From positions 25,349 to 89,348 of the forward strand of contig CAYSAC010000001.1 in NCBI GenBank assembly GCA_964428815.1: DNA of 64,000 bases. The letters are read 5' to 3'. Position 1 is the first letter of the stretch, and every line of letters starts with the position of its first letter. The notes below the pieces were generated by a model, which ran no database searches, was not told the DNA's origin, and was given only the letters and a program-made list of their open reading frames with translations. Below are positions 1 through 64,000 of the stretch, piece after piece. Source of the stretch: an uncultured Acidimicrobiaceae bacterium. GTDB lineage: Bacteria; Actinomycetota; Acidimicrobiia; Acidimicrobiales; CAYSAC01. A program made the translations under genes and the position numbers.

Positions 1-387
1 AGGTCCGAGCTCGACCGCATCCGCCGCGCCAACCGCCGGTACCTCGAGCGCTACCGCGAGAACGGCCGCATCATGGGCGTGATCGAACAGGTCTCGCGCT
101 ACGACCCATACGTCAACGAAGCCCGGATGCGGCGACAGAAGCACTTCGCAGAGCGAGCGGAGCACGCCATCCGCAGGCTGCAGAAGGACGGCGCCGCGGA
201 CCCAGAGGTAGACCCAACGATCGCCGCCGTCGCGCTCGGTGCCATGGTCGCCCGGTTCGCCGAGCTGTGGTTGGTAGAGCAGTGGGCGAAGTTCGACTTC
301 GACGAAGCGGTCGAGCAGATGACACGCCTGTGGGCAAACGCCATCGGCCTGCGCGAACCGCCCAAGAAGCGCGCCAGGAAGCGCTGA
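1..387 (+). CDS. TetR/AcrR-like regulator, C-terminal part (5' end outside window)
   Basis: Frame 1 is open from base 1 (RSELDRIRRANRRYLERYRENGRIMGV...) to the TGA at 385-387. The helical C-terminus (AVALGAMVARFAELWLVEQW) resembles TetR ligand domains. The HTH is not in the window, so the family call is tentative. Confidence 0.55.
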   Translation, partial: RSELDRIRRANRRYLERYRENGRIMGVIEQVSRYDPYVNEARMRRQKHFAERAEHAIRRLQKDGAADPEVDPTIAAVALGAMVARFAELWLVEQWAKFDFDEAVEQMTRLWANAIGLREPPKKRARKR

Positions 388-409
388 ACCGAAAAGCGCC
401 CGGCCACTG

Positions 410-1468
410 ATGGAACCGGTCGCCGATCGCGCCGAAGACCTGACTGCGGCGTGGCTCACCGACGCTCTTCATTCGAGCGGGCACGACCTCGTCGTCGCGT
501 CGGTTGCAGCGGAACGTTTCGGCACCGGCCAGATGGGCACGACCTATCGGCTGCGACTCACCTATGAGGGCGCGCCCGGCCCGTCGACCCTCGTCGCCAA
601 GCTGGCAGCGGGTGACAACGCCTCGCGAGCGATGGTCGCGCCTGGCTACGCCACCGAAGTTGGCTTCTACACACAGCTCGTCGCGAGTCTCGACGTGCGG
701 AGGCCGCGCTGCTGGTACGGCGCCATCGTCGACGACAAGACCCGGTTCACGTTGCTGCTGGAAGACCTCGCGCCCGCGACACCCGGCGTCCAGGCGAACG
801 GGTGCACGGTTGCGCACGCGCGCGCGTCCATCCGCAACCTCGTCGGGCTCCACGCGCCCCGGTGGAACGACCGGGCCCTGCGGGATCTCGACTTCCTGCC
901 CCGTCCGAGCCGACCGATGGCCGCCATGATCGGCGAGGTCCTCGCCACCGCGACGCCCCGCTTCGTCGAGCGGTACGAGCAACAGCTGAGCAACGACGAC
1001 GCAACGACGCTGAGCGATGTCGCGCAGGTCATGGCCGAGTGGCAGCTGGCGCGGACCGAGACCTTCGCCGTCATCCACGGCGACTACCGGCTCGACAACC
1101 TGCTGTTCCCACCCAGCGGCGATGCCGTGGCGGCAGTCGACTGGCAGACCGCCGCGATCGGCCCACCGCTGCGCGACGTCGCGTACTTCCTCGGTACGAG
1201 TGTCCAGACCGACGACCGCCGAGCGAACGAGAAAGGGCTCGTCGCCGAGTACCACGCCGAGATCGTCGAGCGCGGCATCACGGGCTATGACGCCGACCAG
1301 TGCTGGGACGACTACCGCCTCGGGCAGCTGCAGGGCCCCATGGTCACCATCATCGGGTGCGCGTACGCAAGCGGCGGCGGCAGCGAGGCATCCGACGCGA
1401 TGTTCGTAGCGATGGCGCGGCGGTCGTGCGCGGCGATCCGAGACCTACGCTCGCTCGACCTCGTGTGA
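410..1468 (+). CDS. Phosphotransferase (aminoglycoside phosphotransferase / CHK-like kinase fold)
   Basis: 352-aa ORF with catalytic-loop motif HGDYRLDNLLF and downstream DWQTAAIGPPLRDVAYF, typical of APH/choline-kinase-like kinases. Coding-type codon bias. Confidence 0.8.
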   Translation: MEPVADRAEDLTAAWLTDALHSSGHDLVVASVAAERFGTGQMGTTYRLRLTYEGAPGPSTLVAKLAAGDNASRAMVAPGYATEVGFYTQLVASLDVRRPRCWYGAIVDDKTRFTLLLEDLAPATPGVQANGCTVAHARASIRNLVGLHAPRWNDRALRDLDFLPRPSRPMAAMIGEVLATATPRFVERYEQQLSNDDATTLSDVAQVMAEWQLARTETFAVIHGDYRLDNLLFPPSGDAVAAVDWQTAAIGPPLRDVAYFLGTSVQTDDRRANEKGLVAEYHAEIVERGITGYDADQCWDDYRLGQLQGPMVTIIGCAYASGGGSEASDAMFVAMARRSCAAIRDLRSLDLV

Positions 1469-1662
1469 CGGACGGGCACGGCACCCGCGGTGGCTCATGC
1501 GACGCCGAGCCGCCGGAAGGTGTCGTGATCCGTGATGGCGGCCGCGATGCGGGGGATGTGGATCAGCACGACCTCACGCGAGCTGATGCGTGTGATGACC
1601 CAGAGGAAGTACCCCCACTGGTCCAACCGTCAATGTTGGAAGTAGCCGCGCACAGGCCTCGG

Positions 1663-2439
1663 TCAACGCTCGATGAGCTCGATCCAGTTCCCGTCGGGGT
1701 CAGCGATGAACGCAACGATGACGTCACCCACCTTCGTAGGTGCGATCCGGACCGCGGCACCGCGTGCCTCGAGCCGACGGAGCGCCTGCTCGACCGACGC
1801 CACCTGCGCGGTGACGTACCTGATGCCAGCGTGGTCGGTGATCGGGCCGGAGCGCACTGGGAGGTCGTCGCCCTTGTGCCAGAACTTGATCGTGGTCGAT
1901 CCGAGCTGGACGGAGTGGCTGGTGGTCCCGCGGTGGGTGTGCGTCGCGCCCGCCTGGAGACCGAGCGTCTCGAAGAAGAAGGCTCGCGTCCGGTCGATGT
2001 CGCGCACGGTCAGCCCGACGTGGAGCGACGGCTCGGTGCCTCGCAAACCGACAAGCTCGATGGCGTTGCCATCGGCGTCGGGCATGAAGGCGAGCGGGAC
2101 GGCGTCTGCTCCATCGCCCCACGCAGACAGCTCGATGTCGCGCACACCTCCGGCGCGGGCCCGAGCGATGACGGGGTCGAGATCCGGGAGGAACAACGTG
2201 ATCATCCGGTAACCGATCGCGCTGTCGATCCCTCCGCCGTCGCCGTCGGGCGGCGAGTCGAGGCACCAGAGCTTCAGCGCGCTCGTGCCAACCACGTGGG
2301 CCACCATCTCGCCATCGCGCACCGGGACAGGTGGGCGTCGCTCGAATGCGAGGACATCGGCGTAGAAGGACCGCATGCCCTCGATGTCATGGGCCACGAC
2401 GCCGACATCAAGGCTGGGCTTGACAAGCTGGAGCGACAT
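1663..2439 (-). CDS. Two-domain VOC/glyoxalase-family protein
   Basis: Track ORF 1663..2829 trimmed to the internal ATG at 2437-2439 (MSLQLVKPSLDVGVVAHDIEGMRSFYADVL...). Two repeats of the glyoxalase-like pattern are present (second: LHVGLTVRDIDRTRAFFFETLGL...DPDGNWIELIE). The upstream 130 aa are Arg/Pro-rich non-coding-like sequence. Confidence 0.8.
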   Translation of the reverse strand: MSLQLVKPSLDVGVVAHDIEGMRSFYADVLAFERRPPVPVRDGEMVAHVVGTSALKLWCLDSPPDGDGGGIDSAIGYRMITLFLPDLDPVIARARAGGVRDIELSAWGDGADAVPLAFMPDADGNAIELVGLRGTEPSLHVGLTVRDIDRTRAFFFETLGLQAGATHTHRGTTSHSVQLGSTTIKFWHKGDDLPVRSGPITDHAGIRYVTAQVASVEQALRRLEARGAAVRIAPTKVGDVIVAFIADPDGNWIELIER

Positions 2440-2459
2440 CACCGGCGGCACGTTGGCAC

Positions 2460-3773
2460 TCACATCGACGTGGAGTACCCACGGCCCATCTGGTCGGGTG
2501 AGCGGCCGAACGCGCGCACGATCGCCTGCACCGTCTTCGACGCGACCAACCGACCGTCGGCGGCGAACACACGGACCTGCGACTGAGTCGACCCTCGACC
2601 GGCCCAGATCGATCTGGTCTCGGTCAGCAGCCACTCGGTTACATCGACCTCGTCGTGGAGGGCGATCGTGGCGTTGACGGGACCCATCGATACCGTCTTG
2701 TGCGCCTCGCGCTCGGTGATGCCAGCGTGCGGGCGGAGCGCCGCACCGATGGTGTAGTGCGTCGTCGCCTGGGCCAGCAGCGCCTGGTGGAGCGCCTGCG
2801 ACGTGGGCGCCTCGGCGAAGCGGGTCCACACGTACAGCTCCGGAGGTCCGACACGCGCGGGATCCTGGTCGTAACCCGCCTCGACGATGCGGGTCTCCCG
2901 TCCGAGCACGCCGAAGTCGTGGCGCGGGCAGTCCGCGGGTGGGGGGACGTCGGGCATCGCCATCGCGTGGCGGATGAGATCATCCGCGCCGCTGTCGCTC
3001 GTGACCAGCCCGCTCGCTCGCAGCACATCACCCTGCTCGACCTCGATGTCGAAGACGGACAACGTCGACCCACTTCGCCGGGCGTCGACCCGAAGGTGGA
3101 GCGGTTCGTCGAAAGACGCACCCTTCATGAACGCCATGTGCGCCGAGGTCACCCGTTGGTCGGGGCGGGCCTTTGACGCGGCGACGATCGCCGCTCCGAG
3201 CAGCTGGCCGCCCTCGACCACGTTGCGTCGCTCGGCATGCCACGCCATCTCGAAGAAGGTCCCGATCGGGGGATCAGGGAACGTCGGTGCGATGAACGTC
3301 CCGCTGCCGGTCGGCACGACGTCCATGAGGCCGACGAGGTCGCGGGCCGTGCCCCACATCGGCAACCGGACCGTGGCCTCCTGCCCGTCGTCGAACGGGA
3401 CAGAGGCAGTGACGCTGACCCGGTCGGCGAAGAACGCAGCGTGGCCGGCGAGCCCCGCGACCTCGTCCATCGGCTCGGGGTACCACCACGCGGCGTCAGG
3501 GAGGACGTCGCCGCCAGCCGCCATGCTGAGGTAGCTGGCCTCCCCCTTGAACGGACAGATCGTGTGGTGATCGGACGCGACGAGGACGTCGTGGTTGAGG
3601 TCCTCGAGGGGGAAGTACAGCTGGTCGCGATGATCGGACTCGCGCACGACGAGGCAACGCGTGCTCTCCGCAACAAGCAGGTCACCGACTCGGGCGCGGC
3701 CGATGCCGTCGAGCGGAACCACGTCGATCGCGTACCCCGGGTACCTCGGCCAGGCGCTCTCGATCGCCATCAT
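2460..3773 (-). CDS. DUF427 domain fused to acyl-CoA thioesterase II (TesB-like double hotdog)
   Basis: The N-terminal ~120 aa match the DUF427 pattern (LYFPLEDL...HTICPFKGEASYLS...AAWWYPEP...AFFADRV). The remainder matches the TesB-like pattern (VEGGQLLGAAIVAASK...ELYVWTRF...ALHDEVDVTEWLL). Confidence 0.8.
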   Translation of the reverse strand: MMAIESAWPRYPGYAIDVVPLDGIGRARVGDLLVAESTRCLVVRESDHRDQLYFPLEDLNHDVLVASDHHTICPFKGEASYLSMAAGGDVLPDAAWWYPEPMDEVAGLAGHAAFFADRVSVTASVPFDDGQEATVRLPMWGTARDLVGLMDVVPTGSGTFIAPTFPDPPIGTFFEMAWHAERRNVVEGGQLLGAAIVAASKARPDQRVTSAHMAFMKGASFDEPLHLRVDARRSGSTLSVFDIEVEQGDVLRASGLVTSDSGADDLIRHAMAMPDVPPPADCPRHDFGVLGRETRIVEAGYDQDPARVGPPELYVWTRFAEAPTSQALHQALLAQATTHYTIGAALRPHAGITEREAHKTVSMGPVNATIALHDEVDVTEWLLTETRSIWAGRGSTQSQVRVFAADGRLVASKTVQAIVRAFGRSPDQMGRGYSTSM

Positions 3774-3997
3774 CTCGTCACCGTAGAGCGGCCGTCGTCG
3801 ACGAACCCGCGCTCGACGAGCAATGCAGCCGCGTCGAGCTCGGCAGCCCCGCCAGGCGGGTCGCCGCTGAGCTGAGGACTTGCTGAGGACCGGCGCACCG
3901 CGTGCTCACGCAGATGCGCAGGTCAGAGGCTATTCGCGTTGCCAGTTCTGCGTTCCCCGCCTACAGGCCGGCTCACCGTCACCACAACAGCCAAGGT

Positions 3998-4499
3998 TCA
4001 AGCGCTCTCGAGCGGGTTGGCCCTCTCGATCGACTTGAAGGACTGGAGCCACTGCGCCCCGCCGAATACCGCCGACGCCACCCGCCGGTTGTTGAACACG
4101 CGACCGACAGCTGCCTGACGGAGCCGAGTCGTGCGGTCCCGATCGCCCAGACAGCCGTAGAGCGCGAGCAGGAGCAGCGGCCCCGCGGCGCTCAGGTCAC
4201 GCATCTGGTTCTTGGTCACCGCCATCGAGATGCGGTTGGTGGGGTCCGCCAGCACCGCCGTGCCGCCCGCACCCCCCGACCCGAACGTCCGGGCCCCGAG
4301 CCCGAGCGACATCAGCAGTGGCGGCGGGATCGAGAAACCCAGTGCAAAGCCGCCGCCCTTGATTCCCTCGGTCGGATCGCTGAAACCGGCGGATCGACTC
4401 GGGAGAGACGAACTGATGCTTTTCCAGCGAGCCGGCCTCGGCCAACACCGCGTATGACGGCGCGGCCACGGCGGCGGGCGTCGTCGCGCCGCTACACAT
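3998..4499 (-). pseudogene. Frameshifted remnant of a serine hydrolase (class-C beta-lactamase/esterase family), C-terminal half
   Basis: Two minus-strand frames carry consecutive family-typical segments: SYAVLAEAGSLEKHQFVSPESIRRF (frame of ORF 4197..4499), then DPTEGIKGGGFALGF...RTFGSGGAGGTAVLADPTNRISMAVTKNQM (frame of ORF 3998..5155). The switch lies near 4375-4385. No intact N-terminal SxxK region follows upstream. Confidence 0.55.
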
Positions 4500-5010
4500 G
4501 AGCCAATGCCGAATGCTTCGTCCTCATGATCGCCTCTCATAGTTCGCAGGTCGCGGTCCTTCCCATGAGTCCTGGCGTGCAGGTGTCGGTGCCGGCGCGG
4601 CCTTGGATGGAGTCGAAGCCGGCGCCGCCGATCATGACCGTGACGAACGCGCGTCGCCCGTTCCCTCGAGGATGGAATCGAGCGAAAACCTTCATGTATC
4701 TCCCACCTTCGTAGCGCTGCCGGAACGCGATCACAGAGAGCCGTCGCGAGGTCTTGACGAGCAACTCGCCGCGACCCTCCTCCGTCGCCGAAACGATGTC
4801 GAGACACATTCCAAACGGTGACGATGTGCGTGGTCACGCTGAACTGCGCGATCGGGTCCACCTGGATGTCGCTGCCGGCCACCACCAGCCGCGTGTGTTC
4901 ATGCCGTTGCCCGGGTTTCCTCCTTACGTCGCGCAGCGCGAGCACGTCGCCGCGAACGGCTACGAGGGCTTCCAGCTCGCGCCCGACGGCTAGCTCCCAG
5001 CGTTCCGCGT

Positions 5011-5055
5011 CGCGTTGGTCGCGTTGGCGCCTGGCGTCTGGCGTCTGGCGTCTGG
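5011..5055. repeat. Short tandem repeats: 9-mer x2 (cgcgttggy, 5011-5028) followed by 7-mer ctggcgt x3.5 (5031-5055)
   Basis: Read directly: cgcgttggt cgcgttggc gc ctggcgt ctggcgt ctggcgt ctgg. The repeats sit exactly at the 5' edge of the nitroreductase fragment. Confidence 0.85.
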
Positions 5056-5286
5056 AGCTTCCAGCTCGCCGCCCGCGCTCGTGGCTTGGGCTCGGCCTGG
5101 ACGACGTTCCACCTGGTCCACGAGCAGCAGGTTGCGGAGATCCTCGGCATCCCACCGACCGTGACGCAGATCGCGCTGCTCCCCGTCGCGTTCTACACCG
5201 GCGACTCCTTCTCCCCGGCGCCGCGCCGCCCCGCGCACGAGATCACCTACGCGAATGGCTGGAAGGAGCCGGTGTTCGACCGCTGA
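5056..5286 (+). pseudogene. 5'-truncated nitroreductase-family fragment (C-terminal ~75 aa only)
   Basis: Frame-1 translation SFQLAARARGLGSAWTTFHLVHEQQVAEILGIPPTVTQIALLPVAFYTGDSFSPAPRRPAHEITY matches only the C-terminal third of nitroreductases. Upstream in-frame sequence is repeat junk. Confidence 0.5.
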
Positions 5287-5298
5287 TGGGAGCGTGGG

Positions 5299-6288
5299 TC
5301 ACGCGCTCGGGCGGCGGGGCTCCATGCCAGCGGCGCGATAGACCGCATCGATCACGCGCATGTTGGCGACCGCGTCGTCAACGCCGGTGAGGATCGGCTC
5401 GTCGCGCAGCACGGCGCCAGCGAAGGCTCGCAACTGGAACAGGTAGGAGGCGTCGCGTGTGAACCGCTCGCGGCGAGTCCCAGTGGGAGTGGTCACCTTC
5501 ACTCGGTGGACGAACTGTGGCGCCGTGACGTTGAGCGCCCGTATCCCACCATGCTCGCCGTGCACGCGAAGCCCGAGGGACAAGACATGTCGAGAGAACA
5601 TCGACACCCGCAGGTGGCCCGTCGCCCCACCGGGCAGCCGGAGCTCGGCCTCGGCGAGCCGGTCGACACCAGGGAAACGCTCTGAGGTCCGGGCGGACAC
5701 GACCTCGGGCTCTTCGCCAGCGAGGCTTCGGATCTGGTGGATCGCGTAGCAGCCGACGTCCATGAGCGTGCCACCGGCCAACGAAAGATCCCAGCGGATG
5801 TCGCCCTTGGGGAGCAGCGGAAAGCACATCCAGGCCTCGATGCGCTGCACGGTCCCGATCTCCCCCGACCGAACCACCTCGACCAAGCGCTGGAACAGCG
5901 TGTGATACCGGTAATGGAACGCCTCCATGCACACCCGCCCGCTTCGACGAGCGACCTCGGCCACCTTCTCGGCCTCCTCGGCATTGGCGGTGAAGGGCTT
6001 CTCGCAGAGCACGTGCTTGCCCGCCTCGAGCGCGGCGATCGTCCACCGCCCGTGCAGGCCGTTGGGCAGCGGGTTGTAGATGGCGTCGATGTCTGGATCG
6101 GCGATCAGCTCGTCGTAGCTCCCGAACACCCGCTGGATGCCCCGCTTCGTTGCGTACGCCTCGGCCCGCTTGCGATCACGCGCCGCGATGGCCGAGACGT
6201 CCACCTCGTCGACCCGGGCGGCCGGTTTCATCAGCGCCTGATTGGTGATGCGCGCAGCCCCGAGCACGCCGATGCGGAGAGGACCCAT
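5299..6288 (-). CDS. Gfo/Idh/MocA-family NAD(P)-dependent oxidoreductase
   Basis: N-terminal Rossmann segment LRIGVLGAARI, then the EKP motif (HVLCEKPF) and FHYRYH, as in Gfo/Idh/MocA proteins. Confidence 0.85.
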   Translation of the reverse strand: MGPLRIGVLGAARITNQALMKPAARVDEVDVSAIAARDRKRAEAYATKRGIQRVFGSYDELIADPDIDAIYNPLPNGLHGRWTIAALEAGKHVLCEKPFTANAEEAEKVAEVARRSGRVCMEAFHYRYHTLFQRLVEVVRSGEIGTVQRIEAWMCFPLLPKGDIRWDLSLAGGTLMDVGCYAIHQIRSLAGEEPEVVSARTSERFPGVDRLAEAELRLPGGATGHLRVSMFSRHVLSLGLRVHGEHGGIRALNVTAPQFVHRVKVTTPTGTRRERFTRDASYLFQLRAFAGAVLRDEPILTGVDDAVANMRVIDAVYRAAGMEPRRPSA

Positions 6289-6345
6289 GCCGACAATCTC
6301 GCGCGAGACGAGCGCGGTCAGCGCCTCCAGGTCCCGAGGCAGCTG

Positions 6346-7044
6346 TCAGTCCGGCAGCTTGCCGCGGAACCTGAGCACGTCGAAGTCGGCTCCTGGCGTG
6401 CGCTCGCCTGCGAGCGCGACTGCCGGCTCATCCCAGTGGTCGAGGTCGACGACGTCGCCGAGGGGCCGGCGCCGCACCGGACCGTGCTTCCCGCGCGGCC
6501 AGCCGAGGACGACGTGGCCGGCGAGGAGCCAGTCGTCTGGGACGCCGACCGCGTCGCGCAGCACCTGCTCACCGCCGTAGGAGGCCCAGCTGGTGATGCA
6601 GGCGCCGAGCCCCTGGGCGCGGGCGGCAAGGAGGAAGTTCTGCATCGCCGGGTAGATGGACCCGCCGAGCAGGATCTCCGAGGCGGTCTCGTACCGGTAG
6701 GTGCAGAACAGCACGGAGGTGCGCTCGCCAGCCTGATCGTGGAGCTCGTAGGTGGCACGGTTGTTGCGGGCGAACCGGCTGTTGTCGTCGTCGGCCGGAC
6801 GGGTCATCCCGTAGACGGGCTCGATGACGGCGAGGGCACGGCGCGCCGCCTCGGCGACGGCGACCCGCTGCGCTGGCGACCGGAGGACCACGAACCTCCA
6901 TGCTTGGGCGTTGGCACCGTTGGGAGCCCAGGATGCCGCTTCCAGGCATCGCGTGAGGGTGGCGTCGTCGACGGGCTCGTCGGTGAACCGGCGGATGGTG
7001 CGGGCGGTCGAGAGCACATCCCAGACGTCGTTCGAAGCTGGCAT
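6346..7044 (-). CDS. Nitroreductase-family protein
   Basis: RTIRRFTDEPV...APNGANAQAWRFVVL...AMQNFLLAARAQGLGACITSW are standard nitroreductase motifs. A paralog lies at 58051..58644. Confidence 0.85.
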   Translation of the reverse strand: MPASNDVWDVLSTARTIRRFTDEPVDDATLTRCLEAASWAPNGANAQAWRFVVLRSPAQRVAVAEAARRALAVIEPVYGMTRPADDDNSRFARNNRATYELHDQAGERTSVLFCTYRYETASEILLGGSIYPAMQNFLLAARAQGLGACITSWASYGGEQVLRDAVGVPDDWLLAGHVVLGWPRGKHGPVRRRPLGDVVDLDHWDEPAVALAGERTPGADFDVLRFRGKLPD

Positions 7045-7119
7045 GCGCGAGGTCTACCAGCAGTCTGCGGACCTCCATGACGGCGGTGTGAACGTCGCCG
7101 TGGTGGAGGTGGCAGCGGG

Positions 7120-7866
7120 TCAGGGCACCGTGCAGGTGAGCCCGCCATCGATCGGGATGACAGCGCCAGTGAGGAACGGCGCGCGATCGGATGCCAGGAA
7201 GCAGGCGAGCTCGGCAACCTCTTCGGGTTCGCCGGCGCGCTTCATGGGCGCGCCCTCGACCAGCTGCGGAAACTTCTCGATCGCGGCGCGGCCGCCGGAC
7301 AGCTCGGTGATGATCAGGCCAGGGCAGATGGCGTTGGCGCGGATGCCCTTCGTCGCGTACTCGATGGCGGCTTGCTTCGTGAAGGCGATGACGCCTGCCT
7401 TGGAGGCGCAGTAGATCCCTACGGGCATCTTCGAGCCGTTCATGCCTCCGGTGGAAGACCAGTTGATGATGGCGCCGCCTCCGGTCGGCAGCATCGTGCG
7501 GATGCCGTGCTTGGTGCCGAGCATGACGCCGCGCAGGTTCACGGCCATGATCCGCTCGTATTCGTCGACGGTGACGTCCGCCATGCTCCCGCCGCCGCCG
7601 ATGCCGGCGACGTTGAGCACGGCATCGACCTTCCCGAACGCCTCGAGGGCGGCAGCGAACATCGCCTCGACGTCCTCCTCCTTCGAGACGTCGCCGTGGA
7701 ACGGGACGAAGGCGTCGCCGAGCTCGTCAGCCGTCTCCTGCTCGCGGCCGCTGATGTCGGCGCCGAGCACCCTCGCTCCCTCGCGCACGAACACCCGCGA
7801 CGACGCCCGGGCCATGCCTGATCCGGCGCCGGTGATGACGGCGACCTTCCCGTCGAGCTCTCCCAT
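7120..7866 (-). CDS. Short-chain dehydrogenase/reductase (SDR)
   Basis: Track ORF trimmed to the ATG at 7864-7866, preceded by GGAGGAG. TGAGSGMA Rossmann motif, NVAG, YCASKAG (YxxxK). Confidence 0.9.
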   Translation of the reverse strand: MGELDGKVAVITGAGSGMARASSRVFVREGARVLGADISGREQETADELGDAFVPFHGDVSKEEDVEAMFAAALEAFGKVDAVLNVAGIGGGGSMADVTVDEYERIMAVNLRGVMLGTKHGIRTMLPTGGGAIINWSSTGGMNGSKMPVGIYCASKAGVIAFTKQAAIEYATKGIRANAICPGLIITELSGGRAAIEKFPQLVEGAPMKRAGEPEEVAELACFLASDRAPFLTGAVIPIDGGLTCTVP

Positions 7867-7913
7867 CGACTCTCCTCCGATTCGTTGTTCTCGTTGCTCG
7901 GACGTCGTTCCGC

Positions 7914-8381
7914 TCAGCCCGACGCTGCCGCGCGGACGGCGTCGATGATGCCCTGGTAACCGGTGCACCGGCACAGGTTGCCGGAGAGGGCCACGCGGAT
8001 CTCGTCGTCCGTCGGGTCCGCGTGGTCCCGAAGAAAGACGGTGGCCGAGAGCACGAACCCGGGTGTGCAGAACCCGCACTGCAGGCCGTGGTGCTCGCGG
8101 AACGCCTCTTGGATCGGCGAGAGCCCTCCGTCGGGAGAGCTGATGCCCTCGATGGTGGTGACGTCGGTGCCCTCGGCCTGGACGGCGAACATCAGGCACG
8201 ACCGGACCGCCTCTCCGTCGACGAGCACGGTGCAGGCTCCGCAGACGCCGTGCTCGCACCCGATGTGCGTGCCGGTGAGCTCGCACCGCTCCCGCAGGAA
8301 GTCCGCCAGCGTGAGCCGGGGCTCCGCCGTGGCGTGACAGCTCGTCCCGTTGACCCGCATCTCGATCCGCACCTCAGCCAC
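7914..8381 (-). CDS. Mo-hydroxylase small subunit, (2Fe-2S)-binding (CoxS/XdhC-type)
   Basis: GCEHGVCGACTV...C and CGFCTPG...CRCTGY double 2Fe-2S motifs. GTG start at 8379-8381 gives an 8-nt overlap with the upstream stop (GTGGCTGA). Confidence 0.9.
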   Translation of the reverse strand: MAEVRIEMRVNGTSCHATAEPRLTLADFLRERCELTGTHIGCEHGVCGACTVLVDGEAVRSCLMFAVQAEGTDVTTIEGISSPDGGLSPIQEAFREHHGLQCGFCTPGFVLSATVFLRDHADPTDDEIRVALSGNLCRCTGYQGIIDAVRAAASG

Positions 8382-9249
8382 CGCGTGCCTCCTCGCTTGC
8401 TGCTCGCCATGCGTTCGCGACCATCGCCGCGCCGACTCGCCGCCGGTAGTCGGCGGAGCCGTGGAGGTCGGACGGCACGGCGTCGAGCGCGGACATGGCG
8501 AGCGCGCCGAGATCGTCCGCATCGACATCACTGACAGCGGCGCCGAGCACGGCTGCCTCGGCTGCCGACGCCCGCTCCGGGGCCGACCCGAGGCCGAGCA
8601 GCCCGATTCCGCAGCGCTGCACCCTGTCGTCGTCGTCGAGCTGCAGCGCGAGGGCCGCGCCGGCGATGGCGAAGTCGCCGTGACGACGGGCGAACTCCTC
8701 CACGGCGAAGCCGCACCGGCCCCGCCACTCCGGAAACGCGACGCCGCTGAGCAGCTCGTCGTCCGCGAGAGCGGTGGTCCACATGCCGGTGAAGAACTCG
8801 CCGGCGGGCACCGTCCGCGCCCCGGAGGACGCGAGCACCTCGAGCTCTGCGTCGAGGGCCAGAGCGACTGCGGGGTACTCGGCGGCAGCGTCGGCGTGTG
8901 CCAGCGAGCCACCGATCGTTCCCCGGTTGCGGATCTGGAAGTGGCCGATGAACGGCGTCGCCCGAGCGAGCAGCGGGACTGCATCAGCCACCTCGACGGA
9001 GCGTTCGATCGCCGTCTGCGTCGTGCCCGCCCCGATCCAGACCCCGCCGTCGCGCTGCTCGATGCCGCGGAGCGAAACGATGCGGCGAAGGTCGACCAGG
9101 TGCTCGAAGACCGCGAGGCGAAGGGCGAGCATGGGGATCAGGCTCTGGCCGCCGGCCAGCGGCTTCGCTACGTCGCCGAGCTCGGCCAGCAGCGACACCG
9201 CCTCCTCGGCGCTCTCGGGCGCGTGGTACGCGAACGGGGCGGGCTTCAT
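8374..9249 (-). CDS. Mo-hydroxylase medium subunit, FAD-binding (CoxM-type)
   Basis: MKPAPFAYHAP...PLAGGQSLIPML is typical of FAD-binding molybdopterin-dehydrogenase subunits. ATGA overlap with the large-subunit stop at 9246-9249. Confidence 0.9.
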   Translation of the reverse strand: MKPAPFAYHAPESAEEAVSLLAELGDVAKPLAGGQSLIPMLALRLAVFEHLVDLRRIVSLRGIEQRDGGVWIGAGTTQTAIERSVEVADAVPLLARATPFIGHFQIRNRGTIGGSLAHADAAAEYPAVALALDAELEVLASSGARTVPAGEFFTGMWTTALADDELLSGVAFPEWRGRCGFAVEEFARRHGDFAIAGAALALQLDDDDRVQRCGIGLLGLGSAPERASAAEAAVLGAAVSDVDADDLGALAMSALDAVPSDLHGSADYRRRVGAAMVANAWRAASEEARGG

Positions 9250-11567
9250 TGGCTCGCAGCGTCCTGCACCAGCTGCGCGATGGCCGAGGGGCTCAACGGC
9301 AGGCGCGTGATCGTCACGCCCAACGGCGCGAGCGCATCCGCGACCGCGTTCACGACTGCTGGCGGCGCGCCGATCGCTCCCCCCTCGCCGACGCCCTTGT
9401 AGCCGCCCGGCCCGGGCGACGGCGTCTCGACGTGGCCGAACTCGATCCGTGGCACGTCGGTCGACGTCGGCAGGAGGTAGTCCATGAACGTCGTGGTGAG
9501 CGGGTTGCCGTCCTCGTCGTAGGCGAGGTGCTCATGGAGCACGCCGCCGATGCCCTGGACGGTCCCGCCAGCGATCTGGCCTTCCACGACGTTCGGGTTG
9601 ATCATCGGGCCACAGTCCTCGCTCACGATGTAGCGGAGGAGCGTGACGTGGCCGGTCACGACGTCGACCTCGCAGGTGCAGACGTGCGTCGCGTTTGCCC
9701 AGATCATCGGGGCGCGTGCGCGGTAGCGGGCGCTGGCCTCCAGGCCCGGGGGTAGCTCGGGCGGCAGCTTGTGAGGCTCGAAGTACGCGAGGTTGGCGAC
9801 CTCGGCCATGGACAGCCCGATCGTCGGCGTCCCCCGCACGCTCGCTCGTCCGTCGGCAAGCTCGATGTCATCCTGTGCCGCTTCGAGCTGGTGGGCGACG
9901 ATGGCCGCCACCCGCTCGCGAAGGATCGCCGCGGTGTCGGCGATGGCCCCGGCGAGCATCGAGGCGCTCCGGCTGCCGCCGGTGCCGGCGCCGAAGGGAG
10001 TCACCGCGGTGTCGCCCTGGATCGTCCCGACGTCGGCGACATCCACGCCGAGGGCATCGGCCGTCAGCTGCACGACGGTCGTCTCGAGGCTGTTGCCTGT
10101 CGACCCGCCAGCAACGTAGACGTTGACCTTGCCGGACGGTTCGATGCGGATGGTGGCGCCCTCGCTCCCGTAGTACGGCTGCGCGGTCGTCGTCGGCTCG
10201 ACATAGGTGCACGTGCCGACACCGAGGTACCGGCCGGCAGCTCGCGCCTCGGCCTGCTCGCGCCCGAAGGCCTCGTAGTCGAGCATCGCCAGCGCCTGCT
10301 CGAACGTCTCCTGGGGCGTGATGTCGCTGTAGGGCATGCCGTTCGGGTTCGCGACCGGAAGCTCATCGCGCCGGAGGAGGTTCCGCCGGCGGAGCTCGAC
10401 GGGGTCGATGCCGATGCGCCGCGCCGCGATGTCGAGCAGCACCTCGCGTGCCAGGGACTCGAACTGCCAGGGCCCGCGGTACGCCGTTCGCCCCGTCGTG
10501 TTCGAGAACACCGACGTGGACGTCCAGCCGCCCTTGGGGACCCGGTAAGGACCCGGGAACAGCATCCCCACCGCGGCGCCGGTGCCGACCGGCCATGGCG
10601 TGGGGTAGGCGCCGATGTCCTGCACGTGGTCGATGCGAGCGGCGAGGATCCGGCCGTCCTCGTCGAACGCCATGCGGGCGTCGCCGTGCTCGTGGCGCGA
10701 CTGGCCGGCGGCCAGCAGGTTCTCGCGGCGGTCCTCGATCCACTTCACGGCGGCGGGCAGCTGCATCGCGGCGAGGGCGATGCAGACGTCCTCGCGCAGC
10801 GGCACGACCTTCTGCCCGAAGCCGCCACCGGTGTCGCGCATGATGACGCGCACCTTGTGCTCTGAGATGCCGAGCACCCGGGCGAGGAACATGCGGACTT
10901 CGTGCGGCGCCTGCGTTGCCGACCAGATCGTCATCTCGTCGCCAGACCACTCGGCCACGATCCCCCGGGTCTCGATCGGAACGGGGGCGTAGGCCTGTTG
11001 GAAGATCGTCTCCCGCACGTCGTGCGCTGCCCCGGCGAAGACGGCCTCGTCCTCGTCAGAGGCCGGGGCACCCATCGTGCCGGCGACGTTGCCCGGGTAC
11101 GCGTCGTGCACCAGTGACTGAGAGCCTTGCGCCGCGACGTAGTCGACGACCGGTGGCAGCGGGTCGTAGTCGACCTCGACCAAGTCAGCGGCATCCTCGG
11201 CGATGTACCGATCAGACGCGATGACGAGCGCCACGGGATCACCTACGAAGCGCACCTCGTCCTCGGCCATCGGAGGTCGCGGTGTGTCCGGCACCTGCGG
11301 CATGGACGTGTACCAGGACTCGCGCACGCGAGGGTTCAGATCAGCGGCAACGAACACCGCATGGACGCCCGGCAGCGCCCGGGCCGCGGTGAGGTCCATG
11401 CCCGCTATCCGCGCCCGAGCGAACGAGCTGCGGACGAAGCACGCGTGCAACATGCGCGGCCGGGTGATGTCGTCGACGAAGGTGCCTCGGCCGGTGAGGA
11501 GCCGGGCGTCTTCGACGCGATGCACTCGAGTTCCCGAGAACCGCCCGGCGACGCTGCCTGTCGTCAC
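9246..11567 (-). CDS. Mo-hydroxylase large subunit (xanthine dehydrogenase/aldehyde oxidase family, molybdopterin-binding)
   Basis: N-terminus RVEDARLLTGRGTFVDD, GGGFGQK motif. The AYRGPWQ loop is neither the form I nor the form II CODH signature. GTG start at 11565-11567 overlaps the P450 stop (GTGA). Confidence 0.88.
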   Translation of the reverse strand: MTTGSVAGRFSGTRVHRVEDARLLTGRGTFVDDITRPRMLHACFVRSSFARARIAGMDLTAARALPGVHAVFVAADLNPRVRESWYTSMPQVPDTPRPPMAEDEVRFVGDPVALVIASDRYIAEDAADLVEVDYDPLPPVVDYVAAQGSQSLVHDAYPGNVAGTMGAPASDEDEAVFAGAAHDVRETIFQQAYAPVPIETRGIVAEWSGDEMTIWSATQAPHEVRMFLARVLGISEHKVRVIMRDTGGGFGQKVVPLREDVCIALAAMQLPAAVKWIEDRRENLLAAGQSRHEHGDARMAFDEDGRILAARIDHVQDIGAYPTPWPVGTGAAVGMLFPGPYRVPKGGWTSTSVFSNTTGRTAYRGPWQFESLAREVLLDIAARRIGIDPVELRRRNLLRRDELPVANPNGMPYSDITPQETFEQALAMLDYEAFGREQAEARAAGRYLGVGTCTYVEPTTTAQPYYGSEGATIRIEPSGKVNVYVAGGSTGNSLETTVVQLTADALGVDVADVGTIQGDTAVTPFGAGTGGSRSASMLAGAIADTAAILRERVAAIVAHQLEAAQDDIELADGRASVRGTPTIGLSMAEVANLAYFEPHKLPPELPPGLEASARYRARAPMIWANATHVCTCEVDVVTGHVTLLRYIVSEDCGPMINPNVVEGQIAGGTVQGIGGVLHEHLAYDEDGNPLTTTFMDYLLPTSTDVPRIEFGHVETPSPGPGGYKGVGEGGAIGAPPAVVNAVADALAPLGVTITRLPLSPSAIAQLVQDAASQ

Positions 11568-12781
11568 CCGGGGAGCACCACCGGAAGGGTCTCCCAACCG
11601 CGGACCGTCGAGGTGGGAGCGAGCGTGGCCTTGTCCGTGTCGACCTCCCACTCGGGGAAGCGCTTGAGGATCTCGTCGAGTGCCACCCGTCCCTCGAGGC
11701 GAGCGAGCGCGGCGCCGAGGCAGAAGTGGGGGCCGTAGCCGAAGGTGAGGTGCTGGCCGTCGGTGCGGTGGATGTCGAACCGGTCCGCGTCCGGGAAGCG
11801 CCGGTCGTCGCGGTTGGCTGCGCCGATGAGGAACAGGATCGCGTTGCCGGCCGGAACCGTCTGGCCATGGAGCTCGACGTCCTTGGCGACGTAGCGGCCG
11901 ACGTGCGGTGCCGGCGGCTCGTAGCGGAGCAGCTCCTCGATGGCGCCCGGGATGAGGGCGGGGTCCTCGACGAGCTCGCGCCGCTGGTCGGGGTGGTCGG
12001 CGAGCACCTTGCCGGCCCAGCCGATGAGCCGAGTCGTGGTCTCGTTCCCGGCACCAGCAACGACCGTGATGTAGGTGAGGAGCTCCTCCCGTCGCAGCCG
12101 TCGGATGGTGCCGGTCTCGTCCTCGAACTCGGCGTTCAGGAGGTCGGTCATGATGTCGTCGGATGGGTGCTCGGCCCGCCAGTCGATGTACTCCGCGAAC
12201 TGGTCGCTGTGGTTGGCGACCTCCAACGTCTCCATGGGCTTGCCCGCCTCGGTGCGGAGGTTGGCGTCGACGGTGTCGCGGATCGCCTGCTGGTCCTCCT
12301 CCGGGATGCCCAGGAGCATGCCGATCACCCGCATGGGCATCTGCGCGCCGATGTCGGCGACGAAGTCGAACCCGCCGGTGCCGACGATGGGGTCGAGGCT
12401 CGCGGCGCAGAACTCGCGGATCTTGGGCTCGAGCGCCGCCACCTTCTTCGGCGTGAACACCCGCGACAGCAGGCTGCGGTGGATGGTGTGGGTCGGCGGA
12501 TCCTCGAAGATCACGACCCCGGGCGGCATCTCGATGTTCGCCTTGATCAGCTCGAGGATCCCGCCCCGCCCGGAGATGAACGTGTCGCGATCGACGAGGC
12601 CTCGCTCGACGTCGGCGAAGCGACTCACCGCGTAGAAGTCGTGCGGCTCGTTGTAGTAGAGCGGCGCCTCTTCCCTCAGCCGGCGGAACACCGGGTACGG
12701 GTCGGCGTCGATTCCGACGTCGTAGGGGTCGTAGTAGACGTCGCTGCCAGTGGTGGTCGTCACCCGCGCTCCCTCGTCCAT
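11564..12781 (-). CDS. Cytochrome P450
   Basis: Heme-thiolate motif FGYGPHFCLGAALA, EELLRY (ExxR), AGNETT I-helix motif. Confidence 0.9.
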   Translation of the reverse strand: MDEGARVTTTTGSDVYYDPYDVGIDADPYPVFRRLREEAPLYYNEPHDFYAVSRFADVERGLVDRDTFISGRGGILELIKANIEMPPGVVIFEDPPTHTIHRSLLSRVFTPKKVAALEPKIREFCAASLDPIVGTGGFDFVADIGAQMPMRVIGMLLGIPEEDQQAIRDTVDANLRTEAGKPMETLEVANHSDQFAEYIDWRAEHPSDDIMTDLLNAEFEDETGTIRRLRREELLTYITVVAGAGNETTTRLIGWAGKVLADHPDQRRELVEDPALIPGAIEELLRYEPPAPHVGRYVAKDVELHGQTVPAGNAILFLIGAANRDDRRFPDADRFDIHRTDGQHLTFGYGPHFCLGAALARLEGRVALDEILKRFPEWEVDTDKATLAPTSTVRGWETLPVVLPG

Positions 12782-12843
12782 CGGATCCCCAACTAGTTTG
12801 ATGTCATACTAAAGTGTCTTGAAGCACGGGGCCAGAGGAGGTC
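12782..12843. promoter_or_regulatory. Divergent promoter region between two P450 genes, with an AT-rich core at 12791-12823
   Basis: This is the only AT-rich patch in the neighbourhood (aactagtttgatgtcatactaaagtgtcttgaa). It lies between divergent starts at 12781 (-) and 12844 (+), each with a nearby SD (GGGGA; AGAGGAGG). No precise -35/-10 assignment is possible. Confidence 0.5.
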
Positions 12844-14094
12844 GTGATCGTGACAGATCTGGTGACCGCGAACTTCTTCCGCGACCGATCCGTGCAAGAC
12901 GACCCGTACCCGTACTTCGACGCGCTGCGGGCCACGTCACCGGTGTGGCAGGAGCCGCACTTCGGCGTGTTCATGGTGACCGGCCACGACGAGGCGCTGG
13001 CCGTCTACAACGACGCGGCGACCTTCTCGTCCTGCAACGTGGTGAGCGGGCCGTTCGTGCGGTTCCCCGAGCCGTTCGACGGCGACGACGTGAGCGAGGT
13101 CATCGAGCGCAACCGCGAGATGCTGCCGTTCAGCGACCAGCTTCCCTCCTTCGACCCTCCTCAGCACACCGCGCACCGAGCGCTGATGATGCGCCTCTTG
13201 ACCCCAGGACGGCTGCGGGCCAACGAGGAGTTCATGGAGCAGCTCGCCGACCGCCGGCTACAGGAGCTCGTCGAGCAGGGCGGGTGCGAGTTCATCAGTG
13301 CCTTCGCCGAGCCGTTCACGCTTCGGGTGATCGCGGACCTGGAAGGCGTCCCCGAGTCCGATCACGGGCTGTTCGCCGACCGCCTGAGCAAGGGGTCCGA
13401 GGCGCTCGAGCACAAGCCGCTCGAGTTCCTCTACGAGCAGTTCACGGCGTACATCGAGGACCGTCGCCGTGCACCGCGCGACGACATCATGACGGCGATG
13501 GCCTCCGCCGCCTTCCCAGACGGGTCGACGCCCGACGTGAGAGACGTCGCGCTGCTGGCCGCGAACCTGTTCTCCGGCGGCCAGGAGACGACCGTCCGCC
13601 TGCTCTCGTTCGCGCTGCGGATCCTCGGGGAGCGGCCCGACATCCAGGAGCGGCTGCGGAGCGATCGCGAGCGCATCCCGAACTTCATCGAGGAGACGCT
13701 TCGGTTCGAGAGCCCCCTGCGTGCGCAGTTCCGCATGGCCAAGGTGACGACGGAGGTCGCCGGCGTCCCGATCCCGGCCGGGAGCACGATGCTCCTCCTG
13801 CCGGGAGCGGCCAACCGCGACCCGCGCCTGTTCGAGGACCCGGCCGAGTTCGACCTCGACCGCGACAACGCCAAGTACCACGTGGCCTTCGGCCACGGCA
13901 TCCACCACTGTGCTGGCGCCCACCTCGCGCGTGCGGAGGGTCGGATCACCATCAACCGGCTCCTCGACCGCACCTCGAACATCACGATCTCGGAAGAGGT
14001 GCACGGGCCGGCCAGCGATCGCCGCTACGCCTACCTCCCGACCTACTTCCTCCGCGGCCTCGCGAACCTCACCATCGAGCTCGCACCTGCCTAG
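12844..14094 (+). CDS. Cytochrome P450 (paralog group with 36164..37441 and 56012..57298)
   Basis: GTG start 7 nt after AGAGGAGG. FGHGIHHCAGAHLA heme motif, GGQETT I-helix, ESPLR (ExxR). Confidence 0.9.
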   Translation: MIVTDLVTANFFRDRSVQDDPYPYFDALRATSPVWQEPHFGVFMVTGHDEALAVYNDAATFSSCNVVSGPFVRFPEPFDGDDVSEVIERNREMLPFSDQLPSFDPPQHTAHRALMMRLLTPGRLRANEEFMEQLADRRLQELVEQGGCEFISAFAEPFTLRVIADLEGVPESDHGLFADRLSKGSEALEHKPLEFLYEQFTAYIEDRRRAPRDDIMTAMASAAFPDGSTPDVRDVALLAANLFSGGQETTVRLLSFALRILGERPDIQERLRSDRERIPNFIEETLRFESPLRAQFRMAKVTTEVAGVPIPAGSTMLLLPGAANRDPRLFEDPAEFDLDRDNAKYHVAFGHGIHHCAGAHLARAEGRITINRLLDRTSNITISEEVHGPASDRRYAYLPTYFLRGLANLTIELAPA

Positions 14095-14879
14095 CTCTTG
14101 TCGGCCTGCGAGGCGCCCAGCATCAGCTTGAGCTGCGACGCCGGGGGTCCGGCGGTCGTTCCACCATCGACCGGGAGCACGATCCCGGTGATCTGCGCGG
14201 AGCGATCGCTGGCGAGGAACAGGGCCGCCTCGGCCACGTCCTCCGGTCGCCCCTGGCGCGGGAGCGCCTGGGTGAACTTCAAGACGGCGTCCATGTCGTA
14301 GCTCGTCATCGCCGTCTGGATCTGACCGGGGACGAGGCAGTTCACGCGGATGCCGTACTGCGCGAGGTCGAGCGCGATCGAGCGCGAGATGTGGATCACC
14401 GCGGCCTTCGTGGCTCGATAGGTGATGAGCCCGGCACCGGCGTTGATCCCCGCAGTCGACGACGTGTTGATGATCGACCCGCCGCCGTTCGCCTTCATGT
14501 GCCGGGCAGCCCGCTGCGCGCCGAGCATGACGCCCAGCACGTTGATGTCCATCACTCGCCGGAAGTCGCTCAGGTCGTCGTGCAGGAAGCGGGCCATCGC
14601 GCTGGCGACGCCGGCGTTGTTCGCCATCACGTGCAACCCGCCGAACCGCTCGACGGTGAAGTCGACGAGGGCCTGCACCTGGTCGGCGTCGGTGACGTCG
14701 GTCTGCTTGAAGGCGGCAGCGTCGCCGAGCGCGGCGGCAACCGCCTCGCCGGCATCGGCATCGATGTCGGCGATGACGACCCGCGCTCCCTCCTCGACGA
14801 AGCGTTCGACGGTGGCCCGACCGATGCCGCTGCCGCCACCGGTGACGATGGCGACCTTGCCTGCGAGCTCGTCAGCCAT
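14091..14879 (-). CDS. SDR
   Basis: ATG at 14877-14879 (MADELAGKVAIVTGGGSGIG) overlaps the upstream stop by 8 nt (ATGGCTGA). NNAG, YRATKAA. Confidence 0.9.
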   Translation of the reverse strand: MADELAGKVAIVTGGGSGIGRATVERFVEEGARVVIADIDADAGEAVAAALGDAAAFKQTDVTDADQVQALVDFTVERFGGLHVMANNAGVASAMARFLHDDLSDFRRVMDINVLGVMLGAQRAARHMKANGGGSIINTSSTAGINAGAGLITYRATKAAVIHISRSIALDLAQYGIRVNCLVPGQIQTAMTSYDMDAVLKFTQALPRQGRPEDVAEAALFLASDRSAQITGIVLPVDGGTTAGPPASQLKLMLGASQADKS

Positions 14880-16548
14880 CGCGATCCACCCCTGCAGCAT
14901 GCCGCGCCGCGATGTACCCGAACACCATCGTGTTGGCGATGCTCGCCCCCGGCCCGAGGTAGTGGCGGCCCATCACCGTGGCGGTGCTGTTCCCAGTGGC
15001 GTAGAGCCCCTCGATGGGCTGGTCGTGCTGGTCGAGCACGCGGGCGTGCTCGTCGGTGACGAGGCCCCCGCAGGTGCCGATGTCGCCGGGCAGCACCTCG
15101 CACGCGTAGTAGGGCGGCTCGTCGATGGGACCGAGACACGGGTGCACCTTGCGATGGGGGTCGCCCAGCGACCGGTTGTACGCCGACTCGCCGCGGCCGT
15201 AGTCGGGGTCGACCCCGCTCGCGGCATGTTCGTTGAAGTGCTCGACGGTCTCGATGAGCCCGTCCGCGTCGATACCGCACAGTGCGGCGAGGTCCGCGAG
15301 CGTCGGCGCCTTCTTCAGCCGCCCGCTCTCGAGCAGCTTCCGAGGGAAGTGCCCGGGGCGGGAGCGCAGGTGGGCGTACCGCTTGCGGTACCGATCATCG
15401 AAGATCAACCAGCAGGGCACGGCGCGGCTCGTCTTGTCGCGCTCGTACATGGCCTTGCCCACCTCCATGTACGAGTTCGATTCGTTCACGAACCGCCGCC
15501 CGGCTGCGTCGACGTAGATGGTGCGTGGCCGCTGGCGGGCCTGGTCGAGCGTCGACTGGCCGAAGCGCCCGGTCTTCGGCGAGGGCAGCCACCAGGCCTC
15601 GTCCATCAGCGCGGTCTGCGCGCCCAGCCGCATCGCGGCTTCGATCGCCTCGCCGGTGTCGCCGGGGTTGGACATCGACCACTTGCCCTCGTTGGGCTGC
15701 TCGCCTCCATACCGCAGGCGCATCTCGCGGTTGTGGGCGAAGCCGCCCGCCGCGATCAGCACCCCCTGGCGGGCCTCGACCGATACGGGTGCGCCGTCGC
15801 GCACCGTGCGCACCCCCACCACCCGGCCGTCTTCCACGATCAGCTCGTCGAGCGGGGCCTCGGTCCAGACGGGGATTTTCATATCCACGACGGCGATGGC
15901 CAGCATCTGACCGATGAGCGACGCGCCGTTGGTGAGCAGGGCCTGCCGTCGGGCCTTGGCCGCGAAGGTGCGGAGCACCACTCGAGCCGAGATCGCGAAG
16001 CTGCGGATGCTCCGGTTGTAGTTCGACAGCGACCGGGCCTCGTTGGTCATCACGGCCAGCCCGAGGCTCTGCGCCAGCCCGGGCTGCAGCTTCGGCAGCC
16101 ACGGCCCGAGCGCTCGCCCGTCCCACGGCACCGACTCGATGCCGCGGCCGACGTCATGGCCGCCCTTCAGGTTGGAGTAGTAGTCGCTGTAGCCGGGGCA
16201 GGTGACGAAGTGCATGCCGAGCTGCTGGAGGAACGTAGTCATCTCGGGGCCGGCCGTGAGGAACGCATGGCGTCGTTCGAACGACGAGCACGACCCGACG
16301 TCACCGACCACCGTCTCGAAGTGGGCCAAGGCGTCCTCGTACGAGTCAGGCATGCCCTCGGCCTGCATCAGGGGGTTGTTCGGGATCCAGACGATTCCAC
16401 CGGACATGCACGTCGACCCGCCAACCTGGGCCTGCTTCTCGAGGACGAGCGCTTCAGCACCGGCGTCGGCGGCTGCCAGAGCGGCGACCATGCCCCCACC
16501 GCCCGATCCTGCGATCACGAAGTCGACGGCGGTGTCCCACGTCGTCAT
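14872..16548 (-). CDS. FAD-dependent dehydrogenase, 3-oxosteroid 1-dehydrogenase (KstD)-like
   Basis: DFVIAGSGGGGMVAALAAADAGAEALVLEKQAQVGGSTCMSGGIVWIPNN is the dinucleotide-binding N-terminus typical of KstD/fumarate-reductase-type flavoproteins. C-terminal GLYATGN motif. Confidence 0.85.
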   Translation of the reverse strand: MTTWDTAVDFVIAGSGGGGMVAALAAADAGAEALVLEKQAQVGGSTCMSGGIVWIPNNPLMQAEGMPDSYEDALAHFETVVGDVGSCSSFERRHAFLTAGPEMTTFLQQLGMHFVTCPGYSDYYSNLKGGHDVGRGIESVPWDGRALGPWLPKLQPGLAQSLGLAVMTNEARSLSNYNRSIRSFAISARVVLRTFAAKARRQALLTNGASLIGQMLAIAVVDMKIPVWTEAPLDELIVEDGRVVGVRTVRDGAPVSVEARQGVLIAAGGFAHNREMRLRYGGEQPNEGKWSMSNPGDTGEAIEAAMRLGAQTALMDEAWWLPSPKTGRFGQSTLDQARQRPRTIYVDAAGRRFVNESNSYMEVGKAMYERDKTSRAVPCWLIFDDRYRKRYAHLRSRPGHFPRKLLESGRLKKAPTLADLAALCGIDADGLIETVEHFNEHAASGVDPDYGRGESAYNRSLGDPHRKVHPCLGPIDEPPYYACEVLPGDIGTCGGLVTDEHARVLDQHDQPIEGLYATGNSTATVMGRHYLGPGASIANTMVFGYIAARHAAGVDRDG

Positions 16549-16591
16549 CTCACGTCCCCCTCACCGACCTAGCGATGTCGAACAGTCTGCG

Positions 16592-16620
16592 TTGACGATC
16601 CTTCGATGTCAAAGTATTCT
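16592..16620 (+). promoter_or_regulatory. Candidate sigma70/SigA-type promoter TTGACG-17 nt-TATTCT
   Basis: TTGACG at 16592-16597 and TATTCT at 16615-16620, with an exact 17-nt spacer. It lies 30 nt upstream of the amidohydrolase ATG (16651) and its GGGGGAGG SD. Confidence 0.4.
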
Positions 16621-16650
16621 GCCGCCACGCACGAGGGGGAGGCAGGTCGC

Positions 16651-17823
16651 ATGACGGCTCGCACAGGCACGATCACCTATCCGCCTGAGGGGTTCGGTCC
16701 CCCGAAGGATCGCCACGGGAGCGGCACCGGATCGGTCGGTCTGCCGGAAGGCACCGAGGTGTTCTCGGCGGACGACCACATCTCCCTTGCCGAGGACATC
16801 TTCTACGAGCGGTTCCCGGCATCGATGAAGGAGCAAGCACCCCGAGTCGTCTACGACGACGGCGCGTGGACGCTCGCGATCGGCGGGAAGACCTTCCTGC
16901 CGAGGGAGTTCACCGCGGTGCTGATGCAGTACGACCCGTTGGCCGGCGCCGGGACGAACGATCCAGCGGCACGGCTCCGCGAGCTCGAGTCGGACGGCGT
17001 GCACCGGGAGCTCGCATTCCCCAACGCGCTGCTCGGCCTCATGGGCTGGCCAGACAAGGAGGTCCGCGAGCTCTGCTTCCGGATCTACAACGAGCACATC
17101 GCCGAGCTGCAGGAGCGGTCGAACGGCCGCTTCTACGGCGTCGGGATGGTCAACTGGTGGGACGGCGACGGTTGCCGCGACACGCTCGCCGAGATGAAGC
17201 AGCTCGGCATCACGACGTTCTGGATGCCGCTCAAGCCCGGCGCCGGCGACGATGGCAAGCCCATCGACTACAACAGCCCCGCGATGTTCCCCGTGTGGGA
17301 GGCGATCGAGGAGAGCGGCCTCCCGGTGGCGCACCACATCGGCGAGGCACCGCTGGCCTCGCCGTGCCGGGACAACGGCATCCTCGTGGGGATGGTGCAC
17401 AACGTCGCGCCGTTCCGCGAGATGTTCGGGCGCTACGTGTTCGGCGGGATCCTCGACCGCCAGCCGGGCCTGCGGGTCGGCTGGTTCGAGGGAGGCATCA
17501 ACTGGGTCCCCGCGGCGATCCAGGACGGCGAGCACCTGTACGCGTCCCTGCAGCACATGGCCGACCACGAGATCGAGCACGAGGTCGCCCACTACTGGCA
17601 GCACCACATGTACGCCTCGTTCGTGGTCGATCCGCTCGGCCTCGAGATGATCGACCGGATCGGCGTCGACCGGGTGATGTGGTCCTCGGACTACCCGCAC
17701 AACGAGAGCACCTTCGGCTACTCGGATCGGTCGCTCGCCAGCGTCGTCGAGGCGGTCGGTCCCGAAGCGGCCACCAAGATCGTCAGCACGAACGTGATGA
17801 CGTTCCTCGGCCTCGATCGCTGA
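16651..17823 (+). CDS. Amidohydrolase_2-family metal-dependent hydrolase/decarboxylase
   Basis: Start moved to the ATG at 16651 (SD GGGGGAGG 8 nt upstream). N-terminal SADDH motif, C-terminal MWSSDYPHNESTF motif. Confidence 0.85.
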   Translation: MTARTGTITYPPEGFGPPKDRHGSGTGSVGLPEGTEVFSADDHISLAEDIFYERFPASMKEQAPRVVYDDGAWTLAIGGKTFLPREFTAVLMQYDPLAGAGTNDPAARLRELESDGVHRELAFPNALLGLMGWPDKEVRELCFRIYNEHIAELQERSNGRFYGVGMVNWWDGDGCRDTLAEMKQLGITTFWMPLKPGAGDDGKPIDYNSPAMFPVWEAIEESGLPVAHHIGEAPLASPCRDNGILVGMVHNVAPFREMFGRYVFGGILDRQPGLRVGWFEGGINWVPAAIQDGEHLYASLQHMADHEIEHEVAHYWQHHMYASFVVDPLGLEMIDRIGVDRVMWSSDYPHNESTFGYSDRSLASVVEAVGPEAATKIVSTNVMTFLGLDR

Positions 17824-19058
17824 TGGGTGCCGAGCTCACCCTGGCGCCGGCCGCTCTCGACCTCCCCGCGGAGCCAGACCTGGCGCGCATGCGGCGCGAG
17901 CGCGGCACGCGGCTTCGATCGACGATGGCCGACAAGGGCATCGACGCGCTGGTCCTGCTCGCCAACGCCAACGTGTCCTACGCCACCGGAGCCAGCTGGC
18001 CGCTGAGCGACGCTGGACGCGCCAACGTCGAGCGCCCCGTGGCCGTCGTCCTCGCGGGCGACGAGATGCCTCACCTGTTCACCCCGTTCCTCGCAGACGC
18101 CGCCGGCCAGCTCGAGCTCGACGATGATCATCTGCACGGCCCGACCTACCTCGACGTCGACGAGGGCGTCGAATCCTTCGCCAAGGCGCTGGCCGATCTC
18201 CTGCCTGCGAGCGCGACGGTCGCGATCGACGACCTGACCGGGGCGATGCACGGCGCACGGGACCTGCTCTTCGCCGACTGGCCGCCTCGGGCCGCGAGCG
18301 AGGTGATGAGCGCGGCTCGGGTGGTGAAGACCCGCGACGAGCTCGCCTGCCTCCGCCACGGACTCCGGATCACCGAGCAGGCCATGGCCGAGGTGCAGGC
18401 GCGGCTCACGCCCGGTGCGCGCCAGACCGATCTCACGGCGATCTTCCTGCACCGCGTCTTCGAGCTCGGCGCCGAGGCGAACGTCCTCGATCCGATCTGG
18501 CAGGTGATGCCCGACCGGCAGGCAGATCTGCCGTGGACCGTCCACGGTGACATCGCCTGCCCGCTGCTGAGCACCGAGCGGGCGCTGGCCAAGGGGGACG
18601 TCCTCTGGGTCGACACCGGCATCAGCTTCGGCGGGTACCACTCCGACTTCGGCCGTACGTGGGTCGTCGGGGCCGAGCCGACCGCTCGCCAGCAGGCCCA
18701 GCACGACCGGTGGCTCGAGATCAACGACGCGGTCCTCTCGGTGATGCGCGCCGGCGTCGCCGCCTCGGACCTCACCGCTGCCGCGATGGAGGTCTGCGGC
18801 GGCGAGCGGCCCTGGATGGCGCACTTCTACCTCGGCCACGGGCTCGGGCTCGACAGCGCGGAGGCGCCCTACGTCGGCACCGACCTGGGCGACGGCTACG
18901 ACCGGCGGCTGCTCCTCGCCGCCGGCATGGTGCTCATGATCGAGCCGGTCGTGTGGGACGAGGGCCACAGCGGCTACCGGTCCGAGAACATGATCGTCGT
19001 CACCGACGACGGGTGCGTGAACCTCAGCGACTACCCGTACGACCCCTATGGCGACTGA
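17823..19058 (+). CDS. M24-family metallopeptidase-fold protein (Xaa-Pro peptidase/creatinase-like), ligand set intact
   Basis: ATG overlaps the upstream TGA (TGATG). VDTGISFGGYHSDFGRTW, LGHGLGL, MIEP and RSEN supply the D, D, H, E, E positions. Confidence 0.85.
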   Translation: MGAELTLAPAALDLPAEPDLARMRRERGTRLRSTMADKGIDALVLLANANVSYATGASWPLSDAGRANVERPVAVVLAGDEMPHLFTPFLADAAGQLELDDDHLHGPTYLDVDEGVESFAKALADLLPASATVAIDDLTGAMHGARDLLFADWPPRAASEVMSAARVVKTRDELACLRHGLRITEQAMAEVQARLTPGARQTDLTAIFLHRVFELGAEANVLDPIWQVMPDRQADLPWTVHGDIACPLLSTERALAKGDVLWVDTGISFGGYHSDFGRTWVVGAEPTARQQAQHDRWLEINDAVLSVMRAGVAASDLTAAAMEVCGGERPWMAHFYLGHGLGLDSAEAPYVGTDLGDGYDRRLLLAAGMVLMIEPVVWDEGHSGYRSENMIVVTDDGCVNLSDYPYDPYGD

Positions 19059-20193
19059 GACGCTTCCGGACCACGCCGCCCTCCGGCACGGGCGCCGCCA
19101 GCGGGCGTTCGCGGCGATGGAGGCGCACGACCTCGACGTGCTCGTGCTCGGGCGGGTCGCCAACATGCGCTACGCGTCGGGCGTGCCGCTGCTCTGGAAC
19201 GCCGGCACGCGCCCGTTCGGCCCCGGCTGCGTGGTGGTGCGCGCCACGCAGGAGATCTACCTCCTCAGCACCTGGGACGAGGGCGTCCCGGAGGAGATCC
19301 CCCACGATCACCTGTACGGGATCACGTGGAACCCGATGAACCTCGTCAAGGTGCTCGAGGGCATCGCGGCCGAAGCGCAGCCCGCTCGCGTCGGCACCGA
19401 CGCGATGTCGCCTCTGTTCGCACAGCTGCTGCCGATGGCATTCCCCGACGCCGACATCGTCGACGGCGGACCAGCACTGCGAGCGGCTCGGCGCATCAAG
19501 ACCGACGACGAGGTCGACGCCATCCGAGCTGCCATCGAGGTCGCGGACCGGGCGTTGGCGGCAGCGGTGGCCGAGCTGAGGCCTGGAGTGAGCGAACGCG
19601 AGCTCACGGGCGTCTTCATGGATGCGATGGCGTCGCGCGGCGTCACGACACCCGCGACGCAGGACGTCGTCCACATCACCACGACAGGAACCGCCCGACC
19701 CCCCGGCGACGGCCGGCCCGTGCAGGACGGCGACCTCGTCGCGTTCGACGCCGGCGTCGTCGCCGACGGCTACGCCGGCGAGGTGGGGCGGACCTGGCCG
19801 GTCGGCCTCGAGGGCAGCACGGCGACCGTCACGGACCTCTACCGACGGTGGGACGAGCTGTGGGCGCGGCTCCTCGATGCCTGCCAACCCGGCGCCGCCG
19901 CCAGCGGGCTCTTCGACGCCTACCGTGCGGCGGGTGAGCCGATCCCGAAGATGCCGATCGGGCGCGGTCTGGGCCTCGGCTTCGATGACCCGGTGATCAC
20001 TCGTGATCTGCCCGAGACCGCATCGAGGGAGCGGCTCGACCCGGGCGTCGTCCTCGTCGTCACCGGCTGTGTCTTCGACGACGCGGTTGGTGCCGTCATC
20101 GCGCACGAGCCGGTCCTCATCACCCCCGATGGGCCGGAGGTGCTGTCGAGCAGCCCGTTCTGGAACCCCGATCACGCAGGAGCGCACCCATGA
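19048..20193 (+). CDS. M24-fold paralog with a degenerate metal-ligand set
   Basis: Same fold pattern, but it reads FDAGVVADGYAGEVGRTW (second D to E), GRGLGLG (H to R), VVTGCV (E to T) and AHEP (E kept). 11-nt overlap with the upstream gene. Confidence 0.8.
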   Translation: MATETLPDHAALRHGRRQRAFAAMEAHDLDVLVLGRVANMRYASGVPLLWNAGTRPFGPGCVVVRATQEIYLLSTWDEGVPEEIPHDHLYGITWNPMNLVKVLEGIAAEAQPARVGTDAMSPLFAQLLPMAFPDADIVDGGPALRAARRIKTDDEVDAIRAAIEVADRALAAAVAELRPGVSERELTGVFMDAMASRGVTTPATQDVVHITTTGTARPPGDGRPVQDGDLVAFDAGVVADGYAGEVGRTWPVGLEGSTATVTDLYRRWDELWARLLDACQPGAAASGLFDAYRAAGEPIPKMPIGRGLGLGFDDPVITRDLPETASRERLDPGVVLVVTGCVFDDAVGAVIAHEPVLITPDGPEVLSSSPFWNPDHAGAHP

Positions 20194-21143
20194 GCGATGA
20201 CGCCGATCCCGAAGCTGACTGGATCCTCTACGAGAAGGATCCCGCGACCAAGATCGCAACGCTGACCCTCAACCGGCCCGACCGGCTCAACGCGCCGACC
20301 ATCGGCATGCGGCTCCGGTACGCCCACCTGCTGCACCAGGCCAACATCGACGACGACGTGAAGGTCCTCGTGATCCGCGGTGCCGGCGACGACTTCGGCA
20401 CCGGCCAGGACCTCCCCGAGTTCATGGAGGCGGTGCGATCCGACGACGGCCTCCTGCGCGAGGTGCAGCTCGAGGGCGCCGACGTCACCTACCCGCCCCG
20501 CCGCAACTTCCGGCACGGCGCCACGACCACCCAGGCGTGGTTCACCGACCCGCGCGGCGGCTGCCGGACGCTCCAGGAGTTCAAGAAGATCTCGATCGTC
20601 GAGGCCAAGGGATACGTCTACGGCTGGCACTTCTACCAAGCCGGTGACGCCGACCTCGTGATCGCGTCGGACGACGCGCTGTTCGGCCACGCCGCCTTCC
20701 GCTATGCGGGAGCGGCGCCTCGGATGTGGTGGTGGGCCATGTCGATGGGGATCCGGAAGTTCCAGGAGATGGTCTTCACCGGCCGGCCCTTCACCGCGGA
20801 CGAGATGGCCGAGTGCGGCTTCGTGAACAGCGTGGTGCCTCGCGACGAGCTCGAGGCCGAGGTCCAGAAGTACGCGTTGGCGTGCGCGCAGAACCGGCCG
20901 ACCGACGTGATCTTCATGCAGAAGACGTTCTTCGAGATCATGAAGCAGTTCCAGGGTGAGTACATGGGGAGCCTGCTCAGCGGTGTGCTCGAGTCGATGG
21001 CGGGCTACGGCCGGCCGGACGCAGACGAGCTGGGAACCGACGACGCGATCGATCAGGGCTTGTCGAAGGCGGTCAAGGACTTCGACAGCCGGTTCCCGCC
21101 TGAGTGGCGGCTCAGCAAGAAGGGGCGCGCGGCGCCCGAATGA
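20190..21143 (+). CDS. Enoyl-CoA hydratase/isomerase (crotonase) family protein
   Basis: ATLTLNRPDRLNA...VLVIRGAGDDFGTGQDL crotonase signature. ATGA overlaps at both ends. Confidence 0.85.
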   Translation: MSDDADPEADWILYEKDPATKIATLTLNRPDRLNAPTIGMRLRYAHLLHQANIDDDVKVLVIRGAGDDFGTGQDLPEFMEAVRSDDGLLREVQLEGADVTYPPRRNFRHGATTTQAWFTDPRGGCRTLQEFKKISIVEAKGYVYGWHFYQAGDADLVIASDDALFGHAAFRYAGAAPRMWWWAMSMGIRKFQEMVFTGRPFTADEMAECGFVNSVVPRDELEAEVQKYALACAQNRPTDVIFMQKTFFEIMKQFQGEYMGSLLSGVLESMAGYGRPDADELGTDDAIDQGLSKAVKDFDSRFPPEWRLSKKGRAAPE

Positions 21144-23542
21144 GCTCGCCGCTGGCTAGTTACGTCGTCGTCGATCTCTCGAGCGGGATCGCCGGTGCGT
21201 ACTGCACGAAGCTCCTCGCCGACGGCGGCGCCGAGGTCATCAAGGTGGAAGCGCCCGAGGGCGATCGGCTGCGCGGCTGGTCCGCCTCCGGAGCCTCGAT
21301 CCCCGCCGGTGGTGACGGCGCGCTGTTCACGTTCCTGTCGTCGACGAAGCAGAGCATGGTCGCCGACCCGGACGACGACGGTGACCTCGAGCAGGTGCAT
21401 GCGCTGCTGGAGCGGGCCGACGCGGTGGTTTGGTCGAGCGGGTCGCGCCTGGCCGAGCTCCCGGCGCTCGCGCCGGACGCCATCCGCAGCGCCGCCTCGC
21501 ACCTGACCGTGACCTCGATCACGCCGTTCGGCCTGGAAGGGCCATGGAGCGACAGCGCCGCGACCGAGTTCACGCTGCAGGCCTGGTCGGGCGGGATCAT
21601 CGGTCTCGGACGCGGCTCGCGAGAGCGGGCGCCGGTGTTCGTCGGCGGCCAGATCGGCGAGTGGCTCTCGGGGGTCTACGCGGCGATCGGAACGATGGTC
21701 TCGCTGGCGCGAGCGCAGCGCGACGGACCTGGCGAGCTCGTCGACCTGTCGATGCTCGAGACGCTCGCATCGTGCCTCACGTACTACCCCGTGACCTACG
21801 CCGACATGGTGGGCCGACCCTTCCGGAGCGGACGGGCCATCGTCACGCCAGGGGTGGAGACGACGAGCGACGGCCTCGTCGGCGTCGGCGTCGGCACCGG
21901 CCAGCAGTGGCTGGACTTCTGCGTGATGGTCGATCATCCGGAGTGGATGGAGGACCGCAAGCTCTTCGCCAACCGCGCCCACCTGCAACCGGCCATCGCA
22001 GCGTGGATGGCCGAGCACACGACCGCAGAGGTGCTCGAGCTCACGGGCGCGTTCCGGATCCCGCACGCACCCATCGGCAACGGCGCGACGATCCCGGCGA
22101 CCGACCACTTCCGGGCGCGCCGATCGATCGTTCGCAACCCTCGGGGTGGCTTCGACGAGCCCGACCGTCCATACCGGTTCGACCCACCCCTCCTCCGTGC
22201 GGCTGAGCGTGCGCCGCGGCTGGGCGAAAACGGCAGCACGCGACAGGAGTCGCCACGGCCGGACGCGCAGGACAGCGCCACGCCTGTGACGGAGCAGACC
22301 CCGTTGCACGGCCTGCGCGTGCTCGACCTCACCGCGTTCTGGGCTGGCCCGCTCTGCACGCACGTGCTGGCGATGCTCGGGGCCGATGTCCTGCACATCG
22401 AGTCGACCGCACGCCCGGACGGCACCCGCTTCCTCGCTGGCCTGCGCTTCTCGGAACCCGACTGGTGGGAGCGATCCGGAATCTTCGCCGGGCTGAACAC
22501 CAACAAGCAGAGCGTGACGCTCGACCTCAGCGCGGAACGAGGGCGGGAGCTGCTGGGCCGGCTGATCGCATCCTGCGACGTCATCGTCGAGAACTACACG
22601 CCGCGCGTGCTGGAGCAGCTGGGCTTCGACGTCGAGGCCGTCAGCGCCATCCGTCCCGATGTCGTCATGGTCCGGATGCCTGGCTTCGGGCTGGACGGTC
22701 CGTGGCGCGATGACCCGGCCTTCGCCTTCGTCATCGAGGACGCGTCGGGGCTGACGTGGATGACCGGGTACCCGGACCAGAACCCGATCTCGCCCTACTG
22801 CGTGGGCGACTCGAACGCTGGCGCGCACGCGCTGTGCGGCCTGCTCATCGCACTCGAGCACCGCCGCCGCACCGGTGAAGGTGTTCTCGTCGAGGCGTCG
22901 ATGGTGGATGCTGCGCTCAACGTCGCAGCGGAGCAGGTCGTCGAGCACTCCGCCTACGGAGCGCTCCTCGAGCGGGACGGGAACCGAGGACCCACTGCCG
23001 CGCCACAGAACCTCTACCTCACGGCGGACGCCGACGACGCCGGCGAGCGCGACCGATGGGTCGCTGTCGCCGTCGCCACCGACGATCAGTGGCTGGCACT
23101 ACGAGACGCGCTGGGCCGCCCCGGGTGGGCCATGGAGCCAGCGCTTCTGACAGCTGCGGGGCGGCGACAGCAGCACGACGACATCGATCGCCACCTGGCG
23201 AGCTGGTGCGACGCGCGGACCGGCGACGAGATCATCGACTGCCTCTGGGGAGCTGGGGTCCCGGTCGCGAAGGTGATGCAGCCCCACGAGCAGCCGACGC
23301 TCCCCCAGCTGCAGTTCCGCGGCTTCTTCGAGGAGGTCGACCGGCCGGTCACGGGAACCGCCCGGCACAGCACGTTGCCGATCCGTTTCTCGCGAGGACC
23401 CGACCGGTTCCATCGCCGACCCGCACCGTTGCTGGGCGAGCACAACGAGGCGGTACTGCACGACCTCGGGATCTCTGGCGACGAGCTGGCAGAGCTCGGC
23501 GAACAGGGCGTCATCGGACGCGTCCCCGACGCCGCCCGCTAG
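21140..23542 (+). CDS. Tandem double-domain family-III CoA-transferase (CaiB/BaiF x2 in one chain)
   Basis: Two consecutive CaiB-type N-termini (VVVDLSSGIAGAYCTKLLADGGAEVIKVE and LRVLDLTAFWAGPLCTHVLAMLGADVLHIES), each followed by a full domain. 800 aa. Confidence 0.85.
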   Translation: MSSPLASYVVVDLSSGIAGAYCTKLLADGGAEVIKVEAPEGDRLRGWSASGASIPAGGDGALFTFLSSTKQSMVADPDDDGDLEQVHALLERADAVVWSSGSRLAELPALAPDAIRSAASHLTVTSITPFGLEGPWSDSAATEFTLQAWSGGIIGLGRGSRERAPVFVGGQIGEWLSGVYAAIGTMVSLARAQRDGPGELVDLSMLETLASCLTYYPVTYADMVGRPFRSGRAIVTPGVETTSDGLVGVGVGTGQQWLDFCVMVDHPEWMEDRKLFANRAHLQPAIAAWMAEHTTAEVLELTGAFRIPHAPIGNGATIPATDHFRARRSIVRNPRGGFDEPDRPYRFDPPLLRAAERAPRLGENGSTRQESPRPDAQDSATPVTEQTPLHGLRVLDLTAFWAGPLCTHVLAMLGADVLHIESTARPDGTRFLAGLRFSEPDWWERSGIFAGLNTNKQSVTLDLSAERGRELLGRLIASCDVIVENYTPRVLEQLGFDVEAVSAIRPDVVMVRMPGFGLDGPWRDDPAFAFVIEDASGLTWMTGYPDQNPISPYCVGDSNAGAHALCGLLIALEHRRRTGEGVLVEASMVDAALNVAAEQVVEHSAYGALLERDGNRGPTAAPQNLYLTADADDAGERDRWVAVAVATDDQWLALRDALGRPGWAMEPALLTAAGRRQQHDDIDRHLASWCDARTGDEIIDCLWGAGVPVAKVMQPHEQPTLPQLQFRGFFEEVDRPVTGTARHSTLPIRFSRGPDRFHRRPAPLLGEHNEAVLHDLGISGDELAELGEQGVIGRVPDAAR

Positions 23543-23551
23543 GTTCAGCGA

Positions 23552-24073
23552 GTGCCCCACCCGCTCGCCTACGACCCGGTCGAAGCGTCGCGAGAGCGCT
23601 GGATCCAACAGGGCTGGAGCGACACAGCTGGGGGCATGGCCGCAGTCGTCTCGGTGATGCGAGCCGAGCAGATCTTCCTCAACCGAGCCAACGACATCCT
23701 GCGACCGCTCGGGCTGACCTTCGCTCGCTATCAGGTGCTCGGAATGGTGCGATGGGCCGGCCCGTTGACGCTCGGCGCGGTCGGCCACCGCTTGTGGATC
23801 ACGCCGGCGACGGTGACCAGCGCGATCGACCGTCTCGAGGCGGCGGACCTGTGTCGCCGCGTGTCCCACCCCACCGACGCCCGCGCCACGCTCCTCGAGA
23901 TCACCGCCAAGGGACGACGCCTGTTCGACCGCGCGGTCGAGAAGCTGAACACCGATCTCTTCGGCATGGTCGGGCTCTCTGAGGAGGAGCTCAACCTGCT
24001 CGTAGGACTCATCGAGAAGATCCGTGCCGCCGAGGGCGACGTCGTCGCGGTGAACCGGCGCGAGCCCAGCTGA
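23552..24073 (+). CDS. MarR-family transcriptional regulator
   Basis: LGLTFARYQVLGMV...LTLGAVGHRLWITPATVTSAIDRLEAADLCRRVSHPTDARATLLEITAKG is a winged-helix MarR pattern. GTG start 9 nt after the upstream stop. Confidence 0.85.
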   Translation: MPHPLAYDPVEASRERWIQQGWSDTAGGMAAVVSVMRAEQIFLNRANDILRPLGLTFARYQVLGMVRWAGPLTLGAVGHRLWITPATVTSAIDRLEAADLCRRVSHPTDARATLLEITAKGRRLFDRAVEKLNTDLFGMVGLSEEELNLLVGLIEKIRAAEGDVVAVNRREPS

Positions 24074-24115
24074 TCGGGCCGGAGTGGGCCCCCGTTGGGG
24101 CTACGGTCCGCTGTG

Positions 24116-25336
24116 ATGAGCGCCACCGCTGACCGCTACACGGTGATCTCGTCGGACACGCACGCGGGCGGCAGCCACGCGATGTACCGCGAGTACCTCG
24201 ACCCTCAGTACCTCGAGGACTTCGACGCATGGCGAGGCAAGTACAAGAACCCGTTCAGCGACCTCGGCGACCAGCGCCGGCTGCGCAACTGGGACGATGA
24301 GATGCGCAACTCCCAGCAGAACGACGACGGCGTCGTGGGCGAGGTGATCTTTCCCAACACCGTGCCGCCGTTCTTCCCCAGCTTCGTCCTCTTCGCTCGG
24401 CCACCCACGCCCGAGCAGTACGAGCACCGCATCGCCGGCATGCGCGCCCACAACCGCTGGCTCGTCGACTTCTGCAGCCGAGCGCCCGAGCGACGCGCGG
24501 GCATCGGCCAGATCTTCCTCAACGACATCGACGACGCCATCGATGACGTGCACTGGATCAAGGAGCACGGACTGCGCGGGGGCATCCTGCTGCCGACCAT
24601 CCCACCCGACGTGAGCTGGATCAAGCCCCTGAACCATCCGGACCACGACCGGCTGTGGGCCGTCTGCCAGGACCTGGAGGTGCCGGTCAACTGCCACGGC
24701 GGCACGGGCTCACCCGCCTACGAGCCGGTGCCGTCCTCCGCACTGGTGATGATCGCCGAGGTGCAGACCTACTCGCAGAGGCCCTTGCTCTTCATGATCC
24801 TCTCCGGCGTGTTCGAGCGCTTCCCCCGCCTTCGCTTCGTGATGACCGAGCAGGGCTGCTCCTGGGTGCCGCCGCTGCTCAAGCAGCTTGACGGCATCCT
24901 GAAGAGCGTCCGTGACCGCGGCGCCATCGGCGAGCTGCGCTTCAAGCCGGAGCACACGCTGCCGCGCTCCGCGACGGAGTACTTCCACCAGAACGTGTGG
25001 ATCGGCGCCAGCTTCCCCCAGCGCTCCGACGTCGCGGCCGCTCGGTCGACGATCGGCATCGACCGGTTCATGTGGGGCAGCGACTATCCCCACGACGAGG
25101 GCACCTACCCGTACTCGACGCTCGCCCTGCGCCAGGTCTTCAGCGACTGGGACGAGACCGAGCTCCGCAAGGTCCTCGCAACGAACGCCGCCGAGCTCTA
25201 CGACTTCGACCTCGAGGCCCTCGACGCCGCGGCAGCCAAGGTCGGGCCACGGGTCGCAGAGGTCGCGCAACCGCTGCTCGACCTGCCGGCGGAGCCGAAC
25301 GAGGCGCTCCTGCGCAACGCCCGCACCACCGCCTAG
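24116..25336 (+). CDS. Amidohydrolase_2-family protein
   Basis: VISSDTHAGG N-terminal metal motif, FMWGSDYPHDEGTY C-terminal motif. The start is ambiguous between TTG 24095 and ATG 24116. Confidence 0.8.
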   Translation: MSATADRYTVISSDTHAGGSHAMYREYLDPQYLEDFDAWRGKYKNPFSDLGDQRRLRNWDDEMRNSQQNDDGVVGEVIFPNTVPPFFPSFVLFARPPTPEQYEHRIAGMRAHNRWLVDFCSRAPERRAGIGQIFLNDIDDAIDDVHWIKEHGLRGGILLPTIPPDVSWIKPLNHPDHDRLWAVCQDLEVPVNCHGGTGSPAYEPVPSSALVMIAEVQTYSQRPLLFMILSGVFERFPRLRFVMTEQGCSWVPPLLKQLDGILKSVRDRGAIGELRFKPEHTLPRSATEYFHQNVWIGASFPQRSDVAAARSTIGIDRFMWGSDYPHDEGTYPYSTLALRQVFSDWDETELRKVLATNAAELYDFDLEALDAAAAKVGPRVAEVAQPLLDLPAEPNEALLRNARTTA

Positions 25337-25355
25337 CGCCCAACCGCGGGCGAGG

Positions 25356-26855
25356 TCAGCCGAAGGCCGGATACCTGCCCTCCCAGACCGCCATCTGCTC
25401 CGCACGGTGGCGGTCGACGACGCGGGGCTCCCGGCCCAGGAGCATGGTGGCCCGGTTGCGCTCGTCGTAGGCGGGCCACTCCCCCACGGCCGGCGTCGAG
25501 GGATCGCCTGCCCTGATGAACGCGATCCAGGCGTCCTGAAAGGTCTCGGACATCCACCTCGCGTCCGCGCTCGTTCCGGCGAGAGCTGGGGCGCTGTCCA
25601 TGGTCCCGAAGACCAGCGGCAGACACGTGTCGTGGCAGGCGCCCATCCCGGGCCGGGGGGATGGCCACTGCAGCTCGTAGTGGTGGACGCGGTGCCCGTG
25701 GGCGGCGTGTGCTCGCACGAGCTGCTCGGTCGGCGCACCCATGTGGAAGTCGGTGACGAGCGCACTCGCAACCGCACGCCGATGCGCGATCGGGGTGTCA
25801 CCGGACTGCTCGGCCCGGTAGAGATCGAGGATCGTGTCGACATCCGCGTCGGCGCCCGCCAGCACCCGGACTCGTTCTCGCAGGAGCCCCTCCGTCACCT
25901 CGTCGTCCTCGAGCACGACGTCGAAGGCCCGCCACTCGTCTGCTGTCGTTCCTGCCAGGATCGGCACGGGGAGCAGCGGCCTCCGGGCGGCGGTGACGAG
26001 CGGGTGCTCCGGGATCAGCTCCCCGTCGACCGCGTGGTGAAAGGGACCGACCGGGGGCACGAAGCCCGTGGGGATCTGTGCCTGCGCTTCGAGGATCTCC
26101 TCCACCGTGAGGCGCAGACGGTCGAAGGCTCTGTCGCCTCCGACCGCAGCGAAGAACTGGCGGGCGACATCGGCGGCGGCTTCAGCGGAGCGCACGCGCT
26201 CCAGCCCGCCGCTCTGGAGGATGGCCCGGTCGAACAGGCCGCGGGCGGCATCCCCGGCCAGCATGCAGGCGATGGCGACCGCCCCGGACGACTGACCCAT
26301 CACGGTGACGTTGCCCGGATCGCCGCCGAACGCGCCGATCTCGGCACGGACCCAGCGCAACGCCATGAGCTGGTCGCGGACGGCCAGGTTCGTGGCGGGG
26401 TCGCCATCGACGCCGAGCCGCTCTGGCGCGTGGAGCGACCCGAGGGCCCCGAGCCGGAAGTTGATGGTGACGACCACGAGGTCGCCTCGGCTCGCCAGGC
26501 AGCCTCCGTCGAAGAGCGCGGCCGAGCCGGAGCCCGCGACGACACCGCCGCCATGGATGAACACGACGACGGGGCGCCTGCCGCCTTCGATGCCCGGCGT
26601 CCAGACGTTGAGTGAGAGGCAGTCCTCCGACATCGCGAGGCCCCGCTTGGCCAGGCGCTCTGCGCTGATGGCCTGCGGCGCGATCGGCCCGAAGCGGGTG
26701 GCGTCTCGAACGCCGGACCACGATGCCGCAGGCTGGGTGGACCTCCAACGCAGCTCGCCGATCGGTGGTGCTGCGTAGGGGACGCCACGGAACACCTGGA
26801 GCGGACCGGCTTGCTCGCCGCGCAGGGCGCCGAGGCTCGTCCGTGCGACGACCAA
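25356..26855 (-). CDS. Carboxylesterase type B (para-nitrobenzyl-esterase-like)
   Basis: FRGVPYAAPP, SEDCLSLNVWTP, FIHGGG and the nucleophile elbow GQSSGA. Apparent TTG start. Confidence 0.85.
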   Translation of the reverse strand: MVVARTSLGALRGEQAGPLQVFRGVPYAAPPIGELRWRSTQPAASWSGVRDATRFGPIAPQAISAERLAKRGLAMSEDCLSLNVWTPGIEGGRRPVVVFIHGGGVVAGSGSAALFDGGCLASRGDLVVVTINFRLGALGSLHAPERLGVDGDPATNLAVRDQLMALRWVRAEIGAFGGDPGNVTVMGQSSGAVAIACMLAGDAARGLFDRAILQSGGLERVRSAEAAADVARQFFAAVGGDRAFDRLRLTVEEILEAQAQIPTGFVPPVGPFHHAVDGELIPEHPLVTAARRPLLPVPILAGTTADEWRAFDVVLEDDEVTEGLLRERVRVLAGADADVDTILDLYRAEQSGDTPIAHRRAVASALVTDFHMGAPTEQLVRAHAAHGHRVHHYELQWPSPRPGMGACHDTCLPLVFGTMDSAPALAGTSADARWMSETFQDAWIAFIRAGDPSTPAVGEWPAYDERNRATMLLGREPRVVDRHRAEQMAVWEGRYPAFG

Positions 26856-26861
26856 AGCCCG

Positions 26862-27374
26862 TCAGTCGCCAGGGCGGTCGCGCAAGGGGTGCGACTCGCC
26901 CATCTCGCCGCTGAGGATGCGAGTCAGGAAGTCGCGCCCCTTGAAGCTCACGATCTCGAAGCGGATGCCGAGCCGGGAATCGCGCACGAAGGCGACGCCG
27001 GCTCCCCGACGCTCGAGCTCCATGCCGTCGGCGGTGAGGCGGGCGACCTCGTCGCGCCAACGTTCGGCGTAGAAGCCGATGTGGTGAACGCCGCCGCCCG
27101 CGGGCTCGGCGAAGATCGACCCCGGTCGGGGCACGACCTCGATCAGCTCGAGGTACGGCGGACCCTCGACCGAGAAGGCGATCCGGACCTCGTCGGAGTC
27201 GGGCTCGCCGTCGGCGCGCTCGAACCCGCTCGCCATCTGGAACGGCGCCGCCCACGTGATCTGCAGACGTCGACCGAACGCCTCCATGGCGCTCCGCAGG
27301 TCGGGCACGAGGTGGCCGACGTGGTACACGTTCTCGATCGCCGTGGGTGCGAGCGACAGGAGCTTCGGATCCAC
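26862..27374 (-). CDS. VOC/glyoxalase-family protein
   Basis: GTG start 4 nt after AGGAGG. VYHVGHLVPDL...GGVHHIGFY pattern of VOC metal-binding motifs. Confidence 0.8.
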   Translation of the reverse strand: MDPKLLSLAPTAIENVYHVGHLVPDLRSAMEAFGRRLQITWAAPFQMASGFERADGEPDSDEVRIAFSVEGPPYLELIEVVPRPGSIFAEPAGGGVHHIGFYAERWRDEVARLTADGMELERRGAGVAFVRDSRLGIRFEIVSFKGRDFLTRILSGEMGESHPLRDRPGD

Positions 27375-27383
27375 GTGCCCTCC

Positions 27384-28628
27384 TCAGATCCGGTACCGGC
27401 GCCGGATTGCGTCGAAGCGGGCGTGCATCTGCGCGGTGCGCTCCGCGGGCGTGACCCTGCGGGCGTCCTCCGGCAGGTGCGCGCCGAGCTCGTCGTGACG
27501 CACGACCTTCGTCTCGATCGGCGGGAACGTCCGGCTCTGGACGTTGCGGTAGGTCAGGTAGCCCTCCTCGAAGCCCTGGGTGTCGATCCAGTTGTGATAG
27601 CCGGGATCCTCGTGCGCCATGACGAGCCGCACCCGACCGTCGCCATCCACCGCGGTGCGGCTCGGCGTGTAGCTCACCGGCCGGTACAGGTAATCCATGC
27701 TGTTCCAGAAGATGCCCATGTTCGTGAACATCCAGAACCCGTCGTCGTCGTCGAACTCCAGGATGAGCGCCTCGTCGGCTGCCAGCTTCCAGCGCATCGT
27801 CGCGATGAAGCGTCCCCGACGCTGGTCCCGCTCCTCAGCGGTCGCACTGAAGCGGCTGGCCGGGAACGCGTTCACCTGGTCCTCTCCGAAGAGCGAGCCG
27901 ATCTCGAGCTCGCGGTCTGGCCAGTCGCGCATCGCGCCGGCGAGGAAGTCGCCGGCCCATCGCATCGATTCCGCGACGACCTTCGGAGTGGGCACCGGCC
28001 GGGGCTCGTCCATGTCGATGCGCTCGATGCTGAACGCCGCTGCCTCCTCGTCCCAGGAGTCGAAGCCCTGCCGCATGAACAGCTTCCGTGACCCTGGCGT
28101 CGTCGGCAGCCAGTTCAGTCCGCGCTCCGGTCCACCGATGTAGAGGACGAAGCTCCCGTCCCGCTCCGTGACGAGATCGTCCCCGAGCAGGTTCGCCTCA
28201 GGGACGTCGCCGAAGGGCTCGTGCAGGTTCGGGTGGTCCGCGCCGTAGTAGATGTCCTTGTCGGGGCGCGGCCCCTGCACGGTGAAGTTCATGAAGCGCG
28301 CCGTGCCACGGTGGCCGCTGATCTTGTAGACCGACTCGCCGTCGATCCACGCCTGCAGGTAGATGAAGTCTGCGTTGTCGCCACCGAGCTTGCGGTCCGG
28401 CGCGCAGAAGGCGTGGATCGCCGGGTAGCGCGCGTCCTTGGTCTCGAGCGCCAAGTCGAACGCTTGGCTGAGGTTCTGGGTGAGGAAGCGGAACCCGTCG
28501 GCGCGCTGCAGCGGGTGGGTGGCGTTCGTGTCCTTGAAGACCAGATCGCCCGCCGCCTTCAGACGATCGCAGAAGTCGTGCCAGGCGTCCCGCAGCCCCT
28601 CGTCATGCTCGCTGTCGCCGAACACCAC
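27384..28628 (-). CDS. DUF1214-like protein of unknown function
   Basis: 414-aa ORF with good coding bias. ADGFRFLTQNL, GGDNADFIYLQA and GFWMFTNMGIFWNSMDY resemble DUF1214/DUF1254-type proteins as I recall them. The family call is not verified. Confidence 0.6.
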   Translation of the reverse strand: MVFGDSEHDEGLRDAWHDFCDRLKAAGDLVFKDTNATHPLQRADGFRFLTQNLSQAFDLALETKDARYPAIHAFCAPDRKLGGDNADFIYLQAWIDGESVYKISGHRGTARFMNFTVQGPRPDKDIYYGADHPNLHEPFGDVPEANLLGDDLVTERDGSFVLYIGGPERGLNWLPTTPGSRKLFMRQGFDSWDEEAAAFSIERIDMDEPRPVPTPKVVAESMRWAGDFLAGAMRDWPDRELEIGSLFGEDQVNAFPASRFSATAEERDQRRGRFIATMRWKLAADEALILEFDDDDGFWMFTNMGIFWNSMDYLYRPVSYTPSRTAVDGDGRVRLVMAHEDPGYHNWIDTQGFEEGYLTYRNVQSRTFPPIETKVVRHDELGAHLPEDARRVTPAERTAQMHARFDAIRRRYRI

Positions 28629-29794
28629 TACTTCCGAGCCTCGATCTCCAGCCCGAACCGCTCGCGGTACGGCGCGAACTCGCGGTACAGCGACTGGACG
28701 TCGACGGGCAGCACGTCGGTCGAGTAGACGAACCTGCCATGGCGGTCGCCGCGGTTGTTGGCCAGGTAGCCGCGCATCGCCTCCTCCGTCTCTGTGGTGA
28801 ACGGTAGGCCGTAGCGCTCATAGAACGCCGCGATCGTCTCGACCGGGGAGCGCACGAAGTCGGGGTAGCGGACGTGGAGGATGCGAGGGTCGTCGAGCAG
28901 CGGCTCCTCCAGGTGGGCGTGAAAGCTCTGCCGTGACGACTCCAGCTGCGCCGTCGCGTACGCGTCCCAGTCGAGCGAGCCGGCGAGGCACTCGTTGATC
29001 TGACCAAACGCCGTGATCTGCGAGGCGATGATCTGCACGGGGTCGCGATGGACCCAGATCACCCAGGCGTCGGGGTACGAGTCGAAGAGCGCCCGGAGGC
29101 GCCGACCATGGAAGCCCTTCAGGACCCAGCGCCGCTCGGGCCGGGCGAGCTGCACGTGCTGCAGCACCATGCGGTGGATCCGGTACTGCGCGGTCGGATC
29201 CTGCGGCAGCGCCGGCCGCATCGTCATCGGCACGCGCCACCAGGCGCTCGGCGTCATGGTGCGGAAGTCGAACGCCCAGGTTCGCTCGCACTCCGGGAGC
29301 CCATCGCCCAGCAGGTCGTTGTACGGATGGCTGACGATCCATGGCGGGATCCGGCCCAGGATGTCGCGCCAGTCATCGTCGGCCCGAGCCCGCCGGGAAT
29401 CGTCGGGCCCCGCCAACCCCGGCGGCGGTGAGGGGTACATGACCTCCCAGAACCGCAGGGCGCGTGCGGCCGGGTCCTCCGCCAGCAGCGCGTGGAGCAA
29501 CGTCGTCCCCGAGCGGGGCTCGCCGGTCGCGAAGACCGGACTGACGATCTCCTCCTCGGCGATCGGGTGGCGCTTGCGATCCTCGAAGAACGCCAGGCGC
29601 GAGGTGAGGAGCCACTGGATCGTCGCCGCGGCAGCGGCCTCGCCGGCGACGTCGAGCCGGCTCGCCCGGATGGCCGCCAAGGCGATCTCGACGCGCTCGG
29701 GAAGGGTGTCGTCCCCGTAGTCCGAGAGCCCGGTCTCCTGCTCTGCGCGCGCGAAGAGCCCGTCGACGTCCAACACCTGCAAAGACTCGCTCAT
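28628..29794 (-). CDS. Sulfotransferase-family protein
   Basis: PAPS 5'-phosphosulfate-binding loop GEPRSGTTLLHALL, and a later RDP.....S motif (WVHRDPVQIIAS). Confidence 0.8.
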   Translation of the reverse strand: MSESLQVLDVDGLFARAEQETGLSDYGDDTLPERVEIALAAIRASRLDVAGEAAAAATIQWLLTSRLAFFEDRKRHPIAEEEIVSPVFATGEPRSGTTLLHALLAEDPAARALRFWEVMYPSPPPGLAGPDDSRRARADDDWRDILGRIPPWIVSHPYNDLLGDGLPECERTWAFDFRTMTPSAWWRVPMTMRPALPQDPTAQYRIHRMVLQHVQLARPERRWVLKGFHGRRLRALFDSYPDAWVIWVHRDPVQIIASQITAFGQINECLAGSLDWDAYATAQLESSRQSFHAHLEEPLLDDPRILHVRYPDFVRSPVETIAAFYERYGLPFTTETEEAMRGYLANNRGDRHGRFVYSTDVLPVDVQSLYREFAPYRERFGLEIEARK

Positions 29795-30933
29795 GCGCCC
29801 CGACCGATCAGCCGCAACGCCGCATCCTCGGTCTCACGCACCTTCTGGGCCGACCGGGCGGCGAACGCCTGGCCGGCCATCCCGCTGTAGTCCAGGATCG
29901 ACGCCACCCGAAGGCCGGCCTCGTGCAGCGCCGCGATCTCGCGGGCGACCTCCTCCGGCGTCCCGTGCGGCACCACCGAGAGGATGGCGTCGGTGTCTAC
30001 CTCGTCGAACAGCGCGAGCAGGCGCTCACGGGAGAGCTTGCCGGGCTCGATGTCCTGGATGCCGCGCCAGCGGTCACCCATCGGGTGGTCGTAGCCCCGA
30101 ACGCGAAAGCTCTCGGCCGTGAGCTGCAGTGCGAGGGAGCGGACCAGCGGCTGCTCGAGCATCTCCCGGAGCTCGTCGGGCTCGCCGATCAGGCAGACGA
30201 CCATCTTGGCCGGCACGATCGCAAGCGGATCCCGCCCGGCCTCCTCCGCCGAATGGCGGACCACCGCCAGCTTTGCGGCGTACTCCTCCGGGCCATCGCT
30301 CCCGGTCGGCCACCAGCCGTCGGCGTGCCTGCCGGCAAGCGCGAGCATCCGAGGCCCGTTCCCGCCGATCCAGATCGGCGGCGGCCGGCCATCGAACAGC
30401 TCGGCGTCGAGCCGCGCACCATGCAGCCGGAAGTAGATCCCGTCGAAGTCCACCGGCCCATCCGAGCGCCACAGCAGATCGATGACACGAAGCGCCTCCT
30501 CGAACCGGCTCACCGCGCGATCGAAGTCGAAGCCGTACGGCGCGACGTTCTCCCTCTCCCCGCTGCCCAGCCCCAGGATGAACCGGCCACCAGAGAGATG
30601 GCTGAGCGTGACGGCCGACTGCGCGAGCATCACCGGGTGCCGTCGGACGGTATCCACCACGCTGGTGGCGATCGCGACCCGTCGGGTCAGCGCTCCGACG
30701 GCGCCGGCCACGGCCAGCGCGTCGAGGTGGCGATGCGGTGAGTGCGACACCTCTGCGAGGTCCGTGAACTCTGGCGTCCAGATCGCATCGGGCCAGAAGC
30801 TGACGAGGTGGTCCGGCAACCAGACCGAGTGGTAGCGCCCGTCGTCAACCTCGGCGACCCGGCCGAGATCGAGCGGAAGCGTCGTCCGCAAGAACGCCGC
30901 GAGCTCGAACGTCACGAGGCCATTCTGCGCCAT
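29791..30933 (-). CDS. Luciferase-like (LLM) flavin/F420-dependent oxidoreductase
   Basis: Trimmed to the ATG at 30931-30933. HSVWLPDHL, LSGGRFILGLGSGE and IWIGGNGPRML are LLM hallmarks. ATGA overlap with the sulfotransferase start. Confidence 0.85.
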   Translation of the reverse strand: MAQNGLVTFELAAFLRTTLPLDLGRVAEVDDGRYHSVWLPDHLVSFWPDAIWTPEFTDLAEVSHSPHRHLDALAVAGAVGALTRRVAIATSVVDTVRRHPVMLAQSAVTLSHLSGGRFILGLGSGERENVAPYGFDFDRAVSRFEEALRVIDLLWRSDGPVDFDGIYFRLHGARLDAELFDGRPPPIWIGGNGPRMLALAGRHADGWWPTGSDGPEEYAAKLAVVRHSAEEAGRDPLAIVPAKMVVCLIGEPDELREMLEQPLVRSLALQLTAESFRVRGYDHPMGDRWRGIQDIEPGKLSRERLLALFDEVDTDAILSVVPHGTPEEVAREIAALHEAGLRVASILDYSGMAGQAFAARSAQKVRETEDAALRLIGRGA

Positions 30934-30974
30934 CGCGTCGTGCTGCACCGCCGATCCTGCGGTGACCCCGGACG

Positions 30975-31472
30975 ATGGAACCGCCCCTGGCAACGTACTG
31001 GAGCTCCCGGTGCAGGAGCTTCGACAACTACGGTCAGAAGAGCGGTGGGCCGTGCCCGGTGCAGCTGTTCCCGAGCCGTTACCCGATCCGCGCGGCGATG
31101 ATCGCCCTCGACCGTTGGGTCAAGGACCGCGTCCGCCCGACGACAGCGCCGCGGTTCGAGCGTGACCCCGTGAGGGGTGCGCCCGTCGTCGACCCGGAGA
31201 CAGGAAACATCCGCGGCGGCCTTCGCCTCCCGCCGATCGCGGCGCCGGTGGCGACCTACACGTCCGAATGCGCACTGTTCGGCTCGACGATCCCTTACGA
31301 CAAGGCCAAGCTCGCCGGGTTGTACCCCACGCACGAGGACTACGTGCGGAAGTTCGCTGCCGCGGCCGACGAAGCCGTGACGAAGGGGTGGCTGCGCCGT
31401 CCAGATGCGGCCGAGCTGGTTCGAGCAGCCGAGGCCTCGGACATTGGACGGACACCAGTGCCCACCTTCTGA
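30975..31472 (+). pseudogene. Probable 5'-truncated fragment of an alpha/beta-hydrolase-domain protein (C-terminal ~150 aa)
   Basis: AAMIALDRWVKDRVRPTTAPRF...GNIRGGLRLPPIAAPVATY...LFGSTIPYDKAKLAGLYPTHEDYVRKF resembles only the C-terminal region of ~450-500-aa hydrolase-domain proteins (from memory). An in-frame stop at 30963-30965 and the divergent LLM start at 30933 leave no room for the N-terminal domain. Confidence 0.4.
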
Positions 31473-31639
31473 TTCGTTCACGAACAACGCGACTTGCGGT
31501 GTCCAGAACAACGGCGTCGCATGCCAACTGCCGAGTCACAGGGCTTCCGTCGCGCCTGCGAAGGACTTCCGGTATCGATGTAGAAGTACCCCTTTGTACA
31601 GGCTGGGGCCAGGTGGCTCCAGCCCGCTGGGGGGGCAAA

Positions 31640-33247
31640 ATGCATTCCAGGACGAAGCACTGGCTGTTGGCTGTCGTGGCGCTTCTGGCCATCGGGCTGA
31701 CCCCGGTAGCACGGGCCGCTGAACCTGACGCCAACGCGTCGCCGGCGGCGTGCGGCGAGCTGGACACGCCAGAGACGGGGATCCAGGGCGACATCCCGCG
31801 CGCCGATCAGGACTCGGGTCGAGTGGACGCTGGCTACAACTGCGGCATCTCACTGCTCAGCGAGGTCCCCGGGGGCGGCGCCGTGCAGGTAGCCGGCCAC
31901 TGCGCCTACGTGCGGACCGGCGGGGGCATCAACGTCATCGACCTGAGCGATCCGGCGAACCCCACGCAGGTCGGGGACCCGTTGCCGACGTTCGCTCCTG
32001 CACACGGTTCTTCTTCGGAGACCTTGCGCGCGGTGGTCACCGACGAGCGGGCCGTGATGGTCTCCGGCAGCGGTGTCTATGACATCCGTGACTGCGAGAA
32101 GCCCGTGGTGAAAGGCCAGATCCAGTGGCCGGGCGTCGTCCCCTGGCCGGCCGGGAAGTCCCACGACATCAGGATCAGCGACGACGGTAAGAAAGTGTAC
32201 GCAGGGCTGTTCGTGGTCGAGGCCGACATCACCAACCTCGACGACCCGAGCACGTGGACGGTACAGGACCGCTCTTGTGACGTCGCCGCGCAATACCACC
32301 CCCTGCACGCGGCACCGGCGGCGGCCGGGGTCGACCTGTGCGATCACGGCTGGGAGTTCGGTCCAACCGTCTCCCATGGGCCCGACGACAGCGGCGACGG
32401 TTCACGGCTGTACGTGGGCTCGCAGGTCGCCGGCTCGGGCCTATGGCCGGAAGAAGACGTCCTGCGCATCCTCGACATGACGGGTCCGACGCCGCGGATT
32501 CTTGACGAGATCCCCGGTCCAGGTCACAGCATCGACTGGTTCAGGAGCGCCGATGGCCGCGAGTACGTGCTGCACGCCAACGAGATCGTGAACGCACCCG
32601 CGTCCAGCTGCGCGCCCCACCCCAGGCCGTCCTCGCTGGGCTGGGCCCACGAGGCGCTCATCACCGAGGTCACAGGCGACACGCTGAAGCGGACGTCGCT
32701 GGTGGAGCTGGCCATCAACAAGCCGGAGAACTGCCAAGCCAAGCTGGCGTCGCAGCAGAACACCGGGGTCGCCTACCACAGCGTCGACGACCCGAACGAC
32801 GCGACGTTCGCGATGGTCTCGATGGGGGACGCCGCGCTGCGCGTCTTCGACATCCGCGACCCGGAAGCACCGAAGGAGGCTGCGTACTTCAACCGCGGCG
32901 CGATGCAGCACGCAGGTGTTTCCCACTTCGACGCCGCGAGGGGACTCATCCTGGCTCCCGGAGGCAGCGGCCTCCAGGTGCTCGAGGTCCAGCCCCAGGT
33001 CCTCGAGGCGCTCGGGCTGCCGTACCCGACCGACCCGGCCTATCCCCGATACTCGAACGGCCGGCCCGCCCGACCTCCGAGCGGCCCCGGGAGCAACATC
33101 TCAGCGGCGAGGACCACGACCGCCGAGATGTCCTCGTTCTGTGCGATCCACCAGCTGCCGCCCGTTGGATCAGGACCCGCGACTGACCAGGCCGTCGGCG
33201 TCCTCCCCGCAGGCATCCCTCCGGCTCCGTCTGGCCTACGACGGTGA
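31640..33247 (+). CDS. Secreted LVIVD-repeat beta-propeller-like protein, unknown function
   Basis: ATG at 31640 after a G-rich SD. Signal peptide MHSRTKHWLLAVVALLAIGLTPVARA/AEP. Repeated pattern G.A..V...G..AYV....G..V.D.S.P..P (for example GGAVQVAGHCAYVRTGGGINVIDLSDPANP and AMVSMGDAALRVFDIRDPEAP). About 10 Cys. Confidence 0.7.
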   Translation: MHSRTKHWLLAVVALLAIGLTPVARAAEPDANASPAACGELDTPETGIQGDIPRADQDSGRVDAGYNCGISLLSEVPGGGAVQVAGHCAYVRTGGGINVIDLSDPANPTQVGDPLPTFAPAHGSSSETLRAVVTDERAVMVSGSGVYDIRDCEKPVVKGQIQWPGVVPWPAGKSHDIRISDDGKKVYAGLFVVEADITNLDDPSTWTVQDRSCDVAAQYHPLHAAPAAAGVDLCDHGWEFGPTVSHGPDDSGDGSRLYVGSQVAGSGLWPEEDVLRILDMTGPTPRILDEIPGPGHSIDWFRSADGREYVLHANEIVNAPASSCAPHPRPSSLGWAHEALITEVTGDTLKRTSLVELAINKPENCQAKLASQQNTGVAYHSVDDPNDATFAMVSMGDAALRVFDIRDPEAPKEAAYFNRGAMQHAGVSHFDAARGLILAPGGSGLQVLEVQPQVLEALGLPYPTDPAYPRYSNGRPARPPSGPGSNISAARTTTAEMSSFCAIHQLPPVGSGPATDQAVGVLPAGIPPAPSGLRR

Positions 33248-33294
33248 CAGGCGACCCTCGGCCATCCTGCGCGACGCTCTCGTAGAATCTGCTG

Positions 33295-34065
33295 ATGGCG
33301 TCAGACCGCATTCCGGCGCGGTTCCCCAAGTTCGACAACGTCGAGGACGAACGTCGGCACCGCAAGCAGCGCCTCGCCGCCGCCTTCCGGTTGTTCGGAC
33401 ACTTCGGGTTCGACGAAGGGCTTGCGGGTCACATCACCGCACGCGATCCCGAGCTGCTCGACCACTTCTGGGTCAACCCGCTCGGGATGAACTTCAAGCT
33501 CATCCGCGTCAAGGACCTCATCCTCGTCAACGATCGAGGTGAGGTCGTCGACGGCAACTGGCCGCTGAACGCGGCCGCGTTCGCGATCCACTCGCAGATC
33601 CATGCGGCGCGACCAGACGTGGTCGCGGCCGCGCACGCGCACTCGGTGCACGGCAAGGCGTGGTCGTCATTGCGCCGGCCGCTCGATCCCATCACGCAGG
33701 ACGCGTGCGCGTTCTATGGCGACCATGCCGTGTTCGATGACTACACCGGCGCCGTGCTCGAGCTCGAGGAGGGCAAGCGCATCGCGCACGCGCTCGGCGG
33801 GCGCAAGGCTCTCATCCTGTCGAACCACGGGCTGCTGACTGTCGGGCAGACGTCGGTTGACGAGGCGGCGTGGTGGTTCATCACGATGGAGCGCACGTGC
33901 CAGGTGCAGCTGCTGGCGGAGGCGGCGGGCACGCCGGTGCTCATCGATCCCGCTCAAGCAGAGAAGACCGCACCACAGGTCGGACCGCCGCTGGCGGGAT
34001 GGCGGGCGTTCCAACCGCTCTACGAGTGGATCGTGTCGATCCAGCCCGACCTGCTCGAGGAATGA
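33295..34065 (+). CDS. Class II aldolase/adducin-domain protein
   Basis: GLAGHITARDP...NAAAFAIHSQIHAARPDVVAAAHAHS...ILSNHGLLTVG follows the class II aldolase/adducin N-terminal domain pattern. Confidence 0.85.
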   Translation: MASDRIPARFPKFDNVEDERRHRKQRLAAAFRLFGHFGFDEGLAGHITARDPELLDHFWVNPLGMNFKLIRVKDLILVNDRGEVVDGNWPLNAAAFAIHSQIHAARPDVVAAAHAHSVHGKAWSSLRRPLDPITQDACAFYGDHAVFDDYTGAVLELEEGKRIAHALGGRKALILSNHGLLTVGQTSVDEAAWWFITMERTCQVQLLAEAAGTPVLIDPAQAEKTAPQVGPPLAGWRAFQPLYEWIVSIQPDLLEE

Positions 34066-34198
34066 GCGGTTTCGCGTAGGTTGCGATGTGCTCCGAGAGC
34101 GGGCCTAGATCCCTTGCGCCGTAGCGGTCAAGCGACGATGTTGATGCGGTGTCCCCAGGCGGCGTGTTCGTCGCAGGGGTGCGGTGGCGGAGGCAGCC

Positions 34199-34936
34199 AT
34201 GATCAGAGTGAAGGCAGCGTTCTTCAGTCTCACGCCACCGGGTCCCTCGGACGACGACGGCAGTTACCTGCAATGGCATCTGCTCGACCACATGCCTGAG
34301 CAGTATCAGCTGGCCGGGATCCAACATGCGCTGCGGTACATCGCGGACGGCCCCTACCTCGACAGCCGCATCGCGGCCAGGGGCGCCCTCGACGATGTCG
34401 GCAACGTCGTGAACTACCTCGTCGGCGACCCGGTGCAGCAGACCCACGACGACTTCATGGAGCTGGGTGGTCGGCTCGCGGAGCTCGGCCGGTTCCCGGA
34501 GAAGCGGCCGTCGCTGCAGCTGCGCATGCCGGCGCTGCTCGGCTGGTACGCCGCGCCCGCCGCACTCGTCTCCGCAGAGGTCGTGCCGTTCCGCCCACAC
34601 CGCGGCATCGTGCTCATCGTGGAGGAACCGGAGGGCGACGATGTCGACGTCGCGTCGTGGTTGCAGTGGCTTCACCAGGAGCACTTCCCCCGCGTGCTCG
34701 CCACGCCCGGAGTCGCCGGCGCCTGGATGTACGGGTCGACCAGCACCTGGAAGCTCCACCCGGCGACCCACGGTGATCCGCAGTACACCACGGTGGTGTA
34801 TCTCGACGACGACCCACTCGATACGACGCGCGCCATGCAGGCCCTCGTCGAGGACCGTTGGCGGTCCGGAGCAGTCCGCCCCGTCTTCGCCGGCCCCCTC
34901 CGCACGATGATCCAGTGGGAGGCGTGGCCAGCCTGA
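34199..34936 (+). CDS. Hypothetical protein with internal two-fold repeat (ferredoxin-like/DABB-type halves inferred)
   Basis: ATG at 34199, 5 nt after GGAGG. Strong coding bias. The two halves align: GSYLQWHLLDHMPEQYQLAGIQHALRY versus ASWLQWLHQEHFPRVLATPGVAGAWMY. Confidence 0.6.
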   Translation: MIRVKAAFFSLTPPGPSDDDGSYLQWHLLDHMPEQYQLAGIQHALRYIADGPYLDSRIAARGALDDVGNVVNYLVGDPVQQTHDDFMELGGRLAELGRFPEKRPSLQLRMPALLGWYAAPAALVSAEVVPFRPHRGIVLIVEEPEGDDVDVASWLQWLHQEHFPRVLATPGVAGAWMYGSTSTWKLHPATHGDPQYTTVVYLDDDPLDTTRAMQALVEDRWRSGAVRPVFAGPLRTMIQWEAWPA

Positions 34937-34953
34937 AACCGGTCCCAGTCACG

Positions 34954-35808
34954 TCACCCGGTGGTGGGCACCTCCGCTAGAGCTTCGAGCTGCTCGAGGT
35001 AGTGCTCCACCGAGTGGTGCACGAATCGTGCCGAGGCGATGGTCGCTCCGGCATTTGCCAGCTCGCCGAGGGCATCGGCGGTCGCCGCCGGGTTCTCGAT
35101 GGGATCGAACGGTGCAGCGGGGCCCAGCACCACATCGAACGTTGACGGCAGCTCGACGCGCTCGAGCCACTCGCGGGCTTGGGCCGGAGAGATGCCGAAC
35201 GGGCACCAGCCCTCGGCGAGTCTCGCTGCTCTGCGCAGCGAGCGCAGCGTTCGGCCACCAACCCAGATGGGAACGCGCTCCTGCACGGCGCAGGGGTCCA
35301 CGACCAGACCCCCGTAGGTGTAGTACTCGCCGGCATAGGACGGCTCGCGCCGAGACAGCGAGGCACGGAGGGCCCGAAGGGCGTCATCGGCGCGCCCGCC
35401 ACGGTCGTCGAACGGCGCTTCCAGGAGGTCGAACTCCTCCTTCAGCGTGCCGACACCGACACCGAGGATCAGACGCCCACCACTCACCAGGTCGAGCGTG
35501 CCATATCGCTTCGCGATCTCCAACGGATGGTGATAGCCGAGAACCAGCACGTTCGTCGCCAACTTGATGCGCTCGGTGCGGGCGGCGACGTAGCCGAAAG
35601 TGGCGAGGGGATCCCAATACCGTGACCCCCGCCGCACGGCTTCGGTTGCGGGCACACCGATGTGCTCGCTGCAGGTGAGGTGGTGGTAGCCGAGCCGGTC
35701 GGCCGTCTCGGCGATCCGTGCCACGTCCTCGATCGTCCCGGACTCCTCCCATCGGGCGTGGGCTCCCGGGAGCACGGTCACAACGGGCGTGCCGACCGCT
35801 AGTTTCAT
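34954..35808 (-). CDS. LLM-class F420-dependent oxidoreductase (Rv2161c-like subgroup)
   Basis: LGYHHLTCSEHIG, VSGGRLILGVGVG and IWVGGRT motifs. ATGA overlap with the ABM gene stop. Confidence 0.85.
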   Translation of the reverse strand: MKLAVGTPVVTVLPGAHARWEESGTIEDVARIAETADRLGYHHLTCSEHIGVPATEAVRRGSRYWDPLATFGYVAARTERIKLATNVLVLGYHHPLEIAKRYGTLDLVSGGRLILGVGVGTLKEEFDLLEAPFDDRGGRADDALRALRASLSRREPSYAGEYYTYGGLVVDPCAVQERVPIWVGGRTLRSLRRAARLAEGWCPFGISPAQAREWLERVELPSTFDVVLGPAAPFDPIENPAATADALGELANAGATIASARFVHHSVEHYLEQLEALAEVPTTG

Positions 35809-36149
35809 GTCTCGGGCGCGGCAACCTGCTCAGGAGGACGTTCGCTCACGCTCGACCAGCCGTCGCCAGGCGCCTCGACATGGATGATCTCCGGGACAGC
35901 CGCGAGCCAGCGGGGCATCATCGAGCTCGCCGCCTTGAAGTGGGCTGACTCGACGTGGGCCTTTCCCGCCTCCGCGTCGCGGAAGACCTCGATCAGCACC
36001 CACAGATTGGGATCGTCGGCACTCCGGTACCAATCGAAGGAGATGTTGCCCGGTTCCGCGCGTGTCGACGTCGTGAACTCCTCCACGAGCGACGGCCAGT
36101 CATCCGCGTACTTGGCACGCACCGGTTGCTTGACGATGATGACGATCAT
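35805..36149 (-). CDS. Antibiotic-biosynthesis-monooxygenase (ABM) family protein
   Basis: ATG at 36147-36149, 4 nt after GGAGG. MIVIIVKQPV...GNISFDWYRS..DPNLWVLIEVFRDAEAGKAHVESAHFK is an ABM/DABB pattern. Confidence 0.8.
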   Translation of the reverse strand: MIVIIVKQPVRAKYADDWPSLVEEFTTSTRAEPGNISFDWYRSADDPNLWVLIEVFRDAEAGKAHVESAHFKAASSMMPRWLAAVPEIIHVEAPGDGWSSVSERPPEQVAAPET

Positions 36150-36163
36150 CTGACCTCCGTTGA

Positions 36164-37441
36164 TCAGGCTGGGGTGAACTCCAGGTGCAGCTGGTTCAGG
36201 CCGCGCAGGATGAAGGTGGGCGCGTAGCGGTAGCGGCGGGCGCCGGGGGGACCGTGGTGCTCCTCCGAGATCTTGATGTCGCACGTCCGGTCGAGGATGC
36301 GCTCGAGGCTCACCTTCGCCTCGGCCCGAGCGAGCGGCGCTCCCGGGCACACGTGGATGCCGAGCCCGAACGCGAGGTGGTGGCGGGCGTTCTCTCGATC
36401 GACCTGGAACTCGTTCGGGTTCTCGAACTCCCGCGGGTCACGGTTGGCGGCGCCGTTCACGACCATGACCGTGGTGCCAGGCGGGATGTCGACGCCGCCG
36501 ACCTCCGCGCGCACGCGTGACAGCCGGAAGTCGCCCTTCACCGGGCTCTCCATGCGCAGCGCTTCCTCGATGAAGTTCGGGATCAGGTCGCGCTTGTTGC
36601 GGAGGAGCTCCTGCATCTCTGGGTTCTCGCCCAGCATCTGCAACGCGTAGGCGAGCAGCCGCACCGTCGTCTCCTGGCCCGCGCCGAAGAGGTTCGCAGC
36701 GATCCGTACCACGTCCTGTACGTCTGGCAGCGCGCCGTCAGGGAACGATGCCGTGGCGAGGCCGGTGAGCACGTCGTCGCGGGGCTCGCGCCGGCGCTCC
36801 TCGACGTAACCCGTGAACCGCTCGTAGAGGAACTCGAGCGGCGTGTGCGCCATCGTCCCCTCGCGGGTGCTGCCGACGCCCATGCCCTCGCGGTGGCCGC
36901 CCTGGAGCTCGCGCCGGAACGTCTCGTGCTCCGTCTCGGGCACGCCCAGCAGCTCGGCGACGACCAGGAGCGCGAACGGCCCGGCGAACTCGCGCACGAA
37001 CTCGCACCGGCCGTTGGCGACGAACTCGTCGAGCTGGCGATCGGCCAGCCGCCACATGAAGGCCTCGTTCTCGCGCAGGCGCTTGGGCGTGATGAGCCGC
37101 ATGAGCAGCGCGCGATGCGCGGTGTGCTTCGGCGGGTCGAAGCACGGCAGCTGATCGCTGAACGGCAGCTCGTCGCGATGCTCCTCGATCGTGGCGCTGA
37201 CATCGTCGCCCTCGAGCGGCACCGAGAACCCGGGGAACGGACCGGTCACCGCCGTGGCCGATGAGAACCGCGCCGGGTCGGTGTACACCGCGCGGGCCTC
37301 CTCGTAGCCCGTCACCATCATCACGTCATGGTGCGTCTCACGGCGCACCGGGCACTGCGACCGCAGCCAGTCGAAGTACGGAAAGGGATCCTCGACGAGC
37401 GATTCACCCTTGAAGAAGTCGATCGCGTCGTAGTCGGTCAC
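36164..37441 (-). CDS. Cytochrome P450 (paralog group)
   Basis: GTG start at 37439-37441 overlaps the SnoaL stop (GTGA). FGLGIHVCPGAPLA heme motif, AGQETT, ESPVK. Confidence 0.9.
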   Translation of the reverse strand: MTDYDAIDFFKGESLVEDPFPYFDWLRSQCPVRRETHHDVMMVTGYEEARAVYTDPARFSSATAVTGPFPGFSVPLEGDDVSATIEEHRDELPFSDQLPCFDPPKHTAHRALLMRLITPKRLRENEAFMWRLADRQLDEFVANGRCEFVREFAGPFALLVVAELLGVPETEHETFRRELQGGHREGMGVGSTREGTMAHTPLEFLYERFTGYVEERRREPRDDVLTGLATASFPDGALPDVQDVVRIAANLFGAGQETTVRLLAYALQMLGENPEMQELLRNKRDLIPNFIEEALRMESPVKGDFRLSRVRAEVGGVDIPPGTTVMVVNGAANRDPREFENPNEFQVDRENARHHLAFGLGIHVCPGAPLARAEAKVSLERILDRTCDIKISEEHHGPPGARRYRYAPTFILRGLNQLHLEFTPA

Positions 37442-37863
37442 GCCGTCTCCTGTTCTTGGCTGGCTGGCACGAACTCGGCCGCCCGGTGGTGGATGAGCCA
37501 GGTGCCGTCGTCGTGATGGAACGTGTCGCGGTAGCAGCCCACGAGCTGGATCGCCCAGCCGGTGACGCCCTGCAGGATGAAGACCACGTCGCTGATCGCG
37601 GTGGCCTCGTGGTCGTTCCAGTCGGTGACGAGGGTGTTGACGACGAGATGGCGCTGGGGCCGCTTCGGCTTCCACCCGGAGAAGGCCGTCCGGAGCGCGT
37701 CGTGGCCTGCGTAGGTGCCCATGTCCGGGATCTCGCAGACGCCGTCGGGGCAGAACGTCGCGACGATGTCGTCGGTCCGCCCGTCGTCGAGCGCATGCGC
37801 GTACGCGGCGATGGTGGCGCGTACGCCCTCGACGACCTCCGCGTGCGTCGTCCTCGTGGTCAT
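37438..37863 (-). CDS. SnoaL/NTF2-like fold protein
   Basis: Trimmed to the ATG at 37861-37863. IAAYAHALDDGRTDDIVATFCPDGV...W.I..R is typical of SnoaL_4/NTF2-like proteins. Confidence 0.8.
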   Translation of the reverse strand: MTTRTTHAEVVEGVRATIAAYAHALDDGRTDDIVATFCPDGVCEIPDMGTYAGHDALRTAFSGWKPKRPQRHLVVNTLVTDWNDHEATAISDVVFILQGVTGWAIQLVGCYRDTFHHDDGTWLIHHRAAEFVPASQEQETA

Positions 37864-37906
37864 GTGGCTCGTTCCCCCCGGAGGTCGGCGCCGGAGAACT
37901 ATACTA

Positions 37907-37920
37907 ACCGATCGGTACAA
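37907..37920 (-). promoter_or_regulatory. Box A of the conserved 14-nt motif (TTGTACCGATCGGT on the minus strand)
   Basis: Plus strand reads ACCGATCGGTACAA, and its last base is the A of the BVMO ATG. 43 nt upstream of the SnoaL ATG. Matches the boxes at 48833 and 54038 at 12/14 positions. Confidence 0.5.
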
Positions 37921-39578
37921 TGGCGTTCTCATCTGACCCCGAAACCGTCGATGTTCTGGTCGTCGGCGCAGGCATCACCGGCATCTACCAGTTGTACCGC
38001 GCCCGCGAAGCAGGGTTCTCCGTGAAGCTGCTCGAGGCCGGCGGTGGCGTGGGGGGCACGTGGTACTGGAACCGCTACCCGGGGGCGCGGTTCGATTCGG
38101 AGAGCTACACCTACGCGTACCTGTTCTCGAGAGAGCTGTTCGACGAGTGGGAGTGGCAGGAGCACTTCGCGGAGCAACCAGACACCGAGCGCTACCTCAA
38201 CCATGTCGTCGATCGGTTCGACCTCCGGCGCGACATCCGGTTCGGCGCCAAGGTCGCCTCGGCTTTGTGGGACGAGCAGTCGGGGACGTGGACCGTGGTG
38301 GTCAGCGACGGCACGGAGCTCCGCGCGCGGGTCCTCATCGCCGCGACCGGCGTCTTGTCGGTGCCGTACTTCCCGGACGTGCCGGGACGCGAGGACTTCC
38401 GCGGTGAGTCGTACCACACGGGTCTGTGGCCGGCGACGCCCGTCGAGTTCGCAGAGAAGCGCGTCGCCGTCATCGGTACCGGATCGAGCGGCGTCCAGGT
38501 GATCCCGGCCATCGCCGGCGAGGTCGCCTCCCTGACCGTGTACCAACGGTCGGCCAACTGGTGCACCCCGCTCAACAATCGACCGATCACGCCCGACGAG
38601 CAGGCGTGGCTGCGGGCCGACTTCGACGCGATCTGCGAGACGCTCAACACCTCGCCGGCCGGGTTCCTCCACGTGCCGCACGACCGCGGCACCTTCGACG
38701 ACCCAGCGGAGGAGCGGTCGGCGTTCTTCGAGAAGATGTGGGCCAGCCCCGGCTTCACCAAGCTCACCAGCAACTACACCGACCTGCTGCTCGATCCCGA
38801 CGCGAACGCGGAGTGGTGCGCGTTTCTCGCCGACAAGACGCGGAGCATCGTCGAGGATCGCGAGACCGCCGAGAAGCTGATCCCCAAGGATCACCGCTTC
38901 GGCGAGAAGCGGCCTCCCTTCGTGACCGGCTACTACGAGGTCTTCAACCAGGCCAACGTCGCGCTCGTCGATCTGAAGCAGACGCCGATCCTGCGTGTGA
39001 CCGAGCGCGGGATCGAGACGGCCGAAGGAGTGCGCGAGTTCGACATCGTCGTGTGGGCGACCGGCTTCGACTTCGGCACCGGCGCACTCAACCGCATGGG
39101 GATCCGCGGTCGAGCCGCTCTCGCGCTCGAGGACCACTGGGCGGACGGTCCGACGACGTTCCTCGGCGTCCAGACGACCGGCTTCCCGAACTTCTTCTTC
39201 CCCGGTGGGCCGCACGCTGCAGCCGGCAACAACCCGCGGTACAACGGCGACCAAGTGGACTTCATCACCGAGACGTTCGTCTATGTGCGCGACCACGGCT
39301 ACGACGTCATCGAAGTGGACCCCGCCGCCGAAGACAGGTGGACGACGATGATCGACACCGCGGCGAGGATGCCGCCCTCCTTCGGCGAGAAGAGCTATTA
39401 CTTTGGCACCAACATCCCCGGGAAGCCACGCCGGTACCTGCTGAACGCCGGTGGCCGGCCAAAGCTCCTCAAGGAGATCGCCAGAGTCCGCGCGACCGAC
39501 TACCAGGCGTTCAGACTGTCGCGATCGCCGTCACGGGACAGCCGACCGCACCGGGCAACCGCAACGGGGGTGCAGTGA
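37920..39578 (+). CDS. Baeyer-Villiger (type I flavin-containing) monooxygenase
   Basis: VVGAGITG FAD motif, GGTWYWNRYPGARFD, BVMO fingerprint FRGESYHTGLWP, second Rossmann VIGTGSSG. Confidence 0.9.
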   Translation: MAFSSDPETVDVLVVGAGITGIYQLYRAREAGFSVKLLEAGGGVGGTWYWNRYPGARFDSESYTYAYLFSRELFDEWEWQEHFAEQPDTERYLNHVVDRFDLRRDIRFGAKVASALWDEQSGTWTVVVSDGTELRARVLIAATGVLSVPYFPDVPGREDFRGESYHTGLWPATPVEFAEKRVAVIGTGSSGVQVIPAIAGEVASLTVYQRSANWCTPLNNRPITPDEQAWLRADFDAICETLNTSPAGFLHVPHDRGTFDDPAEERSAFFEKMWASPGFTKLTSNYTDLLLDPDANAEWCAFLADKTRSIVEDRETAEKLIPKDHRFGEKRPPFVTGYYEVFNQANVALVDLKQTPILRVTERGIETAEGVREFDIVVWATGFDFGTGALNRMGIRGRAALALEDHWADGPTTFLGVQTTGFPNFFFPGGPHAAAGNNPRYNGDQVDFITETFVYVRDHGYDVIEVDPAAEDRWTTMIDTAARMPPSFGEKSYYFGTNIPGKPRRYLLNAGGRPKLLKEIARVRATDYQAFRLSRSPSRDSRPHRATATGVQ

Positions 39579-40569
39579 GCAGGAAGCGGCTCCGGTTGTG
39601 CTCGCGCAGCCAGGTTGCGAGCTCGTGCAGGTACCACAGCTCGCCGAGCGGCACGCCGAGCTTGAAGAGGCAGAGGTGATGGATCGGCAGCAACGAGTGC
39701 CGGCTCTCGTCGCGATCTCCGCCGACCATCCCTTCGACCGCGTAGTTGTCCGCGATCAGAGCCGAGATCTGTGACTCGGTGATCCACTCCAGGATGGCCG
39801 GGTCGCGCGCGTCGAGGTACGTGCACATCGTGTGGATCTTCTTTGGATCCGGGTCGCGCCCCCACTCGAGGACCTGCGTGGCGAATCCGGTGTGGAACAA
39901 CACCATGTCGCCGGGCTCCACGACGACGTCGTCCGCGGCCATGACCTCCTCGAGCGTCTTGCGATCGACGCCACGCCACTCGATCCCGAGGTGGTGCGCG
40001 AGGTCGATGAGGACGCCCCGCCCCTGCACTCCGTGGAAGGCCATGTGCTCCAGGCCGAGGTGGTGCGCGAAGGAGACGTGCTCGCTGCCGTCGCCCCGAG
40101 CGTCGGGCTTCGGTCCGACGAGGTCGACCCCGGCGCGATACCCGTTGTAGAAGACGGCCTCCTCGATCCCGTCGCCGTCGGCATCGAACTCGGCACCGGC
40201 GTGAGCAAACGAGTCCCACTGCGTGGAGTACTGCAACCAGAGCGTCACCTTGTCGTCGGCCCACACATCGACGTACTTCGGGTGACCCCACTTCTCCATC
40301 TGGCTCTGGTGGATGTTGAAGAAGGTGTCAGGAGTGCCGTCCATGGCCTCGGTCGGCGTGAGGACTGGCGGGTACCGCCGCTGGTTCAAGGCGGTCCCAC
40401 CGGGATAGTCGAGCGGCAGGCTGAGACAGAAGCTGATGCCGGCCTCGACCTCCCGCACACCTTGGAGGACCTTCTCGGGGGTGAGCAGGTTGATGCGCCC
40501 GAGCTCGTCGTCGTCGCCCCAGTCGCCCCATGTCGACCCGGGCGGGCGTTGCTTCCACCGTTTCGTCAC
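39511..40569 (-). CDS. Cyclase-family (kynurenine-formamidase-like) protein
   Basis: GTG start at 40567-40569, 3 nt after GGAGGAGGA, overlapping the upstream stop (GTGA). LQYSTQWDSFAHAG and GVLIDL resemble cyclase/formamidase motifs. The 3' end overlaps the convergent BVMO by 68 nt. Confidence 0.7.
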   Translation of the reverse strand: MTKRWKQRPPGSTWGDWGDDDELGRINLLTPEKVLQGVREVEAGISFCLSLPLDYPGGTALNQRRYPPVLTPTEAMDGTPDTFFNIHQSQMEKWGHPKYVDVWADDKVTLWLQYSTQWDSFAHAGAEFDADGDGIEEAVFYNGYRAGVDLVGPKPDARGDGSEHVSFAHHLGLEHMAFHGVQGRGVLIDLAHHLGIEWRGVDRKTLEEVMAADDVVVEPGDMVLFHTGFATQVLEWGRDPDPKKIHTMCTYLDARDPAILEWITESQISALIADNYAVEGMVGGDRDESRHSLLPIHHLCLFKLGVPLGELWYLHELATWLREHNRSRFLLTAPPLRLPGAVGCPVTAIATV

Positions 40570-41516
40570 TGGTCCTCCTCCGTTGCGTTCGTTGCAAGAA
40601 GCTCGGGGTAGCACTGCTCGACGAGCATGCGGCACCCTTCGCGCCAGGTGACGTCGCACTGTCCGAGCACCTCGCGTCTGAAGGTGGTGTCGGGCACCAG
40701 CGCGCACCACGTCTTGGACGTGTACTGGAACGACGGCTCCCTGCCGACCAGCTCGCCCAGGTACGTGCAGTAGTCCTCGACGGTGACGACGTCGTCACCG
40801 CACCAGTTGACCACCAAGGGAGGCACGCGGCCCGCTTCCAGCGCGGCGACGCCCAGCCGGGCGCAATCGGGCTCGAAGATCGGTCGCGCGTAGTTGGGCT
40901 TGTCGGGATGCAGCCAGATCGGCTTGCCCTGCACGATGCGGTCGAGCCGGTCCCGCATCGGGCCGCCGTCCACCCCCGACGCGCCGCCCACGCGGATGAT
41001 CGTGGCCGGGATGTCGAGGCTGCGGGAGACGTAGCTGACGACCGCCTCGTTCGCCACCTTGGTGAAGGAGTACGCGCTGGTGGTGTGGATGCCGAACGGA
41101 TGGGACTCGGGCACCGGCGTGTCGCCACCAGGAGGGTCGTACACCGAGATCGTGGAGGCGAAGAGGAAGCCCTTCGCCGGTCGGCAGTGCGCCATCAACC
41201 GCCCGGTCGCGTCGGCATACGGATCGAAGGAGCTCGGCCACCGATCTCTGCCGGAGACGTCGACTCGACCGTCCGCGTTGGGTGTCAGCGGCAGCGCGCT
41301 GTGGAACACGTAGTCGAAGTCGTCGGGTAGATCGTCGAACGAGTCGAACAGGTCGTGCTGGATGCACGTGACGCCCTGCGCCTCCAACGCGGCGCGCGCG
41401 TCGGGTTTCGAGAAGCGAGCCATGGCGAACACGTCGTTGTCCGGCGCCAGCAACCGCAGCGCGGGCGCGCTCACCGGTCCCTGTCCGCCGACGAACAACA
41501 CCTTGTGCCCTTGCAT
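40566..41516 (-). CDS. NAD-dependent epimerase/dehydratase-family protein
   Basis: VLFVGGQGPVS Rossmann motif and SAYSFTK (YxxxK). The 808-aa track ORF was trimmed to the ATG at 41514-41516. Confidence 0.8.
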   Translation of the reverse strand: MQGHKVLFVGGQGPVSAPALRLLAPDNDVFAMARFSKPDARAALEAQGVTCIQHDLFDSFDDLPDDFDYVFHSALPLTPNADGRVDVSGRDRWPSSFDPYADATGRLMAHCRPAKGFLFASTISVYDPPGGDTPVPESHPFGIHTTSAYSFTKVANEAVVSYVSRSLDIPATIIRVGGASGVDGGPMRDRLDRIVQGKPIWLHPDKPNYARPIFEPDCARLGVAALEAGRVPPLVVNWCGDDVVTVEDYCTYLGELVGREPSFQYTSKTWCALVPDTTFRREVLGQCDVTWREGCRMLVEQCYPELLATNATEEDQ

Positions 41517-41530
41517 GCCGGCGTCCGCGC

Positions 41531-42904
41531 TCAGAAGCCGAGGTCGAGGACCGGCTTGTCGAAGGGCGCCACGTTGACCTTCTGGAGCGCCGGCAGCAGT
41601 CGGTCGTAGGACAGGCCGGCGAGGAAGCCGTCGACCGTGCGCTGGAGGTTGGAGATGTGACCCTCGAGCCGTTCGTTCAGCCGCATGTACTCGAAGCCCT
41701 TGGCGTGCAGGCCCTTCTGCTGCCTCGGCAGGTTCGAGAAGTCCTGCGCGGGGATCGGCGGCCAACGCGTGTCGTTGGGCTCCCACACCTCCGGCCGGGT
41801 GGGCGGCGCCGGCTCCTCGCCCGCGGGGAACCGCGCCAGCGACCAGATCTCCATGAGCGTCTCCTCCGGTCCCAACGGCCGGAAGCGGTATGACGACGCG
41901 CTGCTGTACATCGGCAGCACGAAGTAGTGCGGGAAGCACTGGTAGAAGGTGTCGTTGAAGCCGCTGGCGTCGAGCTCGTTGATGTCGGGGATGTCCGCTT
42001 TCCGCTCCTGGTGCCACCGCATGACGGCGTCGTTGAGCGCCCGGTTCCACGTCGAGATCGCCAGCGTCGGGTCGGCGGGCAGCTCCATACCGCGCAACCC
42101 CTCGGCGACGCGCACGTCGTTGGCGTGGACCATCCCGTCCATGCCCTCGCTCATCACCCGCAGGTAGTCGATCTCCGCGTCGATGAACGCACTCCGGTCG
42201 AACGGCGCGCCGGGACGCAACGAGTAGCGCATCCCGGGGATGTCGAGCTGAGGGTGCGTGACCACCACGTGGTACATCTCGACGAACGCCTCGATCGCCA
42301 GCTTCCAGTTCACGGGGAGGCGGGCGGCGTACCAACTCTCGGCCCGCAGCGATTCGACTTTCCACGCGTCGAGGATGGAGGCGGCCGGTTCCATGCACTC
42401 GCGCACGGGCGGGGCGTCGTCGTCGAAGTTGATCCACGCGCACCCGCCCCACACCTCGCAGCGCACCGGAACGAGGTCGACGTCGCCGGGCGCGAGGTTG
42501 TGCTCGGAGAACGACTTCCGGCGCGGGATGGAGGTGTTCTTGCCGTCCAGCCCGTAGCACCAGCCATGGAACGGGCAGGTGAACCCGTTCTCGCACGTCC
42601 CGCGACCTTTCACAAACTGCACGCCACGATGGCGGCAGGCGTTTTGGAACGCCGTCACCCCAAGGTCGTCGGTGCGCACCACGACGACCGACTGATCGAG
42701 GAGCTCGTACTCGGCGAAGTCGCCCGGCTGTGGGATCTCCTCGAGCCGGCACGCCATCTGCCAGACCCGCGACCACATGCGCTCGACCTCGAGCTGGAAG
42801 AAGTCGGGATCGAAGTAGCGCTCTTTGGGAACGCGGTCCGGAAGCTCCGGATCCATCGCATAGGGCACCGTTAGCGCCGACCTCTTCTGGTCCACGATCG
42901 CCAC
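41531..42904 (-). CDS. Rieske (2Fe-2S) non-heme-iron oxygenase, alpha subunit only
   Basis: Rieske motif CRHRGVQF...CPFHGW. Mononuclear-iron region EAFVEMYHVVVTHP. GTG start 6 nt after GGAGG. No beta subunit, ferredoxin or reductase gene adjacent. Confidence 0.9.
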   Translation of the reverse strand: MAIVDQKRSALTVPYAMDPELPDRVPKERYFDPDFFQLEVERMWSRVWQMACRLEEIPQPGDFAEYELLDQSVVVVRTDDLGVTAFQNACRHRGVQFVKGRGTCENGFTCPFHGWCYGLDGKNTSIPRRKSFSEHNLAPGDVDLVPVRCEVWGGCAWINFDDDAPPVRECMEPAASILDAWKVESLRAESWYAARLPVNWKLAIEAFVEMYHVVVTHPQLDIPGMRYSLRPGAPFDRSAFIDAEIDYLRVMSEGMDGMVHANDVRVAEGLRGMELPADPTLAISTWNRALNDAVMRWHQERKADIPDINELDASGFNDTFYQCFPHYFVLPMYSSASSYRFRPLGPEETLMEIWSLARFPAGEEPAPPTRPEVWEPNDTRWPPIPAQDFSNLPRQQKGLHAKGFEYMRLNERLEGHISNLQRTVDGFLAGLSYDRLLPALQKVNVAPFDKPVLDLGF

Positions 42905-43018
42905 GCTGCGCCTCCTTCAGGCTGGAGTGCCTTGATCCTGGAAGGAAGACTAACCTAGCATCGCCACAATGGTTCGCGCCGTGAGAGAACACCGTTTCCG
43001 GATCGGGGAGGTCGCATC

Positions 43019-44263
43019 ATGACTGACAAGGACTTCGTCGTTTCGGGCGACGGGCATCTACTCGAGCCCACGGACCTGTTCAAGACGCGCCTTCCGAAAC
43101 ACCTGCGGGACCGGGCCGTCTGGGAAGAAGACTTCGAGATCGAGCCGCTGGAGAAGGGCGGTGCCCGGATCTTCCGCCAGCTGCACTCCCCTGGGTTCGA
43201 AGGTTGGACGGTCTCCCGCTACCGCCAGACCCGCGGGCGGATGCCGGAGGGTGACCCCGAGATGATCCTCGAGGACATGGACCTCGACGGAGTCGACGCC
43301 CAGGTGCTGCACCCGAACCTGTCGCTCTTCGGGCTCTACTCCGACGACCACGAGCTTTCGATGGCCCATGCCCGGGTGTACACCGACTACGTCATCGAGC
43401 GGTTCTCGCCGTACTTCTCTCGGCTGGCCCCGACCGCTCCCATACCGATCACCGACATCGACGACGCCGTCGTCGAGATCGAGCGGGTCGCGGCCGCCGG
43501 GTTCCGCGCCGCCCTCCTGCCGGCGACGCCGCCGAAGCCGTACTACTCACGGCACTTCGACCCGGTGTGGGCGGCGCTCCAGGCCACTGGCCTGCAGCCG
43601 TTCTTCCACACGCAGACCGGCGGTGTGAAGGTCAACGACCCGGAATCCACGACGCTCAAGGTCGTCATGGAATCGGCCAGACAGGTCAACCAGCCGATGA
43701 CCGAGGCGGCGGCATCGAAGAGGATGATCACCCAGTCCGTCTACGCCGGGCTCGTCCCCGGGAAGCTCATGTGCGAGCTCATCGGTGGCGGAGTGCCTGA
43801 GCGCTACCCGGCCCTCCACTTCTCCCTCATCGAGTTCAACGCCCATTGGTTGGCGTCGGTGGTCGGCGGCATGGACAAGTGCTGGATCACCGGGATCGGC
43901 CAGGACCCCGACTGGTGGATCGGGAACTGGGACCACACCCGCCCCGCCAACGACCAGCCCGACATGGCGCAGCTGTTCCGCCTGAACGAGAAGTGGCCGT
44001 ACCCGCTGACGCCGAGCGAATACGTCCAGCGCCAGTTCCACGTCCAGTTCCAGGACGATCCGGTCGCCGTCGCCTGCCGGCACCTCACCGGGGTGTCGAC
44101 GATCGTGTGGGGCAACGACTACCCGCATGCCGAAGGGACGTTCCGCGGCAGCCGGGAGCTGCTGGCGAAGCAGTTCGCCGATGTTCCCGCGGACGAGCGC
44201 GCCGCCATCGTCGGCGGCACCCTCGGTCGGCTGCTCGGTTTCAAGGCCCCGGTGGCCGCCTGA
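43019..44263 (+). CDS. Amidohydrolase_2-family protein
   Basis: VVSGDGHLLEP N-terminal motif, VWGNDYPHAEGTF C-terminal motif. SD GGGGAGG upstream. Confidence 0.85.
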   Translation: MTDKDFVVSGDGHLLEPTDLFKTRLPKHLRDRAVWEEDFEIEPLEKGGARIFRQLHSPGFEGWTVSRYRQTRGRMPEGDPEMILEDMDLDGVDAQVLHPNLSLFGLYSDDHELSMAHARVYTDYVIERFSPYFSRLAPTAPIPITDIDDAVVEIERVAAAGFRAALLPATPPKPYYSRHFDPVWAALQATGLQPFFHTQTGGVKVNDPESTTLKVVMESARQVNQPMTEAAASKRMITQSVYAGLVPGKLMCELIGGGVPERYPALHFSLIEFNAHWLASVVGGMDKCWITGIGQDPDWWIGNWDHTRPANDQPDMAQLFRLNEKWPYPLTPSEYVQRQFHVQFQDDPVAVACRHLTGVSTIVWGNDYPHAEGTFRGSRELLAKQFADVPADERAAIVGGTLGRLLGFKAPVAA

Positions 44264-45168
44264 GCGAGCAGCTCCGCTTCGACGGGCGCGTCGCGGTCGT
44301 CACCGGCTCGGGCCGCGGCATCGGACGCGCCTACGCGCACCTGCTCGCGGAGCGGGGCGCCAGCGTCGTGGTCAACGACCTCGGCGGCTCGATGGCAGGC
44401 GACGGCGCCGACGCCCGGCCGGCATCCACCGTCGTCGATGAGATCGTCGCAGCCGGTGGCGCCGCGCTGGCGGACACCGGCGACGTGGCCACCGACGCCG
44501 GCGCCCAGGCGCTCATCGACGCGGCCGTCGAGCGGTTCGGACGCCTGGACATCCTGATCAACAACGCCGGGATCATGCGGTGGGCGGGCTTCCCCGAGGC
44601 CGACGCGGATGACCTCGCTCGTCACCTCGCCGTGCACGTGACCGGCTCTTTCAACACCACCCGCGCCGCGTGGCCGCACATGGTCGAGCAGGGCTACGGC
44701 CGCGTCGTGATGACGACGTCATCGGGGATCTTCGGGCTGCCCAAGAACCTCTCGTACGCGACTGCGAAGGGCGGCGTCGTGGGGATGGCCCGCAGCCTCG
44801 CGACCGCCGGCGTCGCTCACGGCATCAAGGTCAACCTCATCGCACCGGCAGCAACCACGCGCATGGCAGGCAGCGCCGCCCCGGCGGAGATGACGCCAGA
44901 GCTCGTCGCTCCGATGGTCGCGTTCCTCGCCCACGAGAGCAGCCCAGTCAGCGGCGAGATCTACGCCGCCGGCGCTGGACGGTTCGCGCGCATCTTCATC
45001 GCATCGACGCCGGGCTATCTCCACGCGACTCCAGATGCGACGATCGAGGACGTGGCACAGAACTGGGCGGCGATCAACGACGAGACCGGGTACGACATCC
45101 CGACCGACCTCATGGCCTGGTCCGCTGCGTTCATCGCCCACCTGCGCGTGGGAGCCGGTGAGCAATGA
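44260..45168 (+). CDS. SDR (MFE-2/Hsd4-type N-terminal dehydrogenase-like); start codon non-canonical or unresolved
   Basis: LRFDGRVAVVTGSGRGIGRAYA...NNAG...YATAKGG. There is no in-frame ATG/GTG/TTG between the Rossmann motif and far upstream. The only candidate is CTG at 44260-44262, overlapping the upstream TGA (CTGA). Confidence 0.7.
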   Translation: MSEQLRFDGRVAVVTGSGRGIGRAYAHLLAERGASVVVNDLGGSMAGDGADARPASTVVDEIVAAGGAALADTGDVATDAGAQALIDAAVERFGRLDILINNAGIMRWAGFPEADADDLARHLAVHVTGSFNTTRAAWPHMVEQGYGRVVMTTSSGIFGLPKNLSYATAKGGVVGMARSLATAGVAHGIKVNLIAPAATTRMAGSAAPAEMTPELVAPMVAFLAHESSPVSGEIYAAGAGRFARIFIASTPGYLHATPDATIEDVAQNWAAINDETGYDIPTDLMAWSAAFIAHLRVGAGEQ

Positions 45169-45944
45169 GCAGTCCGATCGAGATCCCCGAATCCTTCCCC
45201 GGCCCCGGCGCGGTCGCGGGCAAGCGCGTGGTGATCGCCGGCGCCGGTCGGGGCCTCGGTGCCCTGCTCGCCCATGCGTTCTCGCACGCCGGCGCATCCG
45301 TCGCGCTCGTCGCGCGCACCGAGAGCGACCTGAAGGCCGTGGCCGAGGCCCTCCCCGGACCGTCCATGGTGCTCAGTGGCGACGTGACCGACGAGGACTT
45401 CAACGAAGGGGTGGCCGACGCCACCGTGACCGAATGGGGCGGCGTCGACGTGTGGATCTGCAACGCGGGGATCTCGCCGATCGTGGCCGGCCCGCGCGAG
45501 ACCGACGCCTCGGTCTGGCGGCAGGTGTTGGAGGTGAACCTCACCGGCGCGTTCCTCGGGGCTCGCGCCGCGGCCCGAGTGATGCGCGAGGGAGGACGGC
45601 TGATCTTCACGGGCTCGGTGCTCGGAGAGCGACCGCGCAAGGGGCTGACCGCGTACAGCGCCTCGAAGGCCGGGTTGGTCGGCATGGCGAAGGGCCTCGC
45701 CCTGGATCTGGCCGCCGCCGGCATCACGGTGAACGTCGTCGCTCCCGGGTGGTTCGATTCGCCGCTGGCGGACGGGTGGAAGAACAACCCCGAGACCTCG
45801 GACGCGATCACCGGCCACACCGCGCAGCAGCGCTGGGGAGCACCGACCGACCTGGCGGGCGCGTACACGTTCTTGGCCTCCGACGCGTCCGCGTTCATCA
45901 CCGGCACCGTGCTCAGCGTCGACGGCGGATACCTGCTCGTATGA
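45165..45944 (+). CDS. SDR
   Basis: ATGA overlap. VVIAGAGRGLG, CNAG, YSASKAG. Confidence 0.9.
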   Translation: MSSPIEIPESFPGPGAVAGKRVVIAGAGRGLGALLAHAFSHAGASVALVARTESDLKAVAEALPGPSMVLSGDVTDEDFNEGVADATVTEWGGVDVWICNAGISPIVAGPRETDASVWRQVLEVNLTGAFLGARAAARVMREGGRLIFTGSVLGERPRKGLTAYSASKAGLVGMAKGLALDLAAAGITVNVVAPGWFDSPLADGWKNNPETSDAITGHTAQQRWGAPTDLAGAYTFLASDASAFITGTVLSVDGGYLLV

Positions 45945-46687
45945 CGGCGCCGCGACGGGTCGTCGTCATCACCGGAGCGGGAGGCGCGCTCGGCGCGGCG
46001 CTCTCGCATCAGCTCGCGAGCGAGCCCACCACCGATCTCGTGCTGAGCGATGTCAGCGCACCGTCGCTCGAGGCGACCGTCGCCGGCCTCCCTGCCGCTG
46101 GCGGGTCGGTCGAGACGCTGCTCGCTGACGTGAGCGACTTCGCCCAGGTCTCCTCCGTCGTCGCGTTGGCGGTCGAGCGGTTCGGCCGCCTCGACGTGCT
46201 GATCAGCAACGCCGGCGTGCTCTCGCCGAACGGCCGGATCCACAACCTCTCGACGGAGGACTGGGAGCGCGCGTTCCGTATCAACGTTCTCGGCGCCGTC
46301 AACGGCATCCGTGCCGCGGTGGCCGTCATGCGCCCGCAAGGGTCGGGCTCGATCGTGCTGACGGCGTCGGTGTCCGGCCTGACCGCGTGGTCGCATGCGG
46401 CGCCGTACTGCGCGACGAAGGCCGCAGTGATCCAGCTCGCGAAGGTCGCTGCGGTGGAGTACGCCCGCGATGGGATCCGCGTCAACTGCGTGTGCCCCGG
46501 GACGTTCCGGTCCGCGATCCATGCCGATCTCCCGCCAGAGGCGCTGGAGCCCATCGCCGCGCGCCATCCGCTCGGGCTCGGATCGGCTGCCGACCTCGTG
46601 GGTGCGTACTCCTACCTCGCGAGCGACGCATCGCGCTGGACGACCGGGTCGGCGATCGTCGTCGACGGGGGCTACTCAGCTCCCTGA
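45941..46687 (+). CDS. SDR
   Basis: ATGA overlap. VVVITGAGGALG, SNAG, YCATKAA. Confidence 0.9.
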   Translation: MTAPRRVVVITGAGGALGAALSHQLASEPTTDLVLSDVSAPSLEATVAGLPAAGGSVETLLADVSDFAQVSSVVALAVERFGRLDVLISNAGVLSPNGRIHNLSTEDWERAFRINVLGAVNGIRAAVAVMRPQGSGSIVLTASVSGLTAWSHAAPYCATKAAVIQLAKVAAVEYARDGIRVNCVCPGTFRSAIHADLPPEALEPIAARHPLGLGSAADLVGAYSYLASDASRWTTGSAIVVDGGYSAP

Positions 46688-47277
46688 GCGATCCCCCGCA
46701 TGAAGATGTCGGCGAACGGCTTCGCCACATCGCGCGCCGTCAGCGGTCCGCCCGTCTTCAGCCACAGGTACGTGTAGTTGTGCATGCCGAGCCACGCCAG
46801 GGCGGTCAGCCTCGGATCGATCTCACGGAACTCGCCCGAGTCGACGCCGGCCTGAAAGACCGCCTCGACCCGCCGCTCGTACTCGCGGCGCCGCTGCCGG
46901 AACTGCTCGGCGCGCTCGCCGGTGAGCGCCGGGAACTCGTGCAGGAAGACCCAGACGTGATCCGGGTAGCGGTGGATCACGTCGAGCAGCTCATCACCGA
47001 GCATGGCCAGCTGCTGCGACGGTGAGCCGCCCGCTTCGGCGACGCGATCAGCGCCGAGCATCACCTCGTCCATCACTCGGTCGTGGATCGCGGCGAGCAG
47101 CTCCTCCTTGGAGCGGATGTAGTGGTAGAGCGCGCCCTTGCCGAGCTCGTTCGCGGCACAGAGCGCCATGATCCCCGTGGCGTGGTACCCCTGCCGGGCG
47201 AAGACGCTCGCGGACGTGTCGATGATCGCTTCGCGACGTGCCTGCCAGTTCGGCCTGCGTCGAGAATCGTCGGTCAT
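46672..47277 (-). CDS. TetR-family transcriptional regulator
   Basis: N-terminal HTH AIIDTSASVFARQGYHATGIMALCAANELGKGALYHYIRSKEEL. ATGA overlap with the acyl-CoA synthetase stop. 16-nt convergent overlap with the SDR at 45941..46687. Confidence 0.9.
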   Translation of the reverse strand: MTDDSRRRPNWQARREAIIDTSASVFARQGYHATGIMALCAANELGKGALYHYIRSKEELLAAIHDRVMDEVMLGADRVAEAGGSPSQQLAMLGDELLDVIHRYPDHVWVFLHEFPALTGERAEQFRQRRREYERRVEAVFQAGVDSGEFREIDPRLTALAWLGMHNYTYLWLKTGGPLTARDVAKPFADIFMRGIAQGAE

Positions 47278-48815
47278 GCGTGGTCCCTGAGCTCGCGCTT
47301 CAGGACCTTGCCTGACGGGTTCCGCGGCAGCGCGTCGATGAACACGATCTCCTTCGGCACCTTGAATCGCGCCAGCTGGCCACGGCAGTGCTCGATGAGC
47401 TCGTCAGCGGTCGCGGTCGCCTCAGGCCGCAACGCGACGAAGGCGACGGGAACCTCACCCCATCGATCGTCGCGACGTCCGACCACGGCGGCCTCGAGCA
47501 CCTCGCCGTGCTCGTAGAGGACGCGCTCGACCTCCGAGCCCGCGATGTTCTCCCCGCCCGACAGGATCATGTCCTTCAGCCGATCGACGATGTAGAGGTA
47601 GCCGTCGTCGTCCCGCACACCGATGTCGCCCGTGTGAAACCAGCCGCCGGTGAACGCCTTGGCGGTCGCGTCGGGGTCACGCCAGTACCCCTTGAACACC
47701 TTCGGGCCGCGCAGCACGATCTCGCCGCGCTCCCCCGCCGGCACCGACGCGCCGTCCTCGTCCCAGATGTCGACCTCCAGGTAGAGGCACGGCCGGCCGA
47801 CGCTGCCGAGCTTGGTCACGGTGCTGCCCTTGTCGAGGAAGGTGTCACCGGACACCGTCTCCGTCAGCCCGTAGGCGTCAGCGAACCATGCCGACGGGAA
47901 GGTCCGCTGCAGCCGCTCGATGAGCGGGATCGGCATCTTCTCCCCGCCGCCGATCACCAGGCGCACGGACGACAGGTCGCGCTGGTCGATGTCGGGCAAC
48001 GACATGATCCCGTTCACCATTGCGGGCGCCAGCCACACCGTTGTCACGCGCGACTGCTCGAGCTCGTCCACCACGGCGGCCGCGTCGAACGCGCGGTGGA
48101 GGATCGTCGTGCCGCCTGCCGCGATGAGCGTGGTGGTCGTCAGGTCGAGCGCGCCGACGTGGTACAGCGGCCCGCACGCGAGGCCGAGGTCGGCGCCCGT
48201 GATCCCGAACTCGACGATGTGCGCCAGGTTCTTCCAGACCAGGTTGGCGTGGGTGATCATCACGCCCTTCGGGCGTCCGGTGGTGCCCGACGTGTACATC
48301 AGCCGATGGAGGTCGTCGCCGGCGGCCGGCGCTGGCGGCGAGATGTCCGTTGCCTCGCGAAGCTGTGCGAGCGGGGTCCATCCGCTGGGTGCCGCCGCCG
48401 CGATGCAGGCGCGCTCCAGCGTTGCCTCGATGCCCTTCGTCGCGTCGTTGGCGAGCTCGACGAGCGACTCGTCGGAGACGAGCGCGCGCGCCCCTGAGTG
48501 CTCGAGGATGTAGCGGACCTCGGGTGCGGCGAGCCGCCAGTTGATCGGCATCGCAATCGCGCCGAGGTGGTTGGCCGCGAAGATCGTCTCCAGGAACTCC
48601 GAGCAGTTGTAGGAGAGCAGGCCCACGACGTCGCCGGCGCCGACGCCCGCTGCCTGCAGTCCGGCCGCCAGCGCGGCGGATCGAGCGGCCATCTCCGCAT
48701 AGGTCACGACGTCGTCACCGAAGATGCACAGCGGCTTGGTCGGCGTGCGGCTCGCGTGATGGGCGAGGACACTGCACCAGCTCATGTCGGCCTGCATCGG
48801 CTGCACCTGCGCCAC
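47274..48815 (-). CDS. Acyl-CoA synthetase / AMP-dependent ligase
   Basis: YTSGTTGRPKGV, GYGLTE-like (DAYGLTET), TGDIG, PRNPSGKVLK. GTG start at 48813-48815, 8 nt after GGAGG. ATGs at 48797 and 48785 are alternatives. Confidence 0.85.
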   Translation of the reverse strand: MAQVQPMQADMSWCSVLAHHASRTPTKPLCIFGDDVVTYAEMAARSAALAAGLQAAGVGAGDVVGLLSYNCSEFLETIFAANHLGAIAMPINWRLAAPEVRYILEHSGARALVSDESLVELANDATKGIEATLERACIAAAAPSGWTPLAQLREATDISPPAPAAGDDLHRLMYTSGTTGRPKGVMITHANLVWKNLAHIVEFGITGADLGLACGPLYHVGALDLTTTTLIAAGGTTILHRAFDAAAVVDELEQSRVTTVWLAPAMVNGIMSLPDIDQRDLSSVRLVIGGGEKMPIPLIERLQRTFPSAWFADAYGLTETVSGDTFLDKGSTVTKLGSVGRPCLYLEVDIWDEDGASVPAGERGEIVLRGPKVFKGYWRDPDATAKAFTGGWFHTGDIGVRDDDGYLYIVDRLKDMILSGGENIAGSEVERVLYEHGEVLEAAVVGRRDDRWGEVPVAFVALRPEATATADELIEHCRGQLARFKVPKEIVFIDALPRNPSGKVLKRELRDHA

Positions 48816-48832
48816 GAAGGCAACCTCCAGTG

Positions 48833-48846
48833 TTGTACCGGTCAGT
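48833..48846 (+). promoter_or_regulatory. Box C of the conserved 14-nt motif (TTGTACCGGTCAGT)
   Basis: Lies in the 45-nt divergent gap: 14 nt before the E1 GTG (48861) and 17 nt from the acyl-CoA synthetase GTG (48815). Followed by TACACT. Confidence 0.5.
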
Positions 48847-48860
48847 ACACTACAGACCTC

Positions 48861-50840
48861 GTGGCTGGTGCTCCCTCGTTCTCCAACGCCGATCTCCTCG
48901 AGATGCATCGCCGGATGCTCGTGATCCGCGGGTTCGAGGAGCGAGTGTCCGCGCTCTACCGCGACGGTGAGGTACCCGGCTTCGTGCACCTGTCGATCGG
49001 GCAGGAGGCGTCGGCCGTCGGCGCGTGCTGGCCACTCGCCCCGACGGACGTGATCACGTCCACCCATCGCGGCCATGGCCACTGCCTCGCGAAGGGTCTG
49101 GACCCGCTCGGGATGTTCGCCGAGCTGATGGCCAAGGACGCTGGCACGAACCGCGGGCGCGGGGGCTCGATGCACATCGCCGATCCGACGATCGGGATCT
49201 TCGGCGCCAACGGGATCGTCGCTGCCGGCCTGCCGATCGCGGCGGGTGCGGCGACAGCGGCGCAGCTGCGACGCGACGGCAGCGTCGCGGTGGCGTTCTT
49301 CGGCGACGGTGCGGTTGCCCACGGCACCTTCCACGAAGCGGTCAACCTCGCTGCCGTCTGGCGGCTGCCGGTGATCTTCTTCTGCGAGAACAACGGCTAC
49401 GCCGAGTTCTCGCCCGCATCGGCCCAGCACGCGGCGCCACTCGAGCTGCGCGCCGCCGGCTACGGCGTCGACTACGTCGCGGTGGACGGCAACGACGTCG
49501 AGGCGACCGCAGTCGCCATGCAGTCGGCCATCGAGGCGACCCGCGCCGGACGGGGTCCCGTCGTCATCGAGGCAGCCACCTACCGCTGGCACGGTCACTA
49601 CGAAGGCGACCCGCAGCGCTACCGATCGCCCGACGAGGTGCGGGAGTGGGAAGCACGCGACCCGCTGCTCGTCAATGCCCGCCGGCTGCGATTGGCGGGC
49701 ATCACGGACGACGCGCTCGAATCCATGGAGTCATCAGTCGCGCACGAGCTCGACGAGGCCGTCGAGACAGCTCGGCGGTTGACGGCTCCGGCGGCCGCCA
49801 CGCTGACCGACTTCGTCGCCCGCCCGAGACCCGAACCCGCCGAGCCGCCGGCACCGGCCGCCGACGCTCCAGTGTTCCGCACCATGGACGCGATCCGCGC
49901 CGCGCTCGAAGCTGAGCTCGCCGGCGACGAGCGCGTGTTCATCGCGGGAATCGACGTCGCGGCCGGAGGCAATGTGTTCGGCCTGATGCGCGGCCTGCAC
50001 GACCGCTTCGGCGATCGCGTCCGCGACACCCCCATCTCCGAGAGCGCGATCATCGGCCTCGGCGTCGGCGCGGCGATGGCGGGCATGCGCCCGGTGGTCG
50101 AGCTGATGTACCTCGACTTCGTCGGCGTCTGCCTCGACCAGCTGCTCAACCAAGCAGCGAAGCTGCCGTTCATGACCGGCGGCGCGGCGCAGATGGCGCT
50201 GACCGTGCGCACGCAGTTCGGCGCCGGCCGCTCGTCGGGAAGCCAGCACTCGCAGAGCCTCGAGGCGCTGCTCGCGCACATCCCCGGGCTCACCGTGGTC
50301 ATGCCGTCGACCCCGGCCGACACCTACGGCTTGCTGCGCGCCGCGATCCAGGACCCGAACCCGGTCGTCTTCATCGAGAACCGGCTGCTCTACGGCATGA
50401 AGGGGCCGCAGCCGCCTGACGACCACATCGTCCCGATCGGAACGTCCGCCGTCGTGCGTCCGGGAGCCGATGTCACGGTCGTGTCGGTCTCACGGATGGT
50501 GCACGAGGCGGTCGCCGCCGCCGAGCGCCTGGCCGGCGAAGGCGTCTCGGTCGAGGTCATCGACCTGCGCACCGTCGCCCCGCTCGACATGGCCCCGATC
50601 CTCGACTCGGTGCACAAGACCGGCCGGCTGCTCATCGCCCACGAAGCCGTCATCCCCTTCGGCATCGGCGCCGAGATCGCTGCCACCGTCGCCCGTGAGG
50701 CGTTCTGGGACCTCGACGCGCCGATCCAGCGCGTCGGCGCGGCGGCGACTCCCCCGCCGTACGCGCCCGATCTCGAACGTGCGTGGCTACCCGATCGCGA
50801 CGACATCGCCGCGGCGATCCGGCACCTCGCTGCGGTCTAG
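48861..50840 (+). CDS. Fused ThDP-dependent 2-oxoacid/acetoin dehydrogenase E1 component (alpha and beta in one chain)
   Basis: Alpha part: GFVHLSIGQEA, GGSMH, FFGDGA..G.FHE, ENNGYA. A Pro/Ala linker RPRPEPAEPPAPAADAP follows. Beta part: DTPISESAIIGLGVGAAMAGMRPVVE...VVMPSTPADTYGLL. GTG start at 48861 is inferred. Confidence 0.85.
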   Translation: MAGAPSFSNADLLEMHRRMLVIRGFEERVSALYRDGEVPGFVHLSIGQEASAVGACWPLAPTDVITSTHRGHGHCLAKGLDPLGMFAELMAKDAGTNRGRGGSMHIADPTIGIFGANGIVAAGLPIAAGAATAAQLRRDGSVAVAFFGDGAVAHGTFHEAVNLAAVWRLPVIFFCENNGYAEFSPASAQHAAPLELRAAGYGVDYVAVDGNDVEATAVAMQSAIEATRAGRGPVVIEAATYRWHGHYEGDPQRYRSPDEVREWEARDPLLVNARRLRLAGITDDALESMESSVAHELDEAVETARRLTAPAAATLTDFVARPRPEPAEPPAPAADAPVFRTMDAIRAALEAELAGDERVFIAGIDVAAGGNVFGLMRGLHDRFGDRVRDTPISESAIIGLGVGAAMAGMRPVVELMYLDFVGVCLDQLLNQAAKLPFMTGGAAQMALTVRTQFGAGRSSGSQHSQSLEALLAHIPGLTVVMPSTPADTYGLLRAAIQDPNPVVFIENRLLYGMKGPQPPDDHIVPIGTSAVVRPGADVTVVSVSRMVHEAVAAAERLAGEGVSVEVIDLRTVAPLDMAPILDSVHKTGRLLIAHEAVIPFGIGAEIAATVAREAFWDLDAPIQRVGAAATPPPYAPDLERAWLPDRDDIAAAIRHLAAV

Positions 50841-52864
50841 ATCACCGGTTCGATCTCGATCGGAACGCCGGAGTACAGCGCCATGCCGCCGAGACGATCG
50901 ACATCATCAGTACTGGTGAGGTGATTGACGTTCGCGTGCAGGTGTCCGTGCGGGATCGAGCAAACGCCCTTGCGCATACCGGCATCGACCTTCGCCGCAA
51001 CGATGATCTCGCCTCTCTTGTTGTGGACGCGCACTCTCTGCCCGTCGGCGATCCCGTGAGCCGCCGCTGTGTCGGGATGCAGGAAGATGTCCGCCGGCTC
51101 GCCCATGAAGCTGAGCTGCGCGTTCATTTTCTTGACCTGGCGCCTCGAGCTGAGGACCAGCGGCTTCGGCTTGCCGAGTGCGGCCTCATCGGCGTCGCGC
51201 ATCTCGTACCACTGCTCGAGCATCTCCGGCGGTGCCAATCGCCATCCGCCGATCCGCTCGAAGTGCTCCTCCGCCCACGGGGCCGGGAACTCGTGCGGGA
51301 ACTCGACGTACTGCTTCGCCTTGAGATCTTCGAAGCTGGAGCGCGCACGCTTCATCAGCGTCGCGAGCATGAAGTCGTCGGCGCCCTCCTGGCGATCATC
51401 GTCCGGTACGTAGTCGGGAACTCGCAATCCCGCCCGCCTCATGAATTGCGAGATCACCCACCAGGCCGAGCGCCTCTCGCCCAACGGTTCGACGAGCGGC
51501 GGGGTGTACTGCAACGACACGTTCCAGTTGAGCGTGTCCCAGCGCGTGAGCTCGGCCCGCTCGAGTGGACCCTTGGTCGGCAGGAGATGCGTGCACAACG
51601 GCGTCAGCTCGTTGTGCACGATCTCGACACCCACGTGCAGGTCGAGCTTCGGCAGCGCGGCCTTGAGCGCATTGGTGTCGGGGAACGCGCGCAGCATGCT
51701 GCCGCCGAAGTTGAACAGGGCGCGGATGTTGCCGCGCTCGATCTCCAGCGGAAGCACTGCGCACGGCCAGTCGCCGACGATCCCCTTGACGTCAGGGCGG
51801 ACGTTCGACCCGGGGGTGAAGGTGTCGAGCACCGGCAGCTCCCAGTCCTCGTACGGCTTGAGGAAGCCGGGGTGGAACCAGGCGCCGCCCTTCTCGTTCA
51901 TCGAGCCGGTCAGGACCATGATCAGCCAGGCGAACCACTGCGTCAGGTTGGCGCCGGCGGACATGGTGATGCCCGTGCCGGTCTCCGTGGCCACGCGGCC
52001 CTTCCGGCGAATGGCCCCGAGCAGGTCCTCGAGTTCCTGTTCGGTGACACCGGCGATCTCCGCGGCCTTCGCCCGGTCATAGCCTTCGAGCGCCGCCCGC
52101 AGCTCCGGCAGGCCAGTGACCGGCTGCTTGGGGTTGCACGGGCCGCCGTCGATGAGCTCGCGCACCACCCAGGCGAGGATCGCGTAGTCCTTGCCGGGGT
52201 AGGCGGCGATGTGGCGGGTGGAGAGCCTCGCCGTCTGCGTGAGCACCGGGTCGATCGTCCACACCTCACCGCGCTCGGCGACGGACCTGATCCAGGTGAC
52301 CGGGTCGAACATCCCCGTGTTGTGCGCGTGGCTGACCACCGGGTTCGTTCCGATGTAGATCAGCAGCTCGACGTTGTCGTAGTCCGTCTTGGGGTTGAGG
52401 GGGAACCCCATCATCGCGGCCGCGAGCATCGTCTTGGCGGTGCCATCGATGGTCAGCGGCGAGAACTTCGGCGGCGTACCCAAGGCGCGGTAGAACGCGT
52501 CTTCCATGGCGTAGCCGGATGAGTCCAAGCCGAGGCCACTGCCGTAGTTGATGGCGACCGCGTTCGGGCCATGCGCATCGATGGTGCTTCGAAGCTTCGC
52601 GGCGATGTCGTCGAGCGCCTCGTCCCATCCCACCTCGACGAGCTCGCCGTGCTTGCGCATCATCGGGCGCGTGATCGCGCCCTCGATGTGGTGCACCTGA
52701 CCAGTCGCTCGGCCCTTCGGGCAGGTGTAGCCCGCGGTGAGCGGATGCTCCTTGTCACCGCGCACCTTCAGGATCCGGTCACCGGCGACCTCGGCGACGA
52801 TTCCACAGGCGGTGATGCACACCCGGCAGTAGGTGCGCTTGATCTCGACAGGTTGACTGGTCAC
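50837..52864 (-). CDS. Molybdopterin (bis-MGD type) oxidoreductase with N-terminal 4Fe-4S motif
   Basis: GTG start at 52862-52864, 4 nt after GGAGAA. CRVCITACG...CPKG cluster motif. Long molybdopterin oxidoreductase-like body and a C-terminal barrel-like region (VRVHNKRGEI...). Confidence 0.85.
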   Translation of the reverse strand: MTSQPVEIKRTYCRVCITACGIVAEVAGDRILKVRGDKEHPLTAGYTCPKGRATGQVHHIEGAITRPMMRKHGELVEVGWDEALDDIAAKLRSTIDAHGPNAVAINYGSGLGLDSSGYAMEDAFYRALGTPPKFSPLTIDGTAKTMLAAAMMGFPLNPKTDYDNVELLIYIGTNPVVSHAHNTGMFDPVTWIRSVAERGEVWTIDPVLTQTARLSTRHIAAYPGKDYAILAWVVRELIDGGPCNPKQPVTGLPELRAALEGYDRAKAAEIAGVTEQELEDLLGAIRRKGRVATETGTGITMSAGANLTQWFAWLIMVLTGSMNEKGGAWFHPGFLKPYEDWELPVLDTFTPGSNVRPDVKGIVGDWPCAVLPLEIERGNIRALFNFGGSMLRAFPDTNALKAALPKLDLHVGVEIVHNELTPLCTHLLPTKGPLERAELTRWDTLNWNVSLQYTPPLVEPLGERRSAWWVISQFMRRAGLRVPDYVPDDDRQEGADDFMLATLMKRARSSFEDLKAKQYVEFPHEFPAPWAEEHFERIGGWRLAPPEMLEQWYEMRDADEAALGKPKPLVLSSRRQVKKMNAQLSFMGEPADIFLHPDTAAAHGIADGQRVRVHNKRGEIIVAAKVDAGMRKGVCSIPHGHLHANVNHLTSTDDVDRLGGMALYSGVPIEIEPVI

Positions 52865-52875
52865 GTTTTCTCCGT

Positions 52876-54021
52876 TCAGCAGCCGAGGGCGCGTGCGATC
52901 ACCAGGTGCTGGATCTCGTTCGTGCCCTCGCCGATCTCGAGCACCTTCGCATCGCAGTAGAAGCGGGCCACGGGTGACTCGAGCATGTAGCCGACGCCGC
53001 CGTGGATCTGGACGGCCTCCGATGCCGCCGACACCGCGAGGCGACTGGCCTTCAGCTTGGCCATCGACGCCTCCTTGAGGAAGGGCTGCCCGGTGTCGCG
53101 CAGGTACGCGGCGCGGTAGGTGAGCCATCGTGCCGCCTCGAGCTCGGTGGCGATGTCGGCGAGCTTGAACTGCACCGCCTGGAACTTCGAGATCGGCTGG
53201 CCGAACTGCACGCGCTGCCGCGCGTAGTCGAGAGCCAGGTCGAGCACGGCCTGGGTGAGGCTGAGCGACAAGGCCGCGATCGAGATGCGCCCGACCTCGA
53301 GCGTCCCGAGGAACTGGCTGAGCCCCATCTCCGGATCGCCGACGAGGTGATCGTCGGGCACCCAGACGTCGTCGAAGAACAGCTCACGCGTGTCAAGGCC
53401 CCGCCAGCCGATGCCGCGCATCTTCGGGCCCATGGTGAAGCCGGCGGTGTCCTTCTCCACCACGAAGCTCGCGAACCTCGCCTGCCCCTCGACCGACTGG
53501 GTCCGCGCCAGCAGCGTTACCCCGAAGGACATGTCGGTGCCCGCGTTGGAGATGAACGCCTTGCGGCCGTTGATCAGCCAGCCACCATCGTGCCGTTCTG
53601 CCCTGGTGCTGATCCCTCGTGCGTCGGACCCGGCATCGGGTTCAGTCAGGCCGAACGCGCCGAGGGAGCGTCCCTCGGCCAACGGTCGCAGCCAGCGCTC
53701 GCGCTGCGCGTCGTTGCCGAAGAGGTACAGCGGCAGCGAACCGATCGTCACGTGCGCCTGCCACGCGGCGGCCACCGACTGGTCCGCCAGGCCGAGCTGC
53801 TCCATCGCCGCGACGAACCCGACCGTCGACATGCCGATCCCGCCCCACTCCTCCGGGATCAGCATTCCCAGCAGGCCCAACGCACCCATCTCGCGGAGCA
53901 GGTCGGTCGGGCACCGCGCCTCCTCCCACGCCAGCGGGGCACGCACGGCGATCTCCTTCTGCGCGAACTCGCGACAGAGGCCCACCAGATCGCGCTCCGA
54001 CTCGGTGAGCGAGAAGTCCAC
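52876..54021 (-). CDS. Acyl-CoA dehydrogenase
   Basis: LTEPDAGSD, ISNAG, and a C-terminal IGEGTNEIQ containing the catalytic Glu position. GTG start. Confidence 0.9.
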   Translation of the reverse strand: MDFSLTESERDLVGLCREFAQKEIAVRAPLAWEEARCPTDLLREMGALGLLGMLIPEEWGGIGMSTVGFVAAMEQLGLADQSVAAAWQAHVTIGSLPLYLFGNDAQRERWLRPLAEGRSLGAFGLTEPDAGSDARGISTRAERHDGGWLINGRKAFISNAGTDMSFGVTLLARTQSVEGQARFASFVVEKDTAGFTMGPKMRGIGWRGLDTRELFFDDVWVPDDHLVGDPEMGLSQFLGTLEVGRISIAALSLSLTQAVLDLALDYARQRVQFGQPISKFQAVQFKLADIATELEAARWLTYRAAYLRDTGQPFLKEASMAKLKASRLAVSAASEAVQIHGGVGYMLESPVARFYCDAKVLEIGEGTNEIQHLVIARALGC

Positions 54022-54037
54022 GGCCGGATCCTATTGG

Positions 54038-54051
54038 ACCGACCGGTACAA
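54038..54051 (-). promoter_or_regulatory. Box B of the conserved 14-nt motif (TTGTACCGGTCGGT on the minus strand)
   Basis: Plus strand reads ACCGACCGGTACAA. Lies in the 40-nt gap between the SDR stop (54062) and the ACAD GTG (54021), 16 nt upstream of that GTG. Confidence 0.5.
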
Positions 54052-54061
54052 CCGCGCTCTC

Positions 54062-54892
54062 TCAGCTGTCTCGGGCGCTTTCAGCTGCTCGGCGCAGCGC
54101 GGCGTCGCGCGCGTCGACAGAAGCGACGAGATCCCCGTGCGTGACGATGTACGGCTCTGCCCCGAGCAACGCGTTCACTGTGCGGCGCGCCGCTTCTTCA
54201 GGTGTGGCGAGGTCGCTCGTCATGTCGGGGTTGCTCGCGGTCATTGCTTCGAAGTCTTCGGCTTCACCGATCGCGCGTTGGAGGTGTTGCGGCTGCGCCT
54301 CAGTACTCGTTTCCAGATGACGCGACAGCATCCCTGACGGAAACACGACCGACACTGCGATTCCGTCGGCCGCGAGCTCGAGACGCAACGTCTCGGCGAG
54401 GCCCCACACTGCGAACTTGCTTGCCTGATACGCGCCGAGCCGGCTGGCCGGCGACAAGACCGACGACGAAGTCGTGAAGGCCAATCGTGGCCGCGCCGCC
54501 CGCCGCAGTAGCGGCACGAAAGCCCGCGCCGTGCGGGCACTACCGACGACGTTGACGTCGAGCACCCACTTCCACTCATCGTCGGTCAGCCGCTCGATGG
54601 CGCCGAACAGCTGGACGCCCACGTTCGACACGACGACATCAGCCCGCCCGAAACGCTCCATGACGATCGACGCGGCGCCATCGACCTGCTCGGCGACGGC
54701 CACGTCCATGGCCAGTCCGACAGCGTCGACGCCGAACGCATCCACGATCGCGCGTGCCTCCTCCACCGCCCGGCCACCGTCGCGGTCGAGGAGCACGACG
54801 TTCATCGCCGCCCTTGCACACTCCGCCGCGAGCGCCCTCCCGAAGCCAGATGCACCGCCGGTGATGACGGCGACCTCGCGGTCAGCCGTCAT
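54062..54892 (-). CDS. SDR
   Basis: VAVITGGASGFG, SNVG, YQASKFA. Confidence 0.9.
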   Translation of the reverse strand: MTADREVAVITGGASGFGRALAAECARAAMNVVLLDRDGGRAVEEARAIVDAFGVDAVGLAMDVAVAEQVDGAASIVMERFGRADVVVSNVGVQLFGAIERLTDDEWKWVLDVNVVGSARTARAFVPLLRRAARPRLAFTTSSSVLSPASRLGAYQASKFAVWGLAETLRLELAADGIAVSVVFPSGMLSRHLETSTEAQPQHLQRAIGEAEDFEAMTASNPDMTSDLATPEEAARRTVNALLGAEPYIVTHGDLVASVDARDAALRRAAESARDS

Positions 54893-55316
54893 GTTCCGCT
54901 CCCGACGTGAAGTCCATGCGCAGACGAGTCAGCCTCGTCGCCGATATCCGCCAGACGTCGTCCAGCTTCTCGTAGGCCTCGTGGTAGTGCCCGAAGCCGT
55001 GCAGCTCGGTGCCGTCCGGCCACCGCAACATGTCCTCCATGGCCCACACACCCGTCGCAGTCGTCTCGGAGGTGAGCTCGATCTCCGGAGTGTGCCCGTG
55101 GTGCACGGTGACGACGTCAGCAAGGGTCTCGCGCAAGAACGCCATGAACGCGTCCGCACCGAAGATCACAGTTCCGCCTGAGTCCGTGGTGTCCACCACG
55201 ACGGCATCGGTGAACACGTCGCGCATCGCGTTCCAGTCCTTCGTGTCCATCATCCGGAAGTAACGAGCCTTCAGCTGCTCGATCGCGAGGATGTCGTCCA
55301 ACACCGGAACGCTCAC
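54882..55316 (-). CDS. SnoaL/NTF2-like (SnoaL_4 / BaiE-like) protein
   Basis: AIEQLKARYFRMMDTKDWNAMRDVFTDDAV-type N-terminus (AIEQLKARYFRMMDTKDWNAMRDVFTDAVV). GTG start overlaps the TetR stop (GTGA). 11-nt overlap with the downstream SDR. Confidence 0.8.
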   Translation of the reverse strand: MSVPVLDDILAIEQLKARYFRMMDTKDWNAMRDVFTDAVVVDTTDSGGTVIFGADAFMAFLRETLADVVTVHHGHTPEIELTSETTATGVWAMEDMLRWPDGTELHGFGHYHEAYEKLDDVWRISATRLTRLRMDFTSGAEHDG

Positions 55317-55927
55317 GTTGAGGTCGCACGCGGCGGTTCGAGCTGAGCGATCGCCTGCTCGACGTACGCCACAGTGGCCTTGTGGCCAGCGGTCACTCCG
55401 AGCGCCTGTTCGAGCGCGAGCACCTGGGTCAGCCCTGTCATCAGCAGGAGGACGACGATCGGGGGGAGCTGGTCAGCGGTGATGCCGTCGGCCGCGAGCG
55501 CGGCGGTGAGTGCCTCGACCTGGGCAGCACGGAAGCGTTCCGCGTAGGCGGCGATCTCAGTGCGGATCGCCTTGCGATGATTCGCGAGCGCCACGAACTC
55601 GATGTTGAACACCGCACCGCGGGGGTCGGCGTTCAGACGCCACAGGGTGTGCAGCGAACAGTCGGCCACGATGGCGCGTTCGAACCGCGCGAGGTTCGCG
55701 TCGGCACTGCGTCGGAAGACCTCGAGGAAGAGGTCATCCATCGTCCGGAAGTAGTAGTGGACGAGCTGCGGCTTCAGGCCGGCCTTGGCGGCGACCCGTC
55801 GCGACGTGACTGCGGCGTAGCCCTCCTCGAGGAGCAGCACCTCGGCGGCGTCGAGCAGCTGGGCGCGGGTCTCGGAGTCCTCAGCTCCGATGCGTCGGGG
55901 TGACGGGGCGGTCTTCACCGGGGACAC
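55313..55927 (-). CDS. TetR-family transcriptional regulator
   Basis: HTH LLDAAEVLLLEEGYAAVTSRRVAAKAGLKPQLVHYYFRTMDDL. GTG start. Confidence 0.9.
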   Translation of the reverse strand: MSPVKTAPSPRRIGAEDSETRAQLLDAAEVLLLEEGYAAVTSRRVAAKAGLKPQLVHYYFRTMDDLFLEVFRRSADANLARFERAIVADCSLHTLWRLNADPRGAVFNIEFVALANHRKAIRTEIAAYAERFRAAQVEALTAALAADGITADQLPPIVVLLLMTGLTQVLALEQALGVTAGHKATVAYVEQAIAQLEPPRATST

Positions 55928-55948
55928 GTTGCCACGTCAGCAGATCGG

Positions 55949-55970
55949 ATGCTAAGCAACTGCTCAGCAT
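55949..55970. promoter_or_regulatory. 22-bp imperfect palindrome ATGCTAAGCAACTGCTCAGCAT, candidate TetR operator
   Basis: 9 of 11 base pairs are symmetric (ATGCTnAGCAnnTGCTnAGCAT). Located in the divergent gap between the TetR start (55927) and the P450 start (56012). Confidence 0.5.
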
Positions 55971-56011
55971 TGCCGTGCGTGTGCACAGCAGGGGCACGAG
56001 GGGGACCTGGC

Positions 56012-57298
56012 TTGAGCGACTGGGAGACGATCGACTTCTTCACCGACGAGTCGTTGGTCGAGGACCCGTACCCGTACTTCGAGGAGCTGCGGGCCGAGTG
56101 TCCGGTGCTCCCGCTGCCCCACCTCGGGGTGGTGGCGGTGACCGGCTACGACGAAGCGAACGAGGTGTACCGGGACACGGAGGCGTTCTCGTCGTGCAAC
56201 TCGGTGATCGGGCCGTACGCGACCTTCCCGGTGCCGCTCGAGGGCGATGACGTGACCGAGATCGTCGCTCGCTACCGCGACCAGCTCCCGATGAGCGAGC
56301 ACATGGTCACCATGGACCCGCCGGAGCACACCCGCGAGCGGGCGCTGCTGATGCGGCTGATCACGCCGAGGCGGCTCAAGGACAACGAGGCGTTCATGTG
56401 GCGCCTCGCCGACGCGCAGCTCGACGAGTTCGTGGCCGACGGCCACTGCGAGTTCATCAAGGCCTACGCCCAGCCCTTTGCCATGCTCGTGGTCGCCGAC
56501 GTCCTTGGCGTGCCTGAGGAGGACCACCAGCGCTTCGTCGAAGGCTTCGGTCTGAGCAAGTCCCCGGGCGCGGTCGGCGCCGGCGAGGAGGGCGGCCCAG
56601 GCGAGAACGCCCTCGGCTGGCTCGACGATTGGTTCGCCGAGTACATCGAGGACCGGCGGCGCCAGCCACGCAAGGACGTGCTCACCGACCTGGCGCTGGC
56701 CACCTACCCCGATGGGAGCACCCCGCCGGTCACGTCGGTCGTGCATACCTCGACGTTCCTGTTCGCCGCCGGGCAGGAGACGACCGCCCGCCTGCTCGCC
56801 GCCGCGCTGAAGCACCTCGCTGAGCACCCGGAGCTGCAGGACGAGCTGCGGGCCGACCACGAGAAGATCCCCAACTTCCTCGAGGAGGTGCTGCGGGTCG
56901 AGAGTCCGGTGAAGACCGACTTCCGCCTTACCCAGCGCGCGACGACCATCGGCGACGTCGAGGTCGCGGCCGGCACGCCGGTCATGCTGCTCAACGGCGC
57001 CGCCAACCGCGACCCCCGGCGGTTCGAGTGCCCGGCCGAGTTCCAGGTCGACCGTCCCAACGCCCAGGCCCACCTCGCGTTCGGTCGAGGCGTCCACTCA
57101 TGCCCTGGAGCGCCCCTGGCCCGGGCTGAGACACGGATCAGCCTCGAACGCATCCTCGAACGGACGCGGAACATCCACCTGTCCGAGGAGCATCACGGCC
57201 CTGCAGGCGCTCGGCGCTTCCACTATGAGCCGACCTGGGTCCTCCGCGGGCTCACCAACCTGCACCTCGAGTTCGAGCCGGCCGAGGCCGGCCGGTGA
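56012..57298 (+). CDS. Cytochrome P450 (paralog group)
   Basis: TTG start at 56012, 7 nt after GAGGGGGA, chosen by alignment with the N-termini of the two paralogs (IDFFTDESLVEDPYPYF). FGRGVHSCPGAPLA heme motif. Confidence 0.85.
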   Translation: MSDWETIDFFTDESLVEDPYPYFEELRAECPVLPLPHLGVVAVTGYDEANEVYRDTEAFSSCNSVIGPYATFPVPLEGDDVTEIVARYRDQLPMSEHMVTMDPPEHTRERALLMRLITPRRLKDNEAFMWRLADAQLDEFVADGHCEFIKAYAQPFAMLVVADVLGVPEEDHQRFVEGFGLSKSPGAVGAGEEGGPGENALGWLDDWFAEYIEDRRRQPRKDVLTDLALATYPDGSTPPVTSVVHTSTFLFAAGQETTARLLAAALKHLAEHPELQDELRADHEKIPNFLEEVLRVESPVKTDFRLTQRATTIGDVEVAAGTPVMLLNGAANRDPRRFECPAEFQVDRPNAQAHLAFGRGVHSCPGAPLARAETRISLERILERTRNIHLSEEHHGPAGARRFHYEPTWVLRGLTNLHLEFEPAEAGR

Positions 57299-58038
57299 GC
57301 CGGGTCGCTGTCGTCACGGGCGGTGCCTCTGGCATAGGCCTCGGCGTCGCCCGTCAGCTCGTCGCCGACGGCCACCGCGTCGCCATCTTCGATCGCAACG
57401 GCTCGGCGGCCAAGGCCGCCGCCGACGAGCTGCACGGTGAGGGCGCCACGGCACTCGCGGTCGAGGTCGACGTCGCCGACCGGGCATCGGTCGACGCCGG
57501 GTTCGCCCAGGTGCGGGACGAGCTCGGTCCGGTTGAGATCCTCGTCACCAGCGCCGGCATCGAGTCCTTCGACCCGGTTCTCGACATCACGCCCGAGAAG
57601 TGGGACCGGATCCTCGCGGTCAACCTCACAGGGACGTTCATCTCCGTCCAAGCCGCGCTCCCCGACATGCTGGCGGCTGGCTGGGGCCGCATCGTCACCA
57701 TCTCATCGTCGAGCGCCCAGTCGGGCGCGCCCAACATGGCGCACTACGCCGCGTCGAAGGGCGGCGTCATCGCGCTCACGAAGGCGCTGGCGGTGGAGCT
57801 CGCCCGGCAAGGGATCACCGTCAACACCATCCCGCCGAGCCTCGTTGACACGCCGATGGCGCGAGCCGCGGAGGCCGCCGGCGACTTCCCGGGCGTCGAC
57901 GTGGTCGGCCCGATGGTCCCGCTCGGGCGAGCGGGCACACCGGCCGACATCGCTGCAGCATGCTCGTTCCTCTGCTCAGAGGGCGGCAGCTACATCACGG
58001 GCCAGATCATCGGGGTCAACGGCGGCATGTACATCTGA
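57295..58038 (+). CDS. SDR (FabG-like)
   Basis: GTGA overlap with the P450 stop. VAVVTGGASGIG, TSAG, YAASKGG. Confidence 0.9.
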   Translation: MSRVAVVTGGASGIGLGVARQLVADGHRVAIFDRNGSAAKAAADELHGEGATALAVEVDVADRASVDAGFAQVRDELGPVEILVTSAGIESFDPVLDITPEKWDRILAVNLTGTFISVQAALPDMLAAGWGRIVTISSSSAQSGAPNMAHYAASKGGVIALTKALAVELARQGITVNTIPPSLVDTPMARAAEAAGDFPGVDVVGPMVPLGRAGTPADIAAACSFLCSEGGSYITGQIIGVNGGMYI

Positions 58039-58050
58039 GCAGGAGCATGC

Positions 58051-58644
58051 ATGAGTGGACCAAGCACCGACGTCTGGGACGTGATGGCGACAGCCCGGAC
58101 GATCCGTCGGTTCACTGACGAGCCGGTTGACGACGCCACCCTCGCCCGTTGCCTCGAAGCCGCGACATGGGCGCCGTCTGGTGCGAACGCGCAGGCGCTG
58201 CAGGTGATCGAGCCGGTCTACGGCATGACGCGTCCCGCCGATGACGACGACAGCCGCAGGGCGCGCACCTATCGAGCGACGTACGAGCTCCACGATCGGG
58301 CGGGTGAGTTCACGTCCGTGCTGTTCACCCAACAGCGATTCCCGACGGCGTCAGAGCTCCTCCTCGGGGGCTCGATCTTCCCGGCCATGCAGAACTTCCT
58401 ACTAGCCGCCCGCGCCCAAGGGCTGGGGGCGTGTGTCACCAGCTGGGCGTCGTACGGGGGCGAGTCGCTGCTCCGCGCCGCCGTCAGCGTGCCCGATGAC
58501 TGGATGCTCGCCGGGCACGTCGTAGTGGGTTGGCCCCGGGGGAACCACGGGCCGGTCCGTCGCCGTCCTCTCTCCCGGGTCACGTTCCTCGACCGTTGGG
58601 ACGCACCCGCGAGCGACATCGCCGATGACGGACCGGGGCAATGA
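58051..58644 (+). CDS. Nitroreductase-family paralog carrying a 22-codon internal deletion
   Basis: Collinear with 6346..7044 (TARTIRRFTDEPVDDATL...AMQNFLLAARAQGLGAC) but lacks WRFVVLRSPAQRVAVAEAARRA. SD AGGAG lies 5 nt upstream. Confidence 0.75.
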   Translation: MSGPSTDVWDVMATARTIRRFTDEPVDDATLARCLEAATWAPSGANAQALQVIEPVYGMTRPADDDDSRRARTYRATYELHDRAGEFTSVLFTQQRFPTASELLLGGSIFPAMQNFLLAARAQGLGACVTSWASYGGESLLRAAVSVPDDWMLAGHVVVGWPRGNHGPVRRRPLSRVTFLDRWDAPASDIADDGPGQ

Positions 58645-59614
58645 GGGCGTGACCCTCTTCACGCTCCGGTTCGACCTGCGCAACCCCGCCTTCGCCGGCG
58701 TGTCGATGACCGAGCGCGTGCGCGCCGCCATCGACATGTGCGAGTGGGCTGACGCGCGCGGCGGGGTGTACGTCAGCCTCTCCGAGCATCACGGAGTCGA
58801 GGACGGCTACCTGCCCAGCCCGCTCGCCCTCGCTGCAGCGATCGCCGCCCGCACCTCCACCGTCCGCATCGGGATCAACGCGCTCGTCGCGCCGTTCCAC
58901 GACCCGCTCCGCCTCGCGGAGGACGCCGCTGTCGTCGACCTGATCAGCGAGGGTCGACTCGACCTGACGATCGCCGGTGGCTACGTCGCCGACGAGTTCG
59001 CGATGTTCGGCGTGCCGATGTCGGAGCGACCGACCCGCGTTGAGGAGACCGTCGCGACGCTGCGGGCGGCGTGGACGGGCGAGCCGTTCGAGTTCCGCGG
59101 CCGGACGGTGCAGGTGCGACCGACCCCGGCGCAACCCGGCGGACCGCGCATCGTCCTCGGCGGAACCAGCGAAGCGGCTGCGCGACGGGCTGCCCGCATC
59201 GCCGACGGCTTCATCCCGTCAGAGACCTCATGCTGGACCTTCTACCGCGATGAGTGCCTCAAGCTCGGCAAGGCCGACCCTGGGCCGGGCATGACCATCG
59301 ACGCGGCCGTGGTCGTCCTCGCTGAGGACCCGGCCGCGGTATGGCCCGTGCTCGCCCCGTACTTCCTGCACGAGGTGAACGCCTACGGTGCGCTGCAGGC
59401 GGCCGCGGGTGTGAAGGCGGTCTACGAGCCGGTCGCCGGCATCGACGAGCTGCGAGCGCGGAGCCAGTACCGCATCCTGACGCCGGACGAGTACGCGGCC
59501 GAGCTCCAACGCTCCGAGGTGCCCGTTGCTCGTCTCCACCCGATGGTTGGGGGCACCCCTCCGGAGCTCGCATGGGAGCACCTCCACCTATTCGAGGAGA
59601 CGTTCCTGCGATAG
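58625..59614 (+). CDS. LLM-class flavin-dependent oxidoreductase
   Basis: VSLSEHH, SEGRLDLTIAGGY and IVLGGTSEAAARRAARIADGF. The ATG at 58625 overlaps the upstream gene by 20 nt; GTG at 58649 is an alternative. Confidence 0.8.
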   Translation: MTDRGNEGVTLFTLRFDLRNPAFAGVSMTERVRAAIDMCEWADARGGVYVSLSEHHGVEDGYLPSPLALAAAIAARTSTVRIGINALVAPFHDPLRLAEDAAVVDLISEGRLDLTIAGGYVADEFAMFGVPMSERPTRVEETVATLRAAWTGEPFEFRGRTVQVRPTPAQPGGPRIVLGGTSEAAARRAARIADGFIPSETSCWTFYRDECLKLGKADPGPGMTIDAAVVVLAEDPAAVWPVLAPYFLHEVNAYGALQAAAGVKAVYEPVAGIDELRARSQYRILTPDEYAAELQRSEVPVARLHPMVGGTPPELAWEHLHLFEETFLR

Positions 59615-59617
59615 CGC

Positions 59618-61249
59618 TCACGCGCCGTCGCGCTGGAGGAGCATCACGCCGGACGGCGTCCCGCCGCCCGAGGTGACGACCGCGGTGGTCGCGCCCGCCA
59701 CCTGGCGCTCCCCCGCGTCGTGGCGGAGCTGGGTCACCGCTTCGTAGAGGAAGCCGAAGCCGTGCGTGCGTCCCTCGGACAGCTGGCCCCCGTGCGGGTT
59801 CACCGGGAGGTCGCCGTCGAGCGCGATCCGGCGGCCCTCGTCGATCCAGTCCTTCGCCTCGCCGAACCCGCAGAAGCCCAGGCCTTCGAGCCACGAGATG
59901 GCGTTGAACGTGAAGCCGTCGTAGACGAGCGCGACGTCGACGTCGTCGGGCCGCAGCGACGTCCTGGTCCACAGGTGCGCCGACTGCCCGATCACCTGCG
60001 GCTCATGGGTGATCGTCCCCTGGTCCCACGAGGCGCGCTCGAGGATCTGTGTGCCCACCGCGTCGATGCGGACCGCCGGCCGCGGGAGGTCGCCGGCAAC
60101 CGAGGCAGCGGAGACGACGACCGCGATCGAGGCGTCGCAGGGCACGTCGCAGTCGTAGAGGCCGAACGGGCTCGTGATCGGCCGGGCCGAGAGGTAGTCG
60201 TCCATCGTCATCGGGTCGCGGTAGATGGCGGCGGGGTTGCGCGCCGCGTTGGCGCGGCCGTTGAGCGCGATGTAGCCGAACAGCTCGCGGCTGGCGCCGT
60301 AGCGGTGCAAGTACTGGTTCGCGTTCATGCCGAGCCAGTTCGCCGCCGACATCGCCCCGAACGGGGCGCGCCACGCCTGCCAGCCCGAGGCACGACCGCC
60401 GCCGCCGCCACCGCCACCGCCGAGGCGCAGCGTCGCGAACGTCGACTCCCACACCGTCCGGAAGCAGAGCACGTGTCGGCACAGCCCGCTGGCCACCGCC
60501 AACATCGCTGCAATGACCGAGCCGCCGGGACCGTGGAGGTCGCCGCCACCGTTGATCCACGTCGGGTGCAACCTCAGCGCTTCCTCGACAGCGATGACGC
60601 CCCCCTCGCTCATGCCCATCCCGCCGGCGCCCGGGTAGGTGGAGAGGCCGTCGATGTCGTCGAGGGTCAGGCCCGCGTCGGCGACCGCCTTCAGGCATGC
60701 GTCGACGGTGAGCGACAGCGGGTCGACCATCAGCCGCCGCCCGAGCGCGGAGCGACCGATCCCGGAGAGCACCGCCTTGTGCTCGAACCGATCGTCGCTC
60801 AGCGGCGCGCGCGGAGCGGGCAGGTCGGGTTCCGGGATGGGGTTCGGCAGCGTCGCGCCCGTCGGCTCGAAGAGCGGGAGCCACACGTCGTCGTGCTGCT
60901 CGAACCGGACCGTGACCTCCTGCCCGATGTGCACGTCGCCCGGATCGCAGCTGACGATGTTGGTCGTGAGGCGCACGTCGACGCTCTCGGCGAGGGCGAC
61001 GACAGCGATCACGTAAGGGGGCTCGAACTCGGGCAGCCACTGGTGCGCGTTGACCGTGAAGCCGACGACCGTGGCGCGGCCGGACACCGGCGTCGGTTGC
61101 CACGAGCGACTCCGGCAGCGCGGGCAGATCGGCACCGGCGGGTGCACGAGCGTCGCGCACTCGGTGCAGCCCTGGATCCGCAGCACGCCGTCGGCTCCGG
61201 ACGTCCAGAACCACTCGGTCGCGAGCGTCAGCTCCGGAAGCGGTCGCAA
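59618..61249 (-). CDS. DUF35 (Zn-ribbon/OB-fold) fused to a thiolase-like SCP-x/Ltp-type domain
   Basis: N-terminus: CTECATLVHPPVPICPRC Zn ribbon plus OB segment (VIAVVALAE..VRLTTNIV). C-terminus: thiolase-like fold (GLSTYPG..., NPHGGQLSEG, GGG). There is no Cys at the nucleophile position (HGPGGSVIAA). TTG start at 61247-61249 is inferred. Confidence 0.8.
   Translation of the reverse strand: MRPLPELTLATEWFWTSGADGVLRIQGCTECATLVHPPVPICPRCRSRSWQPTPVSGRATVVGFTVNAHQWLPEFEPPYVIAVVALAESVDVRLTTNIVSCDPGDVHIGQEVTVRFEQHDDVWLPLFEPTGATLPNPIPEPDLPAPRAPLSDDRFEHKAVLSGIGRSALGRRLMVDPLSLTVDACLKAVADAGLTLDDIDGLSTYPGAGGMGMSEGGVIAVEEALRLHPTWINGGGDLHGPGGSVIAAMLAVASGLCRHVLCFRTVWESTFATLRLGGGGGGGGGRASGWQAWRAPFGAMSAANWLGMNANQYLHRYGASRELFGYIALNGRANAARNPAAIYRDPMTMDDYLSARPITSPFGLYDCDVPCDASIAVVVSAASVAGDLPRPAVRIDAVGTQILERASWDQGTITHEPQVIGQSAHLWTRTSLRPDDVDVALVYDGFTFNAISWLEGLGFCGFGEAKDWIDEGRRIALDGDLPVNPHGGQLSEGRTHGFGFLYEAVTQLRHDAGERQVAGATTAVVTSGGGTPSGVMLLQRDGA
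60395..60421 (-). repeat. GGY trinucleotide tract encoding a Gly9 run inside the thiolase-like domain
   Basis: Plus strand reads accgccgccgccgccaccgccaccgcc. The minus strand translates to LGGGGGGGGGRASGW. Confidence 0.85.
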
Positions 61250-61251
61250 CG

Positions 61252-62298
61252 TCAGTCGCCCAGGTTGGCGATGATCTGCGGGAGGTCGGTGATCGTGCGG
61301 ATTCCGGGGGAGGCGGCGCACACGTAGGGCACCGCGTTCACGGGACGATGCGCCGTGAGCCCTGGTGTCGTGGCCGCGTAGTGCTCGGGCGCGACGGGGA
61401 AGCGGATGTCCACCGCCAGCGGTGTGTCGCCCTCGACCAGCACGCGCCAGCCGCTCTCGCGCAGGTCCCACGACGGCTCGATGTCGGTGCCGCAGTACCA
61501 GTTGGTCCGCATCTGCAGCAGCGGCTCCCCGTCTCGCAGACCGCTCACGATCATGCGCTGGGCAGCGACCGTGCCGGCGTCGATGGTGCCGGCCGCGATC
61601 TCGATGTTCTGCCGCGCCGTCGCCACCTCGCCGGTCGACTCGACCGCGTCCAGCGGCATCCCCAGCGCCTCAGCCAGCACGCGGAGCGACGGGCCGAACG
61701 ACGCAGCGCCGTGGGCCCAGCGGCCCGGGTCGAACGCCGACGGCTCCTTGCCGAACCCCATGAGGCCGAACAGCAGCTCCGGCGAGTTCCTCGACGTCAG
61801 GTCGGCGAACTCGTCGATGGTCACGCGGTCGAGCCGGCGCTGGAGCGAGGTGAGCACGATCGGCAGTGCCTCGGTGATGAACCCGGGGCTGCTGCCGGTG
61901 CTGTGGAGGCTGGAGCCGCCGCGCTGGCACGCAGCCTCGAGTCGCTCCCGCACCGGCGGATCGATGCTGGCCGGGTGGTGGAGCTCGCTGCGGGTGGTCA
62001 CGACGTTGGCACCCGACTCCAGCAGCCGACACAGGACGTCGACATCGGTGCGATCCCCCATGTAGAGGACACAGTCGGGCTGCAAAGCGACGATCTCCTC
62101 GACGTCCTGGGTCGCGGTCACGCCGACCGGCGCGATGTCGCACAGCTCGCCCGCGTCGCGGCCCGCCTTGGCGTCGGCGTACACGTACAGCCCCACCAGC
62201 TCGAGGTCAGGGTGCTCGATCACGGACCGCAGGGAGCGCAGGCCGATGTTCCCCGTCGCCCACTGCACCACGCGATACGACGGTCCGTCGGACACCAT
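61252..62298 (-). CDS. NAD(P)-binding oxidoreductase, DapB-N-terminal-like / amine-dehydrogenase-like family
   Basis: Trimmed to the ATG at 62296-62298 (TGATG overlap). YRVVQWATGNIGLRSLRSVIEHPDLELVGLYVY Rossmann-type N-terminus. The family assignment is from memory. Confidence 0.7.
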   Translation of the reverse strand: MVSDGPSYRVVQWATGNIGLRSLRSVIEHPDLELVGLYVYADAKAGRDAGELCDIAPVGVTATQDVEEIVALQPDCVLYMGDRTDVDVLCRLLESGANVVTTRSELHHPASIDPPVRERLEAACQRGGSSLHSTGSSPGFITEALPIVLTSLQRRLDRVTIDEFADLTSRNSPELLFGLMGFGKEPSAFDPGRWAHGAASFGPSLRVLAEALGMPLDAVESTGEVATARQNIEIAAGTIDAGTVAAQRMIVSGLRDGEPLLQMRTNWYCGTDIEPSWDLRESGWRVLVEGDTPLAVDIRFPVAPEHYAATTPGLTAHRPVNAVPYVCAASPGIRTITDLPQIIANLGD

Positions 62299-63212
62299 CA
62301 GACCCCCTCCGCTGCGAGCGATGCCTTGTGCAGCACGTTCTGGGCGAGGCGCATGTGGGCGGCGTCGACGAGCTTGCCGTCGCGCCCGATGGCGCCCACA
62401 CCCTCGGCCTCGGATGCGCGGTAGATCTCGATGGCCTCGCGCGCCTCTTCGACCTCCTTCGCGGTCGGGGCGAAGACCTCGTTGGCGATGGGGATCTGGC
62501 TCGGGTGGATCGCCCACTTGCCATCGAAGCCGAGCAGGCTCGCGTGCATCGCCGACCGGCGGTACCCCTCTGGGTCCTGGTAGGCGGGGTACGGCGCGTC
62601 GATGGCGTCGATGCCAGCGGCCCTCGCGGCGCTGAGGACCTGCACGCGCGCGTGGTGCCAGAAGTCGCCGGGATACTCCCCGATCGGATCGAAGTTGCCG
62701 TCAACGCGTGCACGGAGCGATGCCGACAGATCGCCGGCGCCGAAGATGATCGCTTCGAGCCGATCGCTGGCGCGGGCGATCTCGGCGGCGTTGGTCAGGC
62801 CCTCGGCCTCCTCGATGAGCACCTCGAGGCCGATCCGCTTCTGGATGCCGAGCTTGGTCTCGAGCTGGGTGAGCAGCACGTCGACCCACCAGACATCGCG
62901 CGCGGTGCGGGCCTTTGGCACGATCAGCACGTCGAGCGCGTCCCGCGCTCCGGTGACCACCTCGATGATGTCGCCGTGGCACCACGGCGTCTCGATGCCG
63001 TTGACGCGCACGGCGCGCACGGTGCGGCCCCAGTCGAGGTTCGTGAGTGCGGCGACCGCGGTCCCTCGTGCCGCCTCCTTGGCGATCGGCGCGCAAGCAT
63101 CCTCGAGGTCGAGGAACACGAGGTCCGCACCAGAGGTGGCGGACTTCTCGCACATCTTCTCGCTGCTGGCCGGCGTGGCCAGCTCGGATCGCCGAACGCG
63201 GAGTTCTCCCAC
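62298..63212 (-). CDS. HpcH/HpaI aldolase / citrate-lyase beta (CitE)-like acyl-CoA lyase
   Basis: GTG start at 63210-63212. ADLVFLDLEDA, IEEAEGL, FGAGDL and FDGKWAIHPSQI are CitE/malyl-CoA-lyase-type motifs. Confidence 0.85.
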   Translation of the reverse strand: MGELRVRRSELATPASSEKMCEKSATSGADLVFLDLEDACAPIAKEAARGTAVAALTNLDWGRTVRAVRVNGIETPWCHGDIIEVVTGARDALDVLIVPKARTARDVWWVDVLLTQLETKLGIQKRIGLEVLIEEAEGLTNAAEIARASDRLEAIIFGAGDLSASLRARVDGNFDPIGEYPGDFWHHARVQVLSAARAAGIDAIDAPYPAYQDPEGYRRSAMHASLLGFDGKWAIHPSQIPIANEVFAPTAKEVEEAREAIEIYRASEAEGVGAIGRDGKLVDAAHMRLAQNVLHKASLAAEGV

Positions 63213-63214
63213 GG

Positions 63215-64000
63215 TCAGATGGTGCCAGCCGCGCGCAAGGTGGCGAGGCGGTCGGGGTCGATGCCGAGCAGGTCGCCGAAGACGGCACCGTTGTCGGCTC
63301 CCAGCGCGCGGCCGAGGTGCTCGACGCGCCCGGGCGTCTCGGTCAGCTGCGCCACCGGCGCTTGCACGGTCATCCGGCCGAAGTCTGGATCGTCGATCTC
63401 GAGGAAGGTCCCGCGGGCGCGGAGGTGCTCGTCGGCCAGCAGCTGCTGCGCGTCGTAGATCGGCGAGGCCGTGACCTCTGCGTCCTCGAACACCTTCATC
63501 GCCTCCTCGAGGGTTCGCTCCCGGATCCAGCCGGCAACCAGCTCGTCGACCTCGAGCGCTCGGTCCTGGCGCCGCACCGGGTCGACGTAGTCGGGGTCTT
63601 CGGCGAGCTCGGGTCGATCGATGGCGCGGTAGACGCGCATGGCGATGTTCGGTGACGCGCTCGAGATCGCCACCCACTTGTCGTCCGAGGTTCGATAGGC
63701 GTTGCGGGGCGCGCTGGCGTCGAGGCGGTTGCCGACGCGGCCGGTGATCACCCCGAGCTGGTCGTAGCCGAGCGTGCTGGACTCGATGAGCCGGGCCAAA
63801 GGCTCGATCAGGTTGACGTCGATGAGCTGACCACCGCCGCTGTGGACGTCGCGGTGGTAGAGGGCCATCATCACCGCGTACGTCGCGGCGAGCGAGGCGA
63901 CGCCGTCGGCCAGCATGAACGGAGGCAGCGTCGGCGGCCCGTCCGGCTGGCCGGTCACGTAGGCGAAGCCGCTCATCGCCTCGGCCAGCGTTCCGTAGCC
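63215..64000 (-). CDS. Family-III CoA-transferase (CaiB/BaiF), 5' end outside window
   Basis: The frame is open to base 64000 (GYGTLAEAMSGFAYVTG...LADGVAS...GQLIDVNL). Stop at 63215-63217, 2 nt before the CitE start. Confidence 0.85.
   Translation of the reverse strand, partial: GYGTLAEAMSGFAYVTGQPDGPPTLPPFMLADGVASLAATYAVMMALYHRDVHSGGGQLIDVNLIEPLARLIESSTLGYDQLGVITGRVGNRLDASAPRNAYRTSDDKWVAISSASPNIAMRVYRAIDRPELAEDPDYVDPVRRQDRALEVDELVAGWIRERTLEEAMKVFEDAEVTASPIYDAQQLLADEHLRARGTFLEIDDPDFGRMTVQAPVAQLTETPGRVEHLGRALGADNGAVFGDLLGIDPDRLATLRAAGTI

Follow-up and report, generated by a model that had tools for sequence, protein, structure and literature searches.

Upstream of, and overlapping with, the genes for a three-subunit molybdenum enzyme annotated as CoxLMS, an uncultured Acidimicrobiaceae bacterium carries a gene for a cytochrome P450. 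The question arises whether the two enzymes act on the same compound and, if so, in which order and with whose electrons. We approached it by analyzing the surrounding 64 kb of DNA, here termed the window, together with related loci from other genomes. In full-text searches of the literature, we found neither a description of such a module nor the motif AYRGPW that marks its large subunit, and two Nocardioides steroid transcriptome papers make no mention of molybdenum enzymes.

Gene arrangement

The genes relevant here are the following, and for those named in the original prediction each call is confirmed by Pfam:

5299-6288, minus strand: Gfo/Idh/MocA NAD(P)-dependent oxidoreductase, 329 aa (Pfam GFO_IDH_MocA with C-terminal domains)
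6346-7044, minus strand: NTR1, nitroreductase-family flavoprotein, 232 aa (Pfam Nitroreductase)
7120-7863, minus strand: SDR1, short-chain dehydrogenase, 247 aa (Pfam adh_short/adh_short_C2)
7914-8381, minus strand: CoxS, small subunit with two [2Fe-2S] clusters, 155 aa (Pfam Fer2 and Fer2_2)
8374-9249, minus strand: CoxM, FAD-binding medium subunit, 291 aa (Pfam FAD_binding_5 and CO_deh_flav_C)
9246-11567, minus strand: CoxL, molybdenum hydroxylase large subunit, 773 aa (Pfam Ald_Xan_dh_C, MoCoBD_1 and MoCoBD_2)
11564-12781, minus strand: P450A, cytochrome P450 (Pfam p450, E 4e-31)
12782-12843, no strand: divergent P450A/P450B intergenic region, 62 bp (sequence read, locally AT-rich)
12844-14094, plus strand: P450B, second cytochrome P450, 416 aa (Pfam p450)
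14091-14900, minus strand: SDR2, short-chain dehydrogenase, 269 aa (Pfam adh_short)
14872-16548, minus strand: 3-ketosteroid-delta1-dehydrogenase (KstD)-like flavoprotein, 558 aa (NCBIfam PRK12844, 801 bits vs a cutoff of 789)

Overlaps of 4, 4 and 8 nt join P450A to CoxL, CoxL to CoxM and CoxM to CoxS, and reading the junctions directly returned the same overlaps as had been predicted. GTGA at 11567-11564 combines the P450A stop with the GTG start of CoxL, ATGA at 9249-9246 combines the CoxL stop with the CoxM start, and CoxM and CoxS share GTGGCTGA at 8381-8374 with a GAGGAGG Shine-Dalgarno sequence upstream. Alternative in-frame starts for CoxS are present at 8372 and 8360. As originally described, the genes for SDR1, NTR1 and the Gfo/Idh/MocA protein follow on the same strand, the last of them closing the run, but the gaps given as 47-75 nt measure 50 nt (CoxS-SDR1), 75 nt (SDR1-NTR1) and 57 nt (NTR1-Gfo/Idh/MocA). 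Start/stop overlaps of 4 nt are the commonest junction type in high-GC operons; those found here show co-transcription and are nothing unusual in themselves, and translational coupling at them is probable. Gene fragments lie at 3.9-5.3 kb, which suggests that the distal end of the operon was rearranged in the past.

P450A comprises 405 aa when read from ATG 12781 and 399 aa from GTG 12763. The latter is the more likely start, because homologues with 78-88% identity mostly have 398-399 aa and GAGGGAG is situated 5 nt upstream. The divergently transcribed P450B gene was missing from the original prediction, and its product is 33% identical to P450A (blastp). The 62 bp between the two genes presumably contain a promoter and operator, a role that we only infer because neither a sigma-70 consensus nor an inverted repeat was detected there; no promoter, terminator or inverted repeat was returned by scans covering the operon and this region. 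SDR2 is convergent with P450B, and its relatives (60-71% identity) recur beside P450B-like genes, which themselves (45-73% identity) are neighbors of CoxL or P450A in some 20 of the related loci. Altogether the window encodes four P450s, and a second P450-SDR pair in it is followed by a 72% paralogue of NTR1. The KstD-like gene opens a larger catabolic block reaching to about 25.3 kb, with genes for an amidohydrolase_2, two M24/creatinase-like proteins, an enoyl-CoA hydratase, a double CoA-transferase III, a MarR regulator and a second amidohydrolase_2. The same block adjoins an 88% identical P450A orthologue in locus L083. The genes around the module include KstD-like, CoA-transferase, enoyl-CoA hydratase, acyl-CoA dehydrogenase and thiolase/ChsH2-like genes.

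The molybdenum hydroxylase and its P450 neighbor

CoxL contains PF01315, PF02738 and PF20256 (a/b-hammerhead and two molybdenum-cofactor-binding domains), all above gathering scores, while CoxM contains PF00941 and PF03450 with the motifs AGGQSL and TIGGS. CoxS combines PF00111 and PF01799 with the cysteine motifs CEHGVCGAC...C (C-x4-C-x2-C-x11-C) and CGFC...CRC (C-x2-C-x31-C-x-C). GGGFGQK (residue 247), AYRGPWQFES (362) and GVGEGGAI (725) were identified in CoxL, and the active-site Gln of the first and the catalytic Glu of the last align with GGGFGQK and GMGES of quinoline 2-oxidoreductase (Qor) and with GVGES of CO dehydrogenase. Judged from these features, CoxLMS is predicted to be a three-subunit (L/M/S) molybdenum hydroxylase of the xanthine oxidase family with intact catalytic motifs.

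The annotation as CoxLMS suggests an aerobic carbon monoxide dehydrogenase, and indeed the subunit composition is the same and CoxL strongly matches CO dehydrogenase large subunits (8uem, 1.5e-145; 1n5w, 7e-120). Form I CO dehydrogenases have the loop AYXCSFR, in which the Cys is a copper ligand, and the order coxMSL, whereas the form II CoxL-like proteins, the role of which is unclear, have AYRGAGR and the order coxSLM (PMC13203968). Both belong to the same protein family, share the subunit set and align with CoxL at high score, but the loop here is AYRGPWQFE, without the copper-binding Cys, and the order is L-M-S. CoxL reaches 515.8 bits with TIGR02416 (cutoff 991) and 555 bits with NF040766 (cutoff 950). 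With motif, gene order and score all speaking against it, CO dehydrogenase was rejected and we give it next to no chance. The original statement that CoxL represents neither form, but a hydroxylase or an enzyme of the aldehyde oxidase type, is in full agreement with the Pfam, NCBIfam and PDB comparisons.

The loop AYRGPW(Q)(F/Y)E is invariant across a family whose members are 70-80% identical from Acidimicrobiia to Streptomyces, and CoxL belongs to a distinct clade of the hydroxylase/aldehyde oxidoreductase type. Among PDB entries, Qor comes closest (1t3q_B, 1.2e-161, 42% identity over 761 residues), and 6-hydroxypseudooxynicotine dehydrogenase (7dqx, 7e-117) is found among the further matches. 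No NCBIfam model reaches its cutoff for CoxL, and none of the Cox subunits, NTR1 or P450A corresponds to a named equivalog. The best model for CoxL, CoxM and CoxS alike is the archaeal molybdenum glyceraldehyde dehydrogenase, an aldehyde oxidoreductase, in each case below cutoff. In a plasmid collection searched with CoxL nothing exceeded 41% identity, the best annotated match being a nicotine dehydrogenase with 39%. Tight clustering of CoxL with a characterized enzyme, considered at the outset as a possible objection to a role for the P450, is therefore not seen: Qor is 42% identical, and no plasmid homologue exceeds 41%. Such homology would not by itself separate an aldehyde from a heterocycle as substrate of CoxLMS.

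P450A carries the heme-thiolate motif FGYGPHFCLG (347), an ExxR motif in the form of ELLR (283) and the I-helix acid-alcohol pair in AGNETT (244), that is, all three hallmarks of a P450 monooxygenase (FxxGxxxCxG, ExxR and acid-alcohol pair). Its best solved relatives, CYP109Q5, TbtJ1 and CYP130, score only about 230 bits. SDR1 just reaches the cutoff of the generic glucose 1-dehydrogenase subfamily (NCBIfam, 215.9 vs 215).

Conservation of the gene neighborhood

Eighty CoxL-centered loci, one genome per species, encode CoxL proteins that are 70-80% identical, and 56 of them have full flanks. A P450A-subfamily gene (at least 55% identity, within 8 kb of CoxL; mostly 61-78% identical) is present in 44 of the 80 and in 36 of those with full flanks, while 20 of the latter have no P450A nearby. 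No other P450 type is nearly as frequent in the CoxL flanks. The P450/CoxL neighborhood, whose absence from all relatives would have counted against the original prediction, is conserved in many of them. An SDR gene is linked to CoxL in 49/80 loci, of the SDR1 type in 18 and of the mycofactocin type in 31, as exemplified by one representative in L066 (TIGR03971, 414 bits vs a cutoff of 300). Both P450A and SDR occur in 37 of the 80 loci, and the partnership extends over Acidimicrobiia, Actinomadura, Spirillospora, Actinocorallia, Thermomonospora, Streptomyces and Trebonia. In Acidimicrobiia, no gene is tied more closely to P450A and this CoxL clade than SDR1, and its relatives (55-88% identity) adjoin CoxL or P450A in many loci. 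NTR1, in contrast to this conserved core, is a local addition, with a relative in a single one of the 80 loci (L054, 86% identity, beside a P450A-like gene). At the thresholds applied, 160 related loci contained no relative of the Gfo/Idh/MocA gene, and it is not conserved with the module.

Gene order is fluid. P450 directly precedes CoxL on the same strand in L013, L034, L070 and L074, CoxL directly precedes P450 in L057, L075, L076, L077 and 11 metagenome contigs, and in many other loci P450 is encoded on the other strand or separated from CoxL by several genes. The subunit order in the clade is mostly L-M-S, with M-S-L in some relatives. For the closest P450A orthologues (85-88% identity) synteny extends up to the P450 stop codon and no further; a tetR gene is coupled to P450 there, at the same GTGA, and no Cox genes adjoin. 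Within the nearest P450A sub-cluster of 18 sequences, many of them from short contigs, CoxL is adjacent only in the window. Only in this lineage do P450 and CoxL overlap in exactly this way, and the P450 as first cistron, as originally envisaged, is not a conserved trait. A 27-residue match to the TetR protein of L083 was considered as a tetR remnant in the window and rejected; it arises when the conserved 3' end of the P450 gene is translated out of frame. Five loci with full flanks have kept SDR, CoxL and P450 without CoxM and CoxS, so that it is the catalytic subunit, i.e., the chemistry, to which the linkage applies. CoxL distances correlate with those of the linked P450s (Mantel r 0.64, 0/2000 permutations), an observation that is confounded by the species tree and weighs little because both proteins would follow that tree anyway.

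Which reaction sequence is catalyzed?

Since P450, SDR and CoxL recur together in many actinobacteria, they probably bring about the successive oxidation of one compound. We assign a probability of about 0.6 to the reading that P450A, SDR1 and CoxLMS oxidize one hydrophobic substrate in succession with the molybdenum enzyme acting on an aldehyde, and a sequence from C-H via alcohol and carbonyl to acid is the most likely scheme. Tandem chemistry, one of the two options offered originally, thus gains support from the conserved P450 linkage, and the linkage with the SDR is tighter still. P450A would hydroxylate a C-H bond, most simply that of a methyl group, the SDR would convert the resulting alcohol to the aldehyde, and the molybdenum enzyme would place a water-derived oxygen on the aldehyde carbon, yielding the carboxylate. 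The two electrons released at molybdenum would travel over the [2Fe-2S] clusters and then FAD until a respiratory acceptor, not the P450, takes them up; this acceptor is probably quinone, reached via CoxG where its gene is present. P450A would receive its electrons from an ordinary small ferredoxin encoded outside the window. The 4-nt overlap between P450A and CoxL would ensure co-expression and probably arose when the genes were rearranged at the P450 stop codon in this lineage. P450A, SDR1 and CoxLMS, in type an oxygenase, an alcohol dehydrogenase and an aldehyde-oxidizing enzyme, are encoded on one strand, and their co-location is conserved in relatives. Oxidation of an aromatic aldehyde by a three-subunit enzyme of the xanthine dehydrogenase family has a precedent (PMC6692525). 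It counts against the aldehyde scheme that Qor, the closest solved relative, hydroxylates an N-heteroaromatic ring. Furthermore, SDRs, including the mycofactocin-type carveol dehydrogenase group, more often yield ketones, and these are not oxidized by molybdenum hydroxylases. Successive oxidation by one module is also harder to reconcile with the 20 of 56 full-flank loci that have no P450A near CoxL and with the P450 sub-cluster in which CoxL adjoins in the window alone.

The molybdenum enzyme could instead hydroxylate a ring carbon next to nitrogen while P450 and SDR act elsewhere on that molecule, for instance on a side chain or through a second ring hydroxylation; this would still be tandem chemistry, with the aldehyde no longer the substrate of the molybdenum enzyme. 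Such heteroaromatic catabolism, familiar from the quinoline, quinaldine and nicotine pathways, would fit the best solved relatives, Qor and 6-hydroxypseudooxynicotine dehydrogenase, the nicotine dehydrogenase among the plasmid matches, a CoxL loop beginning with AYRG as does AYRGVGF in Qor, and the order known from N-heterocycle pathways, where a molybdenum hydroxylase is usually followed by a monooxygenase. We nevertheless consider it unlikely, as identity to those enzymes is only about 40% and the loop differs past AYRG, the most constant partner is an SDR of the alcohol dehydrogenase type (49/80) that has no typical role beside ring hydroxylases, and the surrounding KstD-like, CoA-transferase and other genes point at alicyclic or lipid substrates and away from N-heterocycles. 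P450 and molybdenum enzyme might also belong to different pathways, their genes having come to lie side by side when a catabolic island crowded with genes was rearranged. P450s and SDRs are so abundant in the catabolic islands of Acidimicrobiia that chance neighbors become more likely in this class, the synteny with the 85-88% identical P450 orthologues ends at the P450 stop codon where these have tetR, adjacency to CoxL is confined to the window within the P450 sub-cluster, and the fragments at 3.9-5.3 kb hint at past rearrangement. All the same, the absence of any functional link appears improbable: the same P450 subfamily lies no more than 8 kb from the same CoxL clade in 44/80 species, the association is present in Streptomyces and Actinomadura, where P450s are sparse, and it recurs in several independent gene orders.

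The second original option was that CoxS and CoxM serve as P450 reductase. Reduced either by substrate oxidation at the molybdenum site or by NAD(P)H, they would feed P450A, and the coupling would match the amounts of the partners. Neither a ferredoxin nor a ferredoxin reductase gene is present in the 64 kb with their four P450s, the high-GC3 frames of the window are free of ferredoxin-type cysteine motifs, and no gene of the kind that defines class I systems (ferredoxin and/or reductase) adjoins P450A, just as the lack of a dedicated ferredoxin had been noted before. Start/stop coupling of P450A and CoxL and the absence of a CoxG-type outlet for the molybdenum enzyme from the window would also fit. 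However, to our knowledge most bacterial P450s do not have an adjacent ferredoxin gene, and the relatives contradict the idea. A Fer4_13/15 ferredoxin gene is located directly beside a P450A-type gene in 10 related loci (nine from Streptomyces, Spirillospora and Actinomadura plus L025 from a Microthrixaceae metagenome-assembled genome), and CoxG, the known route to quinone in CO dehydrogenase, is encoded next to CoxS in 20/80 loci. The five loci with CoxL, P450 and SDR do without CoxM and CoxS altogether, P450 is frequently found on the opposite strand or several genes off, and the closest P450A orthologues have no adjoining Cox genes. Electron transfer from CoxS/CoxM to the P450 is hence very improbable. 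The same holds for a closed redox loop at this locus, in which electrons from aldehyde oxidation pay for the P450 hydroxylation via CoxS/CoxM; the evidence from relatives speaks against it as a general mechanism. If true, it would render the system independent of NAD(P)H.

Comparison with known systems

QorLMS from Pseudomonas putida 86 (1t3q) shares the three-subunit domain composition, GGGFGQK, the catalytic Glu and the AYRG loop start with CoxLMS. It differs in the loop (AYRGVGFTAG vs AYRGPWQFES in CoxL), 42% identity is far below orthologue level, the order here is L-M-S, and we know of no P450 or SDR partner in the Qor pathway. NdhLMS and 6-hydroxypseudooxynicotine (ketone) dehydrogenase from Paenarthrobacter nicotinovorans are actinobacterial three-subunit molybdenum hydroxylases of the same subfamily (39% identity of CoxL to the pAO1-type plasmid nicotine dehydrogenase gene product; 7e-117 with 7dqx), but both hydroxylate rings in a pyridine alkaloid pathway encoded by a catabolic plasmid and stand outside any P450/SDR partnership.

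Methyl groups are converted to carboxyl groups by cassettes of monooxygenase, alcohol dehydrogenase and aldehyde dehydrogenase such as cymA/B/C for p-cymene and the Rhodococcus thc CYP116 cluster. These likewise unite in one operon an oxygenase, an alcohol dehydrogenase-type enzyme and an enzyme capable of aldehyde oxidation; the third is an NAD(P)+-dependent aldehyde dehydrogenase there and a Mo/FeS/FAD hydroxylase of presumed equivalent chemistry here. Oxygenases also pair with molybdenum hydroxylases, as do Lcp and OxiAB in the rubber-degrading Streptomyces sp. K30 or mammalian CYP2A6 and aldehyde oxidase in nicotine-to-cotinine conversion. In both pairs an aldehyde or iminium made by the oxygenase is oxidized by a molybdenum enzyme of the xanthine oxidase family. 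However, Lcp is not a P450, CYP2A6 and aldehyde oxidase are encoded by unlinked eukaryotic genes, neither pair is known to include an SDR step, and their molybdenum enzymes are unrelated to CoxL at clade level. The chc cluster for cyclohexanecarboxylate aromatization features P450 ChcA, the SDRs ChcB1/B2 and the KstD-like ChcC1/C2 side by side, an arrangement resembling that of the P450, SDR and KstD-like genes at 7-16.5 kb of the window, but it contains no molybdenum enzyme, and SDR1, SDR2 and the KstD-like protein score well below the cutoffs of the ChcB and ChcC NCBIfam models (184 vs 350; 332 vs 900).

Implications

For P450 enzymology, our observations remove the attractive, unsupported idea that the Fe-S and FAD subunits of a molybdenum enzyme act as P450 reductase. 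Few groups of oxidoreductases without an assigned role are as abundant in genomes and metagenomes as the CoxL-like proteins, of which only 1,924 out of 119,560 were true form I CO dehydrogenases in an ocean survey (PMC13203968). One clade is now delimited by an invariant loop, and it has conserved partners, a P450 subfamily and an SDR. Streptomyces hokutonensis, Actinomadura rifamycini and Thermomonospora echinospora are culturable carriers of this clade, and the partnership leads to the testable hypothesis that a molybdenum enzyme may replace the usual NAD-dependent aldehyde dehydrogenase in a three-step oxidation.

Gene content and junctions of the operon

The window has a G+C content of 66-72% along its whole length and its closest relatives are metagenome-assembled genomes of Acidimicrobiales/Acidimicrobiia.

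Genes of the operon (minus strand, assigned by Pfam) and the divergent P450 gene
11564-12781, minus strand: cytochrome P450, P450A
9246-11567, minus strand: Mo-hydroxylase large subunit, CoxL
8374-9249, minus strand: FAD subunit, CoxM
7914-8381, minus strand: double [2Fe-2S] subunit, CoxS
7120-7863, minus strand: short-chain dehydrogenase, SDR1
6346-7044, minus strand: nitroreductase-family protein, NTR1
5299-6288, minus strand: Gfo/Idh/MocA oxidoreductase
12844-14094, plus strand: second P450, P450B, divergent to P450A and 62 bp apart

The original prediction of a P450 gene coupled to a three-subunit Mo hydroxylase was confirmed in its gene calls, junctions and motifs. As read in the sequence, P450A and CoxL have a GTGA in common, CoxL and CoxM an ATGA, and CoxM and CoxS a stretch of 8 nt, with a strong Shine-Dalgarno sequence ahead of this last overlap. 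Spacings beyond CoxS are 50, 75 and 57 nt in gene order, and a scan of the operon found no terminator-like site within the same-strand run. Catalytic signatures are intact in P450A (FGYGPHFCLG, ELLR, AGNETT), CoxL (GGGFGQK, GVGEGG) and CoxM (AGGQSL), as are both cluster motifs of CoxS. P450A probably starts at GTG 12763, giving a protein of 399 aa that matches homologues of 398-399 aa.

A distinct clade of Mo hydroxylases

The top solved relative of CoxL is quinoline 2-oxidoreductase (Qor; 1.2e-161, 320 identities over 761 aligned residues, 42%), followed by CO dehydrogenases (CODH) and 6-hydroxypseudooxynicotine dehydrogenase. Among plasmid-borne homologues in a plasmid collection the best is 41% identical, and nicotine dehydrogenase 39%. 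No NCBIfam model reached its own cutoff for CoxL, CoxM or CoxS; the top model for all three, below cutoff, is archaeal Mo glyceraldehyde dehydrogenase. In the alignment the CoxL loop reads AYRGPWQFE, as opposed to AYRCSFR in form I CODH and AYRGVGF in Qor. The loop is devoid of the Cu-binding Cys and CoxLMS is thus not a CO dehydrogenase. Form II CoxL-like proteins differ as well, their motif being AYRGAGR, and the order L-M-S of the window matches neither coxMSL nor coxSLM, the gene orders set out by definition in PMC13203968. In 80 relatives the loop consists of AYRGPW followed by Q (rarely A/M), F/Y (rarely M/L), E and S/T, while GGGFGQK and KGVGEGGAIGA are nearly invariant. A literature search found no mention of the AYRGPW string. 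Judged by motif, gene order and low identity to characterised enzymes, AYRGPW-type CoxL proteins constitute a distinct clade of the Mo-hydroxylase family without a characterised member.

Conservation of the gene neighbourhood

The 80 loci of a CoxL-centred scan (one genome per species, CoxL 70-80% identical to that of the window) cover Acidimicrobiia, Streptosporangiales, Streptomyces, Pseudonocardiales, Frankiales, Rhodococcus and Nocardia, a taxonomic breadth that makes such identity striking. Flanking genes were identified by local tblastn within a range of 8 kb, with at least 55% identity defining the P450A subfamily. A gene of this subfamily, mostly 61-78% identical, lies no more than 8 kb from CoxL in 44 of the 80 loci and in 36 of the 56 with complete flanks; an SDR is linked in 49/80 and occurs together with a P450A-subfamily gene in 37/80. 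No other P450 type comes close to the P450A type in frequency in CoxL flanks. A single subfamily normally accounts for only a small share of the P450s of an actinomycete.

The P450-CoxL neighbourhood noted in the window is thus conserved across genomes, but its order varies. Among the related loci (L numbers), the P450 is directly upstream of CoxL in L013, L034, L070 and L074 (gaps of 20-83 nt), the order is P450-CoxM-CoxS-CoxL in L046 and L069, CoxL is directly upstream of the P450 in L057, L075, L076 and L077, and in others the P450 is divergent from CoxL. Streptomyces, Actinomadura, Spirillospora and Actinocorallia feature a stereotyped row, TetR / CoxL-CoxM-CoxS-(CoxG)-SDR-P450-(ferredoxin), in which CoxG and ferredoxin were confirmed by Pfam. 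The SDR of one representative (L066) is mycofactocin-coupled (TIGR03971, 414 bits versus a cutoff of 300).

Five loci with full flanks (L006, L010, L013, L057 and L076) carry CoxL, an SDR and a P450A-type gene, and no CoxM or CoxS was found within 8 kb on either side of CoxL. A nitroreductase gene recurs in only one of the 80 CoxL-centred loci and the Gfo gene in none. Both observations indicate P450A, SDR and CoxL as the core of the module. CoxM and CoxS are usually, not always, adjacent to CoxL, and frequent companions in Acidimicrobiia are P450B, SDR2 (a second short-chain dehydrogenase) and an amidohydrolase_2. The 'orphan' CoxL is located at about 8001-10300 in each of the five loci. In L076, an ORF at 6002-7207 (plus strand), whose N-terminus by eye resembles epoxide hydrolase, precedes SDR-CoxL-P450A-P450B. 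NTR1 (6346-7044, minus strand) clusters at 90% identity in a group of 30 sequences that come from many metagenome contigs, and is far more conserved than its neighbour genes; in L054 an 86% identical homologue directly follows a P450A-like gene.

Origin of the P450/CoxL overlap

Seen from the P450, in 80 metagenome contigs (P450 73-84% identical; many only 2-5 kb long), an SDR1-type gene is directly beside the P450 in 29 and CoxL is present in 15, in most of which P450 and CoxL abut. When all P450A-type sequences were clustered, CoxL was often adjacent in sister sub-clusters and, within the sub-cluster of the window's P450A (18 sequences, ≤22% distance), only in the window itself. The closest orthologues, in L083 (88%) and L001 (85%), are both followed by a TetR gene. 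The P450A stop resides inside a GTGA in the window (11564-11567), L083 (5949-5952) and L001 (11194-11197), and its GTG starts the next gene, CoxL in the window and TetR in the two others. DNA similarity ends exactly at the P450A stop codon. The SDR1-CoxLMS block of the window has orthologous counterparts in L006, L007 and L010 (SDR1 82-88% identical), next to which a different P450A paralogue is found (57-63% identical). L057 has the arrangement SDR-CoxL-P450-TetR.

These comparisons point to an old and recurrent partnership of P450 and Mo enzyme. The similarity break, TetR in the orthologues and the sub-cluster pattern in turn mark the P450-first arrangement overlapping CoxL as a local, lineage-specific rearrangement. 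The P450 as first cistron of a Mo operon therefore holds for the window and not as a conserved order.

Wider catabolic island

Further genes of the window
55313-55927, divergent from P450C: TetR gene
55949-57298, plus strand: P450C, 52% identical to P450B
57295-58038, plus strand: SDR3
58051-58644, plus strand: NTR2, 72% identical to NTR1
36164-37675, minus strand: fourth cytochrome P450 (Pfam p450, 1.8e-24)
about 50837-53128, minus strand: DMSO-reductase-family molybdopterin oxidoreductase (Molybdop_Fe4S4, Molybdopterin and Molydop_binding domains)

A second P450-SDR-nitroreductase row is situated at 55949-58644 (plus strand). NTR2 is about 35 residues shorter than NTR1 after GANAQA and may thus be defective. 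The DMSO-reductase-family protein is a second Mo enzyme in the same island, unrelated to CoxLMS; the ORF as called runs into an acyl-CoA dehydrogenase gene (52876-54021), which leaves its true start uncertain. No convincing gene was found at 3900-5290. Minus-strand fragments within 3998-5155 resemble a serine-hydrolase/beta-lactamase-like C-terminus and a 66-aa high-GC3 ORF (5086-5286, plus strand) a nitroreductase-like C-terminal piece; they could be scars left by rearrangement at the far end of the operon. The block 14872-25336 (KstD-like flavoprotein, amidohydrolase_2, two creatinase/M24-like proteins, enoyl-CoA hydratase, double CoA-transferase III, MarR) is conserved, though rearranged, in L083 (6573-15730) next to the 88% P450A orthologue and probably encodes the downstream pathway.

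Proposed chemistry

The conserved linkage of P450A, SDR and CoxL supports the tandem chemistry originally put forward. Linkage to the catalytic Mo subunit and to an alcohol-dehydrogenase-type enzyme fits successive oxidation of one carbon by P450A, SDR and Mo enzyme, a reaction order and aldehyde substrate that we infer. The P450 would hydroxylate the substrate, the SDR would oxidize the product to a carbonyl and Mo-dependent hydroxylation of the carbonyl carbon would yield the acid. Electrons would reach the respiratory chain by way of the FeS and FAD subunits. CoxG, where present, is the likely link to quinone, a role known for CODH. Oxidation of aromatic aldehydes by three-subunit enzymes of the XDH family is documented (PMC6692525).

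It had alternatively been speculated that CoxS and CoxM donate electrons to P450A. The local premise stands, as no ferredoxin, ferredoxin reductase or CoxG gene was found in the 64-kb window and neither of the former two accompanies any of its four P450s. The idea itself is unsupported and highly improbable in the light of related loci: a Fer4_13/15 ferredoxin is encoded directly beside the P450A-type gene in ten, among them L025 (Acidimicrobiia, Microthrixaceae), where it lies between a P450B-like and a P450A-like gene, CoxG is beside CoxS in 20, five keep P450 and CoxL without CoxM/CoxS, and the P450 is often on the opposite strand. The main rival to successive carbon oxidation is an N-heterocycle pathway with the Mo enzyme hydroxylating a ring, as do the nearest solved CoxL relatives. 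Homology has no power to separate the two. The wider gene context speaks for a substrate of alicyclic or lipid-like type. Encoded there, besides a KstD-like flavoprotein that exceeds its NCBIfam cutoff, are a Rieske oxygenase, a BVMO-like enzyme, luciferase-like monooxygenases, a CoA-transferase, an enoyl-CoA hydratase, an acyl-CoA dehydrogenase, an acyl-CoA synthetase and a thiolase/ChsH2-like protein.

A literature search found no paper describing a P450-SDR-Mo hydroxylase module. All its parts stem from known families, and a cassette of oxygenase, dehydrogenase and aldehyde-oxidizing enzyme is a known kind of system. New are the signature of the AYRGPW clade, the breadth of its association and the presence of a Mo hydroxylase clade in the place where such a cassette would oxidize the aldehyde.

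Follow-up and report, generated by a model that had tools for sequence, protein, structure and literature searches.

The two closest characterised relatives of the regulator described here are AibR of Myxococcus xanthus and PfmR of Thermus thermophilus. AibR (PDB 5K7F/5K7H/5K7Z) recognises the operator ACCTACCG-NN-CGGTAGGT and contacts its bases through Lys47 and Tyr51 (PMC5389471). The mapped sites of PfmR, or TTHB023 (PDB 3VPR), include TACCGACCGNTNGGTN and CTGACCGATCGGTCAG and overlap core promoter elements of fatty-acid and phenylacetate genes, some of them shared in bidirectional promoters (PMC7022988). Common to both operators, and to the boxes that we analyse below, is the core TACCG-NN-CGGTA, whose critical bases are the guanines of CGG and the T after them. 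Weaker homologues of our regulator are KstR2 and FadR (Bacillus, Thermus; E 1e-13 and 5e-6), whose ligands are CoA thioesters and whose target genes are catabolic; their operators differ from the box.

The window, the whole stretch of 64,000 nt that was analysed, contains exactly three matches to the 14-nt box TTGTACCGRTCRGT, at 37907-37920 (minus strand, box A), 48833-48846 (plus strand, box C) and 54038-54051 (minus strand, box B), just where the preliminary description of this DNA had placed them, and 12 of the 14 positions are invariant among the three copies. The view that such a recurrence is unlikely to be due to chance was upheld, as 100 dinucleotide shuffles yielded no match to TTGTACCGRTCRGT. 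All three boxes sit in short gaps beside start codons, as had been proposed, and since only ~6% of the region from 33 to 58 kb is gene-free, finding three of three in gaps corresponds to p ~2.5e-4. The box-to-start distances were likewise correct on re-reading: 43 nt separate box A from the SnoaL ATG (37863), and on its other side this box adjoins the BVMO ATG (37920); box C is 14 nt upstream of the E1 GTG (48861) and 17 nt away from the ACS GTG (48815); and for box B the gap to the ACAD GTG (54021) is 16 nt. Table 1 lists these features.

Table 1. Predicted operators, candidate promoter elements and genes of the box-associated units. P450 and ABM coordinates are ORF extents.
Feature	Position	Strand	Basis and remarks
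SnoaL operon, other side of box A	34954..37863	-	Pfam
Luciferase-like monooxygenase (LLM), SnoaL operon	34954-35808	-	
ABM ORF, SnoaL operon	35805-36350	-	
P450 ORF, SnoaL operon	36164-37675	-	
SnoaL, SnoaL operon	37438-37863	-	
Heptamer TATACTA, candidate TANNNT -10 on both strands	37900..37906		Read from sequence; TATACT towards BVMO, TAGTAT towards SnoaL operon
Box A, predicted operator ACTAACCGATCGGTACAA (+ strand)	37903..37920		Strong half is the 14-mer 37907-37920, other half degenerate; matrix score 14.6
BVMO, Baeyer-Villiger-type flavin monooxygenase	37920..39578	+	Pfam; ATG abuts box A
TetR-family regulator, proposed binder	46672..47277	-	TetR_N and TetR_C_24; recognition helix GKGALYHYI with K47, Y51
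ACS, acyl-CoA synthetase, proposed maker of the ligand	47274..48815	-	Pfam; GTG start at 48815 preceded by GGAGG
Box C, predicted operator TTGTACCGGTCAGTACAC	48833..48850		Matrix score 27.7; common to divergent ACS-TetR operon and E1
Heptamer TACACTA	48847..48853		TACACT, candidate -10 for E1; TAGTGT (minus strand), candidate -10 for ACS
Fused alpha/beta E1, TPP-dependent dehydrogenase	48861..50840	+	Pfam; target most consistently bearing an operator
Molybdopterin oxidoreductase, downstream of ACAD	50837..53128 (ORF)	-	Pfam; true start probably near 52880, domains beginning at ORF residue 97
ACAD, acyl-CoA dehydrogenase, first gene of box B unit	52876..54021	-	Pfam
Hexamer TAGGAT, candidate -10 of the ACAD promoter	54033..54028	-	6 nt before GTG; orthologous conservation
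Box B, predicted operator TTGGACCGACCGGTACAA (+ strand)	54034..54051		Matrix score 28.7

The perfect 10-bp palindrome ACCGATCGGT reported for box A is present, and the palindromic nature of the boxes was borne out, whereas their extent had been drawn too narrowly: the 14-mer forms the stronger portion of a longer palindrome of 16-18 bp, TTGTACCG-NN-CGGTACAA. Compared with its full form TGTACCGnnCGGTACA, boxes C and B have one mismatch each and box A has three; in box C one critical G is replaced by A (CAGT), a substitution which is kept in the orthologues. A weight matrix derived from related genomes alone recovered the three window sites and no others, while the maxima of random windows under the same matrix had a mean of 9.6 and a largest value of 22.1. 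Boxes B and C score above all of these maxima, but box A, which is a weak palindrome, falls within their range. Box A as an operator is suggested by orthologous conservation in only about seven loci; a box of the form TA(t/g)ACTAACCGrTCGGTACAA stands beside BVMO in L034, L039, L047, L055, L070 and L076.

The boxes had been described as linking three operons, but they actually serve five transcription units: SnoaL-P450-ABM-LLM and BVMO (box A), ACS-TetR and the fused E1 (box C) and ACAD-Mo-oxidoreductase (box B). The palindrome would overlap the -10/+1 region of all five, with promoters assigned by consensus only, and no E. coli-type -35/-10 pairs were found. The dyad-symmetric 16-18 bp element borders directly on TANNNT hexamers or covers them, and precedes the E1 and ACAD starts by 14-16 nt. 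Among the -10-like hexamers previously proposed to follow the boxes, TAGTAT (A) and TACACT (C) were kept, whereas CCAATA (B) was replaced by TAGGAT, which is conserved in the orthologues as TA(g/a/t)(g/c/t)AT, with variable middle bases and a start codon 6-7 nt later. At E1, the orthologues keep TACAnT followed by a start codon ~9 nt on. For box A, TATACTA qualifies as a candidate -10 by the actinobacterial TANNNT rule. Since TACACT lies 8 nt before the E1 GTG and TAGGAT just before that of ACAD, both transcripts appear leaderless, or in the case of E1 nearly so. On the other side of box C, the ACS 5'UTR would be ~26 nt long, with GGAGG. Moreover, the ACS stop codon and the TetR ATG overlap (ATGA), a translational coupling behind box C, so that TetR would be co-transcribed from the box C promoter in the window. 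The proposed autoregulation through box C is thus supported here but does not hold as a general property, because TetR has its own conserved, box-free promoter in most relatives.

Eighty related loci also carry the cluster with its boxes, and almost all of them come from soil MAGs of Acidimicrobiales. A box precedes E1 in every related locus that carries this gene (75/75), where it stands out as a sharp phylogenetic footprint with an information content of 1.83 bits per column, against 0.45-0.64 in the flanking sequence. Upstream of ACAD, TTGTACCGnnCGGTCCAA is the kept form of box B in the 27 of 69 mapped loci that carry one there; the box is absent in mapped loci where ACAD directly follows the upstream gene. 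The frequency of the motif in coding regions had been named as a check, and in a scan of 1.49 Mb of related loci, in which ~3 near-matches were expected by chance, 95 of the 97 found were located upstream of a mapped start, at a distance of at most 120 nt, and mapped coding sequence contained none. Furthermore, the amidohydrolase promoter carries TGTACCGACCGGTTGG in 57 related loci, which is nearly identical to the natural PfmR sites (C/T)TTACCGACCGGTTGG.

The TetR protein encoded at 46672..47277 had been singled out as the candidate for the shared operator, and the comparison with known systems strengthens this choice. It combines a TetR helix-turn-helix domain (PF00440, E 9.7e-12) with the ligand and dimerisation domain TetR_C_24 (PF17932, E 5.5e-32), and its nearest solved structures are AibR (5k7f, E 1.1e-23, residues 1-189) and PfmR (3vpr, E 4.2e-23, residues 14-200). 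In a gap-free alignment, its K47 and Y51 stand opposite the base-contacting Lys47 and Tyr51 of AibR, and the recognition helix GKGALYHYI, invariant across 80 orthologues, corresponds to TKAGLYHHI in AibR and SKAALYHHF in PfmR. AibR, the best characterised relative by sequence, also shares the 2-bp operator centre and an identical central 12 bp, TACCGNNCGGTA. However, its outer operator bases are ACC/GGT instead of TTG/CAA, it controls a biosynthetic operon, and its identity to the window TetR, judged from the alignment, is low over the aligned region. PfmR differs in phylum and target genes, and prefers GACCG/TACCG without the conserved TTGTA/TACAA arms. Relatives of the window TetR occur at 438 places in the genome collection. 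Distant homologues with 36-41% identity are found on Rhodococcus and Streptomyces plasmids with the same box beside their own operons, and regulator type and operator type co-occur in the distant lineages Rhodococcus (L082, L083), Streptomyces (L081) and Thermus (L084). With a probability of roughly 0.78, we therefore read the boxes as predicted operators of this TetR-family repressor, a member of an AibR/PfmR-like group with a TetR_C_24 ligand domain.

The boxes had been said to match neither KstR nor KstR2 motifs. KstR binds TnnAACnnGTTnnA and KstR2 binds AnCAAGnnCTTGnT; neither motif has a match in the window, and the boxes differ from both, which speaks against membership in the KstR/KstR2 cholesterol regulon. 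That part of the description stood, whereas a known operator class, the AibR/PfmR core, does match. The BkaR (Rv2506) motif GTTAnTnnnnAnTAAC, with the core GTTA(N)T(N4)A(N)TAAC (PMC3920632), is unlike the box, and BkaR regulon membership was rejected as well.

Whether a different protein reads the boxes, such as the second TetR at 55313..55927 (TetR2) or an unlinked regulator, with the TetR at 46672..47277 (TetR1) regulating something else, deserves consideration since TetR2 is encoded 1.3 kb away from box B, in the same orientation, and most TetR1 orthologues are not autoregulated through a box. We nevertheless judge this very improbable: AibR, PfmR and TetR1 share the Tyr that contacts thymine, but TetR2 carries Val at this position, the solved structures closest to TetR2 are not related to those of AibR and PfmR, and only 7 of the 80 loci allowed a TetR2 relative to be mapped beside the cluster. 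The Rhodococcus and Streptomyces loci bear the box with only TetR1-type regulators nearby, no relative of TetR2 being found near these plasmid operons, and a MarR protein at 23552..24073 was the one further regulator to emerge from those window ORFs that were scanned against Pfam. Even less credible is that the box is itself a promoter element, for example the recognition sequence of an alternative sigma factor. It is always located at promoters and partly overlaps -10 hexamers, but it is dyad-symmetric, is used in both orientations and matches experimentally defined TetR operators. Its offset from the -10 also varies, being flush at A and C and 4 nt at B, while for ACS and BVMO the box lies downstream of the -10.

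A third alternative leaves protein and sites unchanged and reverses the logic, such that TetR1 would bind only when loaded with acyl-CoA and the cluster would be shut by its own CoA product in a feedback loop. AibR, with which it shares operator core and contact residues, binds its operator only with isovaleryl-CoA (PMC5389471). The cluster, however, looks catabolic (BVMO, P450s, a Rieske oxygenase, ACS, ACAD), and substrate induction is usual for such clusters. PfmR, moreover, binds its sites at nanomolar affinity and represses in vitro transcription, with no added ligand mentioned (PMC7022988). We consider this feedback logic unlikely, though less so than the two alternatives above; because DNA binding by AibR requires the ligand, homology does not tell in which direction the response goes.

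In the preferred reading, that of TetR1 as a repressor released by its ligand, a dimer would read TTGTACCG-NN-CGGTACAA via its recognition helices, Lys47 contacting the two G of CGG and Tyr51 the next T, as in AibR. Each operator would overlap a promoter at its -10 and start. Boxes A and C abut a symmetric TAnnnTA element, usable as a -10 both ways, so one bound repressor would shut two divergent units, while box B would control ACAD and the Mo-oxidoreductase alone. The ligand is probably an acyl-CoA, as suggested by the TetR_C_24 domain, the acyl-CoA-binding relatives (the ligand of AibR is itself a CoA thioester) and the linkage to ACS, and the signal is likely a CoA thioester made by this co-transcribed enzyme. 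We infer the direction of its effect: most plausibly, binding of the thioester releases the repressor and induces the oxygenases, E1, ACAD and ACS together with the repressor's own gene. Such a switch would govern a gene cluster for CoA-dependent degradation, rich in oxygenases, in Acidimicrobiales, a soil group that is abundant and seldom cultured. Judged from sequence, it would be a well-supported but ordinary kind of bacterial gene switch that reveals no new mechanism. It provides a testable regulon for a widespread, uncharacterised catabolic cluster (fused E1, ACAD, ACS, BVMO, cyclase and amidohydrolase). Moreover, it extends the AibR/PfmR operator code, TACCG-NN-CGGTA read by Lys and Tyr, from Myxococcus and Thermus to Actinomycetota, which helps to predict the targets of many unannotated TetR regulators.

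In 16 loci, the E1 operator is 4 bp longer in its centre, TGTACCGACCGACCGGTATA, due to 4-bp tandem duplications, (CGAC)2 in 14 loci and (ACCA)2 in two, which possibly arose independently. With this longer centre, a single dimer could not span the operator in the same way. QacR of Staphylococcus aureus offers a parallel, as its IR1 (TTATAGACCGATCGATCGGTCTATAA) consists of ACCG...CGGT half-sites 6 bp apart, the separation also seen in the long variant, and accommodates two dimers. The ligand domain of this multidrug-binding regulator is unrelated, QacR was not among the significant sequence matches of the window TetR, and the three window sites are of the short form. The TTHA0987 promoter, with two 16-mers for PfmR offset by 4 bp, likewise resembles the long E1 operator. 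It is tempting, if doubtful, to propose that one unchanged recognition helix serves two operator layouts at one orthologous promoter, a 2-bp centre for one dimer and a centre extended by 4 bp for two overlapping dimers. If true, this lineage would show a TetR operator changing its binding stoichiometry through a single small duplication, with the operator placed beside a symmetric -10 that works in both directions and, on one side, drives a leaderless gene.

Our pattern search found exactly three matches to TTGTACCGRTCRGT in the window, boxes A, B and C (see table), and none in 100 dinucleotide-preserving shuffles. All three fall within gene-free sequence, which makes up only about 6% of the region from 33 to 58 kb. 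The preliminary description had read these copies and their distances to the start codons by eye; pattern search and direct re-reading of the sequence gave the same copies, box sequences and distances throughout. A longer dyad contains the 14-mer as its better-preserved half, with one mismatch against TGTACCGnnCGGTACA in each of boxes C and B and three in box A; related genomes give TTGTACCGATCGGTACAA as the full consensus. Moreover, a weight matrix built only from related loci detects no window sites other than the three boxes, with scores of 28.7, 27.7 and 14.6 compared to random-window maxima with a mean of 9.6 and a largest value of 22.1. Window matches with two or three mismatches (6689, 11203, 12884, 27676 and others) lie in coding sequence, score no better than random and are attributed to chance. 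This applies also to the match at 27676, which has an exact left half plus core, since its other half is poor and its matrix score is 5.6.

The identities proposed earlier for the neighbouring genes agree with Pfam. Each of the three boxes is adjoined by a TANNNT hexamer, and we infer from this rule and from conservation that the hexamers are −10 elements. For box B the earlier assignment of CCAATA as the −10 has to be replaced by TAGGAT. The heptamers beside boxes A and C, which read as TANNNT on both strands, suggest a symmetric bidirectional −10 serving the divergent genes. A scan for E. coli-type promoters gave no match, as expected for an actinobacterial genome of 69% G+C.

Coordinates of boxes, promoter elements and genes in the window and in related loci (L numbers); genes beside the boxes as identified by Pfam
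Feature	Position	Strand	Remarks
Box A	37907-37920	-	LLM, ABM, P450 and SnoaL genes on minus strand, divergent from BVMO
Box C	48833-48846	+	ACS then TetR on minus strand, divergent from fused alpha/beta E1
Box B	54038-54051	-	ACAD then molybdopterin oxidoreductase downstream
TATACT and TAGTAT, overlapping	37900-37906	both	box A; heptamer TATACTA
TACACT	48847-48852		box C; E1 GTG 8 nt later
TACACTA	48847-48853		box C heptamer
TAGTGT		opposite to TACACT	box C; overlaps TACACT, faces ACS, then GGAGG and GTG
TAGGAT			box B; 6 nt ahead of ACAD GTG
TGTACCGGCCGGT	27676-27688	-	within coding region, ORF 27384..28628
Amidohydrolase promoter	42905-43018		-10-like CTAACCT at 42950-42956
Second amidohydrolase element	42964-42971		presumed 5'UTR
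First TetR	46672..47277		predicted binder
Second TetR	55313..55927	-	
P450	55949..57298		divergent from second TetR
Oxidative catabolic genes	11564-16548 and elsewhere		
KstD-like flavoprotein	14872..16548		
MarR regulator	23552..24073		
TetR promoter-like sequence, most relatives	about 9975-10000		GCTAACCTCGCnnnCAATG
Amidohydrolase box, L001	near 17650		
Long E1 operator, CGAC group	about 12150-12200		L002, L007-L009, L027, L030, L032, L040, L046, L053, L054, L056, L063, L074
Long E1 operator, ACCA group	about 11430		L015, L021
L081, linear Streptomyces sp. NBC_00080 plasmid	NZ_CP108236.1 475266-483829		syntenic cluster: NTF2/SnoaL-like protein, cyclase, fused E1, TetR, ACAD, ADH, enoyl-CoA hydratase, ACS

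Searching a species-representative genome collection with the first TetR yielded 80 loci encoding proteins of 79–90% identity, nearly all of them in soil MAGs of Acidimicrobiales or Acidimicrobiaceae. These loci share the genes for ACS, TetR, two SDRs, E1, ACAD, amidohydrolase, cyclase and BVMO, arranged in several different ways. A box precedes E1 in all 75 loci with a mappable E1 N-terminus (58 short forms, 16 forms longer by 4 bp in the centre and one variant with two mismatches), and among 59 distinct short-form sequences the information content is 1.83 bits per column in the box versus 0.45 and 0.64 in the flanks. Box B is kept as TTGTACCGnnCGGTCCAA-TA(g/a/t)(g/c/t)AT-N6-7-start, with a box upstream of ACAD in 27 of 69 mapped loci and none where another gene directly precedes ACAD. 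About seven loci have a counterpart of box A next to their BVMO gene. A total of 97 sites in 1.49 Mb match the palindrome with at most two mismatches, where a simulation predicts about 2.2 per Mb; 95 of these are no more than 120 nt ahead of a mapped start. None of the 97 is inside mapped coding sequence of the related loci, so the motif is not equally frequent there, and the boxes are kept at orthologous promoters. Five loci (L028, L029, L055, L059, L060) are labelled as Burkholderiales, Dormiibacterota, Bifidobacteriaceae or Bifidobacterium breve MAGs; their cluster is of the Acidimicrobiales type with a regulator 80–88% identical, and the labels are probably binning errors.

Among solved structures, the best matches to the first TetR are the uncharacterised TetR-family chain 3dcf, AibR of Myxococcus xanthus (E 1.1e-23) and PfmR/TTHB023 of Thermus thermophilus (E 4.2e-23), followed by KstR2 (1e-13). 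The AibR operator is ACCTACCG-NN-CGGTAGGT, and in the crystal complex Lys47 touches G12 and G13 and Tyr51 touches T14 (PMC5389471). PfmR sites are TACCGACCGNTNGGTN, and in vitro selection gives CTGACCGATCGGTCAG (PMC7022988). Both operators have the same central TACCG-NN-CGGTA as the window box. Since the window TetR aligns with AibR without gaps over residues 1–70, its K47 and Y51 fall at the positions of the AibR contact residues, and none of the 80 orthologues departs from the recognition helix GKGALYHYI. Conservation, homology and operator core thus support the shared operator proposed earlier for this TetR, with the −10 of box B corrected, and its sequence makes the protein the predicted binder of the boxes. 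The second local TetR is disfavoured as binder: it has Val at the Tyr position, lacks affinity to AibR or PfmR, and lies beside the cluster in few loci.

The dyad could also be read as an RNA structure, but a loop of 2 nt is too tight for the 7-bp stem to fold, and the E1 and ACAD boxes lie upstream of the inferred transcripts, which would be leaderless. Recurrence through a mobile or repeat element was rejected as well, as conservation is limited to 16–20 bp and does not reach the flanks. The KstR, KstR2 and BkaR motifs do not match the box. The window system appears to work like the AibR/PfmR-type TetR regulators and shows the testable features of that group. The papers on AibR and PfmR were the only results of a literature search for the exact box in Actinomycetota, and none of them describes it there. 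The boxes outline a predicted regulon of a catabolic cluster that is widespread in Acidimicrobiales and uncharacterised.

A dimer of the first TetR on each palindrome would cover the −10/+1 region. Boxes A and C each adjoin a symmetric TAnnnTA element, so that a single operator would shut off the two divergent units, while box B would control ACAD and the Mo-oxidoreductase. The suggestion that the TetR is autoregulated through box C agrees with the window, where its ATG overlaps the ACS stop codon, but is not general: in most relatives a conserved promoter-like sequence of the gene's own lies about 25 nt ahead of the start. This sequence is box-free, which argues against autoregulation in those relatives, and its −10 lies 7–8 nt ahead of the ATG, so that the transcript is apparently leaderless. 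As ligand, a CoA thioester produced by the linked ACS (encoded at 47274..48815) is probable, because the protein has a TetR_C_24 domain and its relatives have such ligands. The ligand of AibR is isovaleryl-CoA (PMC5389471). KstR2 and FadR also respond to CoA thioesters. In a catabolic cluster, ligand binding would more likely release the regulator, although AibR behaves in the opposite way.

In the E1 promoter, the short operator form TGTACCGACCAGTACA is replaced in some relatives by the long form TGTACCGACCGACCGGTATA. At this promoter 14 loci have TTGTACCGACCGACCGGTATAC and two have TTGTACCGACCAACCAGTACA; in each, CGAC or ACCA is duplicated in tandem, which lengthens the centre by 4 bp, and the recognition helix is unchanged. 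QacR IR1, with a 6-bp centre, is bound by two dimers. The long E1 operator has the same layout as the TTHA0987 promoter of PfmR, where two 16-mers 4 bp apart in offset are each bound at nanomolar affinity (PMC7022988), and if these parallels hold it might recruit two dimers. The ACAD box is degenerate in the CGAC group.

More distant TetR homologues are found on plasmids of Rhodococcus pyridinivorans (41% identity), Rhodococcus sp. WAY2 (36%) and Streptomyces sp. NBC_00080 (41%). The two Rhodococcus plasmids have TGTACCGATCGATCCA and TGTATCGATCAGTACA-tttcgagat-ATG ahead of an SDR-ACAD-thiolase-TetR operon. In the Streptomyces strain, whose cluster includes cyclase, fused E1, TetR, ACAD and ACS genes, TTGACCGATCGGTACA lies ahead of the cyclase gene, and this plasmid cluster extends the pathway beyond Acidimicrobiales. 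The same scan found the known PfmR autoregulatory site.

Genes of oxidative catabolism abound throughout the window, among them four P450s, a KstD-like flavoprotein, amidohydrolases, nitroreductases, SDRs and a CoA-transferase. It also encodes a MarR regulator; no KstR or KstR2 boxes were found in it. Only 21 bp (55928-55948) separate the second TetR from the divergent P450, and this gap contains no box. In 57 related loci, an invariant TGTACCGACCGGTTGG-TCTAnaaT lies 80–100 nt upstream of the amidohydrolase gene, and TGTACCGACCGGTTGG hardly differs from two natural PfmR sites in Thermus, CTTACCGACCGGTTGG and TTTACCGACCGGTTGG. The window's amidohydrolase promoter contains no box and retains only a −10-like element; judged by its sequence, the window has lost this site. 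The presumed amidohydrolase 5′UTR of related loci and of the window holds a second conserved element, GGTACCGCGTrcgcgc or GTTCGCGC, which may be bound by another protein or act as an RNA element.
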